Numbered from the stretch's first letter, positions 1-64,000 are shown. The stretch: 64,000 nucleotides of DNA from Sulfurimonadaceae bacterium (GCA_036169815.1 JAVHOA010000120.1:1781-65780); one strand, 5' to 3'. The notes: generated from the sequence alone by a model not told the origin. A program made the numbers and translations.

Positions 1-315
1 TAATGAAGTCAACCCATAAAATTTCATGAAGTCTATAATCTTACCAGCTAATCCACTGTATTCATAAGCAACACTTTGTGGTTTTACTTGCCCTAAGCGT
101 ATGTAGCAATACCGCTTTATGGGCTCAATAATATTTGGAAAATCTTCAAGTAATTGAAAGTTCAATCTTCCCATGGAGAATACGCCAGCTCTTTTGTTAT
201 GAAACAATGGCGTTAAATCCCAAATATTGTCTATAAAGTGACTATTTCCAACAACATTAAAATTCCATTTATCTAAAGGTGCTTTCGGAATAGGAAAAGA
301 TATTGCTGTATTCAT
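1..315 (-). CDS. Tyrosine recombinase-like protein, N-terminal part only (gene runs off the left edge); third gene of a recombinase trio
   Basis: Own translation of the minus strand from ATG 315..313: MNTAISFPIPKAPLDKWNFNVVGNSHFIDNIWDLTPLFHNKRAGVF...IKRYCYIRLGQVKPQSVAYEYSGLAGKIIDFMKFYGLTS. The frame stays open to position 1. ATGA start/stop overlap with the upstream recombinase gene (stop 314..312). The N-terminus looks like a core-binding domain; the catalytic domain lies outside the window. Confidence 0.45.
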   Translation of the reverse strand, partial: MNTAISFPIPKAPLDKWNFNVVGNSHFIDNIWDLTPLFHNKRAGVFSMGRLNFQLLEDFPNIIEPIKRYCYIRLGQVKPQSVAYEYSGLAGKIIDFMKFYGLTSL

Positions 316-1679
316 TGTATTTCACCAAACTTTTCAAGTTTCTCAATAAGCATTTCAATGAGGTCTTTTTCGAATTCAAGATGCTGAATGATATTTGATT
401 CATATATACTTTTTACTTCAATATCTTGTTCTTTTTCTTTAACTAAATTCTTAAAATAGGGTAGAAAATCAGGAGTCGTTACCATTTTTGAACAACCGTA
501 ACAGTTTCCTCTTTTTTGGAAAGTATCACACATATAATCTGTGTCCATTGCCATTGCCTTATTGGTGCAATAACCATCCGATAGACGTAATACACTATTA
601 AAATTGAAATCTTTCTGCATAATTTCAATCTCTTGAGTATTTGCAAGTATTTGCATATGCTCAAGGGTACTAGTTATCTGATTAATATAATCTTCATCTT
701 TTGTTTTGACATAGTAGTGAAGAGTTGTTCTTTTATACTTGTGATTTAAAATCGATTGCGTAGTCTCTATAGGTGTGCCGCTACTTTGCAAATTGGTAGC
801 AAGAGTTCTGCGGAACATATGTGAGCTTATTTTAATCAAGCGACCACTGTCATCAGTTATATTGTTCTCTTTGACAAATTTATCGAGTCTTGCCTTTTGA
901 TATGATTCAAGCATTGCGATTGTACCATCAGATTTTAAGTGCAAAAAGATGCTATTTATTTTACTTATTTGTCTATATGCGTCAGTGTGACGGATTAAAG
1001 TAGATATTGCTCTTGTAACAGGTGCTGCAATTGCTGGGATAGTGACACTCTCGTTTTGTTTATGATCAATGTAATGTAAATCATACTTTCCATCTTTGTC
1101 ACTCATCAACAAGCAATCATCTTTTAGAGAAACAATATCAGAAGAACGTAATCCATAATAGAATGAAATTAATATGTAAGCTTTTGTGTAAATATCCACT
1201 TCATCTTTAATGGCTATTCTTATTTGTTTGAGCACTTTATCAGAAAAATAAGCTGTTTTAACATTATCGTTATTACGTTTAAAATGAGACTTCATAAAAA
1301 TATTAAAAGGTGGTGCTTCATTGGGATAGTATTCATAAAGCCATCGGCTAAAATTCTTAAAAAATGTATAGACAAGACGCTGTGAGCTTTGTGATAACAA
1401 AGCACCTGTTTTTGTAGTTGTTGTTTTTAAAAAGGCATAAAACTCTTGCAATGATGCGTATGAGAATGAGGACAAGTCAGAAATATTTTTCATTATTAAA
1501 AAGTCAAACAGATAATGGATCATTTTTACTTCTGTATATAATGATGACTCTGTTTTTGATTTCAGTTCTTTGCTTTGCTTGATATATTCAAAGTGTCTAT
1601 TAGCAATATTTACTGGCTTAAATGTTGAATAGTCGGATATCTTCACCATATTATTAACCATCAAGGAAATCTTACTCAT
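312..1679 (-). CDS. Tyrosine recombinase/integrase (second of trio) with Cys-rich C-terminal extension
   Basis: ORF track 312..1784. Preferred start is ATG 1679..1677 (MSKISLMVNN...), overlapping the upstream stop by 8 nt (ATGAGTAA). Catalytic motifs HMFRRTLATNL ... ILNHKYKRTTLHYYV (HxxR...H...Y). C-terminus carries CTNKAMAMDTDYMCDTFQKRGNCYGC. Confidence 0.75.
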   Translation of the reverse strand: MSKISLMVNNMVKISDYSTFKPVNIANRHFEYIKQSKELKSKTESSLYTEVKMIHYLFDFLIMKNISDLSSFSYASLQEFYAFLKTTTTKTGALLSQSSQRLVYTFFKNFSRWLYEYYPNEAPPFNIFMKSHFKRNNDNVKTAYFSDKVLKQIRIAIKDEVDIYTKAYILISFYYGLRSSDIVSLKDDCLLMSDKDGKYDLHYIDHKQNESVTIPAIAAPVTRAISTLIRHTDAYRQISKINSIFLHLKSDGTIAMLESYQKARLDKFVKENNITDDSGRLIKISSHMFRRTLATNLQSSGTPIETTQSILNHKYKRTTLHYYVKTKDEDYINQITSTLEHMQILANTQEIEIMQKDFNFNSVLRLSDGYCTNKAMAMDTDYMCDTFQKRGNCYGCSKMVTTPDFLPYFKNLVKEKEQDIEVKSIYESNIIQHLEFEKDLIEMLIEKLEKFGEIQ

Positions 1680-2925
1680 TTTCAATTCCATAACTTGCAT
1701 AAAAAGGGATAAGTTCTTCCACGATTTGTTCTTTATTTGCAATCTGAATATAAATATCAGTAGATGCAATATGAGTATGTCCAAGTAGCTTTCTTAGCTT
1801 ATCGATGCCTATTTTATTTCTTGCGAGTGTAGTTGCATAGGTATGACGAAAATCGTGTGGTGTAAAGTAAATTCCAGTCTCTTTTCCGATTTTGCGGCAT
1901 CTATCCCATACAGCCTGATAACTGAGCGGTTCACCTAAATTATTATGAAATTCAGAGATAAAAAGGTATTCATGATCCATCTCTTGTTTTTCATAAATTT
2001 TTAGCCATACTCGCTCATAATAATCAGACAACTTATTCATTAGTTGTGTAGGGATAAACAGATCTCGTATTCCTGTTTTTTGTTGACGGTAGCGGCTTCC
2101 TTTTTGAAAATCATCATTATTTGGTTTCATACGTATTTCTTGTACACCAGATATATTTTGAGAAACACCAATAGATTGAATATCAAGGCTAAGGGCTTCT
2201 CCTATTCTAATTCCCGTAAAAAGGAGAAGTTCAAAGAGTAATCGGTCACGTTCCATCTTACAAGCATTCAGTATAGTTTCAATCTGATCTTTTGAAAGAA
2301 CTCGAATGCCGCGATTAAATTCTTTGATTTTAAATGTGCTCTTCTGCACCATACCATTCTGAGTATGTTGATAAAAGGTTTTGTTCTGACGGGTAGGGCG
2401 TTTAATAGTCACATATCCATAGATGAAAGGGTTATTTATTGCATTTACAGCTTCGTGATACTTGTAAAAATCTCTTATTGTAGAAACGATTCTATTGACT
2501 GATTTTGCGGTACGTTTACTTGGTACATTTAATTGCATTAAATCTTTGTTTTGATCTGGAAGCATAAGCCAAGCTATGAAGTCATTGATATTTTTATGGG
2601 TAAGGGTAGAATACGATAATTTATATTGATCAAGAAAATCATAAAATAGTTTTAGATCAGAGCCTTTAGTAGCAATAGTATTAAAGGCAAGTCTTTTAGC
2701 TTGAAGTCTGTTTTGTAAAAACTCCCATACTTCATCAATAATCTTCCAATCATTATCGAACAAACATACGTAGTGATCTATAAGGATAAAATCTCTATTT
2801 GGCTTTAATGTATTTATATCTGAATAAAATATCTCAATATCATTATTTAGATTTAATTGTGCTCCAAAGCGTTGTTCATTAACTCTTAAATACATAAAAT
2901 TATCCTCTCTCAATATAGTGGACAA
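1672..2925 (-). CDS. Tyrosine recombinase/integrase (first of trio)
   Basis: 417-aa ORF. Contains GIRIGEALSL (Arg box) and HDFRHTYATTLARN...LLGHTHIASTDIYI (HxxR...H...Y), plus an N-terminal SAM-like core-binding region (FYDFLDQYKL...INDFIAWL). Confidence 0.85.
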   Translation of the reverse strand: MSTILREDNFMYLRVNEQRFGAQLNLNNDIEIFYSDINTLKPNRDFILIDHYVCLFDNDWKIIDEVWEFLQNRLQAKRLAFNTIATKGSDLKLFYDFLDQYKLSYSTLTHKNINDFIAWLMLPDQNKDLMQLNVPSKRTAKSVNRIVSTIRDFYKYHEAVNAINNPFIYGYVTIKRPTRQNKTFYQHTQNGMVQKSTFKIKEFNRGIRVLSKDQIETILNACKMERDRLLFELLLFTGIRIGEALSLDIQSIGVSQNISGVQEIRMKPNNDDFQKGSRYRQQKTGIRDLFIPTQLMNKLSDYYERVWLKIYEKQEMDHEYLFISEFHNNLGEPLSYQAVWDRCRKIGKETGIYFTPHDFRHTYATTLARNKIGIDKLRKLLGHTHIASTDIYIQIANKEQIVEELIPFYASYGIENE

Positions 2926-3067
2926 ATTGAGATCTTATATAATAGACTGTCTATGATATATTATATACATATATACAATACTTTGTCAATGATAGACATT
3001 AATATTATATTACTTTAGATAACATAATGTAAATTCTCTTGAAAAAATAGTTGTAAAAGAAGGCCTC

Positions 3068-3115
3068 AAAAAGGCTTACATGTAAAGAAAAAAAGGCTTA
3101 CATGTAAAGAAAAAA
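3068..3115 (-). terminator. Two tandem 22-bp units AAAAAGGCTTACATGTAAAGAA; probable rho-independent terminator of rnpB, formed by pairing of two palindrome copies
   Basis: CTTACATGTAAAG at 3075..3087 and 3097..3109 (period 22). On the minus strand the two copies can pair as a hairpin and each is followed by a T-run. The site lies immediately 3' of rnpB. Confidence 0.5.
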
Positions 3116-3116
3116 T

Positions 3117-3437
3117 TAGGTACAACGGTAAGCTGGGTTCTGTTATAGTGATATTAATCTACTTTGATCTTTACAGATCAACTCTAGCGAAACAGTAGCA
3201 ATGTAAGACGCTAACCATCTGTTTCTTGCTACCAGGTTGGGTTTACAAGCTACTTATATTACTATAAATACTGGTGGTCTCTTACACCGCCGTTTCACCC
3301 TTACCATCAAAGATGGCGGTTTATTTTCTGTTGCACTTTCCCTCGTATTACTACGGCCATTCGTTAAATGGAACCCTGTCTTACGGTAGCCCAGACTTTC
3401 CTCTTGAAAAAATTCAAGCATCAACTTGTTGTACCTG
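3117..3437 (-). ncRNA. rnpB: RNase P RNA, bacterial type A
   Basis: The minus-strand reading contains the universally conserved blocks GAGGAAAGUCUGGGC, GGGAAAGUGCAACAGAAA, AAGGGUGAAACGGCGGUGUAAGAGACCACC and ACAGAACCCAGCUUAC. P1 can form between GGUACAAC (5') and GUUGUACC (3'). Ends are approximate (+/-5 nt). Confidence 0.85.
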
Positions 3438-3487
3438 CGATATGGTAACCAAAGAGAGCTAAGATTTTGATTTGATAGAGATTTTTT

Positions 3488-4807
3488 TTAAGATCGAAAC
3501 GCTTCAATAGCTTTTTTCGCGGCTTCTTTGTGCACAACACAAGGCTTTGGATAATTTTTTAAACTTGCCTCTAGAAGATAGGCTTCATTATGCAAATCTT
3601 TTGCGCTTACATGTAAGAGTTGCGGAAGCCATTTTTTGATGTATATGGCATCTTTATCAAATTTTTTTGCTTGTAAATAGGGATTAAAAACTCTAAAATA
3701 GGGTTGAGGATCCACTCCTGTTCCAGCGCTCCATTGCCATGAAAGTATGTTAGAAGCCGCATCATAATCGAGCAGGTACAAACGAAAAAACTGCTCACCC
3801 CATTGCCAAGGAAGTAAGAGGTCTTTTGTAAAAAAAGAAGCAACAATCATCCGCACGCGGTTGTGCATTTTACCTGTTTGTAGTAGTTCATTGATTCCTG
3901 CATCAACGATCGGCACGCCTGTTTTTGCTTCACAAAAAAGCGCAAATTTAGCTTCATCTTCTACACCATTGAAACTATAAGTAAAGTTTTTTTCTGCAAG
4001 AGAAGGAAAATAGTAGAGTAAAGAGGCATAAAACTCACGAAAAACGAGCTGTCTAAAAAATGGCTCGGTATCGATTCCCTCTTTTTTCCTGTGTACAAGC
4101 CAACGCAAAAGCTGTTTAATACCCAAGGTGCCAAAACGTAGATGCACGCTAAGGGCGGAGGTGTCAGTCGTTGCAATGGTGTCACGATCACTTTGATATT
4201 GCCTTACATGTAAGGCAAATTTATCTAAAAGTGTCTCAAGTCGCTCTACTCCATGTGCTTGATATTGAAAGCCGATATCCTCTAAAGAAAGTGTGTTATA
4301 TGAAAATGGAATCAGGCTATTTTGCGCACTAAACTCACTTTTTGCTAAGTGTGAAGAGGAAAAAATTGTTTTAGATTTCTTGTAAAATGGGGTAAAAACT
4401 CTGTAAGGTGAGCCATCATCTTTTAAAATCTCATCAGGTTGAAAAATGTAGGTTCCATACAGATACTCAAACTCTACAAGGCGTGAGATTTCAAGATCTC
4501 TTTGTCGTGCATAGGCATCATAATCTCCGCATGCCACGATTTTATCAATGGATGTAGTCTTTAAAAGAGAGCTGATAATCTCTGTAGGTTTGCCATAAAA
4601 TAGGGCTAGGTTAAGCCCTTTTGCTTGCAAATCTACTTTGAGTTTACACACTGCTTCATAGATAAAACTTACACGTCTGTCGTCACAAGGAAGATTTTTG
4701 AGGATATTTTCATCAAAGATAAAAATAGGCAGAAGTTCACCCTTACATGTAAGCAACATATTATCTTCTACACGAAGATCACGCCGAAACCAGAGGATTT
4801 TTGTCAT
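3488..4807 (-). CDS. phr: Deoxyribodipyrimidine photolyase (class I CPD photolyase)
   Basis: 439 aa. N-terminal ILWFRRDLRVEDN; C-terminal FAD-binding signature TGxPIVDAGINELxxTGxMHNRVRMIVASF...DYDAASNILSWQWSAGTG. Confidence 0.9.
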   Translation of the reverse strand: MTKILWFRRDLRVEDNMLLTCKGELLPIFIFDENILKNLPCDDRRVSFIYEAVCKLKVDLQAKGLNLALFYGKPTEIISSLLKTTSIDKIVACGDYDAYARQRDLEISRLVEFEYLYGTYIFQPDEILKDDGSPYRVFTPFYKKSKTIFSSSHLAKSEFSAQNSLIPFSYNTLSLEDIGFQYQAHGVERLETLLDKFALHVRQYQSDRDTIATTDTSALSVHLRFGTLGIKQLLRWLVHRKKEGIDTEPFFRQLVFREFYASLLYYFPSLAEKNFTYSFNGVEDEAKFALFCEAKTGVPIVDAGINELLQTGKMHNRVRMIVASFFTKDLLLPWQWGEQFFRLYLLDYDAASNILSWQWSAGTGVDPQPYFRVFNPYLQAKKFDKDAIYIKKWLPQLLHVSAKDLHNEAYLLEASLKNYPKPCVVHKEAAKKAIEAFRS

Positions 4808-5751
4808 TTTGAACCATGCAGGCTTGAGCGCAAAGCCAACTCTTTAGGATAGGGAGCTAAAAATGTTTGCTCTAACAAATAGCTTGTGTTATATTTTTTT
4901 GCATAAAGGTTGATGGTACTCAGGGGAACGATAAGCGGTACAATTGCTTGCATGTACTCCTCGATTTGCGTATGGAGCATCTCTTTTTCCACTTTTAAGA
5001 GCTCTTTTTTAAAAAATCCTGCCATATGTTCAAGCACATTTTTATCTCGTTTGCGTGAGCTTTTTTTTGCGATGGCAGTTTTAAATTTCTCTTCATAAGA
5101 GAGCAGAATTTCATTAAAAGAAAAAGATTCGTGATTACCCACAATTTTACCGAGTTCACGATAGAGCTTTTCATCTTTGGCTTGCAACATAAACTTGTTT
5201 TTTGTATGAAACTCTACAAGTTTTTTCATATTCGGAGCATTTTTTTTGAGATTTTCAAAAGATTTATATGCAAATATTTGCATAATAAAATTTTCTCTTA
5301 ACCAATCATCCACAAGCCTGCCCTCCTCTTCCATGGGGAGATGAGGAAATTGTTTACGACAAAGGGAGACAAAAATTCCATCGCTCTTTCCCTCAGAAAA
5401 TCCATTTGGCAGATAGGTTTTCGAACTTCCAAGCCCGCAACTTGGAGATTTTGACTTAAAAATAATGCCACAAAGATCTTCACTTGCAATCTTCTGGAGT
5501 TCTTGATTTGAAAATCCAAGCAGATGCTCTGTCAAATCTGCTCCATCTTTGTTGGAAATAATATGGTTTTGCTCACCATCTCGCACCATTCGTATGGATG
5601 GACGCGGCGTTCCAAACGCTAGCGCTTCTGGACAAAAAGGGACATATGAACAATAAGCAGAAAGCTGATCTGTGATGAAACGATCTCTTTTATGCCCACC
5701 GTCATAGCGCACTTTTTCACCAAGCAAACATGCCGAGACTGCTAACTTCAT
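4804..5751 (-). CDS. DUF523/DUF1722 (YbgA-like) family protein, co-transcribed with photolyase
   Basis: 315 aa, starting MKLAVSACLLGEKVRYDGGHK (DUF523-type N-terminus). 4-nt overlap with phr. A ybgA-like gene upstream of phr is a known conserved pairing (E. coli ybgA-phr). Confidence 0.7.
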   Translation of the reverse strand: MKLAVSACLLGEKVRYDGGHKRDRFITDQLSAYCSYVPFCPEALAFGTPRPSIRMVRDGEQNHIISNKDGADLTEHLLGFSNQELQKIASEDLCGIIFKSKSPSCGLGSSKTYLPNGFSEGKSDGIFVSLCRKQFPHLPMEEEGRLVDDWLRENFIMQIFAYKSFENLKKNAPNMKKLVEFHTKNKFMLQAKDEKLYRELGKIVGNHESFSFNEILLSYEEKFKTAIAKKSSRKRDKNVLEHMAGFFKKELLKVEKEMLHTQIEEYMQAIVPLIVPLSTINLYAKKYNTSYLLEQTFLAPYPKELALRSSLHGSK

Positions 5752-6019
5752 AATAATCCTTCAAACTTTAATTAAGTAAGTATAGAATATTCAACGATTT
5801 TTTCATACTCTTATTTTGTAGTTTCATAAGTATCATGTAGGCTTTTGAAGTGATATTTAAGGGTACCTCTAAAGTAAGAGACTAAAATAAGTTATACATA
5901 CTGTTGTAAGGATAGATAAAGTATCCTTTTTGAATTTCTATAATTTTATAAAAGGATATTGAAAGGGCACGGTACTCTTTGCAAAGCACCCTGCCCACTT
6001 ATGTAAAATTTCTACAGAA

Positions 6020-6577
6020 CTACTTATTCATAGCTTCTAGAGCGTATTTTTCACCAAGTTCATAAGCTTTTAGATTAGCAGGATGTACTTTTGCGGGTAC
6101 TTTAGAAAGCATTGTATCTATAAGTGTTTGTCTATCCACCGCATTTTGCATTGTGTTTGCAATCGCAAGAGCAACGACAGATTGAGTAATAACATTCCCA
6201 ACCTCTTCTTTTGCGATTGTAATAATTGGAATCTCGAAGATATTCCAAGTTTTTCTATCCTCATCTGATGGGTGAACGAGGTTTGGATCAACTACAATAA
6301 TCCCACCTGGTTTTACTCCATTTTTAAATAAGTTGTAACTTACATGCGCAACTGAAAGCATAAAATCGATTTCACCATCATTTGCATAAGGATAAAAAAT
6401 TTCATTATCATCAAGAGTAATATCAACAACTGTTGGACCACCACGCACTTGCGATGTATATGTGGCAGTTTTTAAACCCTCGCCACCAGCTCTGATTTTT
6501 GCTGCTGCAAAAATTTCTCCAGCAAGAAGAACACCTTGTCCACCAACGCCCGTAAATCTCATTAAGTTTCTAGCCAT
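6020..6577 (-). CDS. oorC: 2-oxoglutarate:acceptor (ferredoxin) oxidoreductase, gamma subunit
   Basis: ORF track 6020..6679. Preferred start is MARNLMRFTGVGGQGVLLAGE (ATG 6577), preceded by GGAGA and 10 nt after the oorB stop. Gamma-subunit fold of the 2-oxoacid:ferredoxin oxidoreductase (OFOR) family. Confidence 0.85.
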   Translation of the reverse strand: MARNLMRFTGVGGQGVLLAGEIFAAAKIRAGGEGLKTATYTSQVRGGPTVVDITLDDNEIFYPYANDGEIDFMLSVAHVSYNLFKNGVKPGGIIVVDPNLVHPSDEDRKTWNIFEIPIITIAKEEVGNVITQSVVALAIANTMQNAVDRQTLIDTMLSKVPAKVHPANLKAYELGEKYALEAMNK

Positions 6578-6587
6578 TGTATTCTCC

Positions 6588-7445
6588 TTATATCTTTTTA
6601 GCAAAATCGTTTTGGGTAATCGTTTTACGTTTACCTTGGTGGAAATCGACAACTTCTTTATACATGTCACAATACTCACGTACAGTTTTATCTTCTTTTA
6701 AAATACCTGTTGGAAAAACATTGAGTTTTTCTTCATCACTGAGCGCTTCCCATTTCTTCAATGGCGTTGTAATGCTATCAATCCACTCTAAGTTTTCCAT
6801 AGCACTAGCCATTTTATTTTTACGACCAAGATTAACGTGACAGTTAGACATAACATCTATAAAAGAAAAACCTCTGTGTTCAATCGCTTTTACAAAAACT
6901 TTTTCAAGTTTTTTTGGATCAAGCATAGTCTCGCGTGCGACAAATGAAGCACCAGCAGCAATTGCCAAATTTGTTGCGTTAAATGTTGGGTCAATATTTC
7001 CTGACTTTTGAGAAACAGTCCACATCCCTTGTGGAGTTGTTGGTGAAGTTTGAGAGTTTGTAAGACCATAGATGAAGTTATTGATAATTATCATTGTAAT
7101 ATCGATGTTTCTTCTACAACCATGAATAGTATGGTTACCACCGATTGCTAAACCATCACCATCTCCAGCTACACAGATAACATGTTTATCTGGATTCATA
7201 AGTTTAATACCAGTAGCAAAAGGAATCGTTCTTCCATGTGTAGTATGTACGGTATTGAAATCAACATAAGAAGAAAACCTTCCTGAACAGCCAATACCTG
7301 AAACTACACATACATCATCAGGTTTGAGACCGAGTTTATCAACAGCTCTTACAAAAGCTTTAAGAATAACACCATCTCCACATCCCCAACACCAAAGTGT
7401 TGGCATTTTATCAAGTCTTAAATATTTATCATAATTAAATGCCAT
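6588..7445 (-). CDS. oorB: 2-oxoglutarate:acceptor oxidoreductase, beta (TPP-binding) subunit
   Basis: 285 aa. Contains WCxGCGDG and the GDGDGLAIGGNH thiamine-PP motif. Confidence 0.9.
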   Translation of the reverse strand: MAFNYDKYLRLDKMPTLWCWGCGDGVILKAFVRAVDKLGLKPDDVCVVSGIGCSGRFSSYVDFNTVHTTHGRTIPFATGIKLMNPDKHVICVAGDGDGLAIGGNHTIHGCRRNIDITMIIINNFIYGLTNSQTSPTTPQGMWTVSQKSGNIDPTFNATNLAIAAGASFVARETMLDPKKLEKVFVKAIEHRGFSFIDVMSNCHVNLGRKNKMASAMENLEWIDSITTPLKKWEALSDEEKLNVFPTGILKEDKTVREYCDMYKEVVDFHQGKRKTITQNDFAKKI

Positions 7446-7446
7446 C

Positions 7447-8598
7447 TTAGAATACCTCTTTTACTTTATTTACAATTTCGTATGGAGAGATTGGACGGCC
7501 ATTAACTTTATAGAGTCCTTGCAAATCTAATCTTCCAGAAACACGTTCTATCTCTTCAGTGTATTGTCTGATATTTAACTCCACACAAAGCACATTTTTA
7601 ATCATATCAGTATGTTTTTTGATAGTTTCAGCTGGACTTGGCCATAAAGTAATTGGTCTAAAAAGTCCTGCTTTAATCCCCTCAGCTCGTAAGTGGCGAA
7701 TCGCTTCTTTTGCTGCAAGAGCAACTGAACCATAAGCGATAATAAGCACTTCACCCTCAGCTCCAGTCATATCATCAAGCATAAACTCTTCATTATGTTC
7801 TAGCTCATCTGTATGTAACATCACTTTGTCTTCAAGGCGTTGAATCAATTTACGGCAAGTTTCGATCTCTTCTGTTGGAAATCCTCTTGCATCATGGTGT
7901 AAACCTGTAAAGTGGTATCTATACCCTTGAAACATTGGATTTAAAACTGCTGGTTGGTCAGCTTCACACGCGTATGGAAGATAATCTTCAGGGGCTCCAG
8001 TAAAAGTTTTACGAGGAACAATCCCTTTTGTTATTTCTTCTTCTGTTGGAATAATTGCTTTTCCATGCATGTGACCAATTGTTTCATCCAAAAGTACAAA
8101 AACAGGTTGCATAAATCTATCTGCTAGGTTAAACGCTCTTGCGGTTTCGGTGTAACATTCTGCCAAAGAACCAGCACACACTGTGATTGAGCGGTAATCT
8201 CCATGGGATGGGTTTTTTGCTTGTCTCACGTCTCCTTGGGATACACGAGTCGGAAGACCAGTTGATGGACCACCACGCATAACATTGACAACAACCAAAG
8301 GCACTTCAGTCATTTGTGCAAGACCTAAATTTTCAGCTTTTAAAGAGATACCAGGACCTGAAGTAGCAGTCATTGTTCTCACACCAGACATACCAGCACC
8401 AATTGCAGCCGCAACTCCAGCGATTTCATCTTCCATTTGAATACAAGCACCACCAACTTCTGGCATTAGGTCAGACATCTCATGCATAACTTCACTTGAA
8501 GGTGTGATTGGATAACCACCAAAAAATTTACATCCAGCATCTTTTGCAGCTAATGCGCACAGTTCATTTCCTGTTGAAATTACTTCTCTTGTCGCCAT
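7447..8598 (-). CDS. oorA: 2-oxoglutarate:acceptor oxidoreductase, alpha subunit
   Basis: 383 aa. GNEL(C)ALAAKDAGCKFFGGYPITPSSE, typical of OFOR alpha subunits. Tightly packed with oorD and oorB. Confidence 0.9.
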   Translation of the reverse strand: MATREVISTGNELCALAAKDAGCKFFGGYPITPSSEVMHEMSDLMPEVGGACIQMEDEIAGVAAAIGAGMSGVRTMTATSGPGISLKAENLGLAQMTEVPLVVVNVMRGGPSTGLPTRVSQGDVRQAKNPSHGDYRSITVCAGSLAECYTETARAFNLADRFMQPVFVLLDETIGHMHGKAIIPTEEEITKGIVPRKTFTGAPEDYLPYACEADQPAVLNPMFQGYRYHFTGLHHDARGFPTEEIETCRKLIQRLEDKVMLHTDELEHNEEFMLDDMTGAEGEVLIIAYGSVALAAKEAIRHLRAEGIKAGLFRPITLWPSPAETIKKHTDMIKNVLCVELNIRQYTEEIERVSGRLDLQGLYKVNGRPISPYEIVNKVKEVF

Positions 8599-8933
8599 TA
8601 TTTAACTCCTTGTTGTTCAAGTGACATATAGTGGTTTGCAATAACAGCAACTTGACGTGCTTTTGATTCGTCAGTTAATTTTGCAAACTTATACTCTTTT
8701 TTATCTGCTACATAAATAGCAAAATCTGGACACGATAATTCGCACTCATTACAACCAATACAAGATTCTGGATGATCGACTGAGATCATTGCACCAAGTG
8801 TTGATGTAGAATCATAACGCATACCAAGTACACCAGATGGGCAAACAGATACACAGATATCACATGCCTTACAATTGTCTTTATTAACCCATACAGGAAC
8901 ATTTCCTGGATATTCAACCATAGCAGATGCCAT
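8598..8933 (-). CDS. oorD: 2-oxoglutarate:acceptor oxidoreductase, delta (2x[4Fe-4S] ferredoxin-like) subunit
   Basis: ORF track 8598..9008. Preferred start is MASAMVEYPG (ATG 8933) with GGAGA upstream. Two Cys clusters: CKACDICVSVCP and CIGCNECELSCP. Confidence 0.85.
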   Translation of the reverse strand: MASAMVEYPGNVPVWVNKDNCKACDICVSVCPSGVLGMRYDSTSTLGAMISVDHPESCIGCNECELSCPDFAIYVADKKEYKFAKLTDESKARQVAVIANHYMSLEQQGVK

Positions 8934-8958
8934 ATATTCTCCTTTTTTACAAGTTAAA

Positions 8959-9258
8959 TTAATTTTCTTTTTTGTTGTTCGAAATTTTTCCAATAGCACA
9001 CGAAACATAACTCTTAGCCTTCAGGCTAGCTGAGTCAATGAAACCGATCTCTTCGTCACAAAGAGGATAGCCTAAGTTCCTTAGAGTTGCTTTGAAATGT
9101 GCTTGTGACGCTTCATCAAGTATATCGACTGTTACTTTTCGAGGCTCGCACGAGAGATCTACATGTATATCTTTAAATCCCTCGGCCTCAAGGGATTTCG
9201 TAATTGTGTTTGCACAACCAGAACATTTAACATAGCAAACCTCAAAAGTTGTCAGCAT
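8959..9258 (-). CDS. Heavy-metal-associated (HMA) domain protein
   Basis: 99 aa. MLTTFEVCYVKCSGCANTITKSLEAEGF... fits the HMA fold with a CxxC metal site. Fills the sucD-oorD gap exactly (start 3 nt after the sucD stop). Confidence 0.6.
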   Translation of the reverse strand: MLTTFEVCYVKCSGCANTITKSLEAEGFKDIHVDLSCEPRKVTVDILDEASQAHFKATLRNLGYPLCDEEIGFIDSASLKAKSYVSCAIGKISNNKKEN

Positions 9259-9260
9259 CT

Positions 9261-10136
9261 CTATTTTTTTCCTAAAACTTCAGCAACCGCTTTTCCGATT
9301 TCAGCTGGAGAAACAACAACTCTTACACCCGCTGCTTCAAGCGCTTCCATTTTTTCTTTTGCAGTTCCAGCACCACCACTGACAATAGCACCAGCGTGCC
9401 CCATACGTTTACCCTTTGGAGCTGTCTGACCAGCGATAAAGGCAACAACAGGTTTTGTAATCTGCTCTTTTATGAGTTTTGCTGCTTGAATCTCTAAATC
9501 GCCACCAATTTCACCAATCATAACAATTGCGTGAGTATCAGGATCTGCTTCAAACATTGGAAGCAATTGTTTATATGAAAGACCAATAATCGGATCTCCA
9601 CCAATACCAACCGCTGTTGAGATGCCAAAACCTTCTCTACAAACTTGGTTTGCACCCTCATATGTGAGTGTGCCAGATTTTGAGATAAGTCCAACATTTC
9701 CTTTTTTGAAAATCATTCCTGGCATAATCCCGATTTTACACTCTTCTGCGGTAATAATCCCTGGACAGTTTGGTCCGATTGTTTTCATATTGTGTTTTGT
9801 TGCGTACGCTTTTGCAGCTTGCATGTCACGCACTGGAGCACCCTCGGTAATCACAACAGCAAGTTCAATACCTGCATCTGCGGCTTCCATAACAGCATCA
9901 GCCACAAAAGCTGGTGGAACAAAAATCATACTTACAGTCGCGCCTGTAGCTTTTACTGCTTCAGCAACAGTATTGAAAACGGGTTGTCCTAAATGTTCTT
10001 GACCACCTTTGTTTGGTGTTACACCACCAACGATTTTTGTACCATAAGCCAAACACTGCTCAGCGTGAAAAGAACCCTCTTTACCTGTAAAACCTTGAAC
10101 GATAACTTTTGTATCTTTATTGACTAAAATACTCAT
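9261..10136 (-). CDS. sucD: Succinyl-CoA synthetase, alpha subunit
   Basis: 291 aa. [22 protein letters not shown], and the MGHAGAIV active-site His loop. Confidence 0.95.
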
Positions 10137-10140
10137 TGAA

Positions 10141-11313
10141 TTATTCTCCTTTCGCAGCAGCTACAGCTTTAGCCGCACCATCAGCTAAATCAGTTGCCGC
10201 AATAACATTTGGTATATTTGCATTTTTTAGAATCTCTGCGGCCTCTGGTGCATTCGTACCATCAAGACGTACGATAACTGGGACATGAACATTAACCAAT
10301 TTTGTCGCTTCTAAAATTCCATTTGCAATACGATCACATCGCACGATTCCACCAAAAATGTTTACGAAAATTGCTTTCACTTTTGGATTTTTTAAAATGA
10401 TTTCAAACCCTTTTGCAACTGTTTCTGCATTTGCTTTTCCGCCAACGTCAAGGAAGTTCGCAGGTGTTCCACCCATATAGTTGATTGTATCCATTGTACC
10501 CATCGCAAGACCAGCACCATTAACCATACAACCTATTTCGCCATCTAAAGAGATATAAGAGAGTCCATAACGTCCAGCTTCTCTCTCATCTGCATCTTCC
10601 TCGGAGATATCTCGCATATCTTCAATATCTGGGTGGCGTCCAAGTGCTGAATCATCAAATCCCATTTTGCCATCAAGTGCCAAGAAATCCCCAGACCCAG
10701 TTTTGATAAGTGGGTTGATTTCAATCATCTCGGCATCATTTTCCATATAAAGTTTATAAAGTTTTGATGCAAATGAGATAAACTTTTTCTGTTCAGCAGC
10801 ATCTGTGATGCCAAGCCCAAAAACAAGTTCGCGACCATGAAAACCTTGAAAACCAATAGCAGGATCGACAGCAACTTTAATGATTTTTTCAGGAGTATCG
10901 TGTGCAACATTTTCTATCTCCATACCGCCTTGCGTAGAAGCCATAATGACAGGCATCTCACGTGCGCGGTCTAAAACAACACCGAGATAAAGTTCATCTA
11001 CGATGTCTGCACCCTCTTCTATATAAACTTTTTGAACCAGTTTGCCCTCTGGACCTGTTTGGTGTGTTACAAGAGTCATACCTAGAATTTCAGTCGCTAA
11101 CTGCCCTACTTCTTCAAGTGAACGTGCAAGTTTTACACCACCACCGAGTCCACGACCACCTGCATGTATTTGTGCTTTCACAACCCAAATATTTCCACCA
11201 AGTTCTGAGGCATTTCTCACTGCTTGGTCTGGTGTATTTGCCACAATACCTCTTGGTGTTGGAACACCATATTTAGCAAAAATCTGTTTTGCTTGATATT
11301 CATGTATATTCAT
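10141..11313 (-). CDS. sucC: Succinyl-CoA synthetase, beta subunit
   Basis: 390 aa. [18 protein letters not shown]..., ATP-grasp domain, [18 protein letters not shown]. Confidence 0.95.
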
Positions 11314-11336
11314 TTACTTCTCCTTTTTAAATTTAA

Positions 11337-12728
11337 TTACTCTTTTGGACTTATCATATCTTCTGGCACAACATACTTATCAAACTCTTCAGCGCTTAGT
11401 AAACCAAGAGCCATCGCTTCCTCTTTAAGAGTTGTTCCATTTTTATGAGCAGTTTTTGCGATTTTTGCTGCATTTTCATATCCAATATATGGGTTGAGTG
11501 CAGTAACAAGCATTAAAGAATCATGAAGATAATGATCAATTTTTGACACATTTGCTTCAATACCAATTGCAGCATTGTCATTAAATGAAACAATAGAGTC
11601 CGCAAGCAGTCTTGATGATTGCAAGAAGTTATAGGCAATTACAGGTTTAAATACATTCAGTTCAAAATTTCCTTGACTCGCTGCAAAACCGATTGTTGCA
11701 TCATTTCCCATCACTTGGCATGCTACCATCGTGACAGCTTCACTTTGCGTAGGGTTCACTTTCCCCGGCATGATAGAAGAACCTGGTTCGTTTTCTGGGA
11801 TTGAGATCTCTCCAAGTCCACAACGAGGTCCTGAAGCTAACCATCTTACATCATTTGCGATTTTCATCATGTCAGCAGCCAATGCTTTAAGTGCTCCGTG
11901 ACAATATACAAGTGCATCATGAGAAGTAAGCGCATGAAATTTATTAGGTGCGGTGATAAAATCATGTCCTGTGAGTTCACTGAGTTTTTTTGCAACACGT
12001 TCTCCTAGCTCTGGATGAGCATTGAGGCCTGTCCCAACAGCAGTCCCGCCAAGAGCCAACTCGCGTACAGGCTCAAGAGAATTTTTGACCATTTTTTCAC
12101 ATTTGTTCAGCATCTCTACCCAACCGCTAATCTCTTGACCAAGCGTAAGCGGTGTTGCATCTTGAAGGTGCGTACGTCCGATTTTTACAATATTTTCAAA
12201 TGCTTCACTTTTCGCTTGCAATGTTGCTTTGAGTTTTGCAATCGCTGGAAGTAAACGCTCTTCAACAGAGATAACAGACGCTACATGTAAGGCTGTTGGA
12301 TACGTGTCATTTGAGCTTTGAGATTTATTGACATCATCATTTGGATGAATCAGCTTCTCTACTCTAAAATCGCCACCGAGAATTTCAGTAGCACGATTTG
12401 CCAAGACTTCATTGTTATTCATATTCGATTGCGTACCTGAACCTGTTTGCCAAACAACCAAAGGATAGTTGCTGTCTAGTTTGCCAGCCAGCATATCATC
12501 AGCAGCTTGTGCAATTGCATCTGCTTTTCTTGCATCAAGCTTGCCTAAGTCTTTATTGACAAGTGCTACTGCTTTTTTTAGAAATGAAAATGCACGAGTA
12601 ATCTCATAAGGCATCTTCTCTTCACCAATTTTAAAATTTTCTACAGAACGCTGAGTTTGCGCCGCCCAATATGCATCAATAGGAACTGCGATTGCTCCCA
12701 TTGTGTCTTTTTCAATACGTGTTGCCAT
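11337..12728 (-). CDS. fumC: Class II fumarate hydratase
   Basis: 463 aa. [16 protein letters not shown] signature; [10 protein letters not shown]. Confidence 0.95.
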
Positions 12729-12733
12729 AAAAC

Positions 12734-13690
12734 TTACTCTCCTTGGAAAAAATTATTTTGATTGAGTGTATCAATAAGTGATTGCACTGATGCACAAGAT
12801 TTTGCAAACATCTCTTTTTCTTTATTATCCAATGTTACTTGAATAATCTTTTCTGCTCCATTTGCACCAAGCATAACAGGAACACCAGAAACGACATCAC
12901 TGTACCCATACTCACCATCAAGATACACGGCACATGGATGAATCTGTTTAGTGTCTTTTAAAATCGCCTCAACCATAATGGCTGCAGCTTTTGCAGGTGC
13001 ATAATATGCAGATCCTGTTTTGAGGTAGCTTACAATCTCTGCTCCTCCATGACGGGTACGCTGTACAATCTCTTCAATCTCATTATCAGAAAGAACATCA
13101 GTTAAAGGAACACCTGCGATAGTAGAGTAGCGAGGAAGAGGAACCATATCATCACCATGCCCACCCATAACAGAAGCACGGATTTGACCACCGCCGTAAC
13201 CTAATTTTTCTTGAATAAATGAAGCCATTCTTGAACTATCTAAGATACCAGCCATTCCAATAACTCTACTTCTGTCAAAGCCACTCTCTTTTAAAGCGAC
13301 ATAAGTCATAGCATCAAGTGGATTTGAAACCATAATAATAGTAGCATTTGGGGAGTACTGTGCGACACCTTTAATAACCTCTTTTGTGATATTTGCATTA
13401 ATCATCAAAAGATCATCACGGCTCATTCCTGGTAAGCGAGGACTTCCAGCTGTCACAACAACGACATCACAATCTGTTAAGTCAGAAATCTCTTCAGCAA
13501 CTTTAACGACAGTATGGCTACGTACGGCTGAAGCTGCTTGACTCATATCTAAAGCTTTTCCTTTAGCTACGTCAATTTTGTTATCTCTTAAAATAATCTC
13601 GTGACAAGACCCTTGCATCGCAAGTGAATATGCTACTGTGGCACCAACATTTCCAGCACCGACAATACCAACTCGTTTTCCTTGATTCAT
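12734..13690 (-). CDS. mdh: Malate dehydrogenase (LDH-like family)
   Basis: 318 aa. [11 protein letters not shown] Rossmann motif; MSRDDLL; [10 protein letters not shown]. Confidence 0.9.
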
Positions 13691-13871
13691 TCCATGGACT
13701 CCTCAAATAGATTGACTACGACCTTAAAGTCATATACTAAAAAATCAAACTTGCAAAAAACAAGCAATGTTTAGTATAAACGGTCATATTTTTTACAACT
13801 CTTATGATACACAAACAACTATAACTATTCTATAAGGAGAACAAAAGATCAATCAAACTTCTTTTTATGTT

Positions 13872-14816
13872 TCATTTTGTAGCATTATGGATGTTTTTTA
13901 CATGTGTAGAATAGTTACAACTGAAGATATGTTTTCCATCTTCACCTTTGACAAAGTAAAGATAATCAGTTTTTGCAGGATGAATTGCTGCATCAATAGC
14001 AGTAAAACTAACATTACAGACAGGTGTTTTTGGAAGACCTTTATGTTTATAAGTATTATATGCGCTTTTATCGCTTGCGATACGTTGGTGTGTCACTTTT
14101 ACATGAGAATATTTGCCATAATTCAAAGTTCCATCCATTTGAAGTCGCATCCCTTTTTTGATACGATTATATATAACTGAAGCCACTAAAGGCATCTCTT
14201 CCTTTGAAGCAGCCTCTTTTTGTACTACAGATGCGATAGTGAGGTAACGCTTCCAATCGGCGCTGTTATATTTTCCAAGTTTTTCATTTGAGTGTTTAAT
14301 CATCTTTTGTTCAGACTTTTTTAACAAAGTTTTTATAAGTGTTTCTTCGCTCACTCCAACAGAAAATCGATAGGTATCAGGGATAAAAGCTCCCTCGGTT
14401 TCAGAACTAAATTGGTCATAGTTTTTTTGCAAAAGTGCTCTGTTTAAATGAAGTTCTTGTGCGATTTGATCTAAAAAGATAGTTGTTGTTTCCCCAGGAA
14501 TAAGCGTCACATCGACCATGGACGGTTTAGTGGTAGCTATTTTGTATAAAAAATCAGCATGGGTCATTGATGTTTCATCTAAAGTTATAAGTCCTTTTTG
14601 AGGCCTACCGATCATTCTTACTAGAAGCGCATCAAGGCTTGTAACACTTATATTTTGTTCAGATAGGTGTGTTATAATTTTGCTCATAGAGCCACTTGGT
14701 ATCACAACTGCTTTTGGGGTTACAATCATTATATTTAGGTAGTACATGAACGAAATCAGTATCAGCACTGCAATATCAAAGCTCCACGCAATTATAGTCA
14801 GCTTTTTTTTATTCAT
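13872..14816 (-). CDS. mltG: Endolytic murein transglycosylase MltG (YceG-like)
   Basis: ORF track 13872..14912. Preferred start is MNKKKLTIIAWSF (ATG 14816), which gives an N-terminal TM helix. C-terminal YceG motifs ASVVQKEA...YNTYKHKGLPKTPVCN. Confidence 0.85.
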   Translation of the reverse strand: MNKKKLTIIAWSFDIAVLILISFMYYLNIMIVTPKAVVIPSGSMSKIITHLSEQNISVTSLDALLVRMIGRPQKGLITLDETSMTHADFLYKIATTKPSMVDVTLIPGETTTIFLDQIAQELHLNRALLQKNYDQFSSETEGAFIPDTYRFSVGVSEETLIKTLLKKSEQKMIKHSNEKLGKYNSADWKRYLTIASVVQKEAASKEEMPLVASVIYNRIKKGMRLQMDGTLNYGKYSHVKVTHQRIASDKSAYNTYKHKGLPKTPVCNVSFTAIDAAIHPAKTDYLYFVKGEDGKHIFSCNYSTHVKNIHNATK

Positions 14817-17800
14817 ATTTTTATCTCTTCTGGTTATTTTTATATCTATTTTAAATGGTGTAGAGATTAACAATTTACGCTTGCCATCGTTGATAGTCGA
14901 GAAATTATACATAAAATGGGATCAAAAACTTATCATTCGGGCTCAAAAAATTGAAGTTATCTTACCAAAAACAGAAGAAAAAGAGCAAAATTATAGAAAA
15001 AAAGTCAAAGATAGTTTTGATATATTAAAAAATATTTACCAAATCGCTGATCTCTTGCAAGATGTTGATCTAAAAACTGTTCATATTAATGACACACAAC
15101 TCTCATTTCGCTATAAAAGAGGTGAAAAAAGCTTTCTTGTAGTGCGGACGAAAGATCTTCATATTTTAACTGATATTGATGTCACAAAAGAGCAATCAAT
15201 CGTTCATATTAATAAATTTGAGAACAGTGATAAAACTTTTCACCTGCATGGAACAGCAGTTATAGATAATAAAAAAGAAAAACTTTCAAGTCAGCTTGAG
15301 CTCACTCTCCTTAATGATACGAATATGACACTTTTAATCTCTATGGATACACAAAAACTTTTTTATAAATTACAATCGCGCAAAGCTATTGGAAATTTGC
15401 CATCTATCACAAAAATGGCACATCTTCCATCATATCTCAATAGATGGATTTATGATGCAATCAAAATGAAAGATGCTTCCCTGCAACAATTTTATGGATT
15501 TGTGGAGTTTGCAAAACCAGAAGATTTTATGAGACACATTTATGCAGATGCGCATTTAGAGAGTTTGCAATACACTTTTGATACAAGACTTGCTCCTATT
15601 ATAACCTCAAGTACACATCTTATTTTTAGCAATGGAGTGCTCCATATCTATCCAAAAGATGCAAGATTTCATGTACAAGAACTTCCTAAAAGCTACCTTG
15701 ATATCGATCTCAATCCCAATAAATATCTTCTTTGCCTCTATCTTCAAGATTATCTATCGCTCGATCGTGATGTTGTCAATCTATTAAAAACATATAAAGT
15801 AGATATTCCATTTATGCAAACAACTTCTAAAATAGATACGCACTTAAATCTTTTTATCAAGTTAAAAAATTTTAATGTCGATGCCAATGGAAGTTTTGCA
15901 CTCGAACATGGTGCCTTTGTTTATAAAAATATGAATCTCAATGCCTCAAATGCCTTTTTAACACTTAAAGGTTCACAAGTCGATATCAAAAACTTAACAC
16001 TTGTCAATAAAGAGAGTTTTGAAACGAATATTAGCGGTTCATTAAATCCTACAAAACATGAAGGGAGATTGGAAGCTGATATAACGCAGTTTCAAATCGA
16101 TGCCGTTTCACTCTCAAAAAAACAAAAAGTACATCTCATTTACAATGTTTTACCAAAAGAGGATAAAATTTTTGTCTCCCAATCAAGCTTACAGTATAAA
16201 GACACACTTTATGATTTGGCAAGTTTTACGTTTAATTTTGATCTCAACACCTTAATCGCCAAGCTTCCTAAAGTTGAAATTGGCGTAGAAAATAAATTTT
16301 TAGGTTCTCTGTGGGGAGATATCAATCTCAACGATTTCACAGCAGCACTCAATCTAAATATTTTAAAACTTCAAAATAAAAAAGTAAAACTCGATCAAAA
16401 TATGCTTGCCCTCTCACTCAAAGTCAATAAAAAAATAGAGATTAGTAGTAAAGAAAAAAGTGCTTGGCAAGTAGGTGAAAATAAAATTTCTTTAGGTGCA
16501 ACAAAAATTCTTTATGCAAACAATAAGGTTCAAATTGCCAAAACAGACCTAACAGCAGATACATTTAGCTCCACTTTTGTGCTCGATTATGACCTCAATA
16601 AAAGTTTAGGAGAAGTTGTTTTACAAAAAGTAGCGCTACAAAATGAGTTCCTAGCAAAATTTTTCAACAAACAAGAAAACTATGCGCTGAGCGTTGACAA
16701 CACAAAAAAAGATACAGCCATCACCTTTAAAAAATACAATACGACACTTTTGCTCAAAGAAAATAATCTGTGGAGCCTTACATGTAAGGATTTTAGTAAA
16801 ATTTATAAAAATGTTCCCCTCTTTAAAGATTACAATATTACCAATGGAGATATCACGCTTGCATCAACAAATAAAGAGGGTGAGTTCCTTTTCGATGGTT
16901 CGCTGCAATATCCGTATAAATTTCTTGTTAAAAATAATATTCCACTTGATAAATATAGATTTAGCGGAAGTTATAGCGATGAAAAAACAGATATTACCAT
17001 CAATAACGAGTTACATGTAAGGCTCAATAATGGTATAAAAATCCAAGCAAATCATCTCGGTTTTAACATTCCTGCATTTGTAAAATTTAAAAATGAGCAT
17101 ATATTTGCGCAGACAAAAGAGCAAGCATCCATCACAGCGCAAGCCAAAGAGAGTTATCTCTATTTTAGCAGCAACAGAAAGATGTTAGCCGATACTCTCA
17201 ATGTGCAATACTGTGATTCAGAGCTCACAGCACAACTCCAACACGCCAAAGGAAAAGCTGGATTCAATCTCAATAAATATGGAATTTTTTATCTGCATGG
17301 ATCAAATTTTAATGATACATTTATGGAAAAACTCTTTGCAACATCAAGATTTTCAAGTGGAGCACTCTCATTTACTTTTAATGGAGCATTTGAGGAGTTT
17401 TCTGGAATTATAGAGATTCAAAATACAATTTTACAAGAATACAAAGCACTCAATAATGTTTTTGCCTTTGTCAATACCGTTCCATCTCTTGTGACATTTA
17501 GCGTCCCTGATTACTCTCAAAAAGGCTTACATGTAGAGAATATGTATGTTGGATTTACATCTAAAAAAGGTGTGTATGATTTGAGCGATCTCTCTTTGGC
17601 ATCAAAAGAGATTAAGATTTATGGAAAAGGCAAAATGAACTTAAATAGTGACACTTTAGATATGGATCTTAACTTAAAAACAGATTTAGCCTCTAAAGCT
17701 TCCCAAATACCAATCGTTGGATATATCCTATTTGGAAAAGAGAGTATCTCTACCTCCTTGAAAGTACAAGGGAGCATTTATGATCCAAATGTGAGCACAA

Positions 17801-17901
17801 GCGTTGCAAAAGATATGATTATTGCACCCTTAAATATCATTAAAAGAACGCTTCTTTTTCCAATAGAGCTGTTCTCACCAAGCAAAAAAGATGGTGAGTA
17901 A
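14746..17901 (+). CDS. Large AsmA/YhdP-like envelope protein (N-terminal membrane anchor, C-terminal AsmA-like region)
   Basis: 1051 aa. N-terminal hydrophobic segment AIIVSFFLFIFLSLLVIFISIL and a long beta-rich Asn/Lys-rich body. The C-terminus (...IPIVGYILFGKE...KVQGSIYDPNV) resembles YhdP/AsmA C-terminal regions. The family call rests on recollection, not a search. Confidence 0.55.
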   Translation: MNEISISTAISKLHAIIVSFFLFIFLSLLVIFISILNGVEINNLRLPSLIVEKLYIKWDQKLIIRAQKIEVILPKTEEKEQNYRKKVKDSFDILKNIYQIADLLQDVDLKTVHINDTQLSFRYKRGEKSFLVVRTKDLHILTDIDVTKEQSIVHINKFENSDKTFHLHGTAVIDNKKEKLSSQLELTLLNDTNMTLLISMDTQKLFYKLQSRKAIGNLPSITKMAHLPSYLNRWIYDAIKMKDASLQQFYGFVEFAKPEDFMRHIYADAHLESLQYTFDTRLAPIITSSTHLIFSNGVLHIYPKDARFHVQELPKSYLDIDLNPNKYLLCLYLQDYLSLDRDVVNLLKTYKVDIPFMQTTSKIDTHLNLFIKLKNFNVDANGSFALEHGAFVYKNMNLNASNAFLTLKGSQVDIKNLTLVNKESFETNISGSLNPTKHEGRLEADITQFQIDAVSLSKKQKVHLIYNVLPKEDKIFVSQSSLQYKDTLYDLASFTFNFDLNTLIAKLPKVEIGVENKFLGSLWGDINLNDFTAALNLNILKLQNKKVKLDQNMLALSLKVNKKIEISSKEKSAWQVGENKISLGATKILYANNKVQIAKTDLTADTFSSTFVLDYDLNKSLGEVVLQKVALQNEFLAKFFNKQENYALSVDNTKKDTAITFKKYNTTLLLKENNLWSLTCKDFSKIYKNVPLFKDYNITNGDITLASTNKEGEFLFDGSLQYPYKFLVKNNIPLDKYRFSGSYSDEKTDITINNELHVRLNNGIKIQANHLGFNIPAFVKFKNEHIFAQTKEQASITAQAKESYLYFSSNRKMLADTLNVQYCDSELTAQLQHAKGKAGFNLNKYGIFYLHGSNFNDTFMEKLFATSRFSSGALSFTFNGAFEEFSGIIEIQNTILQEYKALNNVFAFVNTVPSLVTFSVPDYSQKGLHVENMYVGFTSKKGVYDLSDLSLASKEIKIYGKGKMNLNSDTLDMDLNLKTDLASKASQIPIVGYILFGKESISTSLKVQGSIYDPNVSTSVAKDMIIAPLNIIKRTLLFPIELFSPSKKDGE

Positions 17902-17907
17902 AGCGTG

Positions 17908-19110
17908 CTATTCATTTCTTAAAACAGTAAGAATATCTACTTCACTTGCTTTTTTCGCTGGGTAGTATGAGGAGAGAATGACGATAGCAAAGGCGCCAAG
18001 CACGATGATGGAAAAATCAAGTAAACTCAAATCAAGTGGCAGTGTTGTGGTTGGATACACATCTTTTGGAAGATGAACAATGTCAAAGCTACTTAACACC
18101 CAAATGCCACTAAGTCCAAGGACTACGCCTGAGAGTATTCCTCCAATACCTATGACAACACCTAAATATAAAAATATTTTTTTAATCTCGATTTTTGATG
18201 CACCAAGAGAGAGTAAAAGTGCTATTTCAGAGCGCCTATTCATCACTGTCATCAGCAAAGAGGAGATGATATTTATGGATGCAATCAAGATAAGGAGCAT
18301 CAAAACAATAAAAAGTGAAGTTTTTTCCAACTCAAGCGCTGCAAAAAAGTTTGTATTGTCTTCCCACCAGCCTTTAATAGCCACTGTTTGTGGTAACACC
18401 TTTGCTATCTTTTTGATATCTGCTTGCGGATTTGCAGAGTAGATATGGATGCCATTAAACTGATTTGATGGCATCGATAATACTTTTTGCAGAGATTCTA
18501 TATCTGTGTAACTATACGCCTTATCATACGCGATGAGTCCCGAATCAAAAAAATCACGCACAGTAAATCGTTTTATCTTTGGCGTCACCGAGAGACCACC
18601 TGGTTCTACTTGCGTAAAAATATACATCAGTTTATCAGCTCTGTTAATCTGATACTCTTCACTCAAAGGTTTTCCGATAATCACACTAAATTGAGGGTAG
18701 TTGCGTTCCTTGAGGGCATCTTTAAGGATTTTATTGACTTTGGCTTCCGCTTTATAATCTACTCCAAAGATATATCCACCCTCAAGCGATGATCCGCTTT
18801 TTGTAATCACAGATGAAACAACATAAGGACTGAAACTAAGAGTAGGAAATTGAGCGTTGAGCGTTGCTAGCAACTCTTTAGTAATGGCACCATCGAATTT
18901 TGGCAATATTGTCAGTGGATAGTTCATTACGGTGAGTTTGTTCTTAAACTCTTTATCAAAACCGTTCATCAGTGCCATCGCGATAATGAGTACCATCACC
19001 CCAAGCGTGATTCCGAGATAGGCTAAAAGTGCTGAGAGAAAGATGAAAGGCTGTTCCTTGTCAAAACGTAAAAACCGTTTGACAAGATAGGGGATAATAC
19101 TTCTACTCAA
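17908..19110 (-). CDS. Lipoprotein-releasing system permease, LolC/LolE family
   Basis: 400 aa. MacB/FtsX-like topology, N-terminal [28 protein letters not shown]-terminal FtsX domain. ATGA overlap with secA. Confidence 0.8.
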
Positions 19111-21680
19111 GATGCAAATACACCTTTTTTAGGACCACTTACTCCACAGCATTGTTTATACTTTTTACCACTTCCACAAGGACAAAGATCATTTCTCGCA
19201 GGCTTTTTTTCTACTACAAGGTCATCATTATCATGAATATTGAGATCAAGATGCGAGCGCTCTTCTTCTCTTTGTTGCTCTTCAAGGCGCGCGAGTTCAG
19301 CGAGCTCCTCTTCTGCATCATTCATCTGAAATTGAATAATATGAAGTGTTTTTACAGTGTTGTATTTGATGGTTTCAACCAATTCGCTAAAAAGGTTGTA
19401 GCTCTCTTTTTTGTACTCGACCAAAGGATCTTTTTGATTATAAGCACGAAGACGGATTCCCGTTTTCATATTATCCATCGTGTAAAGATGCTCTCTCCAA
19501 GCGGTGTCTAAAGTTTTTAGATAAAACTCTTTTTCAACATCTCCTCGTATTGATGGGTCTAAAACAGCCATTTTCTCTTCATAATAGCCTTTGATCTGTG
19601 CAAGAAGTTTCGCATAGAACGCATCATATTCTAAGCCTTCAAATGCTGCAATCTCCAATGTAAAGTTAATCTCCTCTTTAAGCATAAGAGAGAGTTTTTC
19701 AAGATTGAAATCCTCGGTTGCGCTTCCACTAAAGATATTACACTCAAGAAATAAACTCAAAAGATATTCATTTCGAATCAAATCTATCTTTTCATCTATT
19801 TTATACTCAGGACTTAGAAGTTCATTTCTAAATTTATAGATGATTTTTCTTTGTTCATTTGCAACATCATCATACTCAACAATCTGTTTACGCCCCTCAT
19901 AATGGAGTTGCTCAACTTTTTTCTGCGCTTTTTCAACTGCGCGAGTGACCATTTTAGATTCGATATACTCGCCATCTTCAACACCGAGTCTCTCCATAAT
20001 CATTTTAATTTTATCAGAACCAAAGATTCTCAAAAGATTATCTTCCAATGAAAGATAAAATTGCGTTGTTCCAGGATCACCTTGGCGACCAGAACGGCCA
20101 CGGAGCTGGTTGTCTATACGGCGGTTTTCATGTCTCTCTGTTCCTAAAATATACAAACCACCTAAATCTTTCACCTCTTGACTCACTTTAATATCAACCC
20201 CGCGTCCAGCCATATTGGTCGCGATCGTAACAGCACCCTGAGAGCCTGCAAATTTGATAATTTCACCCTCTTGCGCGTGATTTTTTGCATTAAGGACCGT
20301 ATGTGCGATTTTCTCTTTTTTCAAAAATTCATGCAATTTTTCAGATTTTTCAATCGAAGCTGTTCCAATTAATACTGGCTGTCCTGTTTTTGCAAGCTCT
20401 TTTATTTTTGTAACAACTGCATTAAATTTTTCCACTTCTGTTTTATAGATAAGATCATTTAAATCAGCACGCATAACAGGAATATTTGTTGGAATTGAGA
20501 CAACATCAAGATTGTAGATTTGAGCAAATTCAGTCGCTTCTGTCTGCGCAGTTCCCGTCATCCCCGAGAGTTTTTCATACATTCGAAAGTAGTTTTGAAA
20601 GGTAATATCCGCAAGTGTTTGCGTTTCATGCTTAATCTCAACGCCCTCTTTGGCTTCGAGTGCTTGATGCAGACCCTCTGAAAATCTTCTTCCCTCGCTC
20701 AAACGTCCTGTAAACTCATCAACAATAACAATCTCGCCCTCATTGACAACATAATCCACATCGACTTCAAAAAGATAGTTTGCTTTGAGCGCTTGATCCA
20801 AATGGTGTGAAAGAGTAGAGTTTTCTACACTGTAAAGATTTTCAACACCAAACAGTTCTTCAGCTTTAGTGATTCCTGTTTCTGTGATAAGGACCACTCT
20901 ATCTTTTTCATCAACGCTAAAGTGTTCATCTTTTGTCATATTAAGAGCAACATAATTTGCTTTTTTGTATGTATCTAAGGTTTTGTTGACAGGGCCTGAG
21001 ATAATAAGTGGAGTTCTTGCTTCATCTATCAAAATAGAATCCACTTCATCAACGATAACAAAATGGTGTCCGCGTTGGACCATTTGATCTTTTGAGTAGC
21101 TCATATTATCACGAAGATAATCAAATCCAAACTCATTATTAGTACCATAAGTAATGTCAGCATGATACTGTTTGCGTTTTTCACCAGAGTTGTTAATGCT
21201 CTCTAAAACCACACCAACACTAAAGCCTAAAAACTCATACAGTGGTGCCATATCCATAGCATCACGGCGAGCAAGATAGTCATTGACTGTGACTAAATGG
21301 ACCCCTTTTAGAGTCATTGCATTTAAGACGATTGGTAGTGTTGCAACAAGAGTTTTTCCCTCTCCCGTTTTCATCTCCGCTATGCGTCCTTCATGCAAAA
21401 CCATCCCACCCACAAGTTGCACATCATGATGGCGCATTCCAAGTGTTCTCACTGACGCTTCTCGTGTGATTGCAAAAGAGTGTTCAAGAACATCATCCAA
21501 ACTTTTTGTTGCTTCTAAAACTGATGTTTGCAAATCAGAAAACTCTTTTTTTAGTGCATCATCACTCATATTTTTATAAAATTGTTCTAAATTATTGATG
21601 CCATTTACGCGCTTTTGATATTTTTTTAACTCTCTATCATTTTTAGTGCCAAATACCTTGCCAACGAATGCTTGTAGCAT
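19107..21680 (-). CDS. secA: Preprotein translocase ATPase SecA
   Basis: ORF track extends to 21812. Preferred start is [21 protein letters not shown] (ATG 21680). DEAD motor motifs ([30 protein letters not shown]) and the C-terminal zinc motif [14 protein letters not shown]. Confidence 0.95.
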
Positions 21681-21810
21681 TTTAAACCTTCTCTTAATTT
21701 TTTCGAATTCTATCACACTAAAGATATATTTAGGATAAATAGGGCTTCTCTTCCTTGAGATATCCACTCGTTTAGCTACCTTTGGTATAATTGTAGAAAA
21801 ATGGAGTTTC

Positions 21811-22326
21811 ATGAAAAAAACTATTCTTATATCACTTTTGTGTGCAAATCTTTTTGGTTTTGCAGAAAACCTAGATACCTTCTCGGCACACTTTGTGCAA
21901 ACAGTTATTGACGATAAAAAAACAGTTATTAAATACAGTGGAGATATTAAAGCAAAAAGACCAAATATGGCTATGTGGAACTATGTGCGACCTGTTAAAA
22001 AAGAGATTTATATAAAAAATGAAGATCTTGTTATCATTGAGCCAGAAATTGAGCAAGTGATTATAAAAAAAGTGGGTAACACCATCGCTTTTTTTGAGAT
22101 GCTCAAAAATGCCAAAAAAGTCAATGAGTCGCTTTATAAAGCAAAATATGAAAAACTAAAAATCAATATTCACGTCAAAGCAAATAGTATTGATTCTATT
22201 ACCTATCTTGATGAATTAGAAAACAAAGTTTCCATCCAATTTTCAAATCAAGTAGAAAATAAAAAGATAGAAGATAGAGTATTTAAAGCAAAAATACCGG
22301 CGGATTTTGACATCGTACGACAATAA
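21811..22326 (+). CDS. lolA: Outer-membrane lipoprotein carrier LolA-like protein
   Basis: 171 aa. Signal peptide [18 protein letters not shown]. LolA-like FSAHFVQTV...[15 protein letters not shown]. Divergent from secA. Confidence 0.7.
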
Positions 22327-22460
22327 AAAAAGGGTTACATGTAAGTAAAAAAGCTTTACATGTAAGAATAAAAAAACTAGATTTATAAGTAAAAAAAGGC
22401 TTACATGTAAGTAAAATAGTCTTTACATGTAAAGAAAAAAGCTTTACATGTAAGCAAAAA
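22327..22460. repeat. Tandem array (period about 22 bp) of five intact palindrome units plus one degenerate unit, between convergent lolA and acnB
   Basis: G/CTT(T)ACATGTAAG units start near 22334, 22354, 22400, 22421 and 22442. At about 22380 there is a degenerate unit, GATTTATAAGTA, which reads like the unit with the central CATG missing. Each unit is flanked by A-runs on the plus strand, which are T-runs for the acnB transcript. Confidence 0.85.
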
Positions 22461-22471
22461 AGAATCTGTAA

Positions 22472-25063
22472 TTAAACAGGTTTGATAGTAACACCATATT
22501 TCTCTTGCGCTACACTGCGCGCTTCAAGATGATAATCTTTGATTTCATTAAAATTGAGGTATTTGTAAACATCCTCTTTTTTACCGGCAAGTTTTTGCGG
22601 AACTATACTCATATACTCTGCAACAGTTGGAATACGTCCAAGTTTTGCACACACAGATGCAAGCTCAGCAGAACCAAGATACACTTGCGTTCCTTTTCCT
22701 AAACGGTTATCAAAGTTACGTGTTGAAGTTGAAAATACAGTCGAATCTGGGCGAGCGCTTGCTTGATTCCCCATACAAAGTGAACATCCTGGAACCTCAG
22801 TTCTCGCTTCGATAGATTTATAAACATCATAATATCCCTCATTGATGAGTTGCTGTTCATCCATGCGAGTCGGCGGTACAATCCAAAATTTTTCAACTGC
22901 AACTTTACCTTCTCCACGCATCACTTCACCAGCTGCACGGTAGTGACCGATATTTGTCATACAGCTTCCTAAAAAGACTTCATCGATTTTCTCACCAGCA
23001 ACTTCACTTAAAAGCTTGACATTATCTGGATCGTTTGGACACGCTAAGATCGGCTCTGTAATATCGTTTAGATTGATTTCAATGACAGCTGCATACTCTG
23101 CATCAGCATCTGGTTGGAGTAACTCAGGGTTTGCTAGCCAAGCTTTCATTTTCTCAGCACGGCGTTGGAGTGTACGCGCATCTTTATACCCATCTGCAAC
23201 CATTGACTCAATAAGCACTACGTTTGATTTAAGATATTCTATCACGGGTTCTTTATTTAAAAGCACTGTACATGCAGCCGCGGAACGCTCAGCAGATGCA
23301 TCTGAGAGTTCAAACGCTTGCTCAGCTTTTAAGTTGGCAAGTCCCTCTATCTCTAATATGCGGCCATTGAAAATATTTTTCTTCCCTTTTTTCTCAACAG
23401 TCAAAAGCCCTTGTTGGATTGCAGTATATGGAATCGCATTGACAAGGTCACGCAGTGTAATACCAGGTTGCAACTCACCACTAAAACGCACAAGTACAGA
23501 CTCTGGCATAGTCAGTGGCATAGAACCAGTTACGCCTGCAAATGCAACGATTCCAGATCCACCAGGAAAAGAGATACCTATTGGAAAACGAGTATGGCTA
23601 TCACCGCCCGTTCCTACAGTATCTGGTAGAGTTAAACGGTTTAACCAAGAGTGAATAACTCCATCGCCAGGACGCAGTGCAACACCAGAACGGTTCGAGA
23701 TGAAATCTGGCAGTGTATGGTGCATCACAACATCTGAAGGTTTTGGATACGCCGCTGTGTGACAAAATGACTGCATCACAAGATCCGCTGAAAAACCAAG
23801 AGCTGCTAGCTCTTTAATCTCATCACGTGTCATCGGTCCAGTTGTATCTTGACTTCCAACAGTCGTCGTGATTGGTTCAACATACATTCCAGGGCGAACA
23901 CCCATCATTCCACAAGCACGGCCTACCATTTTTTGCGCAAGTGTGTAGCCTTTGCCAGTATCTGCAGGTTGTACTGGAGTTAAGAATAGATCCGTTGCGC
24001 CAAGTCCTAGAACAGCGCGTGCTTTTGCAGTTAAACCACGACCAATAATAAGTGGGATACGGCCACCCGCACGTACTTCATCAACGATAGTATTTGGGTT
24101 AAGTTTAAATGTTGCGATACAAGAACCATTTATATGTGCTTCGCCTTTAAATGGATATAGAGTGATGACATCGCCTGTTTCCATCGCACTTACGTCCATC
24201 TCTAGTGGAAGTGCACCAGAATCTTCACATGTAGCAAAGAAAATAGGAGCAATAATATTTCCAATAACAACACCGCCCGTGCGTTTATTTGGAACACCTA
24301 CAATATCTTCACCCATATGCCATTGCACAGAGTTTACGCCAGATTTGCGGCTCGAACCAGTTCCAACAACATCACCAACATACGCTAAAGGGTGCCCTTT
24401 TTCTTTTAAGGCTTTGATTGTTTCAAGAGGTTTTTCCATTCTTGCTTGGAGCATAGAGTTTGCATGAAGTGGAATGTCTGAACGAGTAAATGCTTCGCTA
24501 GCAGGAGAAAGGTCGTCCGTATTTGTTTCACCAGGAACTTTATAGACAGTAAGGGAAATCTCCTCCGCAAGAGCAGGTTTAGAAGTAAACCATTCCGCAT
24601 TTGCCCATGAAGTCATCACTTCTGTTGCAGCTGCATTACCAGCTTTATGAAGCTCTTCAACATCATTAAACGCATCATAAACAAGAAGTGTATGTTTTAA
24701 AGCTTCGACTGCTTGCGCAACAACGGCAGTGTTGCTTGATTTGAGCGCATCAATAATTGGTTTTACATTGTATCCGCCAAGCATCATACTGAGCATTTTG
24801 ACAGCAGTTTGTGCACTTAATGCTGCAACTTGAACATTTTCTTGTACGACATCATTTAAAAATGCGGCTTTCACATAGGCTGCATCATCAACGCCAGGAG
24901 AAACACGGTTTGTTAAGAGATCAAGGTTAAATTCTAAGTCACCTTCACCTTTTTTTATCATCTCTATTAACTCGGCTGTTTGGTCAGCTGAAAGTGGAAG
25001 TGGAGGAACACCAAGTGCTCCACGCTCAGCAACGTGAGCTTTATAATCTTTTATAAAAGCCAT
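22472..25063 (-). CDS. acnB: Aconitate hydratase B (bifunctional aconitase / 2-methylisocitrate dehydratase)
   Basis: ORF track extends to 25090. Preferred start is [24 protein letters not shown] (ATG 25063, AGGAG upstream). AcnB-type N-terminal HEAT-like domain and Fe-S ligand regions (...GSCMTNIGH..., CSLCMGNQA). Confidence 0.95.
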
Positions 25064-25192
25064 TATGACTCCTGTTAATTTTATTTTCAAAGATTATAAC
25101 CAAATAAATGATTTGTTTTTTGATAGTGTGAATTTTAGTAACATTTAATCGCTAAATTTCAAGAGGTATGTATATTTTTGTAACATAATTAC

Positions 25193-27514
25193 TTATAATA
25201 TCTCTCGTATCCCTTTTGCATTTGGCGCAGACAAGATGCCACTATCTTCAAGCTGTTCAATCACTCTTGCAGACCTGTTATAGCCTATTTGCAACCTTCT
25301 TTGTAGGTAGGAGATTGAAGTTTTTTTCTCCGATAATACAATCTGTTTTGCTTCTTCATAGAGAGGGTCTATCTCATCACCAAAGTCGCTCGTGCTTGTA
25401 CCACTGCGCTTCACCTCATTCTCTTCTAGCAAAAAGCTTTTATCATAATCTGGTTCACGTTGGGATTTGATAAATTCTACAATATTTTCAATCTCCTCTT
25501 CTGTACTCCAAGGTGCATGTAAGCGAACAAGTCCAGTAGCACCAGGAGGTGTAAAAAGCATATCTCCACGCCCAAGCAGTGACTCTGCACCCTGCTGGTC
25601 TAGGATGATTTTTGAATCTATTTTTTGCCCTACTCTATAGCTAATACGAGATGGTAGATTTGCCTTGATAAGTCCTGTCACAACATCCACTGATGGACGC
25701 TGGGTTGCAACAACCAAGTGGATTCCAGCTGCCCGTGCCATCTGCGCTAGGCGTGCAATGGAATGTTCTACATCTTTGCCGCTTGTCATCATCAAATCCG
25801 CAAGTTCATCAATGATAATAACGATGTATGGCAGCTCTTTTCCACCCTCTTTTTTTATCTTTTCATTATAGTTTTCAATATTTTTTGTGCGTGTATCACT
25901 CATCATTTCATAACGTCTCTCCATCTCTGAAACCATATTATTGAGTGCAACCACCGCCTGTTTGGCTTTGGTGATGACGGGAGTTAAGAGATGGGGAATA
26001 TCGTTGTAGATAGAAAATTCAAGCATCTTTGGATCGATCATCAAAAGACGCAACTGGTCTGGAGAGTTTTTATAGAGCAAACTCAAAATCATCGAGTTAA
26101 TCCCAACACTTTTTCCACTTCCCGTAGTTCCAGCGATAAGCAAGTGTGGCAGTTTTTTTAAGTCTGTAATAAAAGGTTTGCCGACAATATCTTTTCCAAG
26201 CACTAAAGTAAGTGGCGATTTAGACTCTTGAAACAGCTTACTCTCAATGAGATCTCGTAGATAAATCGTTTCAACGGTTTTATTTGGAATCTCAATTCCA
26301 ACCACATCTTTACCAGGAATTGGTGCTTGGATGCGAATGGTTTGCGCACGTAAGGCCATGGCAAGATCATCTTGAAGATTAAGGATTTTAGAAACTTTTA
26401 CATTTGCGGCGGGTTTGAACTCAAACGTGGAAACCACAGGACCCGCATATGTGCGGATAACATCGCCATCAATATTAAAATGCGCAAGTTTAGCAATGAG
26501 ATCTTTGATCTTGTCATCAAGTTCTACTTCATCAACTGTATTTGTTTTTGCTGGTGGCTTTTGTAAAAAATCGACTGAGGGCAATTTAAAATTTTTTGGT
26601 TTTTCAACTTTCCCCTTTTCGATATTTGCTAAAAGTTTTGTATTTTCTTCAAGCTCCTCAACGATAAGAGCACTCTTTTGCTCTTTTACTTTTTTTGCAA
26701 GTGAGACAATCGTTTTATTTTCCTCCTGCAGTGCTTCTACCTCTTGAGTCTCATCAACGCTAAGAGGCTCTTTTTTTTCCTCTCTTTTAATGAGCTTGAT
26801 CTCAAAATCTTTCTCTTCTAGTTCTTGTAATGGTGCTTCGTACTCATAAAGCACTTCACTTTCATAGGCAAGAGTACTGATAATTTCTGGTTCATTTTGC
26901 AACTCTTGAGGTGCTTCCTCTTCTTGGAATGCTTGGGCTTTGGAGAACTCCTCTTTTGCTTGTGCAATCTGTGCTTTTTTTTGCTCTTGAAGTTTCATTT
27001 TTGCCTCTTCTGCGGCCTTTATTTTTGCTTTTTCACGGCTTACATGTAGGTAATTTTTAAAAAGATGAAACTTCTCTAAAGATGGTTCTATAAACTCATA
27101 AAATGTTTTATCAAAAAAGATACTTGAAGCGACAATACTCATGACAAGCCAAAAAATCCAAATACCAAAAAGCCCTATAAAAGGAGAGAGAAACTCGATG
27201 AAACTTCCAGCAAATGAGCCTTGAAACTCGTTTGAAATCACCAAAGCTTGAAACATTATGACTGAAAAGAAAAGTAAAAATGAGGAGAGCGTAATCTCAA
27301 AAGTTCGCAGTGTTAGCTCTGGTTTTTTATATACGAAAGCAAGTGGATAGAGAAGTACAAACGGATAGATAAAAGAGATATACCCAAAAGTTTCATGGTT
27401 AAATACAGCAAAAGCCGCTCCAAGTTTTCCAATAATAGAGCTCTGTGCAACAATTGTAGAAACTCCAAGATAGATAAAAACACCAAAAACAATGATAAAT
27501 ATGATATTGCGCAA
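25193..27514 (-). CDS. ftsK: DNA translocase FtsK
   Basis: 773 aa. N-terminal TM helices, an acidic/Lys-rich linker, the motor domain with Walker A (GTTGSGKSVGIN), and a C-terminal winged-helix gamma domain (SISYLQRRLQIGYNRSARVIEQLE). Confidence 0.9.
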   Translation of the reverse strand: MRNIIFIIVFGVFIYLGVSTIVAQSSIIGKLGAAFAVFNHETFGYISFIYPFVLLYPLAFVYKKPELTLRTFEITLSSFLLFFSVIMFQALVISNEFQGSFAGSFIEFLSPFIGLFGIWIFWLVMSIVASSIFFDKTFYEFIEPSLEKFHLFKNYLHVSREKAKIKAAEEAKMKLQEQKKAQIAQAKEEFSKAQAFQEEEAPQELQNEPEIISTLAYESEVLYEYEAPLQELEEKDFEIKLIKREEKKEPLSVDETQEVEALQEENKTIVSLAKKVKEQKSALIVEELEENTKLLANIEKGKVEKPKNFKLPSVDFLQKPPAKTNTVDEVELDDKIKDLIAKLAHFNIDGDVIRTYAGPVVSTFEFKPAANVKVSKILNLQDDLAMALRAQTIRIQAPIPGKDVVGIEIPNKTVETIYLRDLIESKLFQESKSPLTLVLGKDIVGKPFITDLKKLPHLLIAGTTGSGKSVGINSMILSLLYKNSPDQLRLLMIDPKMLEFSIYNDIPHLLTPVITKAKQAVVALNNMVSEMERRYEMMSDTRTKNIENYNEKIKKEGGKELPYIVIIIDELADLMMTSGKDVEHSIARLAQMARAAGIHLVVATQRPSVDVVTGLIKANLPSRISYRVGQKIDSKIILDQQGAESLLGRGDMLFTPPGATGLVRLHAPWSTEEEIENIVEFIKSQREPDYDKSFLLEENEVKRSGTSTSDFGDEIDPLYEEAKQIVLSEKKTSISYLQRRLQIGYNRSARVIEQLEDSGILSAPNAKGIREIL

Positions 27515-27570
27515 TAAAAATTCCTAAAGAAAAATAAAAGTGGAGTATAGCAAAAAAAGCAGCACAAAGG

Positions 27571-29979
27571 CTACTTTACATAGTTTACAAGAGAAAGCTG
27601 AGAGACTTTTGCTATGGTTGAATAGATGGCTTGGTAGTTGAGTTGCAACTGATTGAGTTGTAGTGTAGCGCTTGCAATATCTGTATCGACAACATCAGAG
27701 CGCATACGTTGTGCACTCAAAATAAGCATCTGCGTGCGATCGCCTGCTGCTTGAAGCGATTGTGACTGCACACCAGATTTTGATTGCTCTTTTGAAATAT
27801 GAAGACTCAAATCATCGAGCATTTGAATCCCATTTTGAATCCCTAAATTTCTGAGGCTTCCTTGAGAAGCATCTGCTCTATATTTTCCCTGTTCTACGGA
27901 GCTAATGATTGCATCAATCGTTGCGAAGAAATCTGTTTTAGCATCAGAGATAGCCAAAGCACTGTTTGCATTAAATTCCAAAGCAGAACCGATAGCTTTT
28001 ACACCTGAAGCTGGGTATGTTGTACTCGATACATCCACCAAAGAGAGCTCTGCTTGGGTCGCATTGACATTTGTCTGCTCAAAACTGATGCGGCCCTTTT
28101 CATCTAGAAAGGTTCTTGCAGCAGCATCTGCGTTTTTTATGGCATCATCGTATGCTGCAGAATCATTTGTCGCAGTTGGTATATTATTGCTTACAACCAT
28201 ATTAACAACATCTGTTAGCTGTTTGTAAGTCATCTCATTACCATTTACCGCTGCGCGTGGATTTGCCATATTGTAGATTGTATAGTTTGTTGCTCCACCA
28301 TCAAGTGAAAATGTAGATCCACTATCTTTTATATCGATTTGTGCATTAAAAGCTGTTCCAAATATATTGAGTCCATTTAATTTTAGTTGTTGTGAAATAA
28401 AAGGTGTGCTCCCTGAAACTTCTGAAAGTTTTGTGCTCGATGCGGCAAATGAGTTGTCCGCTTTTACCATTTGTGAGCCATTAGACAAAAGATAACGACC
28501 AGATTTTTCAAATTTGGCATTATCATAGCTGATTGCTGCATTGGAAGTCAGAGCGTTTATACTCGTGTTTGCACTATCTTTGGCTGTCATTTGTATATTT
28601 ATATTATCTTGTCCGCTTAAAGTTGAAAAGTTGATACGACCATTCGATAAATTTGCCATTAAATCTGTTGCACTTCCTTGATACGTACTTTTCATAGCAT
28701 CAATCATATCTTGAAGTGTTGTGGTAGCTGTAATGGCAAAACTACTGAAAACGGCAGCGCCATCAGCATCACTTCCACTCAAATCAATATGATCAATATT
28801 GGACTGAAATATATCTTTTAAGGGAGTTACAGAGCTTGCAAGCACTCCAGATTTGGTTCGAAAATCCATATTTAATAAAAAGTTTTCAGGCTGAAATTGG
28901 TCTCTTTGTTGCCCTATGCTTGCAGCATAACTTGCAATTTCGCTCTTGGTAAATTCAATGACTTTAGTACCGTTGCTATTTAAATCATTTAACTCTGTAA
29001 CAGCTCCAGCAGGATCAACATTTGCCACCATATGAAAATCAAGTTTTGAACTTCCAGCGAGGTTATCTTCTACCTCAATTTGCCCAAGAGCATTTAAAGT
29101 TACATTAACAAGTTTATTTGTAGCTGTATTACCATAAGTGCTTCCTATTTTATCCATAAGATTGCCTATAGTTTCTGTATCCTTCATATTTATCGTTGTT
29201 TTGAAAGTGGATCCGTCGTGGTTTGTTCCTGCAATATAAAAATGGTTTTGAGCATTTATGAGCTCAGGAATGGTGTTTGTATCTCCCATCAAATCTCTGA
29301 TGGTATCCGTTGATTTAAGATACTCATTTGTCGCCATATTTGAAGCAATTGTAGTATCTGTCATAATATCAGGATGTAACAAAGATTGATTGAGGTGTTC
29401 TGTATTGGTGGTAATTTTTCGTTTTGTGGTGCTCTCGTCACCTAAAAACATCTCAGCACCAGAAATATTATAGCTTTGACGGATGTTTGATCCCAAAAAT
29501 GAGGTCATAGACTGATTGTTTCCTAGATATTTTCCAGTAGCATCGATAGGCTTTTGGTTTACCATGGAACCTGAAAAGATATATTGTCCGTTGATGGAAG
29601 TGTTTGCGAGAGTTTTGAGTTGTTCTTGAAGTCCACGCAACTCACCCGCAAGTGCTGCGAGGCTTTCTGGGGAGTTTGCAGCTGAAGCTGCTTGAACCAA
29701 TTTTGTTTTAAACTGATCCATCGTTTTTGTCATGGAGCTAATCGTAGAATCGGTTTGTTGTGAAAATTTTAATCCACTGCTGGCACTTTTTACGACTTGA
29801 TCAAAGGTGTTAATCTCATTATCTAAACGCATAGCATCAGAAAACGAGACAGGTGCTTCATACGCATATTGAAATTTTTGACCAGATGCAATCTGTTTAT
29901 TGACATCAAAAAGCTTTTCACCAAGAGCGTTTGTATTTGCATTTTGAACTTGATAATACATACTTTGCGTTATTCTCAC
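27571..29979 (-). CDS. flgL: Flagellar hook-associated protein 3 (hook-filament junction), long epsilonproteobacterial form
   Basis: 802 aa with a GTG start (29979..29977) and GGAGG 7 nt upstream. N-terminus MRITQSMYYQ... and flagellin-like conserved N- and C-terminal helices (..LQLNQLQLNYQAIYSTIAKVSQLSLVNYV). Confidence 0.75.
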   Translation of the reverse strand: MRITQSMYYQVQNANTNALGEKLFDVNKQIASGQKFQYAYEAPVSFSDAMRLDNEINTFDQVVKSASSGLKFSQQTDSTISSMTKTMDQFKTKLVQAASAANSPESLAALAGELRGLQEQLKTLANTSINGQYIFSGSMVNQKPIDATGKYLGNNQSMTSFLGSNIRQSYNISGAEMFLGDESTTKRKITTNTEHLNQSLLHPDIMTDTTIASNMATNEYLKSTDTIRDLMGDTNTIPELINAQNHFYIAGTNHDGSTFKTTINMKDTETIGNLMDKIGSTYGNTATNKLVNVTLNALGQIEVEDNLAGSSKLDFHMVANVDPAGAVTELNDLNSNGTKVIEFTKSEIASYAASIGQQRDQFQPENFLLNMDFRTKSGVLASSVTPLKDIFQSNIDHIDLSGSDADGAAVFSSFAITATTTLQDMIDAMKSTYQGSATDLMANLSNGRINFSTLSGQDNINIQMTAKDSANTSINALTSNAAISYDNAKFEKSGRYLLSNGSQMVKADNSFAASSTKLSEVSGSTPFISQQLKLNGLNIFGTAFNAQIDIKDSGSTFSLDGGATNYTIYNMANPRAAVNGNEMTYKQLTDVVNMVVSNNIPTATNDSAAYDDAIKNADAAARTFLDEKGRISFEQTNVNATQAELSLVDVSSTTYPASGVKAIGSALEFNANSALAISDAKTDFFATIDAIISSVEQGKYRADASQGSLRNLGIQNGIQMLDDLSLHISKEQSKSGVQSQSLQAAGDRTQMLILSAQRMRSDVVDTDIASATLQLNQLQLNYQAIYSTIAKVSQLSLVNYVK

Positions 29980-30009
29980 CCGACACCTCCGTGTATTATG
30001 GAACTATCA

Positions 30010-30026
30010 AAGCAAGAAGAGTTCCA
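30010..30026 (-). promoter_or_regulatory. Candidate sigma-54 (RpoN) promoter of flgL
   Basis: The minus strand reads TGGAACTCTTCTTGCTT, i.e. GG-N10-GC with the TGGAAC/TTGCTT flavour typical of epsilonproteobacterial flagellar promoters. It lies about 30 nt upstream of the GTG start. Confidence 0.55.
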
Positions 30027-30067
30027 TAAATATGCCTCTATATCGTCAAATCCGCTTCATTTCATAA

Positions 30068-31090
30068 CTATTTTGTATTATATTTTTTTAAATACCACGC
30101 AACCGTCTTCACGATCCCCGTATCAAAGGTTTCATCAGCCTTCCAGCCAAGCTCTGTTTCTAATTTTGTAGCATCGATAGCGTAGCGTCTGTCGTGCCCT
30201 GCTCTATCTTCTACAAATGTAATAAGCTCTTTGTAAGAAGTCGATTTTGGAACTTTTTCATCCAAAATAGTGCAAATTCTATCCACGATTTGCAAGTTTG
30301 TTCGCTCATTTCTTCCACCGATATTATACACTTCGCCACTTTTACCTGTATGATAAACAGTGTCTATTCCTTTACAGTGATCAAGCACATACAGCCAATC
30401 TCGTATATTTTTACCATCGCCATAAATTGGGATAGGATTGCCTTTGAGTGCATTTCTAATGATGGTTGGAATCAGTTTTTCATCATGCTGTTTTGGACCA
30501 TAATTGTTGGAACAGTTGGTGATAACAGTATCCATACCATAGGTCTCTTGATAACTTCGCACAATCATATCGCTACTTGCTTTACTTGCACTATAAGGAG
30601 AGTTTGGAGCATACGGTGTACTTTCAGTAAAAAGGTCCAAAGGATCAGATGTGAGCGTTCCATAGACTTCATCCGTTGAAATATGGTGAAATCGGCATCC
30701 TTCATATTTTGGCTTACATGTAAAGGGTTTTTCCATCCAGTATTTATACGCTACATCTAAGAGTGTAAAGGTTCCATTCACATTTGTTTGCACAAATACT
30801 CCAGGATTTTTGATGGAGTTATCGACATGGCTCTCCGCTGCAAAGTGAATCACACCTTGAATATCGTACTCACTAAAAAGAAACTCCACAAGTTCACGAT
30901 TACAAATATCACCTTTGATAAACTTATATCGAGGATTTCCCTCGCACTCTGCTAAGTTTTCAAGGTTTCCAGCATAGGTCAGCAAATCAAGATTGATAAG
31001 ATTGTACTGTGGATACTTCTCTAAAAAATAGGGAACAAAATTTGAGCCTATAAAGCCAGCTGTGCCTGTAAGTAGTAGTGATTTTTTCAT
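30068..31090 (-). CDS. rfbB: dTDP-glucose 4,6-dehydratase
   Basis: ORF track extends to 31117. Preferred start is MKKSLLLTGTAGFIGSNF (ATG 31090; ATGA overlap with the rfbD stop). YSASKASSD catalytic motif. Confidence 0.9.
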   Translation of the reverse strand: MKKSLLLTGTAGFIGSNFVPYFLEKYPQYNLINLDLLTYAGNLENLAECEGNPRYKFIKGDICNRELVEFLFSEYDIQGVIHFAAESHVDNSIKNPGVFVQTNVNGTFTLLDVAYKYWMEKPFTCKPKYEGCRFHHISTDEVYGTLTSDPLDLFTESTPYAPNSPYSASKASSDMIVRSYQETYGMDTVITNCSNNYGPKQHDEKLIPTIIRNALKGNPIPIYGDGKNIRDWLYVLDHCKGIDTVYHTGKSGEVYNIGGRNERTNLQIVDRICTILDEKVPKSTSYKELITFVEDRAGHDRRYAIDATKLETELGWKADETFDTGIVKTVAWYLKKYNTK

Positions 31091-31953
31091 TTTCTTTCTC
31101 CTAAAATTTGTAAACATGCATCCAGTGAGTCTTTCCAGTACGGAATCTCGATACCAAACTCTTTTTTTATTTTTGATTTGCTCAGTAAACTATAGTGCGG
31201 GCGAGTTGCGGGCGTTGGGTACTCTTTTGTTTCAATGGGATTTACCCTACATGGAAGCTTTGCCATACGCATAATCTCTTTTGCAAAATCGTACCAAGAA
31301 AGCACGCCTTCATTTGAGTAGTGATAAATTGCCGGTTTCTCATTTGCTATCTTTGGCAATATTTCTAAGATGACTTGTGCCAAATCCCTTGCATACGTCG
31401 GCGTTCCCACTTGATCGTAAATAACCCCAAGCTCCTCTTTTTCTTTCCCTAAACGCAGCATCGTTTTAACAAAATTGGCTCCAAATGAGCTGTAAACCCA
31501 TGAAGTGCGAATGATAATGGAGTTTGCGGGGCTAGCATGCAAGAGTGCTCTCTCGCCATCGAGTTTTGTTTTTCCATAGATTCCATTTGGATTTGTGGCA
31601 TCTGCTTCTGTGTAGGGTTTGAAGTTTTTTCCATCAAAGACATAATCCGTTGAAATATGAATAAATTTGAGTTTTTTTGCCTTACATGTAAGCGCTAGAT
31701 TTTGCACTGCCAAATGGTTTATGGCATCGGCATTTTGCGCGTCCAATTCTGCTTTATCGACGGCTGTGTAGGCAGCACAGTTGATGATAGCATCGATTGT
31801 ATTGGCTGTTACAAAACGCTCTAGAGCCTCCGCATCACTGATATCCAGAGTGGCTCTATCTGTGAAAAAAAAGTTATATGCAAAGTCTCCATGTAAAGCT
31901 CGTATCTCACTTCCAAGCTGACCGTTTGCGCCTGTTACTAAAACATTACGCAT
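31087..31953 (-). CDS. rfbD: dTDP-4-dehydrorhamnose reductase
   Basis: ORF track extends to 32043. Preferred start is MRNVLVTGANGQLGSEI (ATG 31953, 8-nt overlap with the rfbC stop). YGKTKLDGE motif. Confidence 0.9.
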   Translation of the reverse strand: MRNVLVTGANGQLGSEIRALHGDFAYNFFFTDRATLDISDAEALERFVTANTIDAIINCAAYTAVDKAELDAQNADAINHLAVQNLALTCKAKKLKFIHISTDYVFDGKNFKPYTEADATNPNGIYGKTKLDGERALLHASPANSIIIRTSWVYSSFGANFVKTMLRLGKEKEELGVIYDQVGTPTYARDLAQVILEILPKIANEKPAIYHYSNEGVLSWYDFAKEIMRMAKLPCRVNPIETKEYPTPATRPHYSLLSKSKIKKEFGIEIPYWKDSLDACLQILGERK

Positions 31954-32524
31954 GGTAATAATCCACGCCATATTCAAACAAATCAGTCGCTTGGGCGAGT
32001 TTTGGTTGGAGTTTATCTTTTGCGGAGAGGTTGAGTGCATCATACGCTACTTGCCACTCAATGTTTAGTGCTGCATCATCAAAAGCGATGCCACGATCAC
32101 ACTCAGGAGAGTAGTAATTATCGACTTTATAAGCAAAAATTGTGTCATCTTCAAGCACTACAAATCCATGTGCAAATCCTCTTGGAACAAGCATCTGTTT
32201 TTTATTGTCTGCACTTAACTCTACGCTTACATGTAAGCCAAATGTCGGACTTCCTTTGCGAATATCTACAGCCACATCAAGCACTTTGCCTTGGATGACC
32301 CGCACAAGTTTTGTTTGTGCGTGCGGTGGAAGTTGGTAGTGTAACCCTCGTAAAACTCCCCGAGAGCTTTTCGACTCATTATCTTGGCAAAAGTTGATTT
32401 TATAGCCTAAAAATGCCTCAAGTTTATCGGCTCGAAATGTCTCTACAAAATAGCCTCGATGGTCTCCGTGTACTTTTGGCTCAATGATAATCACATCTTC
32501 TATTGCTGTTCTTGTAAACTGCAT
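31946..32524 (-). CDS. rfbC: dTDP-4-dehydrorhamnose 3,5-epimerase
   Basis: 192 aa. DHRGYFVETF..., RGLHYQ, and the cupin fold of RmlC. Confidence 0.9.
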   Translation of the reverse strand: MQFTRTAIEDVIIIEPKVHGDHRGYFVETFRADKLEAFLGYKINFCQDNESKSSRGVLRGLHYQLPPHAQTKLVRVIQGKVLDVAVDIRKGSPTFGLHVSVELSADNKKQMLVPRGFAHGFVVLEDDTIFAYKVDNYYSPECDRGIAFDDAALNIEWQVAYDALNLSAKDKLQPKLAQATDLFEYGVDYYHA

Positions 32525-33414
32525 TATTTTAATCCTCTTGGTTGGCTAGCTCTACGAATAAGATACTGGCCATATTGATTTTTACTTAAAGGCACGGCAA
32601 GCTCTAAAAGTTTTTCTTTGGAGATATAGCCCATCTCATAAGCAATCTCTTCGATACATGCAACTTTTAAAGATTGGCGATTTTCAATGGTTTGGATAAA
32701 TTGACTTGCTTCTAATAAGGATTCATGCGTTCCGGTATCAAGCCATGCATACCCGCGACCCATCAGTTCTACTTTGAGCCTTTTTTCATCAAGATAGTCT
32801 TGGTTGAGCGTCGTAATCTCAAGCTCTCCGCGCTCACTTGGTTTAACCTCTTTTGCTTTTGCTACGACATCATTTGGATAAAAATAAAGACCAACCACCA
32901 CATAGTTGCTTTTCGGATTTGTTGGTTTTTCCTCTAATGAGGTGACGTTTCCAGCATCATCAAACTCAGCCACGCCATAACGCTCAGGATCGCTCACGTA
33001 ATAGCCAAATACAGTCGCTTTTTTCTCCTCTTGTGCACTTTTTACACTTTGAGCCAAGAGTTTTGTCAGACCCTGACCATAAAAGATATTATCTCCTAAA
33101 ACCAAACATGCATCATCGCCAGCTAAAAATTCTTCACCGAGCAAAAATGCTTGCGCAAGTCCATCGGGTGAGGGTTGGACCACATAAGAAAATGCCATGC
33201 CAATATCGCTTCCATCACCTAAAAGTTCCTCAAATCTTGGAAGATCTTTTGGAGTGGAGATGATAAGCACTTCTGTGATTCCTGCGAGCATAAGCACTGA
33301 GAGTGGATAGTAAATCATCGGTTTATCATAAATTGGGACGAGCTGTTTGGAAACTCCCTTGGTGATTGGGTAGAGTCGTGTACCGCTTCCCCCTGCTAAA
33401 ATAATGCCTTTCAT
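32524..33414 (-). CDS. rfbA: Glucose-1-phosphate thymidylyltransferase
   Basis: 296 aa. [18 protein letters not shown]...[17 protein letters not shown]. Confidence 0.9.
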
Positions 33415-34446
33415 CTATTGCTCCTTTTTGTATCCGTTTGGATTGTTACTTTGCCATCTCCAACTATCATGGCACATATCTTCAAGTGTTTTTGTAGCTT
33501 CCCAGCCTAAAATCTCTTTTGCATAACTTGGATTAGCATAGCAAGAGGCAATATCGCCCACTCGACGCTCTACAATCTTATATGCTACTTTTTTCTGACT
33601 CGCTTTTTCAAATCCATTAACCACATCTAAAACGCTGTACCCTTTTCCAGTACCGAGATTGACAATAAGTGGATTGATACTATTTTTTCCATTGAGATAA
33701 TCAATCGCTTTGACATGTCCATAAGCTAAATCAACAACATGGATATAATCCCGTACTCCAGTGCCATCATGTGTTGCATAATCTCCGCCAAAAACACTTA
33801 AAAACTCTCTACGCCCAACAGCAACTTGTGCAACAAAGGGCATAAGATTGTTAGGCACTCCATTTGGATCTTCACCAATAAGCCCACTTTCATGCGCACC
33901 TACTGGATTGAAATATCGCAAAATTACTATTTTAAATGCACTATCGCTTACATGTACATCTTTTAAAATCTCTTCTATAAAAAGCTTTGTTTTTCCATAT
34001 GGGTTGGTGATGCCACCAGTTGGGAAACTCTCTTTTATTGGTGTAGTGTGCGGATCGCCATAGACAGTTGCAGAGGAACTAAAAACTATCTTTTTGCATT
34101 CAAACTCTTGCATTACATGTAAGAGCACAAGGGTGCCATTGACATTATTATCATAATAATCCAAAGGATGTTTGACAGAATCTCCAACCGCTTTTAAACC
34201 AGCAAAATGGATTACTGAGTCAATGTTATATTTTGAAAAAACTCTTTGAAGCGCTTTTTTATCACGAATATCGCCCTCTTCAAACACGATTTTTTTATCT
34301 ATAATTTTTTCAACTCTTACTAAAGACTCTTTTGAAGCGTTACAAAGATTATCATAAACGATAAAATCATAACCTGCCTTATCAAGCGCTATTAAAGTGT
34401 GAGAACCAATATACCCAGCTCCGCCTGTAATTAAAATATTCATCAA
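33415..34446 (-). CDS. galE: UDP-glucose 4-epimerase
   Basis: 343 aa. ILITGGAGYIGSH; the YGKTKLFIE catalytic YxxxK motif. Confidence 0.9.
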   Translation of the reverse strand: MMNILITGGAGYIGSHTLIALDKAGYDFIVYDNLCNASKESLVRVEKIIDKKIVFEEGDIRDKKALQRVFSKYNIDSVIHFAGLKAVGDSVKHPLDYYDNNVNGTLVLLHVMQEFECKKIVFSSSATVYGDPHTTPIKESFPTGGITNPYGKTKLFIEEILKDVHVSDSAFKIVILRYFNPVGAHESGLIGEDPNGVPNNLMPFVAQVAVGRREFLSVFGGDYATHDGTGVRDYIHVVDLAYGHVKAIDYLNGKNSINPLIVNLGTGKGYSVLDVVNGFEKASQKKVAYKIVERRVGDIASCYANPSYAKEILGWEATKTLEDMCHDSWRWQSNNPNGYKKEQ

Positions 34447-34593
34447 TCAACTTTCTTAAATTATTTTCTATTTTATCTCATTAAATTATTTGTAATTGTA
34501 GTAAATAGAAGCTTCAAAAATTGTAATTTAGTAAAAAAATCCTTTTAAATCTTATTTTAATATTTCTTTGAGTAAAATTCTAATCTTTAAAAT

Positions 34594-34677
34594 GCCTGCG
34601 TGGTGAAATGGTAGACACGGCGGATTCAAAATCCGCTATCGCAAGATGTGGCGGTTCGAGTCCGCCCGCAGGTACCA
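34594..34677 (+). tRNA. tRNA-Leu (anticodon CAA), long variable arm, CCA encoded
   Basis: GCCTGCG...CGCAGGT acceptor stem; anticodon loop TTCAAAA within GGATTCAAAATCC; variable arm GCTATCGCAAGATGTGGC; T-arm GGTTCGAGTCC; 3' ACCA. Confidence 0.9.
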
Positions 34678-34698
34678 CTTTCTTTTTTACAATCAATT

Positions 34699-35364
34699 CT
34701 ACATAAATTTATAGTATTCCTCTTTGATTTTTTTTTCTAGCTCTTTTGAATTGGGAAGATATTTTTGTACAAGGGCATGAAAATATTTTGAGTGGTTCAT
34801 GTGACGCAAATGGGCCAGTTCATGGACGATAACATAGTCTATAAGCGTGGGAGAGAGCTTTAAAAGTTGGGTGTTAAAGGTCAGTTCGCCTTTTGTGTCG
34901 CAACTTCCCCACCTTCGTTTCATCTTTTTATATTTAATATTTGTCGAGTGTAAACCCATAAGATCACTAAAGTAAGCAACACGTTTTGGGATATATTGCG
35001 CAGCCATCGTTTTGTAGTAGTTGTCATAGATTGCTAAAATTTTGTTTGGCGTACTGTTTTTACCTGCTAAAAGTTGCGCCCTTAACGGCTCTGCAAGTTC
35101 ATGATCAACGCTATAAAGTTCTCCAAAAAGTAACACTTCATCTTCAAAATTGACATTTACTTTTTGATATTTTTCAATATGATTGATTTTTTTTACAATC
35201 CAATCAGCTTTGCTTTGAATAAGTTGCACAATTTGCGCTTGAGATGTAAGGGGTGTTTTTACAAGTATCTGACTTGATGGCAAGATATTGATATAACTAT
35301 GTTTAAGCTTTGGATTGGTGAGAAGCTCTACATGTAAGCCGCAAATCTCTAAACTTTTATGCAT
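34699..35364 (-). CDS. YgjP-like (DUF45/M48-type) metal-dependent hydrolase
   Basis: 221 aa. [12 protein letters not shown] zinc motif (HExxH) near the C-terminus. 8-nt overlap with queC. Confidence 0.8.
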
Positions 35365-36034
35365 AGATTATGGGGTCTTTGATGCCAGCTTTTTCAAAGC
35401 CATTGAGTCGCAATCTGCAGCTGTCACACACACCGCACGCTTTGTCCTCATTTTGATAGCAGCTCCATGTGAGTTCGAGTGGCACTTGTAGTTTGATTGC
35501 TTCTTCAACAATTTGGGATTTTTTGAGATGCACAAGTGGCATAAAGATTGTGAGATTTGTTGTATCTTTTGTGCCAAGGTTGATACTTTCTTGCATACTT
35601 TGTATGTAGCGCTCACGACAATCTGGATAGCCACTACTATCCTCTTCAACCACTCCAATGGCAATCGCTTCTGCACCCTCTTTTTCTGCGATTGCAGCTG
35701 CCATACTTAAAAATATGCCATTGCGAAAAGGAACATAAGTCACAGGAACTCCCTCTTCTATGCCGCCTATTGGAACATCGATGCTTGTATCTGTGAGTGC
35801 TGAGGCTCCAAGCTCCTTAAAAAAACCGATATCAAGCGAGTATTTTTGGCTTACATGTAAGGCTTTACAGATATTTTCAAAACACGCCAACTCTTTTTTT
35901 TGTGTGCGCTGGTCATAGTTAAAATGCACCGCAATAATCTCATATCCAAGATTACGCATCATATAGGCGCTCAAAGTTGAGTCCATTCCACCACTCATAA
36001 TACAAACTGCTTTTTTATTTTTCATATTTTTCAT
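35357..36034 (-). CDS. queC: 7-cyano-7-deazaguanine synthase
   Basis: 225 aa. [14 protein letters not shown]-loop; C-terminal zinc cluster [18 protein letters not shown]. Confidence 0.9.
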
Positions 36035-36038
36035 AGCC

Positions 36039-37709
36039 TTATTTCAATAATTTACTTTTTAGTATGGCATCTGCCACTCGAAAGGAGTTGGCATAAATCG
36101 TCCATGTATAGGGCACACTTCCACCTGTTGGCATAAAAGAAGCATCGCTGATATAGAGATTTTGTAGCGCATGCGCTTTACAATTTTTATCTAAAACAGA
36201 ACTTTTTTCATCCACTCCAAAGCGACAACCTCCTGCGACAAGGTTTGGCGGTGGCGAAGCTGTGATGGAGGATGTGACATCAACTGCACCCATCGCCCTT
36301 AATACTTTCACTCCCTTTTGTGCTAAGAACTCCGCGACTTCTAGATCATGCGGATGGGCATTAAGGCGTATTTTTGCAACGGGGATGCCCCATTTATCTT
36401 TCACTTTTTCATCCACACTCACAAAACAATCATCAGTTGGCAGCCAGTCGTTGAACACTTCAAAAGTAAATTTTCTTGAGCGCATAAAAGAGTGTTGGAT
36501 TTTGCTTTGCAACGCTTTGCCCCAAACCAGATCTCCTTTGCTATCATACACTTCTGCCATGGCTTTGCTTGTCGGATTTGCATGTTCAAAAAGAAAATCT
36601 ATGGTTCCCCCTTTGATTCTTTTACCCTCTTTTTTATACTCATACCAATCTTGCAGCGAGCGATTTACAAATGCCCCGCGCAAGAGCAAAACATCTTGTT
36701 TCTCTTTTGGAAGTTTTTCAAAAACAAATTTTCCGCTTCCACCACCGCCTGCCGAGAAGATAAGGTTTTTGCCAACTTGATTAAAATTATTTAATATCCC
36801 ATGTGGAAAATAGCTATTTTTGGAGTTTAAAAGCAAACGGGAGGTCTCAATGGCTTGCGCGGCTAAAACAAATACTTTTGCTTTCACAAAATAGGCTTTT
36901 TTATTTTTATCAAAAAAATAGACTTTTGTTGCTTTGTATTTGTCGGTCTCGATTCTATAAACAAAGGATTCACTGAGTATTTTACAGTTTCCTGTTTGCA
37001 CAGCTTTATCTAAAAGTGCAGATCTTGCATTGCCCTTTGCGCCAGTTGCACAACCGTAACTTCCACAAAAGTTTGAATACGAACACCCATTTCTACCTAG
37101 TGCATTATGTGGCAAAATCGCCCTTGGTGTAGGAATGGAGTGGTACCTGAGATGCTTACATGTAAGGTCAAACCAAGAAGCAATTGGATGTTCCCAAGTG
37201 GGCTTGAAGGGAAACTCTTTTGAGGAGCGTGGCTCTAAAAATGGGTGCTTCACCACTTTTCCAGAAACGCCGACAACTTTTTCTACTTTATCATAATAGG
37301 GCTCAAGTGTTTTATAATCAATAACCCAATCGACCACATTAGCACCCTTGATTTTGCCGTACACTGATGCCATTTTAAAATCATTTGGCTTCAATCTGTG
37401 AAAATATCCGCTCATTAAATTTGATGAACCTCCAACCATCGAACCATTCCAAAAGTTCCAGTTACTATTTTTTGCCTCAACACTTTTCCAAGTGCCATCA
37501 TCCTCTTTTGTTTCTACGACATGCTGCTCTTCATCAAGTGGAGGCGTGTAGATATCACGACGACAAACAGCGAGTTCATCTTTGAAAAAATCTTTTTCAC
37601 TATAGTGTCTTCCTTTCTCTAAAACAAGCACTTTTTTCCCAGCAAGAGCCATCTCATAAGCAATAGGCGCGCCACCTGCTCCGCTGCCGATTATACAGAT
37701 ATCATACAT
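36039..37709 (-). CDS. GMC-family flavoprotein oxidoreductase (large subunit of a gluconate-2-dehydrogenase-like enzyme; Cj0415-type)
   Basis: 556 aa. N-terminal FAD motif [16 protein letters not shown]. Overlaps the small TAT-signal subunit gene by 8 nt, the same layout as the Campylobacter Cj0414/Cj0415 pair. Confidence 0.85.
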
Positions 37710-38220
37710 AGCTATTTACCCTTGGTGGACGGGGAAATCCGCTCTCATAACCCAGCCATCTCCAGCCTATCATCTTGGTGTTTGCACCATACACTGGATC
37801 GCTAAACATCGCCTCAAAAGTATAATTCATCAGATACCAAAGCCACGTATCTCCCCATGATTTTTGTGCGATTTGCTTTATTACTTTTTCTCTTTGTGCC
37901 AAGGAGAGCTCTCTATAATTTTTTGCGTAACTGTTTTGTGTAGTTTGATTGAGCCATTTGACCCCATCAATAAGAGTTTTTTTTCTCGCTTGCGTTACTC
38001 TTTTATCTTGCATTACAGCTTTTATAAAACCGATGGCATTAAAAGAGTGCGGTGATGGCATGGCGATATTTGGGGGAAACAGATCGGCAATAACCACCGA
38101 AATAGTCTGATAAGGCTCCGCCATAATCTTGACATGGTACGCATAAGAACCATGTGTCACGCCAAAAGCACTCACACCCACAAGCAATGCCGAATATTGT
38201 ATAAACTCTCTTCTTTTCAT
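37702..38220 (-). CDS. Gluconate 2-dehydrogenase subunit 3-like small subunit with twin-arginine signal
   Basis: 172 aa. MKRREFIQYSALLVGVSAFG (TAT-type RR motif). Genetically coupled to the GMC flavoprotein gene. Confidence 0.75.
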   Translation of the reverse strand: MKRREFIQYSALLVGVSAFGVTHGSYAYHVKIMAEPYQTISVVIADLFPPNIAMPSPHSFNAIGFIKAVMQDKRVTQARKKTLIDGVKWLNQTTQNSYAKNYRELSLAQREKVIKQIAQKSWGDTWLWYLMNYTFEAMFSDPVYGANTKMIGWRWLGYESGFPRPPRVNSYV

Positions 38221-38238
38221 AGTGCAATAGTAACATTT

Positions 38239-38265
38239 TAATCTTTTAATTTTTTATACCGATAT
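38239..38265 (+). promoter_or_regulatory. Candidate sigma-28 (FliA) promoter upstream of the YjfB-like gene
   Basis: TAAT-N16-CCGATAT (CCGATAT at 38259..38265) resembles the epsilonproteobacterial FliA consensus TAAA-N15-CCGATAT. It lies about 35 nt upstream of ATG 38299. Confidence 0.45.
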
Positions 38266-38298
38266 ATATGCGTGCAAATATTTTATAAAGGAAATAAA

Positions 38299-38511
38299 AT
38301 GGATTCCATTAGTAATTCACAAGCTCCTATTGCTGCACAAATGTATGCAATGAAAAAAAGTCGAGAGGTTGATGAGCAGTCTATGGCGAAGCTTTTAGAT
38401 AGTGCGTCACTTCAGAATCAAAAGATTCAAAATACTCAAGATCAACAACAGATGCAACAAGCAACTGCACAAAAAACAGGTCTTGGTCAAAGCTTAGATT
38501 TAATGGCATAA
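38299..38511 (+). CDS. Small Gln-rich protein, YjfB-like putative motility protein
   Basis: ORF track starts at GTG 38272. Preferred start is ATG 38299 (MDSISNSQAPIAAQMYAMKKSREVDEQSMAKLL...) with AAGGA upstream. The ...MKKxxxxxEQxxxxLL... pattern recalls the YjfB family. Confidence 0.5.
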   Translation: MDSISNSQAPIAAQMYAMKKSREVDEQSMAKLLDSASLQNQKIQNTQDQQQMQQATAQKTGLGQSLDLMA

Positions 38512-38586
38512 AGTTTACAGATAGAGTTTTCTATCTGTAAAAACCTCTTTCAACCCTTTTATAACCCATTTTTGTTACAATCTTGT

Positions 38587-39006
38587 ATGATAAATTTTGA
38601 TAATAGAACCTCTCTTCCTATTGATTTAGAGCTGCTTGAAACTTTGGCAAAAACTTTTACAGACAAAGAGATAGAGCTCATTTTAACGGACAATGAAGAG
38701 ATACAAACAATCAACAAAACCTTTAGAAACATCGACAAGCCGACAGATGTGCTAAGTTTTCCTTATGAAACGATGCCGTTTTCTCCCCTTGGAAGTATTA
38801 TGATTTCTATTGATTATGTTCAAAAAATAGCACAAGAGGAGGGTCATACAGCCCAAGAGGAGTTTACTTTGCTTTTTATTCATGGATTGCTCCATATTTT
38901 AGGCTTTGACCATGAGTGTGACAAGGGAGAGATGCGCGCTAAAGAGAGTGAACTTATCGAGCAGTATCAACTGCCCAAAAGTTTAATAGTAAGAACGCAG
39001 GGCTAA
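38587..39006 (+). CDS. ybeY: rRNA maturation endoribonuclease YbeY
   Basis: ORF track starts at TTG 38572; ATG 38587 (MINFDN...) is preferred. HGLLHILGFDH zinc-binding motif. Confidence 0.85.
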   Translation: MINFDNRTSLPIDLELLETLAKTFTDKEIELILTDNEEIQTINKTFRNIDKPTDVLSFPYETMPFSPLGSIMISIDYVQKIAQEEGHTAQEEFTLLFIHGLLHILGFDHECDKGEMRAKESELIEQYQLPKSLIVRTQG

Positions 39007-39978
39007 TTACGCCCTGTTTTTGTTTTCCCAAAGAGAGTGTAAAAACGCAGCAGCGATAAGTGCGATACCCACCGTTCCCGTGACCGCTTCACCAATCTCC
39101 ATCGTGATTTTAAGCAGCATAATCACCGCCAATATTCCGATGGCATAATGTGCACCATGCTCTAAATATTGAAACTCTGAGAGTGTTTTATGCTCAACAA
39201 AATAAAGAGTAATACTTCGCACAAACATCGCTCCAACGCCAAGACCTATCATGATAATAAAGATATTGCTTGAAAGTGCAAAAGCTCCAATCACACCATC
39301 GAAACTGAAACTCGCATCTAAAACTTCAAGATAGATAAATCCAGCAATGCCACTTTTTACTGTGTCACTTGAGAGAAAATGATCGAGCATTCCAAGTAAA
39401 GAGTGGAGTAAAACTCCATACATAAATGCAAGGACAACCCCGAAATCATGGGTTACATGTCCTAAAATAATACCAGCTAAAATCGCAACAATCAACTCAA
39501 TATTGGCAACACCTGAAAACTGTTTGACCATTTTAGAATCTTCAAGCAGTTTAAACCAACTGATTTCATGCTCCTCAAAAAAGAAATCTAAAAAGACCAT
39601 CAACAAAAATGCTCCACCAAAGGCAAAGATTGTTGTTTCAGTTGATTTTAAAATCGATTCGTAACGGTGCGGTTCATCGATGGCTACATGTAAGGTCTCA
39701 AAAAGACCCATCCCTGTAACAATAGAAACAATTGCTAAAGGAAAAAGAAGTCGCATACCAAACACGGCAATAGGCATCCCAAAAATAATAAAACGCTGTT
39801 GCCAGATTGGCTCCATTGTGCTTAATGTTTTTGCATTAACAACCGCATTATCAAATGAAAGAGAGATTTCTAAAATAACAAGTAAAGCCGCAATATAAAC
39901 GCCTTGTAAACCACCTAAAAAATAACCACCAACCAAACCAAAAAGCAGGATGATAAATGAACTTATAAAGTAACGCAT
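39007..39978 (-). CDS. TerC/DUF475-family integral membrane protein
   Basis: 323 aa, multi-pass hydrophobic. LEISLSFDNAVVNA motif typical of the TerC superfamily. Confidence 0.75.
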   Translation of the reverse strand: MRYFISSFIILLFGLVGGYFLGGLQGVYIAALLVILEISLSFDNAVVNAKTLSTMEPIWQQRFIIFGMPIAVFGMRLLFPLAIVSIVTGMGLFETLHVAIDEPHRYESILKSTETTIFAFGGAFLLMVFLDFFFEEHEISWFKLLEDSKMVKQFSGVANIELIVAILAGIILGHVTHDFGVVLAFMYGVLLHSLLGMLDHFLSSDTVKSGIAGFIYLEVLDASFSFDGVIGAFALSSNIFIIMIGLGVGAMFVRSITLYFVEHKTLSEFQYLEHGAHYAIGILAVIMLLKITMEIGEAVTGTVGIALIAAAFLHSLWENKNRA

Positions 39979-40026
39979 GAAAACCTTTGTGAAAAATATT
40001 TTAAATTATAGCCTAAGCACTTTAAT

Positions 40027-41811
40027 CTACTGTTTAATGTACCCATCCGCAAGCAGTTTGTCATAGATTTTGGAAACAATATCACCCGCTGCATGCCCGC
40101 CATGCCCGCCATGTTCGACCAAAACAGTGACAATATATTGTGGATTAGTGTAGGGGCCATACGTTGTAAGCCATGCATGAGAGCGTGAGTAGTAATTCAT
40201 ATCAAGTTCCTCCATTCTTTTCACTGTTGCTTGTGATATTCCAACAACTTGCGCTGTTCCTGTTTTTCCAGCAATTTGCACTTTTGTATGGATAAAGTGT
40301 GTTGCTGTCCCTTGAGGAGCGTTACATGCATCAACCATTCCCTCACGAATAAAGTTTATTTTTTTCTTTTCATTTGGCGTGAGCACCTCTTTAAACTCAG
40401 GTTTGATTGTTTTGTCTCCAACCTTAGAAACAAGATGCGGAGTGACCCTTTTACCTGTTGCAAGCAATGCTGTAAACTGGGCAACTTGCATTGGTGTCAC
40501 AAGAAAATCACCCTGCCCAATCGCCGTATTTAAAGTCTCTCCAATATACCAAGATTGACGAAATTTTTTACGTTTCCATGCTTTATTTGGTACGGTTCCG
40601 ATAAACTCATTTGGAAGATCGACTCCAGTTTTGCCTCCAAAACCATAGCGAATCATGCCAGCACTCAAAGTATCAATACCCGTTTGCACGCTTCCCTTAT
40701 AAAAATAATCATCACAACTTTCACGAATTGCTTTACGTATTTCCGTGTCGCCATGCCCATCTTTTCTCCAACATCTAAAATTTCGTCCAGAGACAACATA
40801 GCTTCCACTACAATGATTATGCCAATGCTCATCAATAGCTGTTGTAATCATGATAAGCCCAAGCCCTATTTTTACAACAGAACCAGGAGGATATAAGCCA
40901 TTGACAAGTTTATTGGTAAATGGTTTATCTTGACTTTCAATAAGCGCTTTCCACTCTTGTGCGGGGATTCCATTTGTAAAAGCATTGAGATCATACTCTG
41001 GAAAACTTCCAGCTGCAAGCACTGAGCCGTTAATGTCCATCACAATAACTGCGCCCGCTTCCTCTTGAAACATATCGGTGATATATTGTTGCAGATTCAT
41101 ATCGATGGCGAGTTTGAGCTGTTTGTTTTCAATGGGTGCTTTATGGGAAAGTTCTGCTATCTCCTCATTTTTTGCACTTACTTTAATCTTTCGCTCACCC
41201 AGTTCACCTTGAAGATAGCTGTTATAATACTTTTCGATCCCATTTTTTCCCACACTGCCAACAACAGATAAACGAGGATCTTTGTCAATATCATTTTGAT
41301 TTGCATTTGCAACATAACCAATAATATGTGCTGCTGTCTTTTTAAAGGGATAAAATCTTTTTGGTGCCGATAAAATATGCATATTTTCACGCAAATTTAA
41401 AAGAGAATAAACAGGAATCATCTCTTCATAAGCGATAAAATCAGCAACTTCTATAAAATCCTGATTATAGTAAGAGTCGTTTTGAAGATAGATTTTTTTC
41501 ATCTTCTCTTTATCTAAGGAGGGAATATTCGCCACTAAAAAGTTCAGCTCATTATCAAGCATTTGCGTATCATCTTCACTGCTCAAATGCGGTGCTAACT
41601 CTACTTTAAATCCAAGTTTATTAATAGCAACAGGATTGTTATTTCTATCAATAATCTCCCCACGCACGGATGCGGTAAGATCTGATTTTATTGTGTTTCT
41701 ATCTGAGAGCTCTTCATAATAGGCATTATGATTGATTGCAAGATAAAAAACCCGCACAATAAGCGCCAACCACGCAAGTGCAAAAAGTGTCAATATTATT
41801 TTAAGTCTCAA
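40027..41811 (-). CDS. mrdA: Penicillin-binding protein 2 (elongasome transpeptidase)
   Basis: 594 aa with a TTG start. N-terminal anchor. Transpeptidase motifs PPGSVVK (SxxK), a SxN region and KTGTAQ. Confidence 0.9.
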   Translation of the reverse strand: MRLKIILTLFALAWLALIVRVFYLAINHNAYYEELSDRNTIKSDLTASVRGEIIDRNNNPVAINKLGFKVELAPHLSSEDDTQMLDNELNFLVANIPSLDKEKMKKIYLQNDSYYNQDFIEVADFIAYEEMIPVYSLLNLRENMHILSAPKRFYPFKKTAAHIIGYVANANQNDIDKDPRLSVVGSVGKNGIEKYYNSYLQGELGERKIKVSAKNEEIAELSHKAPIENKQLKLAIDMNLQQYITDMFQEEAGAVIVMDINGSVLAAGSFPEYDLNAFTNGIPAQEWKALIESQDKPFTNKLVNGLYPPGSVVKIGLGLIMITTAIDEHWHNHCSGSYVVSGRNFRCWRKDGHGDTEIRKAIRESCDDYFYKGSVQTGIDTLSAGMIRYGFGGKTGVDLPNEFIGTVPNKAWKRKKFRQSWYIGETLNTAIGQGDFLVTPMQVAQFTALLATGKRVTPHLVSKVGDKTIKPEFKEVLTPNEKKKINFIREGMVDACNAPQGTATHFIHTKVQIAGKTGTAQVVGISQATVKRMEELDMNYYSRSHAWLTTYGPYTNPQYIVTVLVEHGGHGGHAAGDIVSKIYDKLLADGYIKQ

Positions 41812-41824
41812 CTTTACTTCCCTC

Positions 41825-42277
41825 TTAAAAAATCAACAAAAGAAAAAACTCTAGCACGATATAGTAGATAACATACCAACTAAAGGCGGGTTCACTCAAC
41901 AAAAATGTCCCTGCAAGCATATAGGCAAAGAGGTAATAGCCAACATACGCAAGTAGAATCATCATGATTTTTGTACATGCGATGCATTGCACATATTTAT
42001 CCATTTTACCAAGCACAAGTTTATATAAAAGCAGAAAATAGATAATCGAACTAAAAAAAACATACCCCTTTTGCGCTTCAAAAAAAAGCAAAGCAAAAGC
42101 GCTTGCAAAGAGTGTAGCAGCATCCTCATTTTTAATCGCATTGATAAAAAGAACAAAAAGTATCCCAAACAATGGAGGTAAATAGAGGTAAATTCCACTA
42201 AGACTTTCATAAACGACAAATATTACTAAAGCAAAAGCAATATTTATATATTTTTGATAAGTGCTATTTCGTTGCAT
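41825..42277 (-). CDS. Hydrophobic membrane protein immediately upstream of mrdA (possibly MreD-like)
   Basis: ORF 41825..42304 with about 5 predicted hydrophobic helices. The start is uncertain: every ATG start overlaps the upstream GNAT gene by at least 34 nt. The MreD idea rests only on size, hydrophobicity and position. Confidence 0.35.
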   Translation of the reverse strand: MQRNSTYQKYINIAFALVIFVVYESLSGIYLYLPPLFGILFVLFINAIKNEDAATLFASAFALLFFEAQKGYVFFSSIIYFLLLYKLVLGKMDKYVQCIACTKIMMILLAYVGYYLFAYMLAGTFLLSEPAFSWYVIYYIVLEFFLLLIF

Positions 42278-42705
42278 ACTGGAAAGTGTTTGCATTTGAT
42301 ACAATCTGCCCAGATTTTATGATCTGGCAAAGATTCTTTTGGAATCTCAAAAAAACCTAAATTTTCAAAAAAACTCTGTTTATATGTTAAAACTAAAACC
42401 TGTTTTAAACCAAGAAAAATGGCTTCACTCAAAGATTTGCTTACAAGTGTCGAACCAATATGTTGCGCTCTGTAGCCATCTTTTACAATCAAAGAGCGAA
42501 TCTCTGCGAGTGATGAGGAGTGTACATGTAAGGCGCAAAAACCAATCAATTTTTCACTATCAAATGCAAGCGTATAGGATCTGATATTTGTAGCAATCTC
42601 ATCATCGCTTCTTGCTAAAATAACGCCGGATTCCACATCTTGACGCACAAGCTCTTGCATAGATTTTATGTTGGAAAGCGACGCTTTTTTATACTCTATC
42701 ATCAA
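42244..42705 (-). CDS. GNAT-family N-acetyltransferase (short ArgA-like form)
   Basis: 153 aa. Acetyl-CoA binding region RSLIVKDGYRAQHIGSTLV; C-terminal KIWADCIKCKHFPVC. Confidence 0.75.
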   Translation of the reverse strand: MMIEYKKASLSNIKSMQELVRQDVESGVILARSDDEIATNIRSYTLAFDSEKLIGFCALHVHSSSLAEIRSLIVKDGYRAQHIGSTLVSKSLSEAIFLGLKQVLVLTYKQSFFENLGFFEIPKESLPDHKIWADCIKCKHFPVCNEIALIKNI

Positions 42706-43312
42706 CGCGCTCCTCTTTTAAAACATCATAAATAACGCCAATGAGTTTAGAGATGCCACGTTTTTTACTGCTTGAAACCATCAGGGCATCTGGAAAACGG
42801 TTGCGCAAAACACTCTGCTCTTTTTGGTTGAGTTTATCAATCTTGGTAAAGACTTTTAAAATCTTTTGGCTTGGATGCACAATCTCCTCTAAAAATTCAC
42901 CTACACCCACATCAATCTCAAGATCTGGATGACGGGAGTCGATGAGATGCACAAATAGTTTAATCTGCTCTCTTTGGGCAATATAATCTGTGAGATTTCT
43001 CTCCCAATCATATTTCATCGATTTTGAAACTTTTGCATATCCAAATCCTGGCAGATCCACAAGGCGGGCAAACCGTTTTTCTCCAAGTTCTCTATCTATA
43101 AACGTAATATCAAAATAGTTGATAAGACGCGTCTTGCCGGGAGTTGAAGAGACTTTCGCAAGTCCTTTATGATTTGAGAGCGCATTGAGCAGTGAGCTTT
43201 TTCCAGCATTGGAGCGCGCCATCAAGGCAACCTCATTTTGCAAATCTGAGGGAGGGGCTTTTTCTATATTTGGAGCAGAAGTGATAAACTTTGCATCTAC
43301 AATTTCAACCAT
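42689..43312 (-). CDS. engB: Ribosome biogenesis GTPase YihA/EngB
   Basis: 207 aa. G1 motif ARSNAGKSSLLNAL; DLPGFGYA; TKIDK. Confidence 0.9.
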   Translation of the reverse strand: MVEIVDAKFITSAPNIEKAPPSDLQNEVALMARSNAGKSSLLNALSNHKGLAKVSSTPGKTRLINYFDITFIDRELGEKRFARLVDLPGFGYAKVSKSMKYDWERNLTDYIAQREQIKLFVHLIDSRHPDLEIDVGVGEFLEEIVHPSQKILKVFTKIDKLNQKEQSVLRNRFPDALMVSSSKKRGISKLIGVIYDVLKEERVDDRV

Positions 43313-43791
43313 TATTTACTCTCATTTTGATCTTTGAAATGAAAAATCATCACAACTGGCGCTTTTTTTGCACCATTTGCAAATGCTCTGCCATCGGTAG
43401 TATTTAAAATAACTTTATCCCCATCTATCTGTTTGCGCTCATTTAACTGACGCAGATGCACATTCGTATAAAACTGATACTCTTTAATCTTTGGAAAATA
43501 GATAGTTTTTTCTGCTTTTCCTGTATAAGTTGCATTATTTTGTGTTTTAACAAAAAAGGAAACATCTCCCTCAGCCACCATCTTGATTGGATCATGCTTT
43601 TTGTCTGTATAGATTGTGACTTTGCTAGCATTGAGCTCATCAAACCCTTTTTTCATCTTTACATCACCCATAAAAATAGCAACTCCTTTTTTTTCATCCC
43701 CATCAAATGAGTTTGCAACCACCTTGAGATCATTGCCAAAAAGAGTGATGCAGGAGAGCAAAAGCAGTGTAAAAATTGATTTTATTTTCAT
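43312..43791 (-). CDS. lptA: LPS transport periplasmic protein LptA (OstA-like)
   Basis: 159 aa. Signal peptide and beta-jellyroll-like repeats. Lies in lptC-lptA order downstream of kdsC. Confidence 0.7.
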   Translation of the reverse strand: MKIKSIFTLLLLSCITLFGNDLKVVANSFDGDEKKGVAIFMGDVKMKKGFDELNASKVTIYTDKKHDPIKMVAEGDVSFFVKTQNNATYTGKAEKTIYFPKIKEYQFYTNVHLRQLNERKQIDGDKVILNTTDGRAFANGAKKAPVVMIFHFKDQNESK

Positions 43792-44318
43792 TATTTTCCA
43801 TTATCTTGTATTTGATACGTTGCAGCTATATTTTTTGAGAGTATATGATTTTCTTTACTGTCAAAAACGAGTTTTGTGCCCGTGATTTTATCATCATTTC
43901 GATAGAAAGTATAGGCATTTGGAGCTTGAAAAATAGCTGTTTTTTGATTATAGGAAGCTGCATCTGTTTGAAACGTCAAACCATCCGCTCTTTTATAAAC
44001 AACATTACCACGTAAATCTATAACACTCTCTTTATAACGACCAAAATCAGCTTGTAAATGCGCTATATACTCTCGTGAATTATCAGTATAATTCATATCT
44101 GTAACTTCATATCTATCTTCATATTTAAACCCTTTTTTACCATAAAATACACTTTTCAATCCTTTGGTATCAAGATCATAAACACTAAAATTTAAAAGCT
44201 CCAACTGCGGGACCTCTTTTTTATCAAATTCTTGGAGTTGCATAGGATTAAAAAAGATATAAATCATAGCAAGCCCTGCAAATACACAGATAAAAAAGAG
44301 ATTTATATTCATATCCAA
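43791..44318 (-). CDS. lptC: LPS export system protein LptC
   Basis: 175 aa. Single N-terminal TM helix. Sits between kdsC and lptA, the conserved kdsC-lptC-lptA synteny. Confidence 0.6.
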   Translation of the reverse strand: MDMNINLFFICVFAGLAMIYIFFNPMQLQEFDKKEVPQLELLNFSVYDLDTKGLKSVFYGKKGFKYEDRYEVTDMNYTDNSREYIAHLQADFGRYKESVIDLRGNVVYKRADGLTFQTDAASYNQKTAIFQAPNAYTFYRNDDKITGTKLVFDSKENHILSKNIAATYQIQDNGK

Positions 44319-44803
44319 AGACTCAAATATGCTTCTAACTGCTCGTTCTCTTTGACAACAACATCAATCATCTCTCGCACAGCGCCCTCGCCACCCTTAC
44401 ATGTAAGCACAATATCGACCATCTCTTTAATATAACTTGCTCCATCACTTGGAGTGAAACTTTTTCCTACACTTTGAAGCAGTTTATAGTCATTGAGTTC
44501 ATCCCCAATCGCAGCTACCTCTTGCATCGTGATACCGATTTTTTCTATAAGTTGCTCGAGGATGGCTTGCTTGTCTTTGACACCTTGATACAGATGCCCT
44601 ACTTTGAGCTCTTTTGCTCTATGTTCGACGAGCTTGGAACTTCTTCCTGTGATGATAACAACCTCTCCGCCAAGTTTAATCCAGTTTGTGATTGCAAATC
44701 CATCTTTAACATTGAAGTTTTTGCTCTCCTCACCGCTATTGGAGTAGATAATCTTTCCATCTGTAAGACATCCATCTACATCCAGCACTAAAAGCTTAAT
44801 CAT
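44309..44803 (-). CDS. kdsC: 3-deoxy-D-manno-octulosonate 8-phosphate phosphatase
   Basis: 164 aa. HAD motif LVLDVDGCLTDG; ...GDELNDY... Confidence 0.85.
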   Translation of the reverse strand: MIKLLVLDVDGCLTDGKIIYSNSGEESKNFNVKDGFAITNWIKLGGEVVIITGRSSKLVEHRAKELKVGHLYQGVKDKQAILEQLIEKIGITMQEVAAIGDELNDYKLLQSVGKSFTPSDGASYIKEMVDIVLTCKGGEGAVREMIDVVVKENEQLEAYLSLWI

Positions 44804-45372
44804 AAAACATCTTTTGTACTTGGGATACCAACTCTTTCATTCACAGTTGTTGCACGACGCAGTGCGACTGCCAAGGCTTTAAAAGATGCCTCAATAATAT
44901 GATGCTTGTTTTTTCCTCGTTGCTCTATGATGTGTGCGCTGATTCTGGCATTAAAGATTAAAGCTCTAAAAAACTCTTCAACAAGTTCAGTATCAAAATT
45001 GCCAACTTTCCCTGATAAATCAAGTTCATAGACTAAAAATGGACGGTTGCTAAGATCAATATCGCAACTCACACACGCTTCATCCATAACAACACTTGCA
45101 TTTCCAAAACGCTCAAGTTTTGCAACAGGATAGATACTCTGAGCAAGCAAAGAACCCAAAACAATGGCCACATCTTCAACACTGTGGTGATCATCGATAT
45201 AGGTGTCACCCTTACATGCAACCTCTAAATCCATAAGTGCATGTTTAGCAAAACTCTCTAACATATGGTCTAAAAAGCCCACACCCGTTGCAATTTTGCT
45301 TTTTCCCTCTCCGTAGAGTTTGAGAGCGACTGTAATATCTGTTTCTTTTGTTGTTCTTGTTTTATTTTTCAT
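44800..45372 (-). CDS. hisB: Imidazoleglycerol-phosphate dehydratase
   Basis: 190 aa. GVGFLDHML...DDHHSVEDV...HHIIEASFKA. Confidence 0.95.
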   Translation of the reverse strand: MKNKTRTTKETDITVALKLYGEGKSKIATGVGFLDHMLESFAKHALMDLEVACKGDTYIDDHHSVEDVAIVLGSLLAQSIYPVAKLERFGNASVVMDEACVSCDIDLSNRPFLVYELDLSGKVGNFDTELVEEFFRALIFNARISAHIIEQRGKNKHHIIEASFKALAVALRRATTVNERVGIPSTKDVL

Positions 45373-45373
45373 A

Positions 45374-46153
45374 CTATTCCTTTACTATAAATGCACCACT
45401 TAAATGCGCGCTCGAGCTATAATCTCGTGCTTCTGCTTCACTTTGAAACCCTTTGATCCAGACTTTAAAAGCCGTTGTATCCCCATTTTGCATATCTTTA
45501 ATAACCGTTTTGTAGCCATTTAGTCCATCATACTTTTTCTGCGTCACAAGAGCACCCTCAATATTTGAAAAGGAAGCGATTTGCAAAGCAAATTCGCTTA
45601 TAATCTCCTGTTTTGGTCCCCGGTCTAACTCTCTTTGGTTAGGAATCACCCTGCCACCGCTTTTTTCAAAGCCAAGAACCTCTAGCGAAACAAGTGCTGT
45701 TCCTTTGCCTAGCATATCCATCTTTGTAGCAGCTTCGTTTGAGAGATCAATGATGCGATTATCGACAAATGGACCTCTGTCGTTAATGCGCACCACAACA
45801 GATCTGCCATTTTCTTTATTTGTGACCCTAACAATCGTATTCATTGGAAGCGTTTTATGTGCAGCTGTCATGGCATACATATCATAGGTTTCTCCATTGG
45901 ATGTAAATTTTCCATGAAAATCTGGTCCATACCAGCTTGCTCGCCCACTGAACTCGTCTCCAACACTTACAACAGTTGGATAATAGGTAATCCCTCTTAT
46001 CGTGTAAGGGCGCATGGTTGCAGGCGAATTGAAACTCGTTTTTGGAGATGAAAAGTTTTTATAGGATGTATTGCCACCATAATAGTGTACTCCACGTGTG
46101 CTACACCCAGCCAAAAGAATCAAAAGTGATCCGAAAATAATAATTTTATTCAT
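45374..46153 (-). CDS. rlpA: Septal ring lytic transglycosylase RlpA-like lipoprotein with C-terminal SPOR domain
   Basis: ORF track extends to 46189. Preferred start is MNKIIIFGSLLILLAGCS (lipobox), overlapping the mltD stop by 8 nt. DPBB core ASWYGPDFHGKFTSNGETYD...VRINDRGPF. Confidence 0.85.
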   Translation of the reverse strand: MNKIIIFGSLLILLAGCSTRGVHYYGGNTSYKNFSSPKTSFNSPATMRPYTIRGITYYPTVVSVGDEFSGRASWYGPDFHGKFTSNGETYDMYAMTAAHKTLPMNTIVRVTNKENGRSVVVRINDRGPFVDNRIIDLSNEAATKMDMLGKGTALVSLEVLGFEKSGGRVIPNQRELDRGPKQEIISEFALQIASFSNIEGALVTQKKYDGLNGYKTVIKDMQNGDTTAFKVWIKGFQSEAEARDYSSSAHLSGAFIVKE

Positions 46154-47366
46154 TAATATAGAGTTTATCTCCCGCTTTGACATTCTCATTTTTAATATTG
46201 TTTTTAGATTTTATAAAAGCGACACTCACTTTGTTTGCTTTTGCGATGGATTCTAAAGTTTCACCATCCCTAACCGTGTAGGCACCTTTATCTAAAACAA
46301 TATTCGTTTTTGAAACAACTGGAATTATAATATCTTGTTTTGAAATTTGCTTGTTTTGATTTGCTTTTATGAAATCTTTTGTAATTTTAGGCTGAATTTT
46401 AAATTTTATCCCATGAGAAAGTGTATTTTCCTCTTGTTTTGGCGTAAATACAATAAATTTTTTCTTATCGCTATTTTCACCATCTCCATTATAATTTTCC
46501 TGAAATTCAGCAAGCTTCGTTGATGGAATATAAATATCATATCCCTTGGTATCAGGAGGTGTAAAGTCATAGGTGAGATGCGTATTTAACTTTTTGAGTT
46601 CCTCTTGTGGAAGGTTGAGCATATGGGAAACTTTCGTCAAAGACTCACCGCTTCCAACCTGCACAGTACTTAAGGAAGGAGTATTAAAAGGAGTATTTGC
46701 ACTGCCATCACCAAGTAATCGGCCCTCATCATTTTCAACCATTGCTAAAGAGAGTATTTTGCGGATGTAGCGCCGACTCTCAGCGGGAAGATATTTTTTC
46801 TTTTCATCAAGCAGTACATGTAAGTTGTCAGTTTTTGCTTTTTTGATTGCATTGGCAAGATATCCGCTTCCACAGTTGTAAGCGATTGCCGCAAGATACC
46901 ATTTACCAAACTGATTATGCAAAATAGTTAAATATTTTGCAGCGGCTCTTGAAGATTTGATAAGATCATGGCGTTCATCTACATATTTATCTATGCGAAG
47001 ATGGTAGCGTTTTGCAGTATCAGGCATAAATTGCCAAACGCCTCCAGCGCGACTTTTGGAGCGTGCTTTTGCAGCAAAATTTGATTCTGCGATGGCAACA
47101 AATAAAAATTCAGGCGGAACTTTATACTCGTTTAAAACCTCTTTGACATTTGGGATAAACACCGCAGCATCTCCCATATCTTGAAACAAACGATTTTTTT
47201 TATACTGAGAAAGTTGTGAGGATTTTATATCATTAAGCTGGCTATCTTTTAAAAATGAGGCATCAATATCAAAGCTCTTTAAAAGATCTTTGTCCTTTTG
47301 TAAACCTGCATTTGGATCTCCAAATAAAAGGTATGGAAGTAAAAATAAAAGAAAATATTTAATCAT
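46146..47366 (-). CDS. Membrane-bound lytic murein transglycosylase (MltD-like: SLT domain plus LysM)
   Basis: 406 aa. Signal peptide. SLT catalytic region AIAESNF...GGVWQFMPDTA...YLAAIAYNCG. C-terminal LysM (YTVRDGETLESIAKANKVSV). Confidence 0.8.
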   Translation of the reverse strand: MIKYFLLFLLPYLLFGDPNAGLQKDKDLLKSFDIDASFLKDSQLNDIKSSQLSQYKKNRLFQDMGDAAVFIPNVKEVLNEYKVPPEFLFVAIAESNFAAKARSKSRAGGVWQFMPDTAKRYHLRIDKYVDERHDLIKSSRAAAKYLTILHNQFGKWYLAAIAYNCGSGYLANAIKKAKTDNLHVLLDEKKKYLPAESRRYIRKILSLAMVENDEGRLLGDGSANTPFNTPSLSTVQVGSGESLTKVSHMLNLPQEELKKLNTHLTYDFTPPDTKGYDIYIPSTKLAEFQENYNGDGENSDKKKFIVFTPKQEENTLSHGIKFKIQPKITKDFIKANQNKQISKQDIIIPVVSKTNIVLDKGAYTVRDGETLESIAKANKVSVAFIKSKNNIKNENVKAGDKLYINE

Positions 47367-47454
47367 TCACACGCTTTTCAATTTAAGATAGAGTTAAAAA
47401 TTCTACCAAAAAATAGCTAATAAGGGGAAAATGCTCGATTTTTACTCCTTATTA

Positions 47455-48231
47455 CTAATCAATATGAAAGAGATTTTTCGCATTTTCTGTCGTTATTTTT
47501 TCTATTGTTTCAAAATCTTTTTCTAAAAATTGTGAAATTTTTTCAACCACAAGCGCCGTGTATGCGGGCTCATTTCTTTGACCTCTATAAGGAGTTGGTG
47601 TAAGATAGGGACCATCTGTCTCTATCACTAAACACTCAAGTGGGATTTTTGGTAACACTTGGAGAAGTTTTTTGGCATTGCTAAAGGTCACAACCCCGCC
47701 AATCCCAAAATAAAAGTGCTCTGTTGTCAAAGAGAGTAGCTCTTCATCCGCATTATAACAGTGTAAAACACCACCGACATCGCCCGCTTTTTCATCTAAA
47801 AGAATCATCTTTGCATCATGAGAAGCATCGCGAATATGGACAATGAGAGGCTTTTTATATTTTTTTGCGATACGTATCTGTGCGCGAAAAACTCTCTCTT
47901 GCGCTTTTTTTTCACTCTCTTTTTCTTCTTGTGTTCCCTCTAAGCGAAAATAATCCATACCGCATTCACCAATAGCAACACATTTTTGATGCTGCACATA
48001 CTGCTCAAAAATCTCCTCACGAAAGTGCTCTTTATCGTAAGGATGCACGCCAATTGCAAAGAAAATATTTGGATGACTCTCTACAATTTTGACTGCTTTG
48101 TCTAAAGTACAAGGATCTGCACCGGGGATAATAAAGCGCTCTACTCCAGCTGCATATGCTCTGTTTAAAACAGCACTAAAATCTTCATCATATCTGGCAT
48201 CATCAAGATGAATATGAGTATCTATAATCAT
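47455..48231 (-). CDS. tatD: TatD-family metal-dependent DNase/hydrolase
   Basis: 258 aa. MIIDTHIHLD...; ...ECGMDY...; HIRDA; ETDGPYL. Confidence 0.9.
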   Translation of the reverse strand: MIIDTHIHLDDARYDEDFSAVLNRAYAAGVERFIIPGADPCTLDKAVKIVESHPNIFFAIGVHPYDKEHFREEIFEQYVQHQKCVAIGECGMDYFRLEGTQEEKESEKKAQERVFRAQIRIAKKYKKPLIVHIRDASHDAKMILLDEKAGDVGGVLHCYNADEELLSLTTEHFYFGIGGVVTFSNAKKLLQVLPKIPLECLVIETDGPYLTPTPYRGQRNEPAYTALVVEKISQFLEKDFETIEKITTENAKNLFHID

Positions 48232-48404
48232 GCTTCTTTCTCTCTTTGCTCTTTTTTTAGTTTTCTTACAGCGTTTATATTTCTAAGCATTAAAATTATA
48301 AAAAAAACAGAACCGCCAAGCGAAGCGATTGCTAAAATAGGGTTATATGCCATATAAAAGTTATAACTTAAAATGAGCAAAACCATAGCAATTACAAAAC
48401 ACAT
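48228..48404 (-). CDS. Unannotated 58-aa two-helix membrane peptide between recN and tatD
   Basis: Own translation: MCFVIAMVLLILSYNFYMAYNPILAIASLGGSVFFIILMLRNINAVRKLKKEQREKEA. Its stop TGA overlaps the tatD ATG (ATGA) and its start overlaps the recN end by 13 nt. It fills an otherwise empty 160-bp gap. At 58 aa it is shorter than any ORF listed in the track. Confidence 0.4.
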   Translation of the reverse strand: MCFVIAMVLLILSYNFYMAYNPILAIASLGGSVFFIILMLRNINAVRKLKKEQREKEA

Positions 48405-49930
48405 CTATTGGCCTCCAAAAGATCTTTTGCAAATAGTTTGGCTTCATTTGTAATATTGCTTCCACTAATCATACGTGCAATCTCATCGACTCGTTCATCA
48501 AATGCTAAGGCTTTTACAAAACTCTGTGCACCATTTTTATATACTAAAAAGTGCTGATCACCCATGGAAGTGAGTTGGGGTTGGTGCGAAATAACAAAGA
48601 TTTGAAATTTTTTAGAAAGATGGCGCAACACTTTTGCCACACTCATAGACTCCTCACCACTTAAATTCGCATCAATCTCATCAAGCATTAAAATACCGCC
48701 ACTCTCTTGATCAATCTCAGATTTGATTGCCAAAATAGCCAAACGAAGGCGATTAAACTCTCCCGTACTCACTTTATCTAAAGGAGTTTGACTCAAAACA
48801 ATCTCAAGGAAGTCTTGTCCAAAACTGCCAAGTGGTATCTGCTTGAGTTCAATGCTCACCTCTCTTAAGTAGAGTTGTTTGATAATAGCATTGAGATTTT
48901 TTGTAAAATCTTTCAGTGCTTTGAAGCGTAGAGCACTCAATACATTTGCATCCTTACTTATGCTTACATGTAAGCGTTCTTGCTCCTCTTTGAGATCTCC
49001 TTTTGTTATTTCAATATTGTTATAGTGTGCAAGTTCTTGAAGTTTTACCTCTTTATATGCAAGTGCTTCTTCAATGCTTCCATACCTTCTTTTGAGTGAT
49101 GAGAGCGCTTCAATACGGTTTAAAACATCTTCTACATCCACCTCATCGAGATTGTTGATTTTTTGTGTCGCTTCATCGAGGTGCGCACGTAGTTCATTCA
49201 TGGCATCATCAAAAAAACCGCTTTGGATTTCCAGTGTTTCAAGTGCGCTTGCAACAGCATACTCAAACGCAAATATTTTTTGTGCTTCAGCAATTTTTTG
49301 TGAAGATTTCTCTTTTTTTGAGAGCTCTTTTTTGATCTCCAAAAGCGTTTCATCTTCACCAATTTTTGGATTCACATCATCTATCTTTTGTATCTCAAAG
49401 GTAGCGAACTCTTTAAGTTCTACGATTCTTTTTTGCTCATCTTCGATGGCTTTGAGCTGTTTACTTACTTCACCATAACGGATAAAATCTTTTTGAAATC
49501 TCTCTTTGAGTGTTTGAATCTCTTTGTTTTTTATCCTGCTATCTAAAAGCTCTAAAAGGTTTTTATTTTCAAAATCACTATAATCACGCAAGCTCAAATG
49601 GCGGACATAACTGCTGCTTAAAGATTTCATATCTTTTTTAGAGATTGCTTGATTATTGATAAAAAAACGCACTTTTTCTTTTTTAATCTGTCTAAAGACA
49701 TTGATATCTTCATTTTCTATACCAAAGTCATCACCCAAAATATTCCAATTACTTTGGGACTCACACAGCGCCGCACCCCCATCACTTAAACCAAAAGTAG
49801 AAAGGATTGCATCCATCAATACAGATTTTCCGCTTCCGCTAGGTCCCGTAAAAACGATCAGTCCTTTAGTGAGATTCAGTTCTATCTGCTTAAAACTCAA
49901 ATAATCTTTCAAATAAAAACGCTCAATCAC
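48392..49930 (-). CDS. recN: DNA repair protein RecN
   Basis: 512 aa. Walker A GPSGSGKSVLMDAI, long coiled-coil middle region, C-terminal LMLDEIDANLSGE. Confidence 0.9.
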   Translation of the reverse strand: MIERFYLKDYLSFKQIELNLTKGLIVFTGPSGSGKSVLMDAILSTFGLSDGGAALCESQSNWNILGDDFGIENEDINVFRQIKKEKVRFFINNQAISKKDMKSLSSSYVRHLSLRDYSDFENKNLLELLDSRIKNKEIQTLKERFQKDFIRYGEVSKQLKAIEDEQKRIVELKEFATFEIQKIDDVNPKIGEDETLLEIKKELSKKEKSSQKIAEAQKIFAFEYAVASALETLEIQSGFFDDAMNELRAHLDEATQKINNLDEVDVEDVLNRIEALSSLKRRYGSIEEALAYKEVKLQELAHYNNIEITKGDLKEEQERLHVSISKDANVLSALRFKALKDFTKNLNAIIKQLYLREVSIELKQIPLGSFGQDFLEIVLSQTPLDKVSTGEFNRLRLAILAIKSEIDQESGGILMLDEIDANLSGEESMSVAKVLRHLSKKFQIFVISHQPQLTSMGDQHFLVYKNGAQSFVKALAFDERVDEIARMISGSNITNEAKLFAKDLLEANRCVL

Positions 49931-49933
49931 TCT

Positions 49934-50788
49934 TTATTCTCCCCATCTTAGTTTTTCTTTAAGCACTTCAAAGTAGTTAAACTCTTTTTTATGGATTAAT
50001 CGTGCGGGATGTTTTGCAAGATTGATGCTAATCGTATCTCCATGTCCAAACTCATGCATATCTTGCCCATCTACAATCAAAAGCGCTGATTTATCGGGTG
50101 TTTTCATATCTATGGAAAAATGGCCTGGTAAAACAACGGGTCTTTGCGTGAGCGAATGTGGGCAGATTGGAGTGAGAGAAAAAACATTTGTCAAAGGAAA
50201 TAAAACAGGCCCACCCGCTGAGAGATTATAAGCTGTTGATCCCGTTGGTGTGGAGACGATAACGCCATCTCCATAGTAGGTATTAAATGCTCTATCGTCC
50301 ACTAAAGTTTCTATATGAATCATTTTTGAGATGGATGGACGGGTTAAAACGATATCATTAAAAGCATAGATAGTATCTTTGGCATCTTTTGTTTTAATAG
50401 TTGCTTCAAGGACAGCTCGCTCATCGATGCGAAACTCACCATTTTGTAAAAGCTTCACAAAATCCTGCATCTCGTCTAAAGAGATATCTGCTAAAAAACC
50501 AAGTTTTCCCGCATGAATTCCCAAAACTGGAAGCTGGTATTTAAAAGAGCGTCTCACCACAGAGATGAGTGTTCCATCGCCGCCAACACTCACCAAAATA
50601 TCGCATTTTTGACACAAAAGATCAAACTCTTGCCCCATCACGTCGATCATCCCACCACTGATACTATCTAAAAATACTTCGATACCAGCGCTTTGGAAAA
50701 GATTTTTGAGTTCATAAAAAACATCTTTAAGTTCTGGCGTTGATGGTCTTAAAATAATCCCTACTTTTTTAATATTTATTGTGTTCAT
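49934..50788 (-). CDS. nadK: NAD(+) kinase
   Basis: 284 aa. GGDGTLI motif; STPTGSTAYNLSAGGP. Confidence 0.9.
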   Translation of the reverse strand: MNTINIKKVGIILRPSTPELKDVFYELKNLFQSAGIEVFLDSISGGMIDVMGQEFDLLCQKCDILVSVGGDGTLISVVRRSFKYQLPVLGIHAGKLGFLADISLDEMQDFVKLLQNGEFRIDERAVLEATIKTKDAKDTIYAFNDIVLTRPSISKMIHIETLVDDRAFNTYYGDGVIVSTPTGSTAYNLSAGGPVLFPLTNVFSLTPICPHSLTQRPVVLPGHFSIDMKTPDKSALLIVDGQDMHEFGHGDTISINLAKHPARLIHKKEFNYFEVLKEKLRWGE

Positions 50789-50869
50789 ATTTAACTCTTT
50801 ATGCCTTATTTGAGGTAATTATATCTTATTCGTTTCAGTAAAAACCTAATATGACAAAATGCAATATTT

Positions 50870-52969
50870 TTACTTTTTGAGACTCAAACTCACTTTTGCT
50901 CTTTCTTTATCTATGGCGACTACTTCTATATTTGGTAAGTATTCGCCTACATGTAACACTTCTAGCGGATGTGCAACTCTTTTTTCACTCATTTGAGAGA
51001 TATGAATGAGTCCATCATTTTTGAGGCCAATATCTACAAAGGCCCCAAAATCTGTAATATTTCTTACAATGCCTGAAACAAAACTTCCCTCACTAAGCAT
51101 CGAGAGTTCAGTCAAACCACTTCTAAAAGCGATGGGCAAAAGCTCTTGTCGTGGATCAAATCCTGGTTTTTTTAGCTCAAATAGTATATCTTTGAGTGTT
51201 TCTTTGCCTACATGTAAGCGATTTGCGAGTTCTGCAATATCTGGATTATCTAAATCTTTTGGAGTGATTTTTGCAGCAACTCCATAGCTTTCTGGGTGGA
51301 TTCCTGTGTTTTCCAAAGGATTTTTTGCATCTTTTATGCGGATAAATCCTGCAGCTTGCTCATACGCTTTATGGCCCAAACCCTTTACATGTAAGAGTTG
51401 TGATTTTGTTGTAAAGGCGCCATTTTCTTCTCTGTATGTGATGATGTTTTGAGCCACTTTTTCACCGATGCCCGCAACATGAGCAAGGAGAGATGCGGAT
51501 GCGGAGTTAATATCGACTCCCACTTTATTGACAAGATCCACCGTGACATCATAAAGTTTTTTCTCTAAGAGTTTTTGATCCACATCGTGCTGGTACTGGC
51601 CTATACCTAAAGATTTTGGATCGATTTTAACAAGGGTCGCCATAGGATCGCTCAGTCTTCCTGCGATGGAGATGGCACCACGGATAGTAACATCCAAGTT
51701 TGGATACTCCTGCGAAGCTATTTTTGAAGCACTATACACCGATGCTCCCGCTTCTGAGACAATGGTGTAGCTCAGTTTTTCATCTAACTCGCCATTAAGA
51801 CGCGCAAAAAACTCCTCTGTCTCTCGCGAGGCTGTTCCATTGCCAATGGCGATGGCTTTGATGTTGTATCTTTTTACAAACTCTAAAATTTTTCTTTTTG
51901 AGTTTTCATAATCTTTTTTTGGTTCTGTAGGATAGATGACACCATGATCTAAATAGTTGCCATTTTCATCTACAACAGCGAGTTTACATCCGCTCACAAA
52001 AGCAGGATCAACCCCTAAAATCACCCGTTTACTCACAGGTGGAGTCATAAGCAGTTGCGAGAGATTTTTACCAAAAGTGCTGATGGCTTGCAAGTCTGCT
52101 TTTTCTTTGAGTTGTGCGTGAATCTCTCGCTCAATGGATGGAAGCAAAAGACGTTTAAGTCCATCTTTGTAGGCTTCAAAAAGCCTAACATGTAGGTTTG
52201 ATGCGTTGCGCGGTATCTTATAAGTTTTGATATTTTGCTCTAATCTTTCTTGATCAACACTTATCTTTACATGAAGCTCTTTTTCATGGACTCCACGCAT
52301 CAAACCCAAATAGCGATGCGATGGGATAGTTGCTACTTTTTCGCTTTTATCTACAAAATTTACAAAGACACCTTTTGCATTAAAATTTTTCGCTTTTTTA
52401 ATCTCCAAAATACCTTGACGCGTCATGATATTTCGTACGGCTTCACGCGCTTTGGCATCATCTGCGTAGCGCTCAGCCACAATATCACAAGCACCTCCAA
52501 TCGCCTCTGCAACGCTATAAATAGAGCCTTGAACAAAAGTTTGTGCCACTTTTTCAAACTCTGCCTCATTTATCTTTGCAGCTTGAAGCATTGCTGCGAG
52601 GGGCTCAAGCCCATTTGCTATGGCCACGCTTGCACGAGAGCTTTTTTTCTCTTTAAAAGGACGGTAAATATCTTCTAAAGCTCGCATATTTTGCGCTTCT
52701 TCTATCATTTTTAGGATTTGTGGTGTGAGTGTTGCGCGCTCAGTGATGAGCCGTTTAATCTCCTCTTTGCGCTCTAAAAGTTTTTTTGTACTATTGTACA
52801 CATCTTCAAAAGCTCGAAGTATTGTATCATCGGCTCCGCCTGTGAGCTCTTTTCGATAACGGGCTATAAAAGGAATCGTCGCGCCCTCTTCTAAAAGCTT
52901 TAAAATATTTGAAATAAACTGAGACTGTAAACCTGTTTTTTGCTCTAAATGGTGTATAAGATTTTGCAT
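50870..52969 (-). CDS. tex: Tex-like RNA-binding transcription accessory protein (YqgF, HhH and S1 domains)
   Basis: ORF track extends to 52996. Preferred start is MQNLIHHLEQ (ATG 52969). TIPFIARYRKE motif and a C-terminal S1 domain (GIVRNITDFGAFVDIG...GLIHISQM). Confidence 0.9.
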   Translation of the reverse strand: MQNLIHHLEQKTGLQSQFISNILKLLEEGATIPFIARYRKELTGGADDTILRAFEDVYNSTKKLLERKEEIKRLITERATLTPQILKMIEEAQNMRALEDIYRPFKEKKSSRASVAIANGLEPLAAMLQAAKINEAEFEKVAQTFVQGSIYSVAEAIGGACDIVAERYADDAKAREAVRNIMTRQGILEIKKAKNFNAKGVFVNFVDKSEKVATIPSHRYLGLMRGVHEKELHVKISVDQERLEQNIKTYKIPRNASNLHVRLFEAYKDGLKRLLLPSIEREIHAQLKEKADLQAISTFGKNLSQLLMTPPVSKRVILGVDPAFVSGCKLAVVDENGNYLDHGVIYPTEPKKDYENSKRKILEFVKRYNIKAIAIGNGTASRETEEFFARLNGELDEKLSYTIVSEAGASVYSASKIASQEYPNLDVTIRGAISIAGRLSDPMATLVKIDPKSLGIGQYQHDVDQKLLEKKLYDVTVDLVNKVGVDINSASASLLAHVAGIGEKVAQNIITYREENGAFTTKSQLLHVKGLGHKAYEQAAGFIRIKDAKNPLENTGIHPESYGVAAKITPKDLDNPDIAELANRLHVGKETLKDILFELKKPGFDPRQELLPIAFRSGLTELSMLSEGSFVSGIVRNITDFGAFVDIGLKNDGLIHISQMSEKRVAHPLEVLHVGEYLPNIEVVAIDKERAKVSLSLKK

Positions 52970-53045
52970 GAGAATCTTTTTAAAAAATTTTGCCAATTAT
53001 ACTAGCTCTTTATAAATCACCAAAGTTTAAGCTTTCTTTTCTATA

Positions 53046-53133
53046 ATTTCGTTGTATCTTATAAAACATAACAAAAATATCGTTTCTTTTTGAGAACAAA
53101 ATCTGTACAGATTTATTTCGTTATGTCATAAAA
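53046..53133 (+). promoter_or_regulatory. Candidate operator region of the mod operon: direct repeats ATTTCGTTRT flanking a perfect 16-bp palindrome
   Basis: ATTTCGTTGTATCTTATAAAA (53046..53066) and ATTTCGTTATGTCATAAAA (53115..53133). AAATCTGTACAGATTT (53099..53114) is a perfect palindrome. All lie within 105 bp upstream of the modA ATG 53150. Confidence 0.35.
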
Positions 53134-53149
53134 TAACCAAAGGATTCTT

Positions 53150-53899
53150 ATGAAGTTACTCAAGTTCTATCTTGTTTCTTTCGTTTTAGCATCAACACTG
53201 AGTGCTCAAACCATTACAGTTGCCGCTGCGGCCAATCTCAAATATGCCATTGCAGATATTGCAAAAGCGTTTACCGCACAAAGCGGTATCGGTGTAAAAA
53301 TCATCACTGGAGCTTCTGGAAAACTCACCCAGCAGATTATGAGTGGCGCTCCATATGACGCATTTTTATCTGCTGATGTGGAATTTCCTGCTAAACTTGC
53401 TAAAGGTGGTTACACAACAACTCCAGCGCAAGTATATGCGTATGGTTCACTTGTTCTTTGGAGTGATACTGGTGCAAATCTTTCAAAAGGTGTTGAGAGT
53501 TTGAGTGACCCAGCAATCAAAAAAGTTGCTATTGCAAATCCAAAAACTGCGCCTTATGGTCTTGAAGCTATGAATGCTATGCGTTTTTATAAAGTTGATA
53601 TTGCGCCAAAAATTGTAACAGCAGAGTCAATCTCTCAAGCTGCAACATATGTAACGACAAAATCAGTGGATGCAGGATTTTTAGCGAAATCTATCGTTCT
53701 TTCTCCTGAAATGAAAAACGTAGGTAAATGGGTAGAAGTTGATCCAAAAAGCTATCATGTTATTGATCAAGCGATGGTAGGTCTTAAAAATGGCACACCT
53801 GAAAATCAGATTGCGGCAAAAAGATTTTTAAAATTTATTGCTTCACCAACATCAGTTGCAATTCTAAAAGCAAACGGCTATGCCTTGCCAAAACTATAA
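53150..53899 (+). CDS. modA: Molybdate ABC transporter substrate-binding protein
   Basis: 249 aa. Signal peptide. ITVAAAANLKYA...GASGKLTQQI...AIANPKTAPYG, typical of ModA. Confidence 0.9.
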   Translation: MKLLKFYLVSFVLASTLSAQTITVAAAANLKYAIADIAKAFTAQSGIGVKIITGASGKLTQQIMSGAPYDAFLSADVEFPAKLAKGGYTTTPAQVYAYGSLVLWSDTGANLSKGVESLSDPAIKKVAIANPKTAPYGLEAMNAMRFYKVDIAPKIVTAESISQAATYVTTKSVDAGFLAKSIVLSPEMKNVGKWVEVDPKSYHVIDQAMVGLKNGTPENQIAAKRFLKFIASPTSVAILKANGYALPKL

Positions 53900-53926
53900 A
53901 ATAAATAAACTAAGGGAAAATCAAAT

Positions 53927-55414
53927 ATGACAAAATTAAGTTTAGCGACAGCACTTATTTTAGGCACAGCGCTCTTTGCACAAGCAGCAGAAGACCTCTC
54001 GAGCGCATTTAAAGAGGGAACATTAGAAGGACGCATCCGTGTAAACTCTGTTTTTACAAATTGGGATGACAATAGCGCTGCCAATTGGGGAGCAAATAAA
54101 GCAAACGGCGACAGCAAGGGGATGGCAGTTGGCGGGAGCTTAATCTACCAAACAGCACCATTATATGGCGTCAGTGCAGGTGCTGGCTTTTATACAACAC
54201 AACCTTTAGGGATTTTTACAGATGATCTCTCAGATCTTGGGAGCACTACAAAAGCAGGCGCAAAACCAACAACAGGTGCAGACCTTTTTGCTCGTGGCCC
54301 TGGAAGTGCAACAAATTGGGGAACAGGATACAGCGTCTTGGCGCAATCATACCTTCAATACCAACTTGCAAAAAGCAAAATTAAAGGTGGTCGTTTTTTA
54401 ATGAATAATCCATGGATTACTCCAAATGACACAAAAATGATTCCTATTGCAGTTGAGGGAATTAATTTTGTATCAAAAGATATAGCAAATACAACGATTC
54501 AACTTGACTATGCAGAAGCTATCAAAGAGCGTGGGATGACCTACTTTGGAAATATGGCAGATACACTTGATACGCCTGTTGCGATTAAAAACTATTACCG
54601 CACCCACTACACTGGAACAACTGCTGGTTTTGGAAAAGGCAATGGCGCTCCAGGTGTGGCTATGGTTGGTATCACAAACAAATCTATCGATGCGCTAGAA
54701 CTCCAAGCATGGTTTATGACATGGCAAGATATTGTCAATCAAGGACGTATTGAAGCAAACTATGCACTTCCAGCAGGTGATGTCATCCTCTCTTTTGGTG
54801 CACGTTATATCCAACAATGGGACACAGGTGCGGGTGATATTATCTTGCCAAAAACAGGTTCAGCTTATGATACAGCTTCTGTGAAATTCAAAGGCGATAG
54901 TGACAATAAAGTCGATACCAAACTCCTCGCACTTCGTGCTGCTGCAAGTTATGGTACTGCAAAACTGATGTTCGCCTACGCCCATACGGCTGCGGGTGGA
55001 GATATTATTTCTCCATGGAGAGCGTTTCCAACAGATGGTTACACAAGATCAAAAACACAAACAGATTGGAATGCAAATACATCATCGTATAAACTCCAAC
55101 TCAATTATGACCTCAATCAACTCATTGCAGGCTTGAGTACAGTTTTGAGCTACTCATTTTATGATCGCGATGTGTTAAAAATTGGTTATGTCTCTCAAAC
55201 AGACCGCTACTATGGAAATGGTGACACAAACCAATACAATGCAGACGTAATTTACAAAGTCCCAGCAGTTAAAAACTTAGAACTCAAAGCACGTTATATG
55301 ATTCAGCAAAATCAAGTTGTTTCAAATCCTTATGCTGCCAATAATCTTTCTCAAGGTTTTGGCAGTGACACATCAAACAAAGAGTTACGTTTAGAAGCAA
55401 ATTACAGATTTTAA
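53927..55414 (+). CDS. OprD-like outer-membrane porin embedded in the mod operon
   Basis: 495 aa. Signal peptide ...LFAQA/AEDL. N-terminal FKEGTLEGRIRV (OprD-family-like), alternating beta-strand pattern, C-terminal ...LRLEANYRF with terminal Phe. Confidence 0.7.
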   Translation: MTKLSLATALILGTALFAQAAEDLSSAFKEGTLEGRIRVNSVFTNWDDNSAANWGANKANGDSKGMAVGGSLIYQTAPLYGVSAGAGFYTTQPLGIFTDDLSDLGSTTKAGAKPTTGADLFARGPGSATNWGTGYSVLAQSYLQYQLAKSKIKGGRFLMNNPWITPNDTKMIPIAVEGINFVSKDIANTTIQLDYAEAIKERGMTYFGNMADTLDTPVAIKNYYRTHYTGTTAGFGKGNGAPGVAMVGITNKSIDALELQAWFMTWQDIVNQGRIEANYALPAGDVILSFGARYIQQWDTGAGDIILPKTGSAYDTASVKFKGDSDNKVDTKLLALRAAASYGTAKLMFAYAHTAAGGDIISPWRAFPTDGYTRSKTQTDWNANTSSYKLQLNYDLNQLIAGLSTVLSYSFYDRDVLKIGYVSQTDRYYGNGDTNQYNADVIYKVPAVKNLELKARYMIQQNQVVSNPYAANNLSQGFGSDTSNKELRLEANYRF

Positions 55415-55450
55415 ATCTTTTGTCCCTTTTTAGGGACAATTTCTTGTGAA

Positions 55451-55497
55451 AAATAGCTTACATGTAGAGCTTTAAAAGCCTTACATGTAAGCTATTT
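55451..55497 (+). terminator. Long hairpin built from two copies of the palindrome motif, downstream of the porin gene
   Basis: AAATAGCTTACATGTA (55451..55466) pairs perfectly with TACATGTAAGCTATTT (55482..55497); the 15-nt spacer can itself partly pair. The T-tract on the plus strand is weak (CTATTTC), so terminator function is uncertain. Confidence 0.5.
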
Positions 55498-55522
55498 CAA
55501 ATAAAAATCCATATAAAAAAGA

Positions 55523-56374
55523 ATGATGATATTACTTAATGACAATGAACTCCAAACCCTTTTGCATGAAGATGTTCCCTTTGGAGATCTCACGACAAAA
55601 TCTTTTGGCATAGACGCGCAACAGGCTCGTATGAGTTTTGCAACCCGAGAAGAAGCACTTTTGCTCTCATGTACAGAAGAAGCTGTGAGACTTTGTCAGA
55701 TGCATGGCTTAGAACTCATCCACACCGTTGCCTCAGGAACACTTGTGGCCAAACAAACCATTTTTTTAGAGGTGCAAGGGGCTGCTGGAGCGATTCATCG
55801 TGTTTGGAAAACAGTGCAAAATCTGCTCGATTATGCCAGCGGAGTAGCAACCTACACCCACAATCTTGTCACAATAGCACAAGCAGTCAATCCAGATATC
55901 GTTATAGCCACAACAAGAAAAACGATTCCTTTTAGCAAAAAAGTTGCTATCAAAGCTGTAGAATCAGGCGGTGGTATCGCCCACCGTTTAGGGCTGAGCG
56001 AGTCGATACTCATCTTTGAATACCATCGTATTTTTTTTCCTACAGACGCACTCTTTAGCGCTGCTTTTACAAAAGTCAAAAAAACAAATCCAGAAAAAAA
56101 GATTGTCATCGAGACTGAAAATATCCAAGAAGCACTTCATTTTGCCGCACTTGGTGCAGATGTGTTACAGCTCGAAAAATTTCCTCTTCTAGAGCTTGCC
56201 GAGTGCGTACAAGTCTTGCGAGCTAAGTACCCACATCTTATTCTCATGGCAACAGGTGGTATCAAACTCTCAAATATTAAAGAATATGCACAGTGCGGTG
56301 TTGATGTCATTGTCACAACATCGCCGTACAACGCCCAGCCTGCAGATATTAAAGTAAGGATTGAAGCTTTATGA
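55523..56374 (+). CDS. modD: ModD protein (nicotinate-nucleotide pyrophosphorylase-like)
   Basis: 283 aa. LLHEDVPFGDLTT (QPRTase-family N-terminus). Sits inside the mod operon. Confidence 0.8.
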   Translation: MMILLNDNELQTLLHEDVPFGDLTTKSFGIDAQQARMSFATREEALLLSCTEEAVRLCQMHGLELIHTVASGTLVAKQTIFLEVQGAAGAIHRVWKTVQNLLDYASGVATYTHNLVTIAQAVNPDIVIATTRKTIPFSKKVAIKAVESGGGIAHRLGLSESILIFEYHRIFFPTDALFSAAFTKVKKTNPEKKIVIETENIQEALHFAALGADVLQLEKFPLLELAECVQVLRAKYPHLILMATGGIKLSNIKEYAQCGVDVIVTTSPYNAQPADIKVRIEAL

Positions 56375-56778
56375 ATATTTTACCAGCGACTATAAAATCG
56401 ATTCTCTCTTCGCAACAGCTTTCTTGTGTCAGTGTGAAAATTGGCGCAGATGAATTTCATCTTTTTTTAGTCGAAATGCTAGATGAAAAACGTTTTTTAA
56501 ACGCAAATGTCAAAATCACATTTAAAGAAACAGAAGTGATTTTATTGCAAGAAAAAGTAATTCCCTCAAGCGCAAATATGGCAATAGCCCTCATAGAAAA
56601 AATAGAATATGGCACAGTTTTGACGCAAGTTACACTCATGTATCATACAGCGCCTATCACAACACTAGTAGCAACACCACTTTTTAAACGCTTACATGTA
56701 AGCGTAGGTGACACCGTTTCATGGATGGTGCAACCAAGCGAAATTTCCCTTTTATGGAGTGCGGCACATGGAATCTGA
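56371..56778 (+). CDS. TOBE/Mop-type molybdate-binding domain protein
   Basis: 135 aa. NILPATIKSI... and ...RLHVSVGDTVSWMVQPSEISL fit TOBE-domain beta strands. Overlaps the modD stop and the modB start. Confidence 0.65.
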   Translation: MNILPATIKSILSSQQLSCVSVKIGADEFHLFLVEMLDEKRFLNANVKITFKETEVILLQEKVIPSSANMAIALIEKIEYGTVLTQVTLMYHTAPITTLVATPLFKRLHVSVGDTVSWMVQPSEISLLWSAAHGI

Positions 56779-57442
56779 ATTTTTATCGACGATGGGGCTG
56801 ACCTTTAAACTCGCAGTTATCACAACGCTCATTCTTTTGTTTATTGCAATTCCTCTGGCTTCTTTTATAGCCTTTTCTAAGATGCGGTTGAAAAGCATTG
56901 TGGAGACCATTGTTTCGATGCCACTTGTTTTACCTCCATCGGTTTTAGGATTTTATCTGCTCATCGCTTTTAGTCCCTCTTCTGCAATCGGCACTTTTTT
57001 AGGTGATCATGGGATTCATCTTGCTTTTAGTTTTGAGGGCTTAGTAGTCGGATCGGTACTTTTTAGTCTTCCTTTTATGGTACATCCCATCCAAGCAGCG
57101 CTTTCACAAGTACCGCCATCCATCTTTGAAGCCGCTTATACCTTGGGTAAATCAAAACTCACCACAATGCTTCGTGTTGTCCTGCCAAGCATCCGCCATG
57201 GAGTCATCTCAGGAATCGTGCTTGCTTTTGCTCACACAGTTGGAGAGTTTGGGGTTATTCTCATGATAGGAGGCAATATTCCAGATGAAACGCGGGTTGC
57301 TTCCATCGCCATCTATGATGAGGTCGAATCCCTTAATTATCATGTTGCACACCAATATGCACTCACGCTTTTTGTCGTAACTTTTGCCATCTTACTGCTT
57401 GTCTATACGCTCAATAAAAAATCACTTGGAGAGCTTAGATGA
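56768..57442 (+). CDS. modB: Molybdate ABC transporter permease
   Basis: ORF track starts at 56708. Preferred start is MESEFLSTMGLTF (ATG 56768). EAA-loop region EAAYTLGKSKLTTMLRVVLPS. Confidence 0.9.
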   Translation: MESEFLSTMGLTFKLAVITTLILLFIAIPLASFIAFSKMRLKSIVETIVSMPLVLPPSVLGFYLLIAFSPSSAIGTFLGDHGIHLAFSFEGLVVGSVLFSLPFMVHPIQAALSQVPPSIFEAAYTLGKSKLTTMLRVVLPSIRHGVISGIVLAFAHTVGEFGVILMIGGNIPDETRVASIAIYDEVESLNYHVAHQYALTLFVVTFAILLLVYTLNKKSLGELR

Positions 57443-58314
57443 TAACTATTAATGTTACAAAAAAACTCGATACCGCAGAAGGAGCCTTCATGGCTCATTT
57501 TGAATTGGCAATACAAGATGGAGAATTTTTAACACTTTTTGGACCCTCGGGAGCGGGAAAAACAACGCTTTTGCGTATGATTGCCGGACTCGAAGTACCG
57601 CAAAGCGGAAAAATAGAAGTCAATAAAGAAGTGTGGTTTGATAGTCAAAAAAAGATAAACCTTCCCCCACAAAAGCGTAATGTCGGTTTTGTTTTTCAAG
57701 ATTATGCTCTCTTTCCTACCATGAGCATCAAAGAAAATCTCCTTTTTGCCGCTGAAAATGAGGAACAAAAAGAAAATGTTGCCGCGCTCATTGAAATGGT
57801 GGAACTCACTTCCCTTTGCAATCGTTTGCCACACACTCTTTCAGGCGGGCAAAAACAGCGTGTCGCACTCGCTCGTGCCTTGGTTCGCCAGCCAAAAGTC
57901 ATTTTACTTGATGAACCGCTTTCTGCGCTTGATCCCCTGATGCGCCAAAAACTGCAAAATGAGTTGGCTTTGATTCATAAAAAGTTTGGCGTGACAACCC
58001 TGCTTGTCAGTCACGATATCGCAGAAACCGTGAAACTCTCTGATCGTTTAGCTTCTGTTGAAGCAGGGCATATACACAAAGTATGCCCGCCAATGGAGTT
58101 CTTTTCTCACCATACGCTCAGTGGAAAACTACAACTCATCGGAGAAGTGTTAAAGATAGAAGAGGATTTTCCCATCACAGTTGTAACACTACTTGTTGGT
58201 TCCTCTATTGTCAAAACAGTCGTTACATGTAAAGAAGCGCAAGCGTTTCAAATCGGTTCGCAAGCCATTATCGCATCAAAAGCTTTTAATCCTATTTTAA
58301 TGCCTGTACGCTGA
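57439..58314 (+). CDS. modC: Molybdate ABC transporter ATP-binding protein
   Basis: 291 aa. Walker A GPSGAGKTT, LSGGQKQRVALARAL, Walker B ILLDEP. Confidence 0.9.
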   Translation: MITINVTKKLDTAEGAFMAHFELAIQDGEFLTLFGPSGAGKTTLLRMIAGLEVPQSGKIEVNKEVWFDSQKKINLPPQKRNVGFVFQDYALFPTMSIKENLLFAAENEEQKENVAALIEMVELTSLCNRLPHTLSGGQKQRVALARALVRQPKVILLDEPLSALDPLMRQKLQNELALIHKKFGVTTLLVSHDIAETVKLSDRLASVEAGHIHKVCPPMEFFSHHTLSGKLQLIGEVLKIEEDFPITVVTLLVGSSIVKTVVTCKEAQAFQIGSQAIIASKAFNPILMPVR

Positions 58315-58395
58315 GCGTATGGAGGTTTTGTGTTTATTTTGCTATCAGTATAGTTGCGTTATAATCGCGCAAAATTTTCTTTTAGGAATCTAGAT

Positions 58396-60153
58396 TTGAG
58401 AACTCATTATTGTACAGACCTAAGCATTAAAAACGTCGGTGAGAGCGTCACTGTCGCTGGTTGGGCAAATAGCTACCGCGACCACGGTGGTATCATCTTC
58501 ATCGACATCCGCGATAAAAGCGGACTTTTACAACTCGTTTTTGATCCATCAGATAATGCTGATGCACATAAAGTCGCTGATGGCGTTCGTGATGAGTTTG
58601 TCCTTGTCGCAACAGGAAAAATCCGCCCGCGTGGTGAGGGACTCATAAATCCTCGTTTACAAACTGGAGCGATAGAACTTGTTGTTGATGTTCTTACCAT
58701 TGAAAATAAAAGTGCTCCAACACCATTTGTCATCGGCGATAAAAATGTTGGCGAAGAAACACGTTTAAAATACCGCTATTTGGAGCTTCGTGATCCAGCA
58801 ATGTATGAAACATTTCGTCTTCGCTCAAAAGCGGCAATCGCTGCGCGCAATGTGCTTGATGCGCATGGATTTTTAGAAGTTGAAACACCAATACTTACAA
58901 AATCAACTCCTGAGGGTGCAAGAGATTACTTGGTGCCATCACGTGTTCACAATGGTGAATTTTATGCACTGCCACAATCCCCTCAACTTTTCAAACAACT
59001 TTTAATGGTTGGTGGATTTGATCGATATTTTCAGATTGCAAAATGTTTTAGAGATGAAGATTTAAGAGCAGATCGTCAACCAGAATTTACTCAAATAGAT
59101 GTTGAGATGAGTTTTTGTGACCAAGAAAGCGTCATCAAAGTTGCTGAAGAGCTTCTAATCGGGATGTTTGGAGCGTGTGGAATCGAAGTTAAACCACCAT
59201 TTAATCGCATCAAATACCGTGATGCGATGGAGTGGTATGGTTCTGATAAACCAGACCTTCGCTATGACCTTAAAATGGTAGATGTACTTGATATTTTTGA
59301 GCGTTGTGATAATGAAATTTTTACAAATATTGCAAAACAACCCCACAAGAACCGCATTAAAGCGCTTCGTGTTCCTGGTGCTGATTTAGTATTTTCTAAG
59401 CGTGAAATGAAAAGTTTTGAGGATTTTGTTCGCAAATTTGGAGCACATGGTCTTGGATATTTCCAGATGCAAGAGGATGGCTTAAAAGGTCCACTTTTAA
59501 AATTCTTTAAAGAAGAGGACATTGCACTTCTCATCGAGAGAACTGAGCTTGAAGTAGGCGATGTTGTTTTCTTTGGTGCTGGAGATAAAAAAACTGTTTT
59601 AGATTATATGGGACGTTTTAGAATCTTTATCGCAGAACATGAGAAGATGAACCTTGTTGATAAAAATCGTTATGAGTTTGTGTGGGTTGTTGATTTTCCT
59701 ATGTTTGAAGTCGAAGATGGCCGTGTAAAAGCGCTTCACCATCCATTTACAATGCCGCGTGACACTGACAAAAATGATGTTGAAGAGATCGAATCTATCG
59801 CTTATGATATCGTTTTAAATGGTACTGAGCTTGGCGGCGGAAGTATCCGTATCCATAAACAAGAGATTCAAGAGGAGGTATTTAAACTCCTTGGAATCGG
59901 CGAAGAGGAAGCACAAGAGAAGTTTGGCTTCTTACTTGATGCTCTTAAATTTGGAGCACCTCCACATGGTGGTTTCGCAATCGGTTTTGACCGTTTGATG
60001 ATGCTCATTAGCAAAAAATCAAGTATCCGTGATGTTATCGCATTTCCAAAAACACAAAGAGCTGCATGTATGCTCACGCATGCTCCAAGCGCTGTAGATA
60101 ATGAGCAACTCAAAGAGCTCCACATCAGAATCCGCGAGCAAGTACAAGCCTAA
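58396..60153 (+). CDS. aspS: Aspartyl-tRNA synthetase
   Basis: ORF track begins at TTG 58354. Preferred start is TTG 58396 ((M)RTHYCTDL...), with AGGAA 8 nt upstream and TATAAT at 58360..58365. Class II motifs [29 protein letters not shown]. Confidence 0.9.
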
Positions 60154-60725
60154 TGAGCAAAAAGCTTTTCTTAATTATCGGAGCTCCAGGCTCTGGTAAA
60201 ACGACAGATGCCCAGATTATTGCAGAGCAAAACAGTGCCATTACCCACTACTCCACTGGCGATATGCTTCGTGCGGAAGTTGCGAGCGGAAGTGCACTTG
60301 GAGTCCAGATAGAAAGTTATATCTCAAAGGGGCTGATTGTCCCAATCCAAATCGCAATTGCAACCATCACAAATGCAATCAAAAATGCGCCAACGAATGC
60401 CATTATCATCGATGGGTATCCACGAAGTATGGAACAATTAAACGCTTTAGATACATACTTACAAAATGGCAGTTCGCTTGAACTCTCGAGTGTCATCGAA
60501 GTACATGTAAGCGAAGAAACTGCGCGAGATAGAGTTTTAGGACGTTTACGCGGAGCAGATGACAATACAGAAGTTTTCAACAATCGTATGCAAGTTTATA
60601 CTCAGCCACTCGCAGAGATTCAAAACTTTTATAAAGAAAAAAATATCTACCATGTTATAAGCGGAGAGGGAACGATAAATGCTATCGTTTTAGAGATGGA
60701 AAATTTCATAAATTCAAAACTCTAG
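60153..60725 (+). CDS. adk: Adenylate kinase, short (LID-less) epsilonproteobacterial type
   Basis: 190 aa. LIIGAPGSGKTT P-loop, [20 protein letters not shown]. aspS-adk synteny as in Campylobacter; 1-nt overlap with the aspS stop. Confidence 0.9.
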   Translation: MSKKLFLIIGAPGSGKTTDAQIIAEQNSAITHYSTGDMLRAEVASGSALGVQIESYISKGLIVPIQIAIATITNAIKNAPTNAIIIDGYPRSMEQLNALDTYLQNGSSLELSSVIEVHVSEETARDRVLGRLRGADDNTEVFNNRMQVYTQPLAEIQNFYKEKNIYHVISGEGTINAIVLEMENFINSKL

Positions 60726-60734
60726 GAGATTCGT

Positions 60735-60875
60735 ATGCAAAAAATCAGTTTACTTTTGACTAGTGCACTCATTTTGTCACTCAGTGGATGTTCTGCAACT
60801 TGGAATGGCGTAAAAGAGGATTCCAGCAATGCATGGGACTCTACAAAAGGCGCAATTCATAAAGCAACGGAATAG
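60735..60875 (+). CDS. Unannotated 46-aa lipoprotein, entericidin (EcnA/B)-like
   Basis: Own translation: MQKISLLLTSALILSLSGCSATWNGVKEDSSNAWDSTKGAIHKATE. AGGAG lies 7 nt upstream. Lipobox LSGC followed by a short amphipathic tail, as in entericidins. Confidence 0.5.
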   Translation: MQKISLLLTSALILSLSGCSATWNGVKEDSSNAWDSTKGAIHKATE

Positions 60876-60886
60876 ATTCCGTTTGC
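60864..60886. terminator. Hairpin between the small lipoprotein gene and the convergent second adk
   Basis: GCAACGGAAT-AG-ATTCCGTTTGC: the stem ACGGAA/TTCCGT is followed by TTGCTTTT on the plus strand. It lies between two convergent stops (60875 and 60889). Confidence 0.4.
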
Positions 60887-60888
60887 TT

Positions 60889-61539
<651 letters not shown>

Positions 61540-61599
61540 TTAATCCTATCTTTTTTTGTTGTTGCAATTATAATATATTGAGTTTAAAAGAAGCTCGAT

Positions 61600-61869
61600 T
61601 TACTCCTCATCATCCTCGTTTTGTGCAGATAAAATATCTTCATAAATCTCTTTACACTCATCATCTTCGATCTCTCCACATTCGATATCAACAAGAATAT
61701 CTTTGAGATCATCACGAAATTCGATGAGTTCATCCAACTCCTCTTTAACCTCCTCAATTGATTCGTTTTTCTTATCGGCTATAAGTTCATAAAGATCATC
61801 CATTCTCTCTTCAATATCTGGTAATACACTCTCTTTAATCAGCACTTCTAACTTTTGTGAATATGACAT
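61600..61869 (-). CDS. Hypothetical, extremely acidic 89-aa protein
   Basis: ORF MSYSQKLEVLIKES...EDILSAQNEDDEE with roughly 40 percent Asp+Glu and a predicted helical character. No family recognised. Confidence 0.45.
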   Translation of the reverse strand: MSYSQKLEVLIKESVLPDIEERMDDLYELIADKKNESIEEVKEELDELIEFRDDLKDILVDIECGEIEDDECKEIYEDILSAQNEDDEE

Positions 61870-61914
61870 TTTTTATCCTTGTAATTTTAGTGACAAAATC
61901 ATACCAAATAGTTT

Positions 61915-61926
61915 GTTACATGTAAG
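61915..61926. repeat. Single intergenic copy of the palindrome motif (GTTACATGTAAG)
   Basis: Lies in the divergent promoter region between the acidic-protein gene and the cinA-like gene. A further core copy (61986..61993) overlaps the cinA-like ATG 61989. Confidence 0.8.
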
Positions 61927-61988
61927 CCATATAAAACGATATTGCTACTATAATCATTGACTTTTATAAAGCAACAAAGGATTTCTAC

Positions 61989-62726
61989 ATGTACAACTTT
62001 TATGCCGTAATTATTGGGACAGAAATACTCAATGCAAGACGAGAGGATAAACATTTTTGTTTTATTCGCAATCTTTTAAACTCCTATGGGCACACTCTTT
62101 TTTCAAGCTTTATTATTAAAGATGACAAGCAACTCATAAGAGATGTGTATGAGCTTGTCAAAAAAGATGACAAAGCGATCCTTTTTAGTTTTGGAGGTAT
62201 CGGTTCTACGCCCGATGATCTGACTCGCCAAATAGCTGCAGAGGTGTTTACATGTAAGCCTCTAGAAAGAAATAAGAAGTTTGAGAATGATATTATTGAG
62301 CGATTTCAAGAGGAAGCTTATCCTTACCGTATTCAGATGGCTGACCTTCCGCAAAATGCCAATCTTATCAAAAATCCCATCAACAATATGTCCGCTTTTG
62401 AACTTGAACATCGATACTTTTTTGTTCCAGGATTTCCCGAAATGTCACACCCAATGCTCCAAGAGTGTGTAGAAAAATATTTTTCCACTTCGACAAAAAA
62501 AATTAGAAAAACACTCTACGCCTCTACAAGTGAAAATACGCTCATCCCACTTATGGAGGCAATCCCAGCAGATATGGAACTCTCTTCTTTGCCTATTATT
62601 GGAGAAAATGGACCTGAAGTGGAGTTATCTCTCAACTATCATGATGAAGCGATTGTAAGCCGAGAATTTGAAAAATTTATGGAGTTTTTAGATGCAAAAA
62701 ATATTGCGTTTAGACTCATCCATTAA
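61989..62726 (+). CDS. CinA-like / MoCF-biosynthesis (molybdopterin-binding) domain protein
   Basis: 245 aa. AVIIGTEIL...FSFGGIGSTPDDLT motif of the MoaB/MogA/CinA N-terminal domain. No PncC deamidase domain. Confidence 0.7.
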   Translation: MYNFYAVIIGTEILNARREDKHFCFIRNLLNSYGHTLFSSFIIKDDKQLIRDVYELVKKDDKAILFSFGGIGSTPDDLTRQIAAEVFTCKPLERNKKFENDIIERFQEEAYPYRIQMADLPQNANLIKNPINNMSAFELEHRYFFVPGFPEMSHPMLQECVEKYFSTSTKKIRKTLYASTSENTLIPLMEAIPADMELSSLPIIGENGPEVELSLNYHDEAIVSREFEKFMEFLDAKNIAFRLIH

Positions 62727-63192
62727 AATTTTCTAACAGCTCTATCATACTTTTTTTATGCGTTTTTTTGGCAAATCCAAGGGCATCAAGCCCTTTACTG
62801 TCTGTACTATTTTTTTGTGCTCCTCTTTGCAGGAGCATTACCGCTATCTCTTTGCGACCATAGCAGATAGCTCCCATAAGTGGAGTAAATTTCGAACCTC
62901 TACGTGTAAAGTTTACATCGATGCCAAAATCCAAAATCTTTTGAGTTAGCTCTATCTTATTGTACATAATCGCATAATCTAAAATACTCACACCATCTTC
63001 GTTAAAATCATCCAAATCTGCACCTTTATCAACTAAAAGCTCGATGATTTCATCATCACATCGATAACGCAAAGCCACCGCTAAAAGAGATTCGCCGCTT
63101 TCGTTGCTTGCATTGATATCTCCACCATTAATGAGATACTTTTTTAATCGCAAATAATCATTATCTTGTAAAATTTTTATCCATTCATTCAT
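62716..63192 (-). CDS. Ankyrin-repeat protein
   Basis: ORF track extends to 63201; ATG 63192 (MNEWIKIL) is preferred. Repeats of the type GESLLAVALRY...LLVDKGADLD, ..SILDYAIMYNK.., TPLMGAICYGRKEIAVMLLQRGA. Its 3' end overlaps the cinA-like 3' end by 11 bp. Confidence 0.8.
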   Translation of the reverse strand: MNEWIKILQDNDYLRLKKYLINGGDINASNESGESLLAVALRYRCDDEIIELLVDKGADLDDFNEDGVSILDYAIMYNKIELTQKILDFGIDVNFTRRGSKFTPLMGAICYGRKEIAVMLLQRGAQKNSTDSKGLDALGFAKKTHKKSMIELLENFNG

Positions 63193-63298
63193 AATAACCA
63201 CCTAATAATTTGAAATTATACACTCCATTTTTAACACGGAAGCAATTAATTTTTTTTAAGTATAATTGCAAACAAATTTTAAAAAAAGAGTTATCACT

Positions 63299-64000
63299 AT
63301 GAAAACAATAGAAACAGGCGATGCTTTTCAAGCACTCATTGAAACAATAAAATCTAATACAAAAGGCTATAAAAATCCGCTTGCTTTTGGGATTGCAAGA
63401 GTAGATTTTGGACAACTAAATAGTGATAGAGTGCTCCAAGCAACTTACCCTGTCGTCAATTGGAACGAAAATTTTGGGAGTGCTGCAATCTTCATCGAAG
63501 CCCTCCGTGAACAAGGATTTTCGGTTGATTTTACACAAAATGAAGTAGTTTGCAATATTAATCTAGCATTTTTAGAAAGTTGTTTAAATGCGTTTACCCC
63601 TTATAGTGATGAAGCGTATGGTGATGCACATAGAAATATTCAAGTTGTTGCAACACTCTACTCGCAAATGAAAGAGAATGGGTATAAAGAGGGAGAATAT
63701 AGAGTTGTATTTCTCTTTAATGATGCCCCATGTGTGAGCGTTGAAGCCACATATTTAAAACTTTACGCTCTTTCACTTGCAAAAGTAGCACTTAGAAGCA
63801 TCAATCTCAATGGTGCATTTGGTGCACTTCCAAATGTCGCATGGTCAGCAGGAACTCCAATAGAGCTTGAATGGCTCAGGGAGTTTGAGATAGAACTCAA
63901 ACTTTCAAACTCGTATCCTCATATTGATTTTGTTGATAAATTTCCAAGATTTCTACAACACATCATTCCAGCAAACAATACGCGTATTTTAGAAGCTTCA
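63299..64000 (+). CDS. dapD: 2,3,4,5-tetrahydropyridine-2,6-dicarboxylate N-succinyltransferase, long form, 5' part (runs off the right edge)
   Basis: Own translation from ATG 63299: MKTIETGDAFQALIETIKSNTKGYKNPLAFGIARVDFGQL...ATYLKLYALSLAKVALRSINLNGAFGALPNVAWSAGTPIE. The frame stays open to 64000. The YLKL..LS....NL.G.FG.LPNVAW block matches long-form DapD as I recall it. Confidence 0.7.
   Translation, partial: MKTIETGDAFQALIETIKSNTKGYKNPLAFGIARVDFGQLNSDRVLQATYPVVNWNENFGSAAIFIEALREQGFSVDFTQNEVVCNINLAFLESCLNAFTPYSDEAYGDAHRNIQVVATLYSQMKENGYKEGEYRVVFLFNDAPCVSVEATYLKLYALSLAKVALRSINLNGAFGALPNVAWSAGTPIELEWLREFEIELKLSNSYPHIDFVDKFPRFLQHIIPANNTRILEAS

Follow-up and report, generated by a model that had tools for sequence, protein, structure and literature searches.

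The window analysed here, a 64 kb stretch of a groundwater Campylobacterota genome placed in the Campylobacterales as sister to Sulfurimonas, carries a short palindrome both within and between its genes. We scored this word as a 12-mer (CTTACATGTAAG), a 10-mer core (TTACATGTAA) and an inner 8-mer (TACATGTA). The 12-mer occurs 13 times, against 0.00 expected from 100 dinucleotide shuffles of the window, and the 10-mer 26 times, against 0.16 expected from such shuffles. The inner 8-mer is the commonest 8-mer overall in the window, with a density of about 625 per Mb (about one copy per 1.6 kb), and accounts for 40 of the 47 occurrences of ACATGT. This excess spans one to three orders of magnitude.

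Hardly any variation is seen in the inner 8 bases, and an outer C/G is favoured in the window's clade. Words one base away from the inner 8-mer show no enrichment (53 observed vs 94 expected), and motif-free relatives give the same ratio. The transition neighbours TATATGTA/TACATATA have an observed/expected ratio of 0.20 in the motif clade vs 0.57 in motif-free relatives, a depletion based on 3 observed vs about 8 expected. No longer shared flanks or target duplications were found around the copies.

Copies within genes, and one at a start codon

3606..3617, perfect 12-mer, photolyase, LHV frame (LLHVSA)
4203..4214, perfect 12-mer, photolyase, LHV frame (ALHVRQ)
4742..4753, perfect 12-mer, photolyase, TCK frame (LLTCKG), displacing the conserved S-L-G of motif-free orthologues
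9158..9169, 8-mer core copy (TCTACATGTATA), small HMA-like ORF, xHV frame (IHV)
12280..12291, copy, fumC, LHV frame (ALHVAS)
16777..16788, perfect 12-mer, YhdP/AsmA-like gene, TCK frame (SLTCKD)
17010..17021, copy, YhdP/AsmA-like gene, LHV frame (ELHVRL)
17526..17537, copy, YhdP/AsmA-like gene, LHV frame (GLHVEN)
27039..27050, copy, ftsK, LHV frame (YLHVSR)
30713..30724, copy, rfbB, TCK frame (PFTCKPK)
31681..31692, perfect 12-mer, rfbD, TCK frame (LALTCKAK)
32226..32237, perfect 12-mer, rfbC, LHV frame (GLHVSV)
33947..33958, 8-mer core copy, galE, xHV frame (DVHVSD)
34112..34123, copy, galE, LHV frame (LLHVMQ)
35327..35338, copy, YgjP-like gene, LHV frame (GLHVEL)
35850..35861, perfect 12-mer, queC, LHV frame (ALHVSQ)
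37155..37166, perfect 12-mer, GMC oxidoreductase gene, TCK frame (DLTCKH; DKACES in the L005 orthologue)
39683..39694, copy, TerC/DUF475 gene, LHV frame (TLHVAI)
42521..42532, copy, GNAT gene, LHV frame (ALHVHS)
44396..44407, perfect 12-mer, KdsC-like HAD hydrolase gene, TCK frame (VLTCKG)
46813..46824, copy, SLT-LysM transglycosylase gene, LHV frame (NLHVLL)
48963..48974, perfect 12-mer, recN, LHV frame (RLHVSI)
50946..50957, copy, tex, LHV frame (VLHVGE), window-specific, displacing conserved L-S-[LIV]-N
51207..51218, copy, tex, LHV frame (RLHVGK), common to L001-L004
51384..51395, copy, tex, LHV frame (LLHVKG), common to L001-L004; Lys in 12/14 motif-free orthologues
52185..52196, 7/8 variant (TACATGTT on the coding strand), tex (NLHVRL)
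56691..56702, perfect 12-mer, ORF 56371-56778, LHV frame (RLHVSV)
58222..58233, copy, modC-like ABC ATPase gene, TCK frame (VVTCKE; ISCM or ASCA in orthologues)
60500..60511, 8-mer core copy, adenylate-kinase-like gene, xHV frame (EVHVSE)
61984..61995, 8-mer core copy that supplies, with its central ATG (61989), the earliest in-frame start of the CinA-like ORF
62247..62258, copy, CinA-like (MoCF_biosynth) gene, TCK frame (VFTCKP)

An earlier, sequence-only reading of this DNA had listed most of these sites, and every peptide it named is present in our site-by-site table. It missed three copies of the 8-mer core alone (9158, 33947 and 60500), and its Tex site at 52185 matches the core at only 7 of 8 bases. 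Its gene identities hold by Pfam and NCBIfam except for "Mop" (ORF 56371-56778), which has no family match in either.

Reading frames and codons

The coding copies of the inner 8-mer (n=29) fall 21 times in the LHV frame, 8 times in the TCK frame and never in the third, as opposed to 3.6 +/- 1.8 coding copies in total under synonymous-codon shuffles. These counts agree with the earlier claim that only the two stop-free frames are used. For the 10-mer, however, the claim is true by construction and is not evidence, because TAC-ATG-TAA contains the stop TAA and so cannot stand within an ORF. The bare 8-mer is permissible in the third frame as TAC-ATG-TAY yet is never seen there, as would be expected if the true unit were 10 bp or longer.

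Codon choice at the encoded tripeptides, a check that the sequence-only reading had proposed, favours a DNA word. LHV occurs 20 times vs 2.7 expected from composition (7-fold), and 17 of the 20 are encoded by TTA-CAT-GTA, against 4% predicted by the codon-usage product; each of the remaining three codon strings lies one base away from the word. TCK occurs 9 times vs 0.8 expected (11-fold), with ACA-TGT-AAG in 7 of 9 cases although AAG makes up only 13% of Lys codons. Exact motif codons therefore encode 24/29 of the two tripeptides, vs about 4-5% expected, and no other non-Trp tripeptide of the window is as over-represented as these two.

Orthologues and site retention

Comparison with motif-free orthologues, likewise suggested earlier, shows no conservation of the LHV/TCK residues there; these are lineage-specific replacements, several of them at well-conserved positions. 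In Tex, orthologue LLKVKG becomes LLHVKG and LEVLSLNQ becomes LEVLHVGE in the window, the latter with codons CAT-GTA-GGC vs AGT-TTA-AAT in L001. At one Tex codon, S has changed to H in parallel in the L010/L011 clade, where the full motif is present, and in the window, which is one base short. Motif-free LLSLGGE of photolyase is LLTCKGE in the window, and in ModC the residues around a shared Cys are altered by the motif. Alignments of the coding copies with motif-free orthologues need no gaps, so these copies arose by point substitution, not insertion.

Sites are also retained among relatives that carry the word, and far outlast the sequence around them. In L001, an 83%-identical relative, 10/11 sites persist, while the proportion of identical 8-mers is 25% (by our own arithmetic, a binomial probability of about 8e-6). 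The corresponding figures are 5/8 sites vs 14.5% of 8-mers for L003 and 6/10 sites vs 15.5% for L004.

Intergenic copies

The inner 8-mer is 8-fold denser outside genes (3.97/kb) than in coding sequence (0.47/kb). The intergenic features are:

3075..3108, pair (CTTACATGTAAA twice, 22 bp apart), adjoining the 3' side of the RNase P RNA gene (3113-3437, minus strand)
22334..22454, five-copy array with spacings of 21, 45, 22 and 21 bp and an A run before each copy
55457..55491, pair (23 bp apart) 3' of an OprD-like porin gene, conserved in L001
61915..61926, single copy in a divergent promoter region

The pairs, spaced 21-23 bp (about two helical turns), form terminator-like hairpins just beyond gene 3' ends. 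On the minus strand, 3075..3108 gives a hairpin with a U run after it (dG -14.1 kcal/mol, z -4.0), while 55457..55491 gives a hairpin with a 17-bp stem (dG -26.3 kcal/mol, z -7.9). The array at 22334..22454 separates the convergent 3' ends of lolA (plus strand) and acnB (minus strand), and its copies pair mutually into hairpins on either strand (z -5.2 and -5.7).

Distribution among relatives and metagenomes

Among palindromic 8-mers, the TACATGTA core ranks first in L001-L004 and L010 and shares first place in L011. Sulfuricurvum-like loci contain 0 copies in 540 kb and Sulfurimonas loci 1 copy in 69 kb. The same core is thus hyperabundant in two separate Campylobacterales clades, with intervening lineages that lack this hyperabundance. 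Metagenomes hold many further motif-dense contigs, and in unrelated contigs the same 10-mer is found in arrays that repeat every 21 bp. Gene identification with Pfam and NCBIfam turned up neither a competence gene nor a methyltransferase nor a candidate receptor in the window, and a crude regular-expression search found no methyltransferase motifs in 502 kb of motif-rich loci.

Comparison with known systems

By analogy, the word resembles DNA uptake sequences and cyanobacterial HIP1, of which it seems to be a new counterpart. The earlier comparison with tripeptides encoded by USS/DUS is apt: these sequences inflate encoded tripeptides and lie at poorly conserved positions (Findlay and Redfield, PMC2817400). 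As with USS/DUS, the word is short (9-12 bp), occurs at about 0.6-0.9 copies per kb, is common to related species, uses the tolerated coding frames, is enriched in non-coding DNA, is created by point mutation and forms terminator-type hairpins from paired copies. USS/DUS are reportedly linked to terminators, a link said to have been described by Kingsford et al. in 2007. In contrast to the asymmetric USS (Pasteurellaceae) and DUS (Neisseriaceae), the window's word is a perfect palindrome in Campylobacterota. It also inflates tripeptides 7-fold and 11-fold rather than about 2-fold, has several copies at well-conserved residues and lacks a halo of one-off variants.

Palindromic HIP1 (GCGATCGC), which the earlier comparison overlooked, is at least as close. 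It too has a palindromic octamer core with lineage-specific extension to 10-12 bp, hundreds of copies per Mb that are chiefly intragenic (300-2700 per Mb, a range that includes the window's value; PMC4390886), nested shorter palindromes of methyltransferase-recognition size (PMC4390886) and sites conserved across genomes (PMC5861425). Its function long resisted explanation; recent work shows a methylation-dependent boost to transformation and co-variation with DNA-uptake genes (bioRxiv 10.1101/2024.09.10.611283; 10.64898/2026.06.24.733823). The window's word differs in being unrelated in sequence and AT-rich, in belonging to a different phylum, in its narrow, patchy presence in two clades of one order as opposed to nearly phylum-wide, in the prominence of terminator-type pairing and in that no cognate methyltransferase was found in the window.

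Within the same phylum, the CtsM system of C. jejuni also discriminates by a palindromic word on incoming DNA, taking up only DNA with methylated RA(m6)ATTY (PMC10046745). RAATTY is a degenerate 6-mer, unlike the window's word. We know of no description of a proteome imprint for RAATTY. Chi, KOPS, REP/BIME and MITE-type repeats are likewise over-represented short or repeated elements of bacterial chromosomes. Chi and KOPS are asymmetric and strand-skewed, whereas the word is symmetric; REP and MITE are longer, intergenic only and spread by insertion, whereas the word is mostly intragenic and made by substitution.

Maintenance and possible role of the word

Because motif codons are fixed, copies exceed the shuffles, residues are displaced, sites are retained and intergenic copies are denser, the word is almost certainly maintained at the DNA level, with the LHV/TCK peptides, which appear in unrelated housekeeping proteins, as by-products of fitting it into any frame that tolerates it. 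The same lines of evidence bear out the claim of the sequence-only reading that a DNA word and not a peptide motif is maintained. The feature is, with strong support, a lineage-specific hyperabundant palindrome with core TTACATGTAA, kept as double-stranded DNA sequence. Selection on LHV and (L)TCK as functional motifs (metal-binding, protease sites) in many proteins would account for their rank among tripeptides. We give this practically no credence: a single codon string serves in 24 of 29 cases, one DNA word underlies two unrelated peptides, motif-free orthologues lack the residues, and non-coding DNA is the denser in copies. The codon test, orthologues, synonymous shuffles and intergenic density rule peptide-level selection out. 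It is also very unlikely that the copies were left behind by a tiny mobile or insertion element, or that they serve in RNA as a processing or cleavage signal. The near-identical 22-bp tandem units between genes and the RNA hairpins of the pairs would suit such an origin; gap-free coding alignments indicate substitution, target duplications and longer shared flanks are absent, most copies are single and form no stable hairpin alone, and the palindrome is equal in genes of both orientations, as no strand-specific RNA signal would be.

As to role, we tentatively propose, at somewhat less than even confidence, that the word marks DNA as self for uptake or recombination, and may be read methylated. 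Against this stand the negative gene searches in the window and the negative methyltransferase-motif search in the 502 kb of motif-rich loci. The lack of a near-match halo counts against a simple mutation-drive balance, which predicts one, and all established uptake sequences known to us are asymmetric, none palindromic. Site retention and intergenic enrichment would be equally expected if the copies were protein-bound and had a chromosomal role. The word may instead be recognised, for binding or methylation, by an abundant chromosomal protein (nucleoid-associated, chromosome-organising or SeqA-like) or by an epigenetic orphan methyltransferase, with ordinary purifying selection keeping each copy for its part in chromosome structure or replication control. 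This possibility, which we consider rather unlikely, corresponds to the nucleoid reading proposed for HIP1, for which Xu et al. took between-genome site conservation as evidence of selection (PMC5861425). Perfect dyad symmetry fits a dimer, the all-or-none inner 8 bases fit better than under a drift-drive balance, sites are conserved across genomes, the intergenic copies lie 21-23 bp apart on the same helix face alongside A tracts, and the 21-bp-period arrays in unrelated contigs make cooperative readers plausible. However, no candidate protein was found in the window, an intragenic site every 1.6 kb or so is a costly way to organise a chromosome, and motif-free sister lineages (Sulfurimonas, Sulfuricurvum) do without the word. 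Less probable still is a neutral by-product of biased repair (methyltransferase-linked very-short-patch type or other mismatch correction), by which near-matches would be converted to the perfect word and accumulate without function of their own. The unenriched near-matches, the somewhat rarer transition neighbours, the creation of sites by point substitution and a patchy distribution that gain or loss of one enzyme would give are all compatible with it. Known VSP-type systems act in 4-6 bp contexts with modest skews and do not enrich a 10-12-mer by 100-1000-fold; the depletion of neighbours amounts to 3 observed vs about 8 expected; several substitutions per site at conserved codons, as in Tex, point to a stronger directional force; and Campylobacterota, as far as we know, lack MutS1/MutL-type mismatch repair.

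If the word is a self tag in natural transformation or recombination, its dyad symmetry would suit recognition by a symmetric, dimeric protein, possibly in methylated form via the ACATGT or CATG core. Fragments bearing it would be preferentially taken up or recombined, and the word would spread by molecular drive until halted by coding costs. Such drive would account both for the excess of the LHV frame, with its common codons, over the TCK frame, where a rare Cys is required, and for the filling of unconstrained terminator stems with the word. Against this reading, motif pairs across the metagenome loci are associated only weakly with T runs (22% vs 12% background).

Results

A hyperabundant palindrome

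No 8-mer of any kind is more frequent in the window than the palindrome TACATGTA, which occurs 40 times in 64 kb against about 2 copies expected, a density of 625 per Mb. Its 10-mer form TTACATGTAA is present in 26 copies for an expected 0.16, and the 12-mer CTTACATGTAAG in 13 copies, with none in any of 100 dinucleotide-preserving shuffles. Measured against base composition, the 8-mer in the window stands at about 19 times its expectation and the 10-mer at about 130 times; maximal-order Markov expectations are uninformative for this word, as the counts of its sub-words come mostly from the motif itself. The density is 0.4–1.0 per kb in the sequence stretches examined from L001–L004 (relatives in the clade of the window) and from L010 and L011 (a second motif-rich clade).

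A symmetrised profile of the copies shows almost no variation within the inner TACATGTA, and T/A at 76% in the next position outward. Beyond it the window clade favours C/G (56%) and then S further out, and the favoured form in the L010/L011 clade is TTTACATGTAAA. One-base variants of TTACATGTAA are found only at its outermost positions, and the flanks show no conservation beyond about 14 bp around the copies. The signal is all-or-none: in 129 kb of the window clade the perfect 8-mer occurs 76 times against 4.3 expected, and the same sequence holds no halo of one-off 8-mer variants, whose observed/expected ratio is 0.56 vs 0.54 in motif-free relatives.

Of 47 ACATGT hexamers in the window, 40 sit within TACATGTA, and the 7 outside it compare with about 22 expected from base composition. 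The hexamer is low in motif-free relatives too (Sulfuricurvum-like loci contain 48 in 540 kb), and its scarcity outside the 8-mer may be an order-wide avoidance, due for example to restriction pressure.

Distribution in two clades

The window derives from a groundwater metagenome and is affiliated with the Campylobacterales. No record was returned for its exact Tex protein by an exact-protein look-up; the closest genome match of this protein is 83% identical and belongs to an 'uncultured Campylobacterales' MAG, followed by Sulfurimonadaceae and Sulfurimonas MAGs at 69–79%. Among palindromic 8-mers, TACATGTA ranks first in L001–L004, which together with the window make up a clade sister to Sulfurimonas. 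It ranks first in L010 too and shares first rank in L011; these two group with Sulfuricurvum-like genomes in a neighbour-joining tree of Tex. TACATGTA occurs once in 69 kb of Sulfurimonas loci, is absent from 540 kb of Sulfuricurvum-like loci and from the Sulfurovum and Arcobacter loci examined, and is found twice in 568 kb of Firmicutes loci. As the two motif-rich clades are parted by motif-free ones, the word was either gained twice, for example by transfer of a recognising gene, or lost several times. The palindrome with this two-clade distribution is the main result of our analysis, and the reading frames described below are secondary to it.

A scan of metagenomes for motif pairs gave at least 120 contigs. 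Among the matches listed, about 44 contigs hold at least 0.5 copies per kb over at least 4 kb, and pieces of contigs 0.2–0.9 Mb long keep such a density. Where a listed contig has genes in common with the window, identity is 52–63%, which would be consistent with further members of the second clade. The corresponding scan of viral contigs, which is uninformative about the genome of the window, gave 18 contigs of varied GC with 2–5 local copies each, which resemble operators; in none of them is the word hyperabundant. In IMG/VR phage contigs (L085, L089, L091, L095 and others; GC 0.44–0.52), 3–5 copies of TACATGTA are clustered 10–13 bp apart and are probably operator sites.

Long non-coding arrays of TTACATGTAA are also found in unrelated short metagenome contigs (L196 278–580, L107 747–1027, L138 5207–5420 and L152 594–675). 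Those of L196 and L107 follow a strict 21-bp period with 9–11 copies each, and that of L138 is built from a 51-bp unit containing two copies. These arrays look like iterons or centromere-like binding arrays. They are a phenomenon apart, but suggest that proteins reading the palindrome cooperatively exist elsewhere.

Retention of sites between genomes

L001, L003 and L004 are syntenic with positions 40–63 kb of the window, and retention was scored on codon alignments of the window with each of them.

Retention of palindrome sites in syntenic relatives of the window
Locus; nucleotide identity; third-position identity at identical residues; sites kept; background 8-mers identical
L001; 83%; 67%; 10/11; 25%
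L003; 77%; 59%; 5/8; 14.5%
L004; 77%; 59%; 6/10; 15.5%

The binomial probabilities, by our own arithmetic and for sites that are non-independent across genomes, are about 8e-6 (L001), 2e-3 (L003) and 2e-3 (L004). Gains and losses of sites are also seen, always through one- or two-base changes. Retention above background thus indicates that selection or a directional process actively maintains the word, and that its turnover is slow.

Copies in coding sequence

Each ACATGT-centred site was set on its gene model and its frame was read. Among 29 coding 8-mers, 21 lie in the LHV frame (TTA-CAT-GTA), 8 in the TCK frame (ACA-TGT-AAG) and none in the third frame. The sequence-only reading had claimed that the word is written into proteins only in its two stop-free frames, and all the peptides that it listed are present. 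The count of 0/29 agrees with this rule, but the rule holds by construction and hence is no evidence: the third frame of TTACATGTAA reads TAC-ATG-TAA, so that no ORF can contain a full copy in this frame. The informative part is that the word is present in proteins at all, at such density and with such codons. Three further coding copies carry the 8-mer core only (9158, 33947 and 60500), and the Tex site at 52185 is a 7-of-8 variant of the core. The sole use of the otherwise forbidden frame is at the start of a CinA-like ORF:

61984–61995: 8-mer copy TCTACATGTACA, its central ATG being the first in-frame start of the CinA-like ORF (61989)

A second ATG lies 15 bp downstream, and the true start of this ORF is therefore uncertain.

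The hosts are unrelated housekeeping genes, including photolyase, YhdP/AsmA-like, FumC, FtsK, RfbB/C/D, GalE, QueC, RecN and Tex. Pfam and NCBIfam matches agree with the earlier description on this point, except that the ORF previously called Mop has no family match.

Codon usage points to the DNA word. The LHV tripeptide occurs 20 times in the window vs 2.7 expected from amino-acid composition, and 17 of these are encoded TTA-CAT-GTA, for which the codon-usage product predicts 4%; the other three codings are one-base neighbours of the word. TCK occurs 9 times vs 0.8 expected, with 7 encoded ACA-TGT-AAG, though AAG makes up just 13% of Lys codons. Synonymous-codon shuffles within genes, which preserve the already imprinted proteins, yield 3.6 +/- 1.8 copies (maximum 10) vs the 29 observed. 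Within the window the word supplies, by our own arithmetic, about 5% of His codons and 4% of Cys codons, which matters when interpreting conserved His or Cys in these proteins.

Replacement of residues in orthologues

Comparison with orthologues shows that the LHV and TCK residues are lineage-specific replacements and are not conserved in motif-free sequences. In Tex, aligned from 20 relatives, LLKVKG has become LLHVKG (Lys in 12/14 motif-free sequences), LEVLS[LIV]NQ has become LEVLHVGE (Ser in 14/14) and ELSVKI has become ELHVKI, with FKSK or FTSK changed to FTCK in another lineage. In photolyase LLSLGGE has become LLTCKGE (Ser in 26/27 motif-free sequences), and the two LHV sites of this protein lie in more variable stretches where L..V was there already. 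For ModC and the GMC oxidoreductase few orthologues were available; a Cys found in these too is kept in the window proteins and its neighbours have changed to T and K, which suggests that sites nucleate on partial matches. No gap is found at any coding site compared, in Tex, photolyase, ModC, the GMC oxidoreductase or the syntenic alignments; the copies therefore arise by substitution and not by insertion.

At column 255 of the Tex alignment (window about 52240; L010 787; L011 2266), Ser is replaced by His in the second clade and in the window. L010 and L011 carry the full TTACATGTAA there and the window carries CTTCATGTAA, one base short, and L001–L004, the closest relatives of the window, retain Ser. 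The change is a parallel replacement, made independently in the window and the second clade. That the word is strong enough to displace conserved residues is firmly established. Codon bias, synonymous shuffles, intergenic copies and orthologue replacements all support the earlier proposal that the DNA word, and not a peptide, is maintained.

Non-coding copies

Non-coding DNA amounts to 2.8 kb and contains 11 copies, or 3.97 per kb vs 0.47 per kb in genes. They stand in pairs or arrays at 21–23 bp spacing with A runs alongside. One group lies immediately beyond the RNase P RNA gene, another where the ends of lolA and acnB converge, and a third follows a porin gene.

3113–3437, minus strand: RNase P RNA, bacterial class A (236 bits)

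A hairpin of two motif copies with a U run directly follows this gene, at 3060–3110.

Because the word is self-complementary, two copies can pair into a stem of 11–17 bp. Folding of pairs gives dG -14.1 kcal/mol (z -4.0) and dG -26.3 kcal/mol (z -7.9), and for the five-copy array z is below -5 whichever strand is folded. The pair at the porin gene is kept in L001, and a pair in L011 sits between convergent genes. The three window arrays and the pairs in L001 and L011 lie directly past gene 3' ends and fold well. They look like putative intrinsic terminators made of the word, although in a crude test of 59 pairs from many loci T runs are only weakly associated with them (22% vs 12% background).

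Discussion

The palindrome belongs among the hyperabundant short DNA words, with USS/DUS and the HIP class, and is not a new category. To our knowledge such words have been studied well in only two classes, of which one is palindromic (HIP1) and has had its function disputed for thirty years; in Neisseria, ComP is an example of a sequence-specific uptake receptor. Like USS/DUS, the word is strongly over-represented and common to close relatives (in the stretches examined), and it resembles them in density, in tolerated frames with inflated tripeptides and fixed codons, and in enrichment at gene ends, probably also in pairing there; coding copies of USS/DUS lie in tolerated frames and inflate the cognate tripeptides (PMC2817400). 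Like the HIP class, it is a palindromic octamer with observed/expected well above 10, and its density falls in the range of that class, roughly 300 or more per Mb (PMC4390886). It further shares with HIP1 lineage-specific extensions, sites conserved between genomes and nested sub-palindromes of methyltransferase size (PMC4390886, PMC5861425). It is not HIP1 proper, which is GCGATCGC and cyanobacterial, whereas the window word differs in sequence and phylum. Unlike REP and MITE elements, it shows no insertion-type indels at the coding sites compared and no flanks shared beyond about 14 bp. Full-text literature searches returned only incidental primer or eukaryotic matches for TACATGTA and TTACATGTAA, none on bacterial genome structure, and nothing relevant on uptake sequences in Campylobacterota. 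As far as these tools show, the palindrome was previously undescribed.

It is firmly established that the maintained unit is the DNA word rather than a peptide, an RNA signal or a mobile element. Selection on peptides is ruled out by codon usage, intergenic copies and orthologues, and an origin by insertion of mobile elements by the gapless alignments; both, together with an RNA-level function, are essentially excluded. What the word does is a more tentative matter. It would serve as a self-DNA tag linked to transformation, perhaps read in methylated form, a reading that we consider quite possible if short of probable. It is favoured by the finding that C. jejuni, of the same phylum, imports only DNA with the methylated palindrome RA(m6)ATTY (PMC10046745), and by the recent linking of HIP1 to methylation-dependent transformation and DNA-uptake genes (10.1101/2024.09.10.611283; 10.64898/2026.06.24.733823). 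The lack of a halo of one-off variants counts against a simple drive model. No methyltransferase, competence gene or DNA-binding candidate lies within the 64-kb window, its small unannotated ORFs include no DNA-binding candidate, and in 502 kb of motif-rich loci a ketoacyl synthase was the sole match of a crude regular-expression search for methyltransferase motifs. A structural or epigenetic binding site held by ordinary selection would fit the all-or-none sharpness of the word and the helical phasing of its copies, and we regard it as unlikely. Neutral biased repair, by which the word would build up with no function, seems to us quite improbable.

In its fullest form, the self-DNA tag would be an undescribed recognition system for natural transformation in these groundwater Campylobacterales that reads TTACATGTAA, with methylation probable in the ACATGT or CATG core. 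Leaving HIP1 and its debate aside, no palindromic uptake sequence would have been known before it. The two clades would have acquired the system independently or by horizontal transfer, and its strength would suffice to drive parallel replacements at conserved housekeeping positions. We put this complete proposal forward as speculative and somewhat unlikely to hold in every part.

With hyperabundant short words, nature offers one of its rare experiments where a force at the DNA level can be seen to override selection at the protein level. The present word offers an independent palindromic system, of unrelated sequence, in a phylum where methylated palindromes already gate DNA uptake, and lets one ask whether 'HIP' and 'USS' are one phenomenon. 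Its presence in two clades and absence from sister lineages give a clean phylogenetic contrast for finding the responsible gene or genes, and a clean basis for learning the role of such words by comparison. For these groundwater lineages the word is also a sharp marker in taxonomy and binning, and it would be an obvious element to include in DNA meant to transform them.

Other features of the window

27571–29979, minus strand: 802-aa protein with only an N-terminal Flagellin_N match, unusually long for a flagellin
34594–34674, plus strand: single tRNA gene, between galE and the YgjP-like gene
60153–60725, plus strand: short adenylate-kinase-family gene without an ADK_lid match, carrying a motif copy
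60889–61536, minus strand: adjoining adenylate-kinase-family gene with an ADK_lid domain
312–2925, minus strand: two adjoining, overlapping tyrosine recombinase/integrase genes (Phage_integrase; XerC/D-like, far below equivalog cut-offs)

No motif copy occurs in the 2.4 kb of the Flagellin_N gene, nor in the integrase-bearing left end (1–3074; 0 vs about 2 expected, not significant). GC is at its lowest in the window (0.33) around the integrase pair, which may mark the edge of an integrated element beside the RNase P RNA gene.
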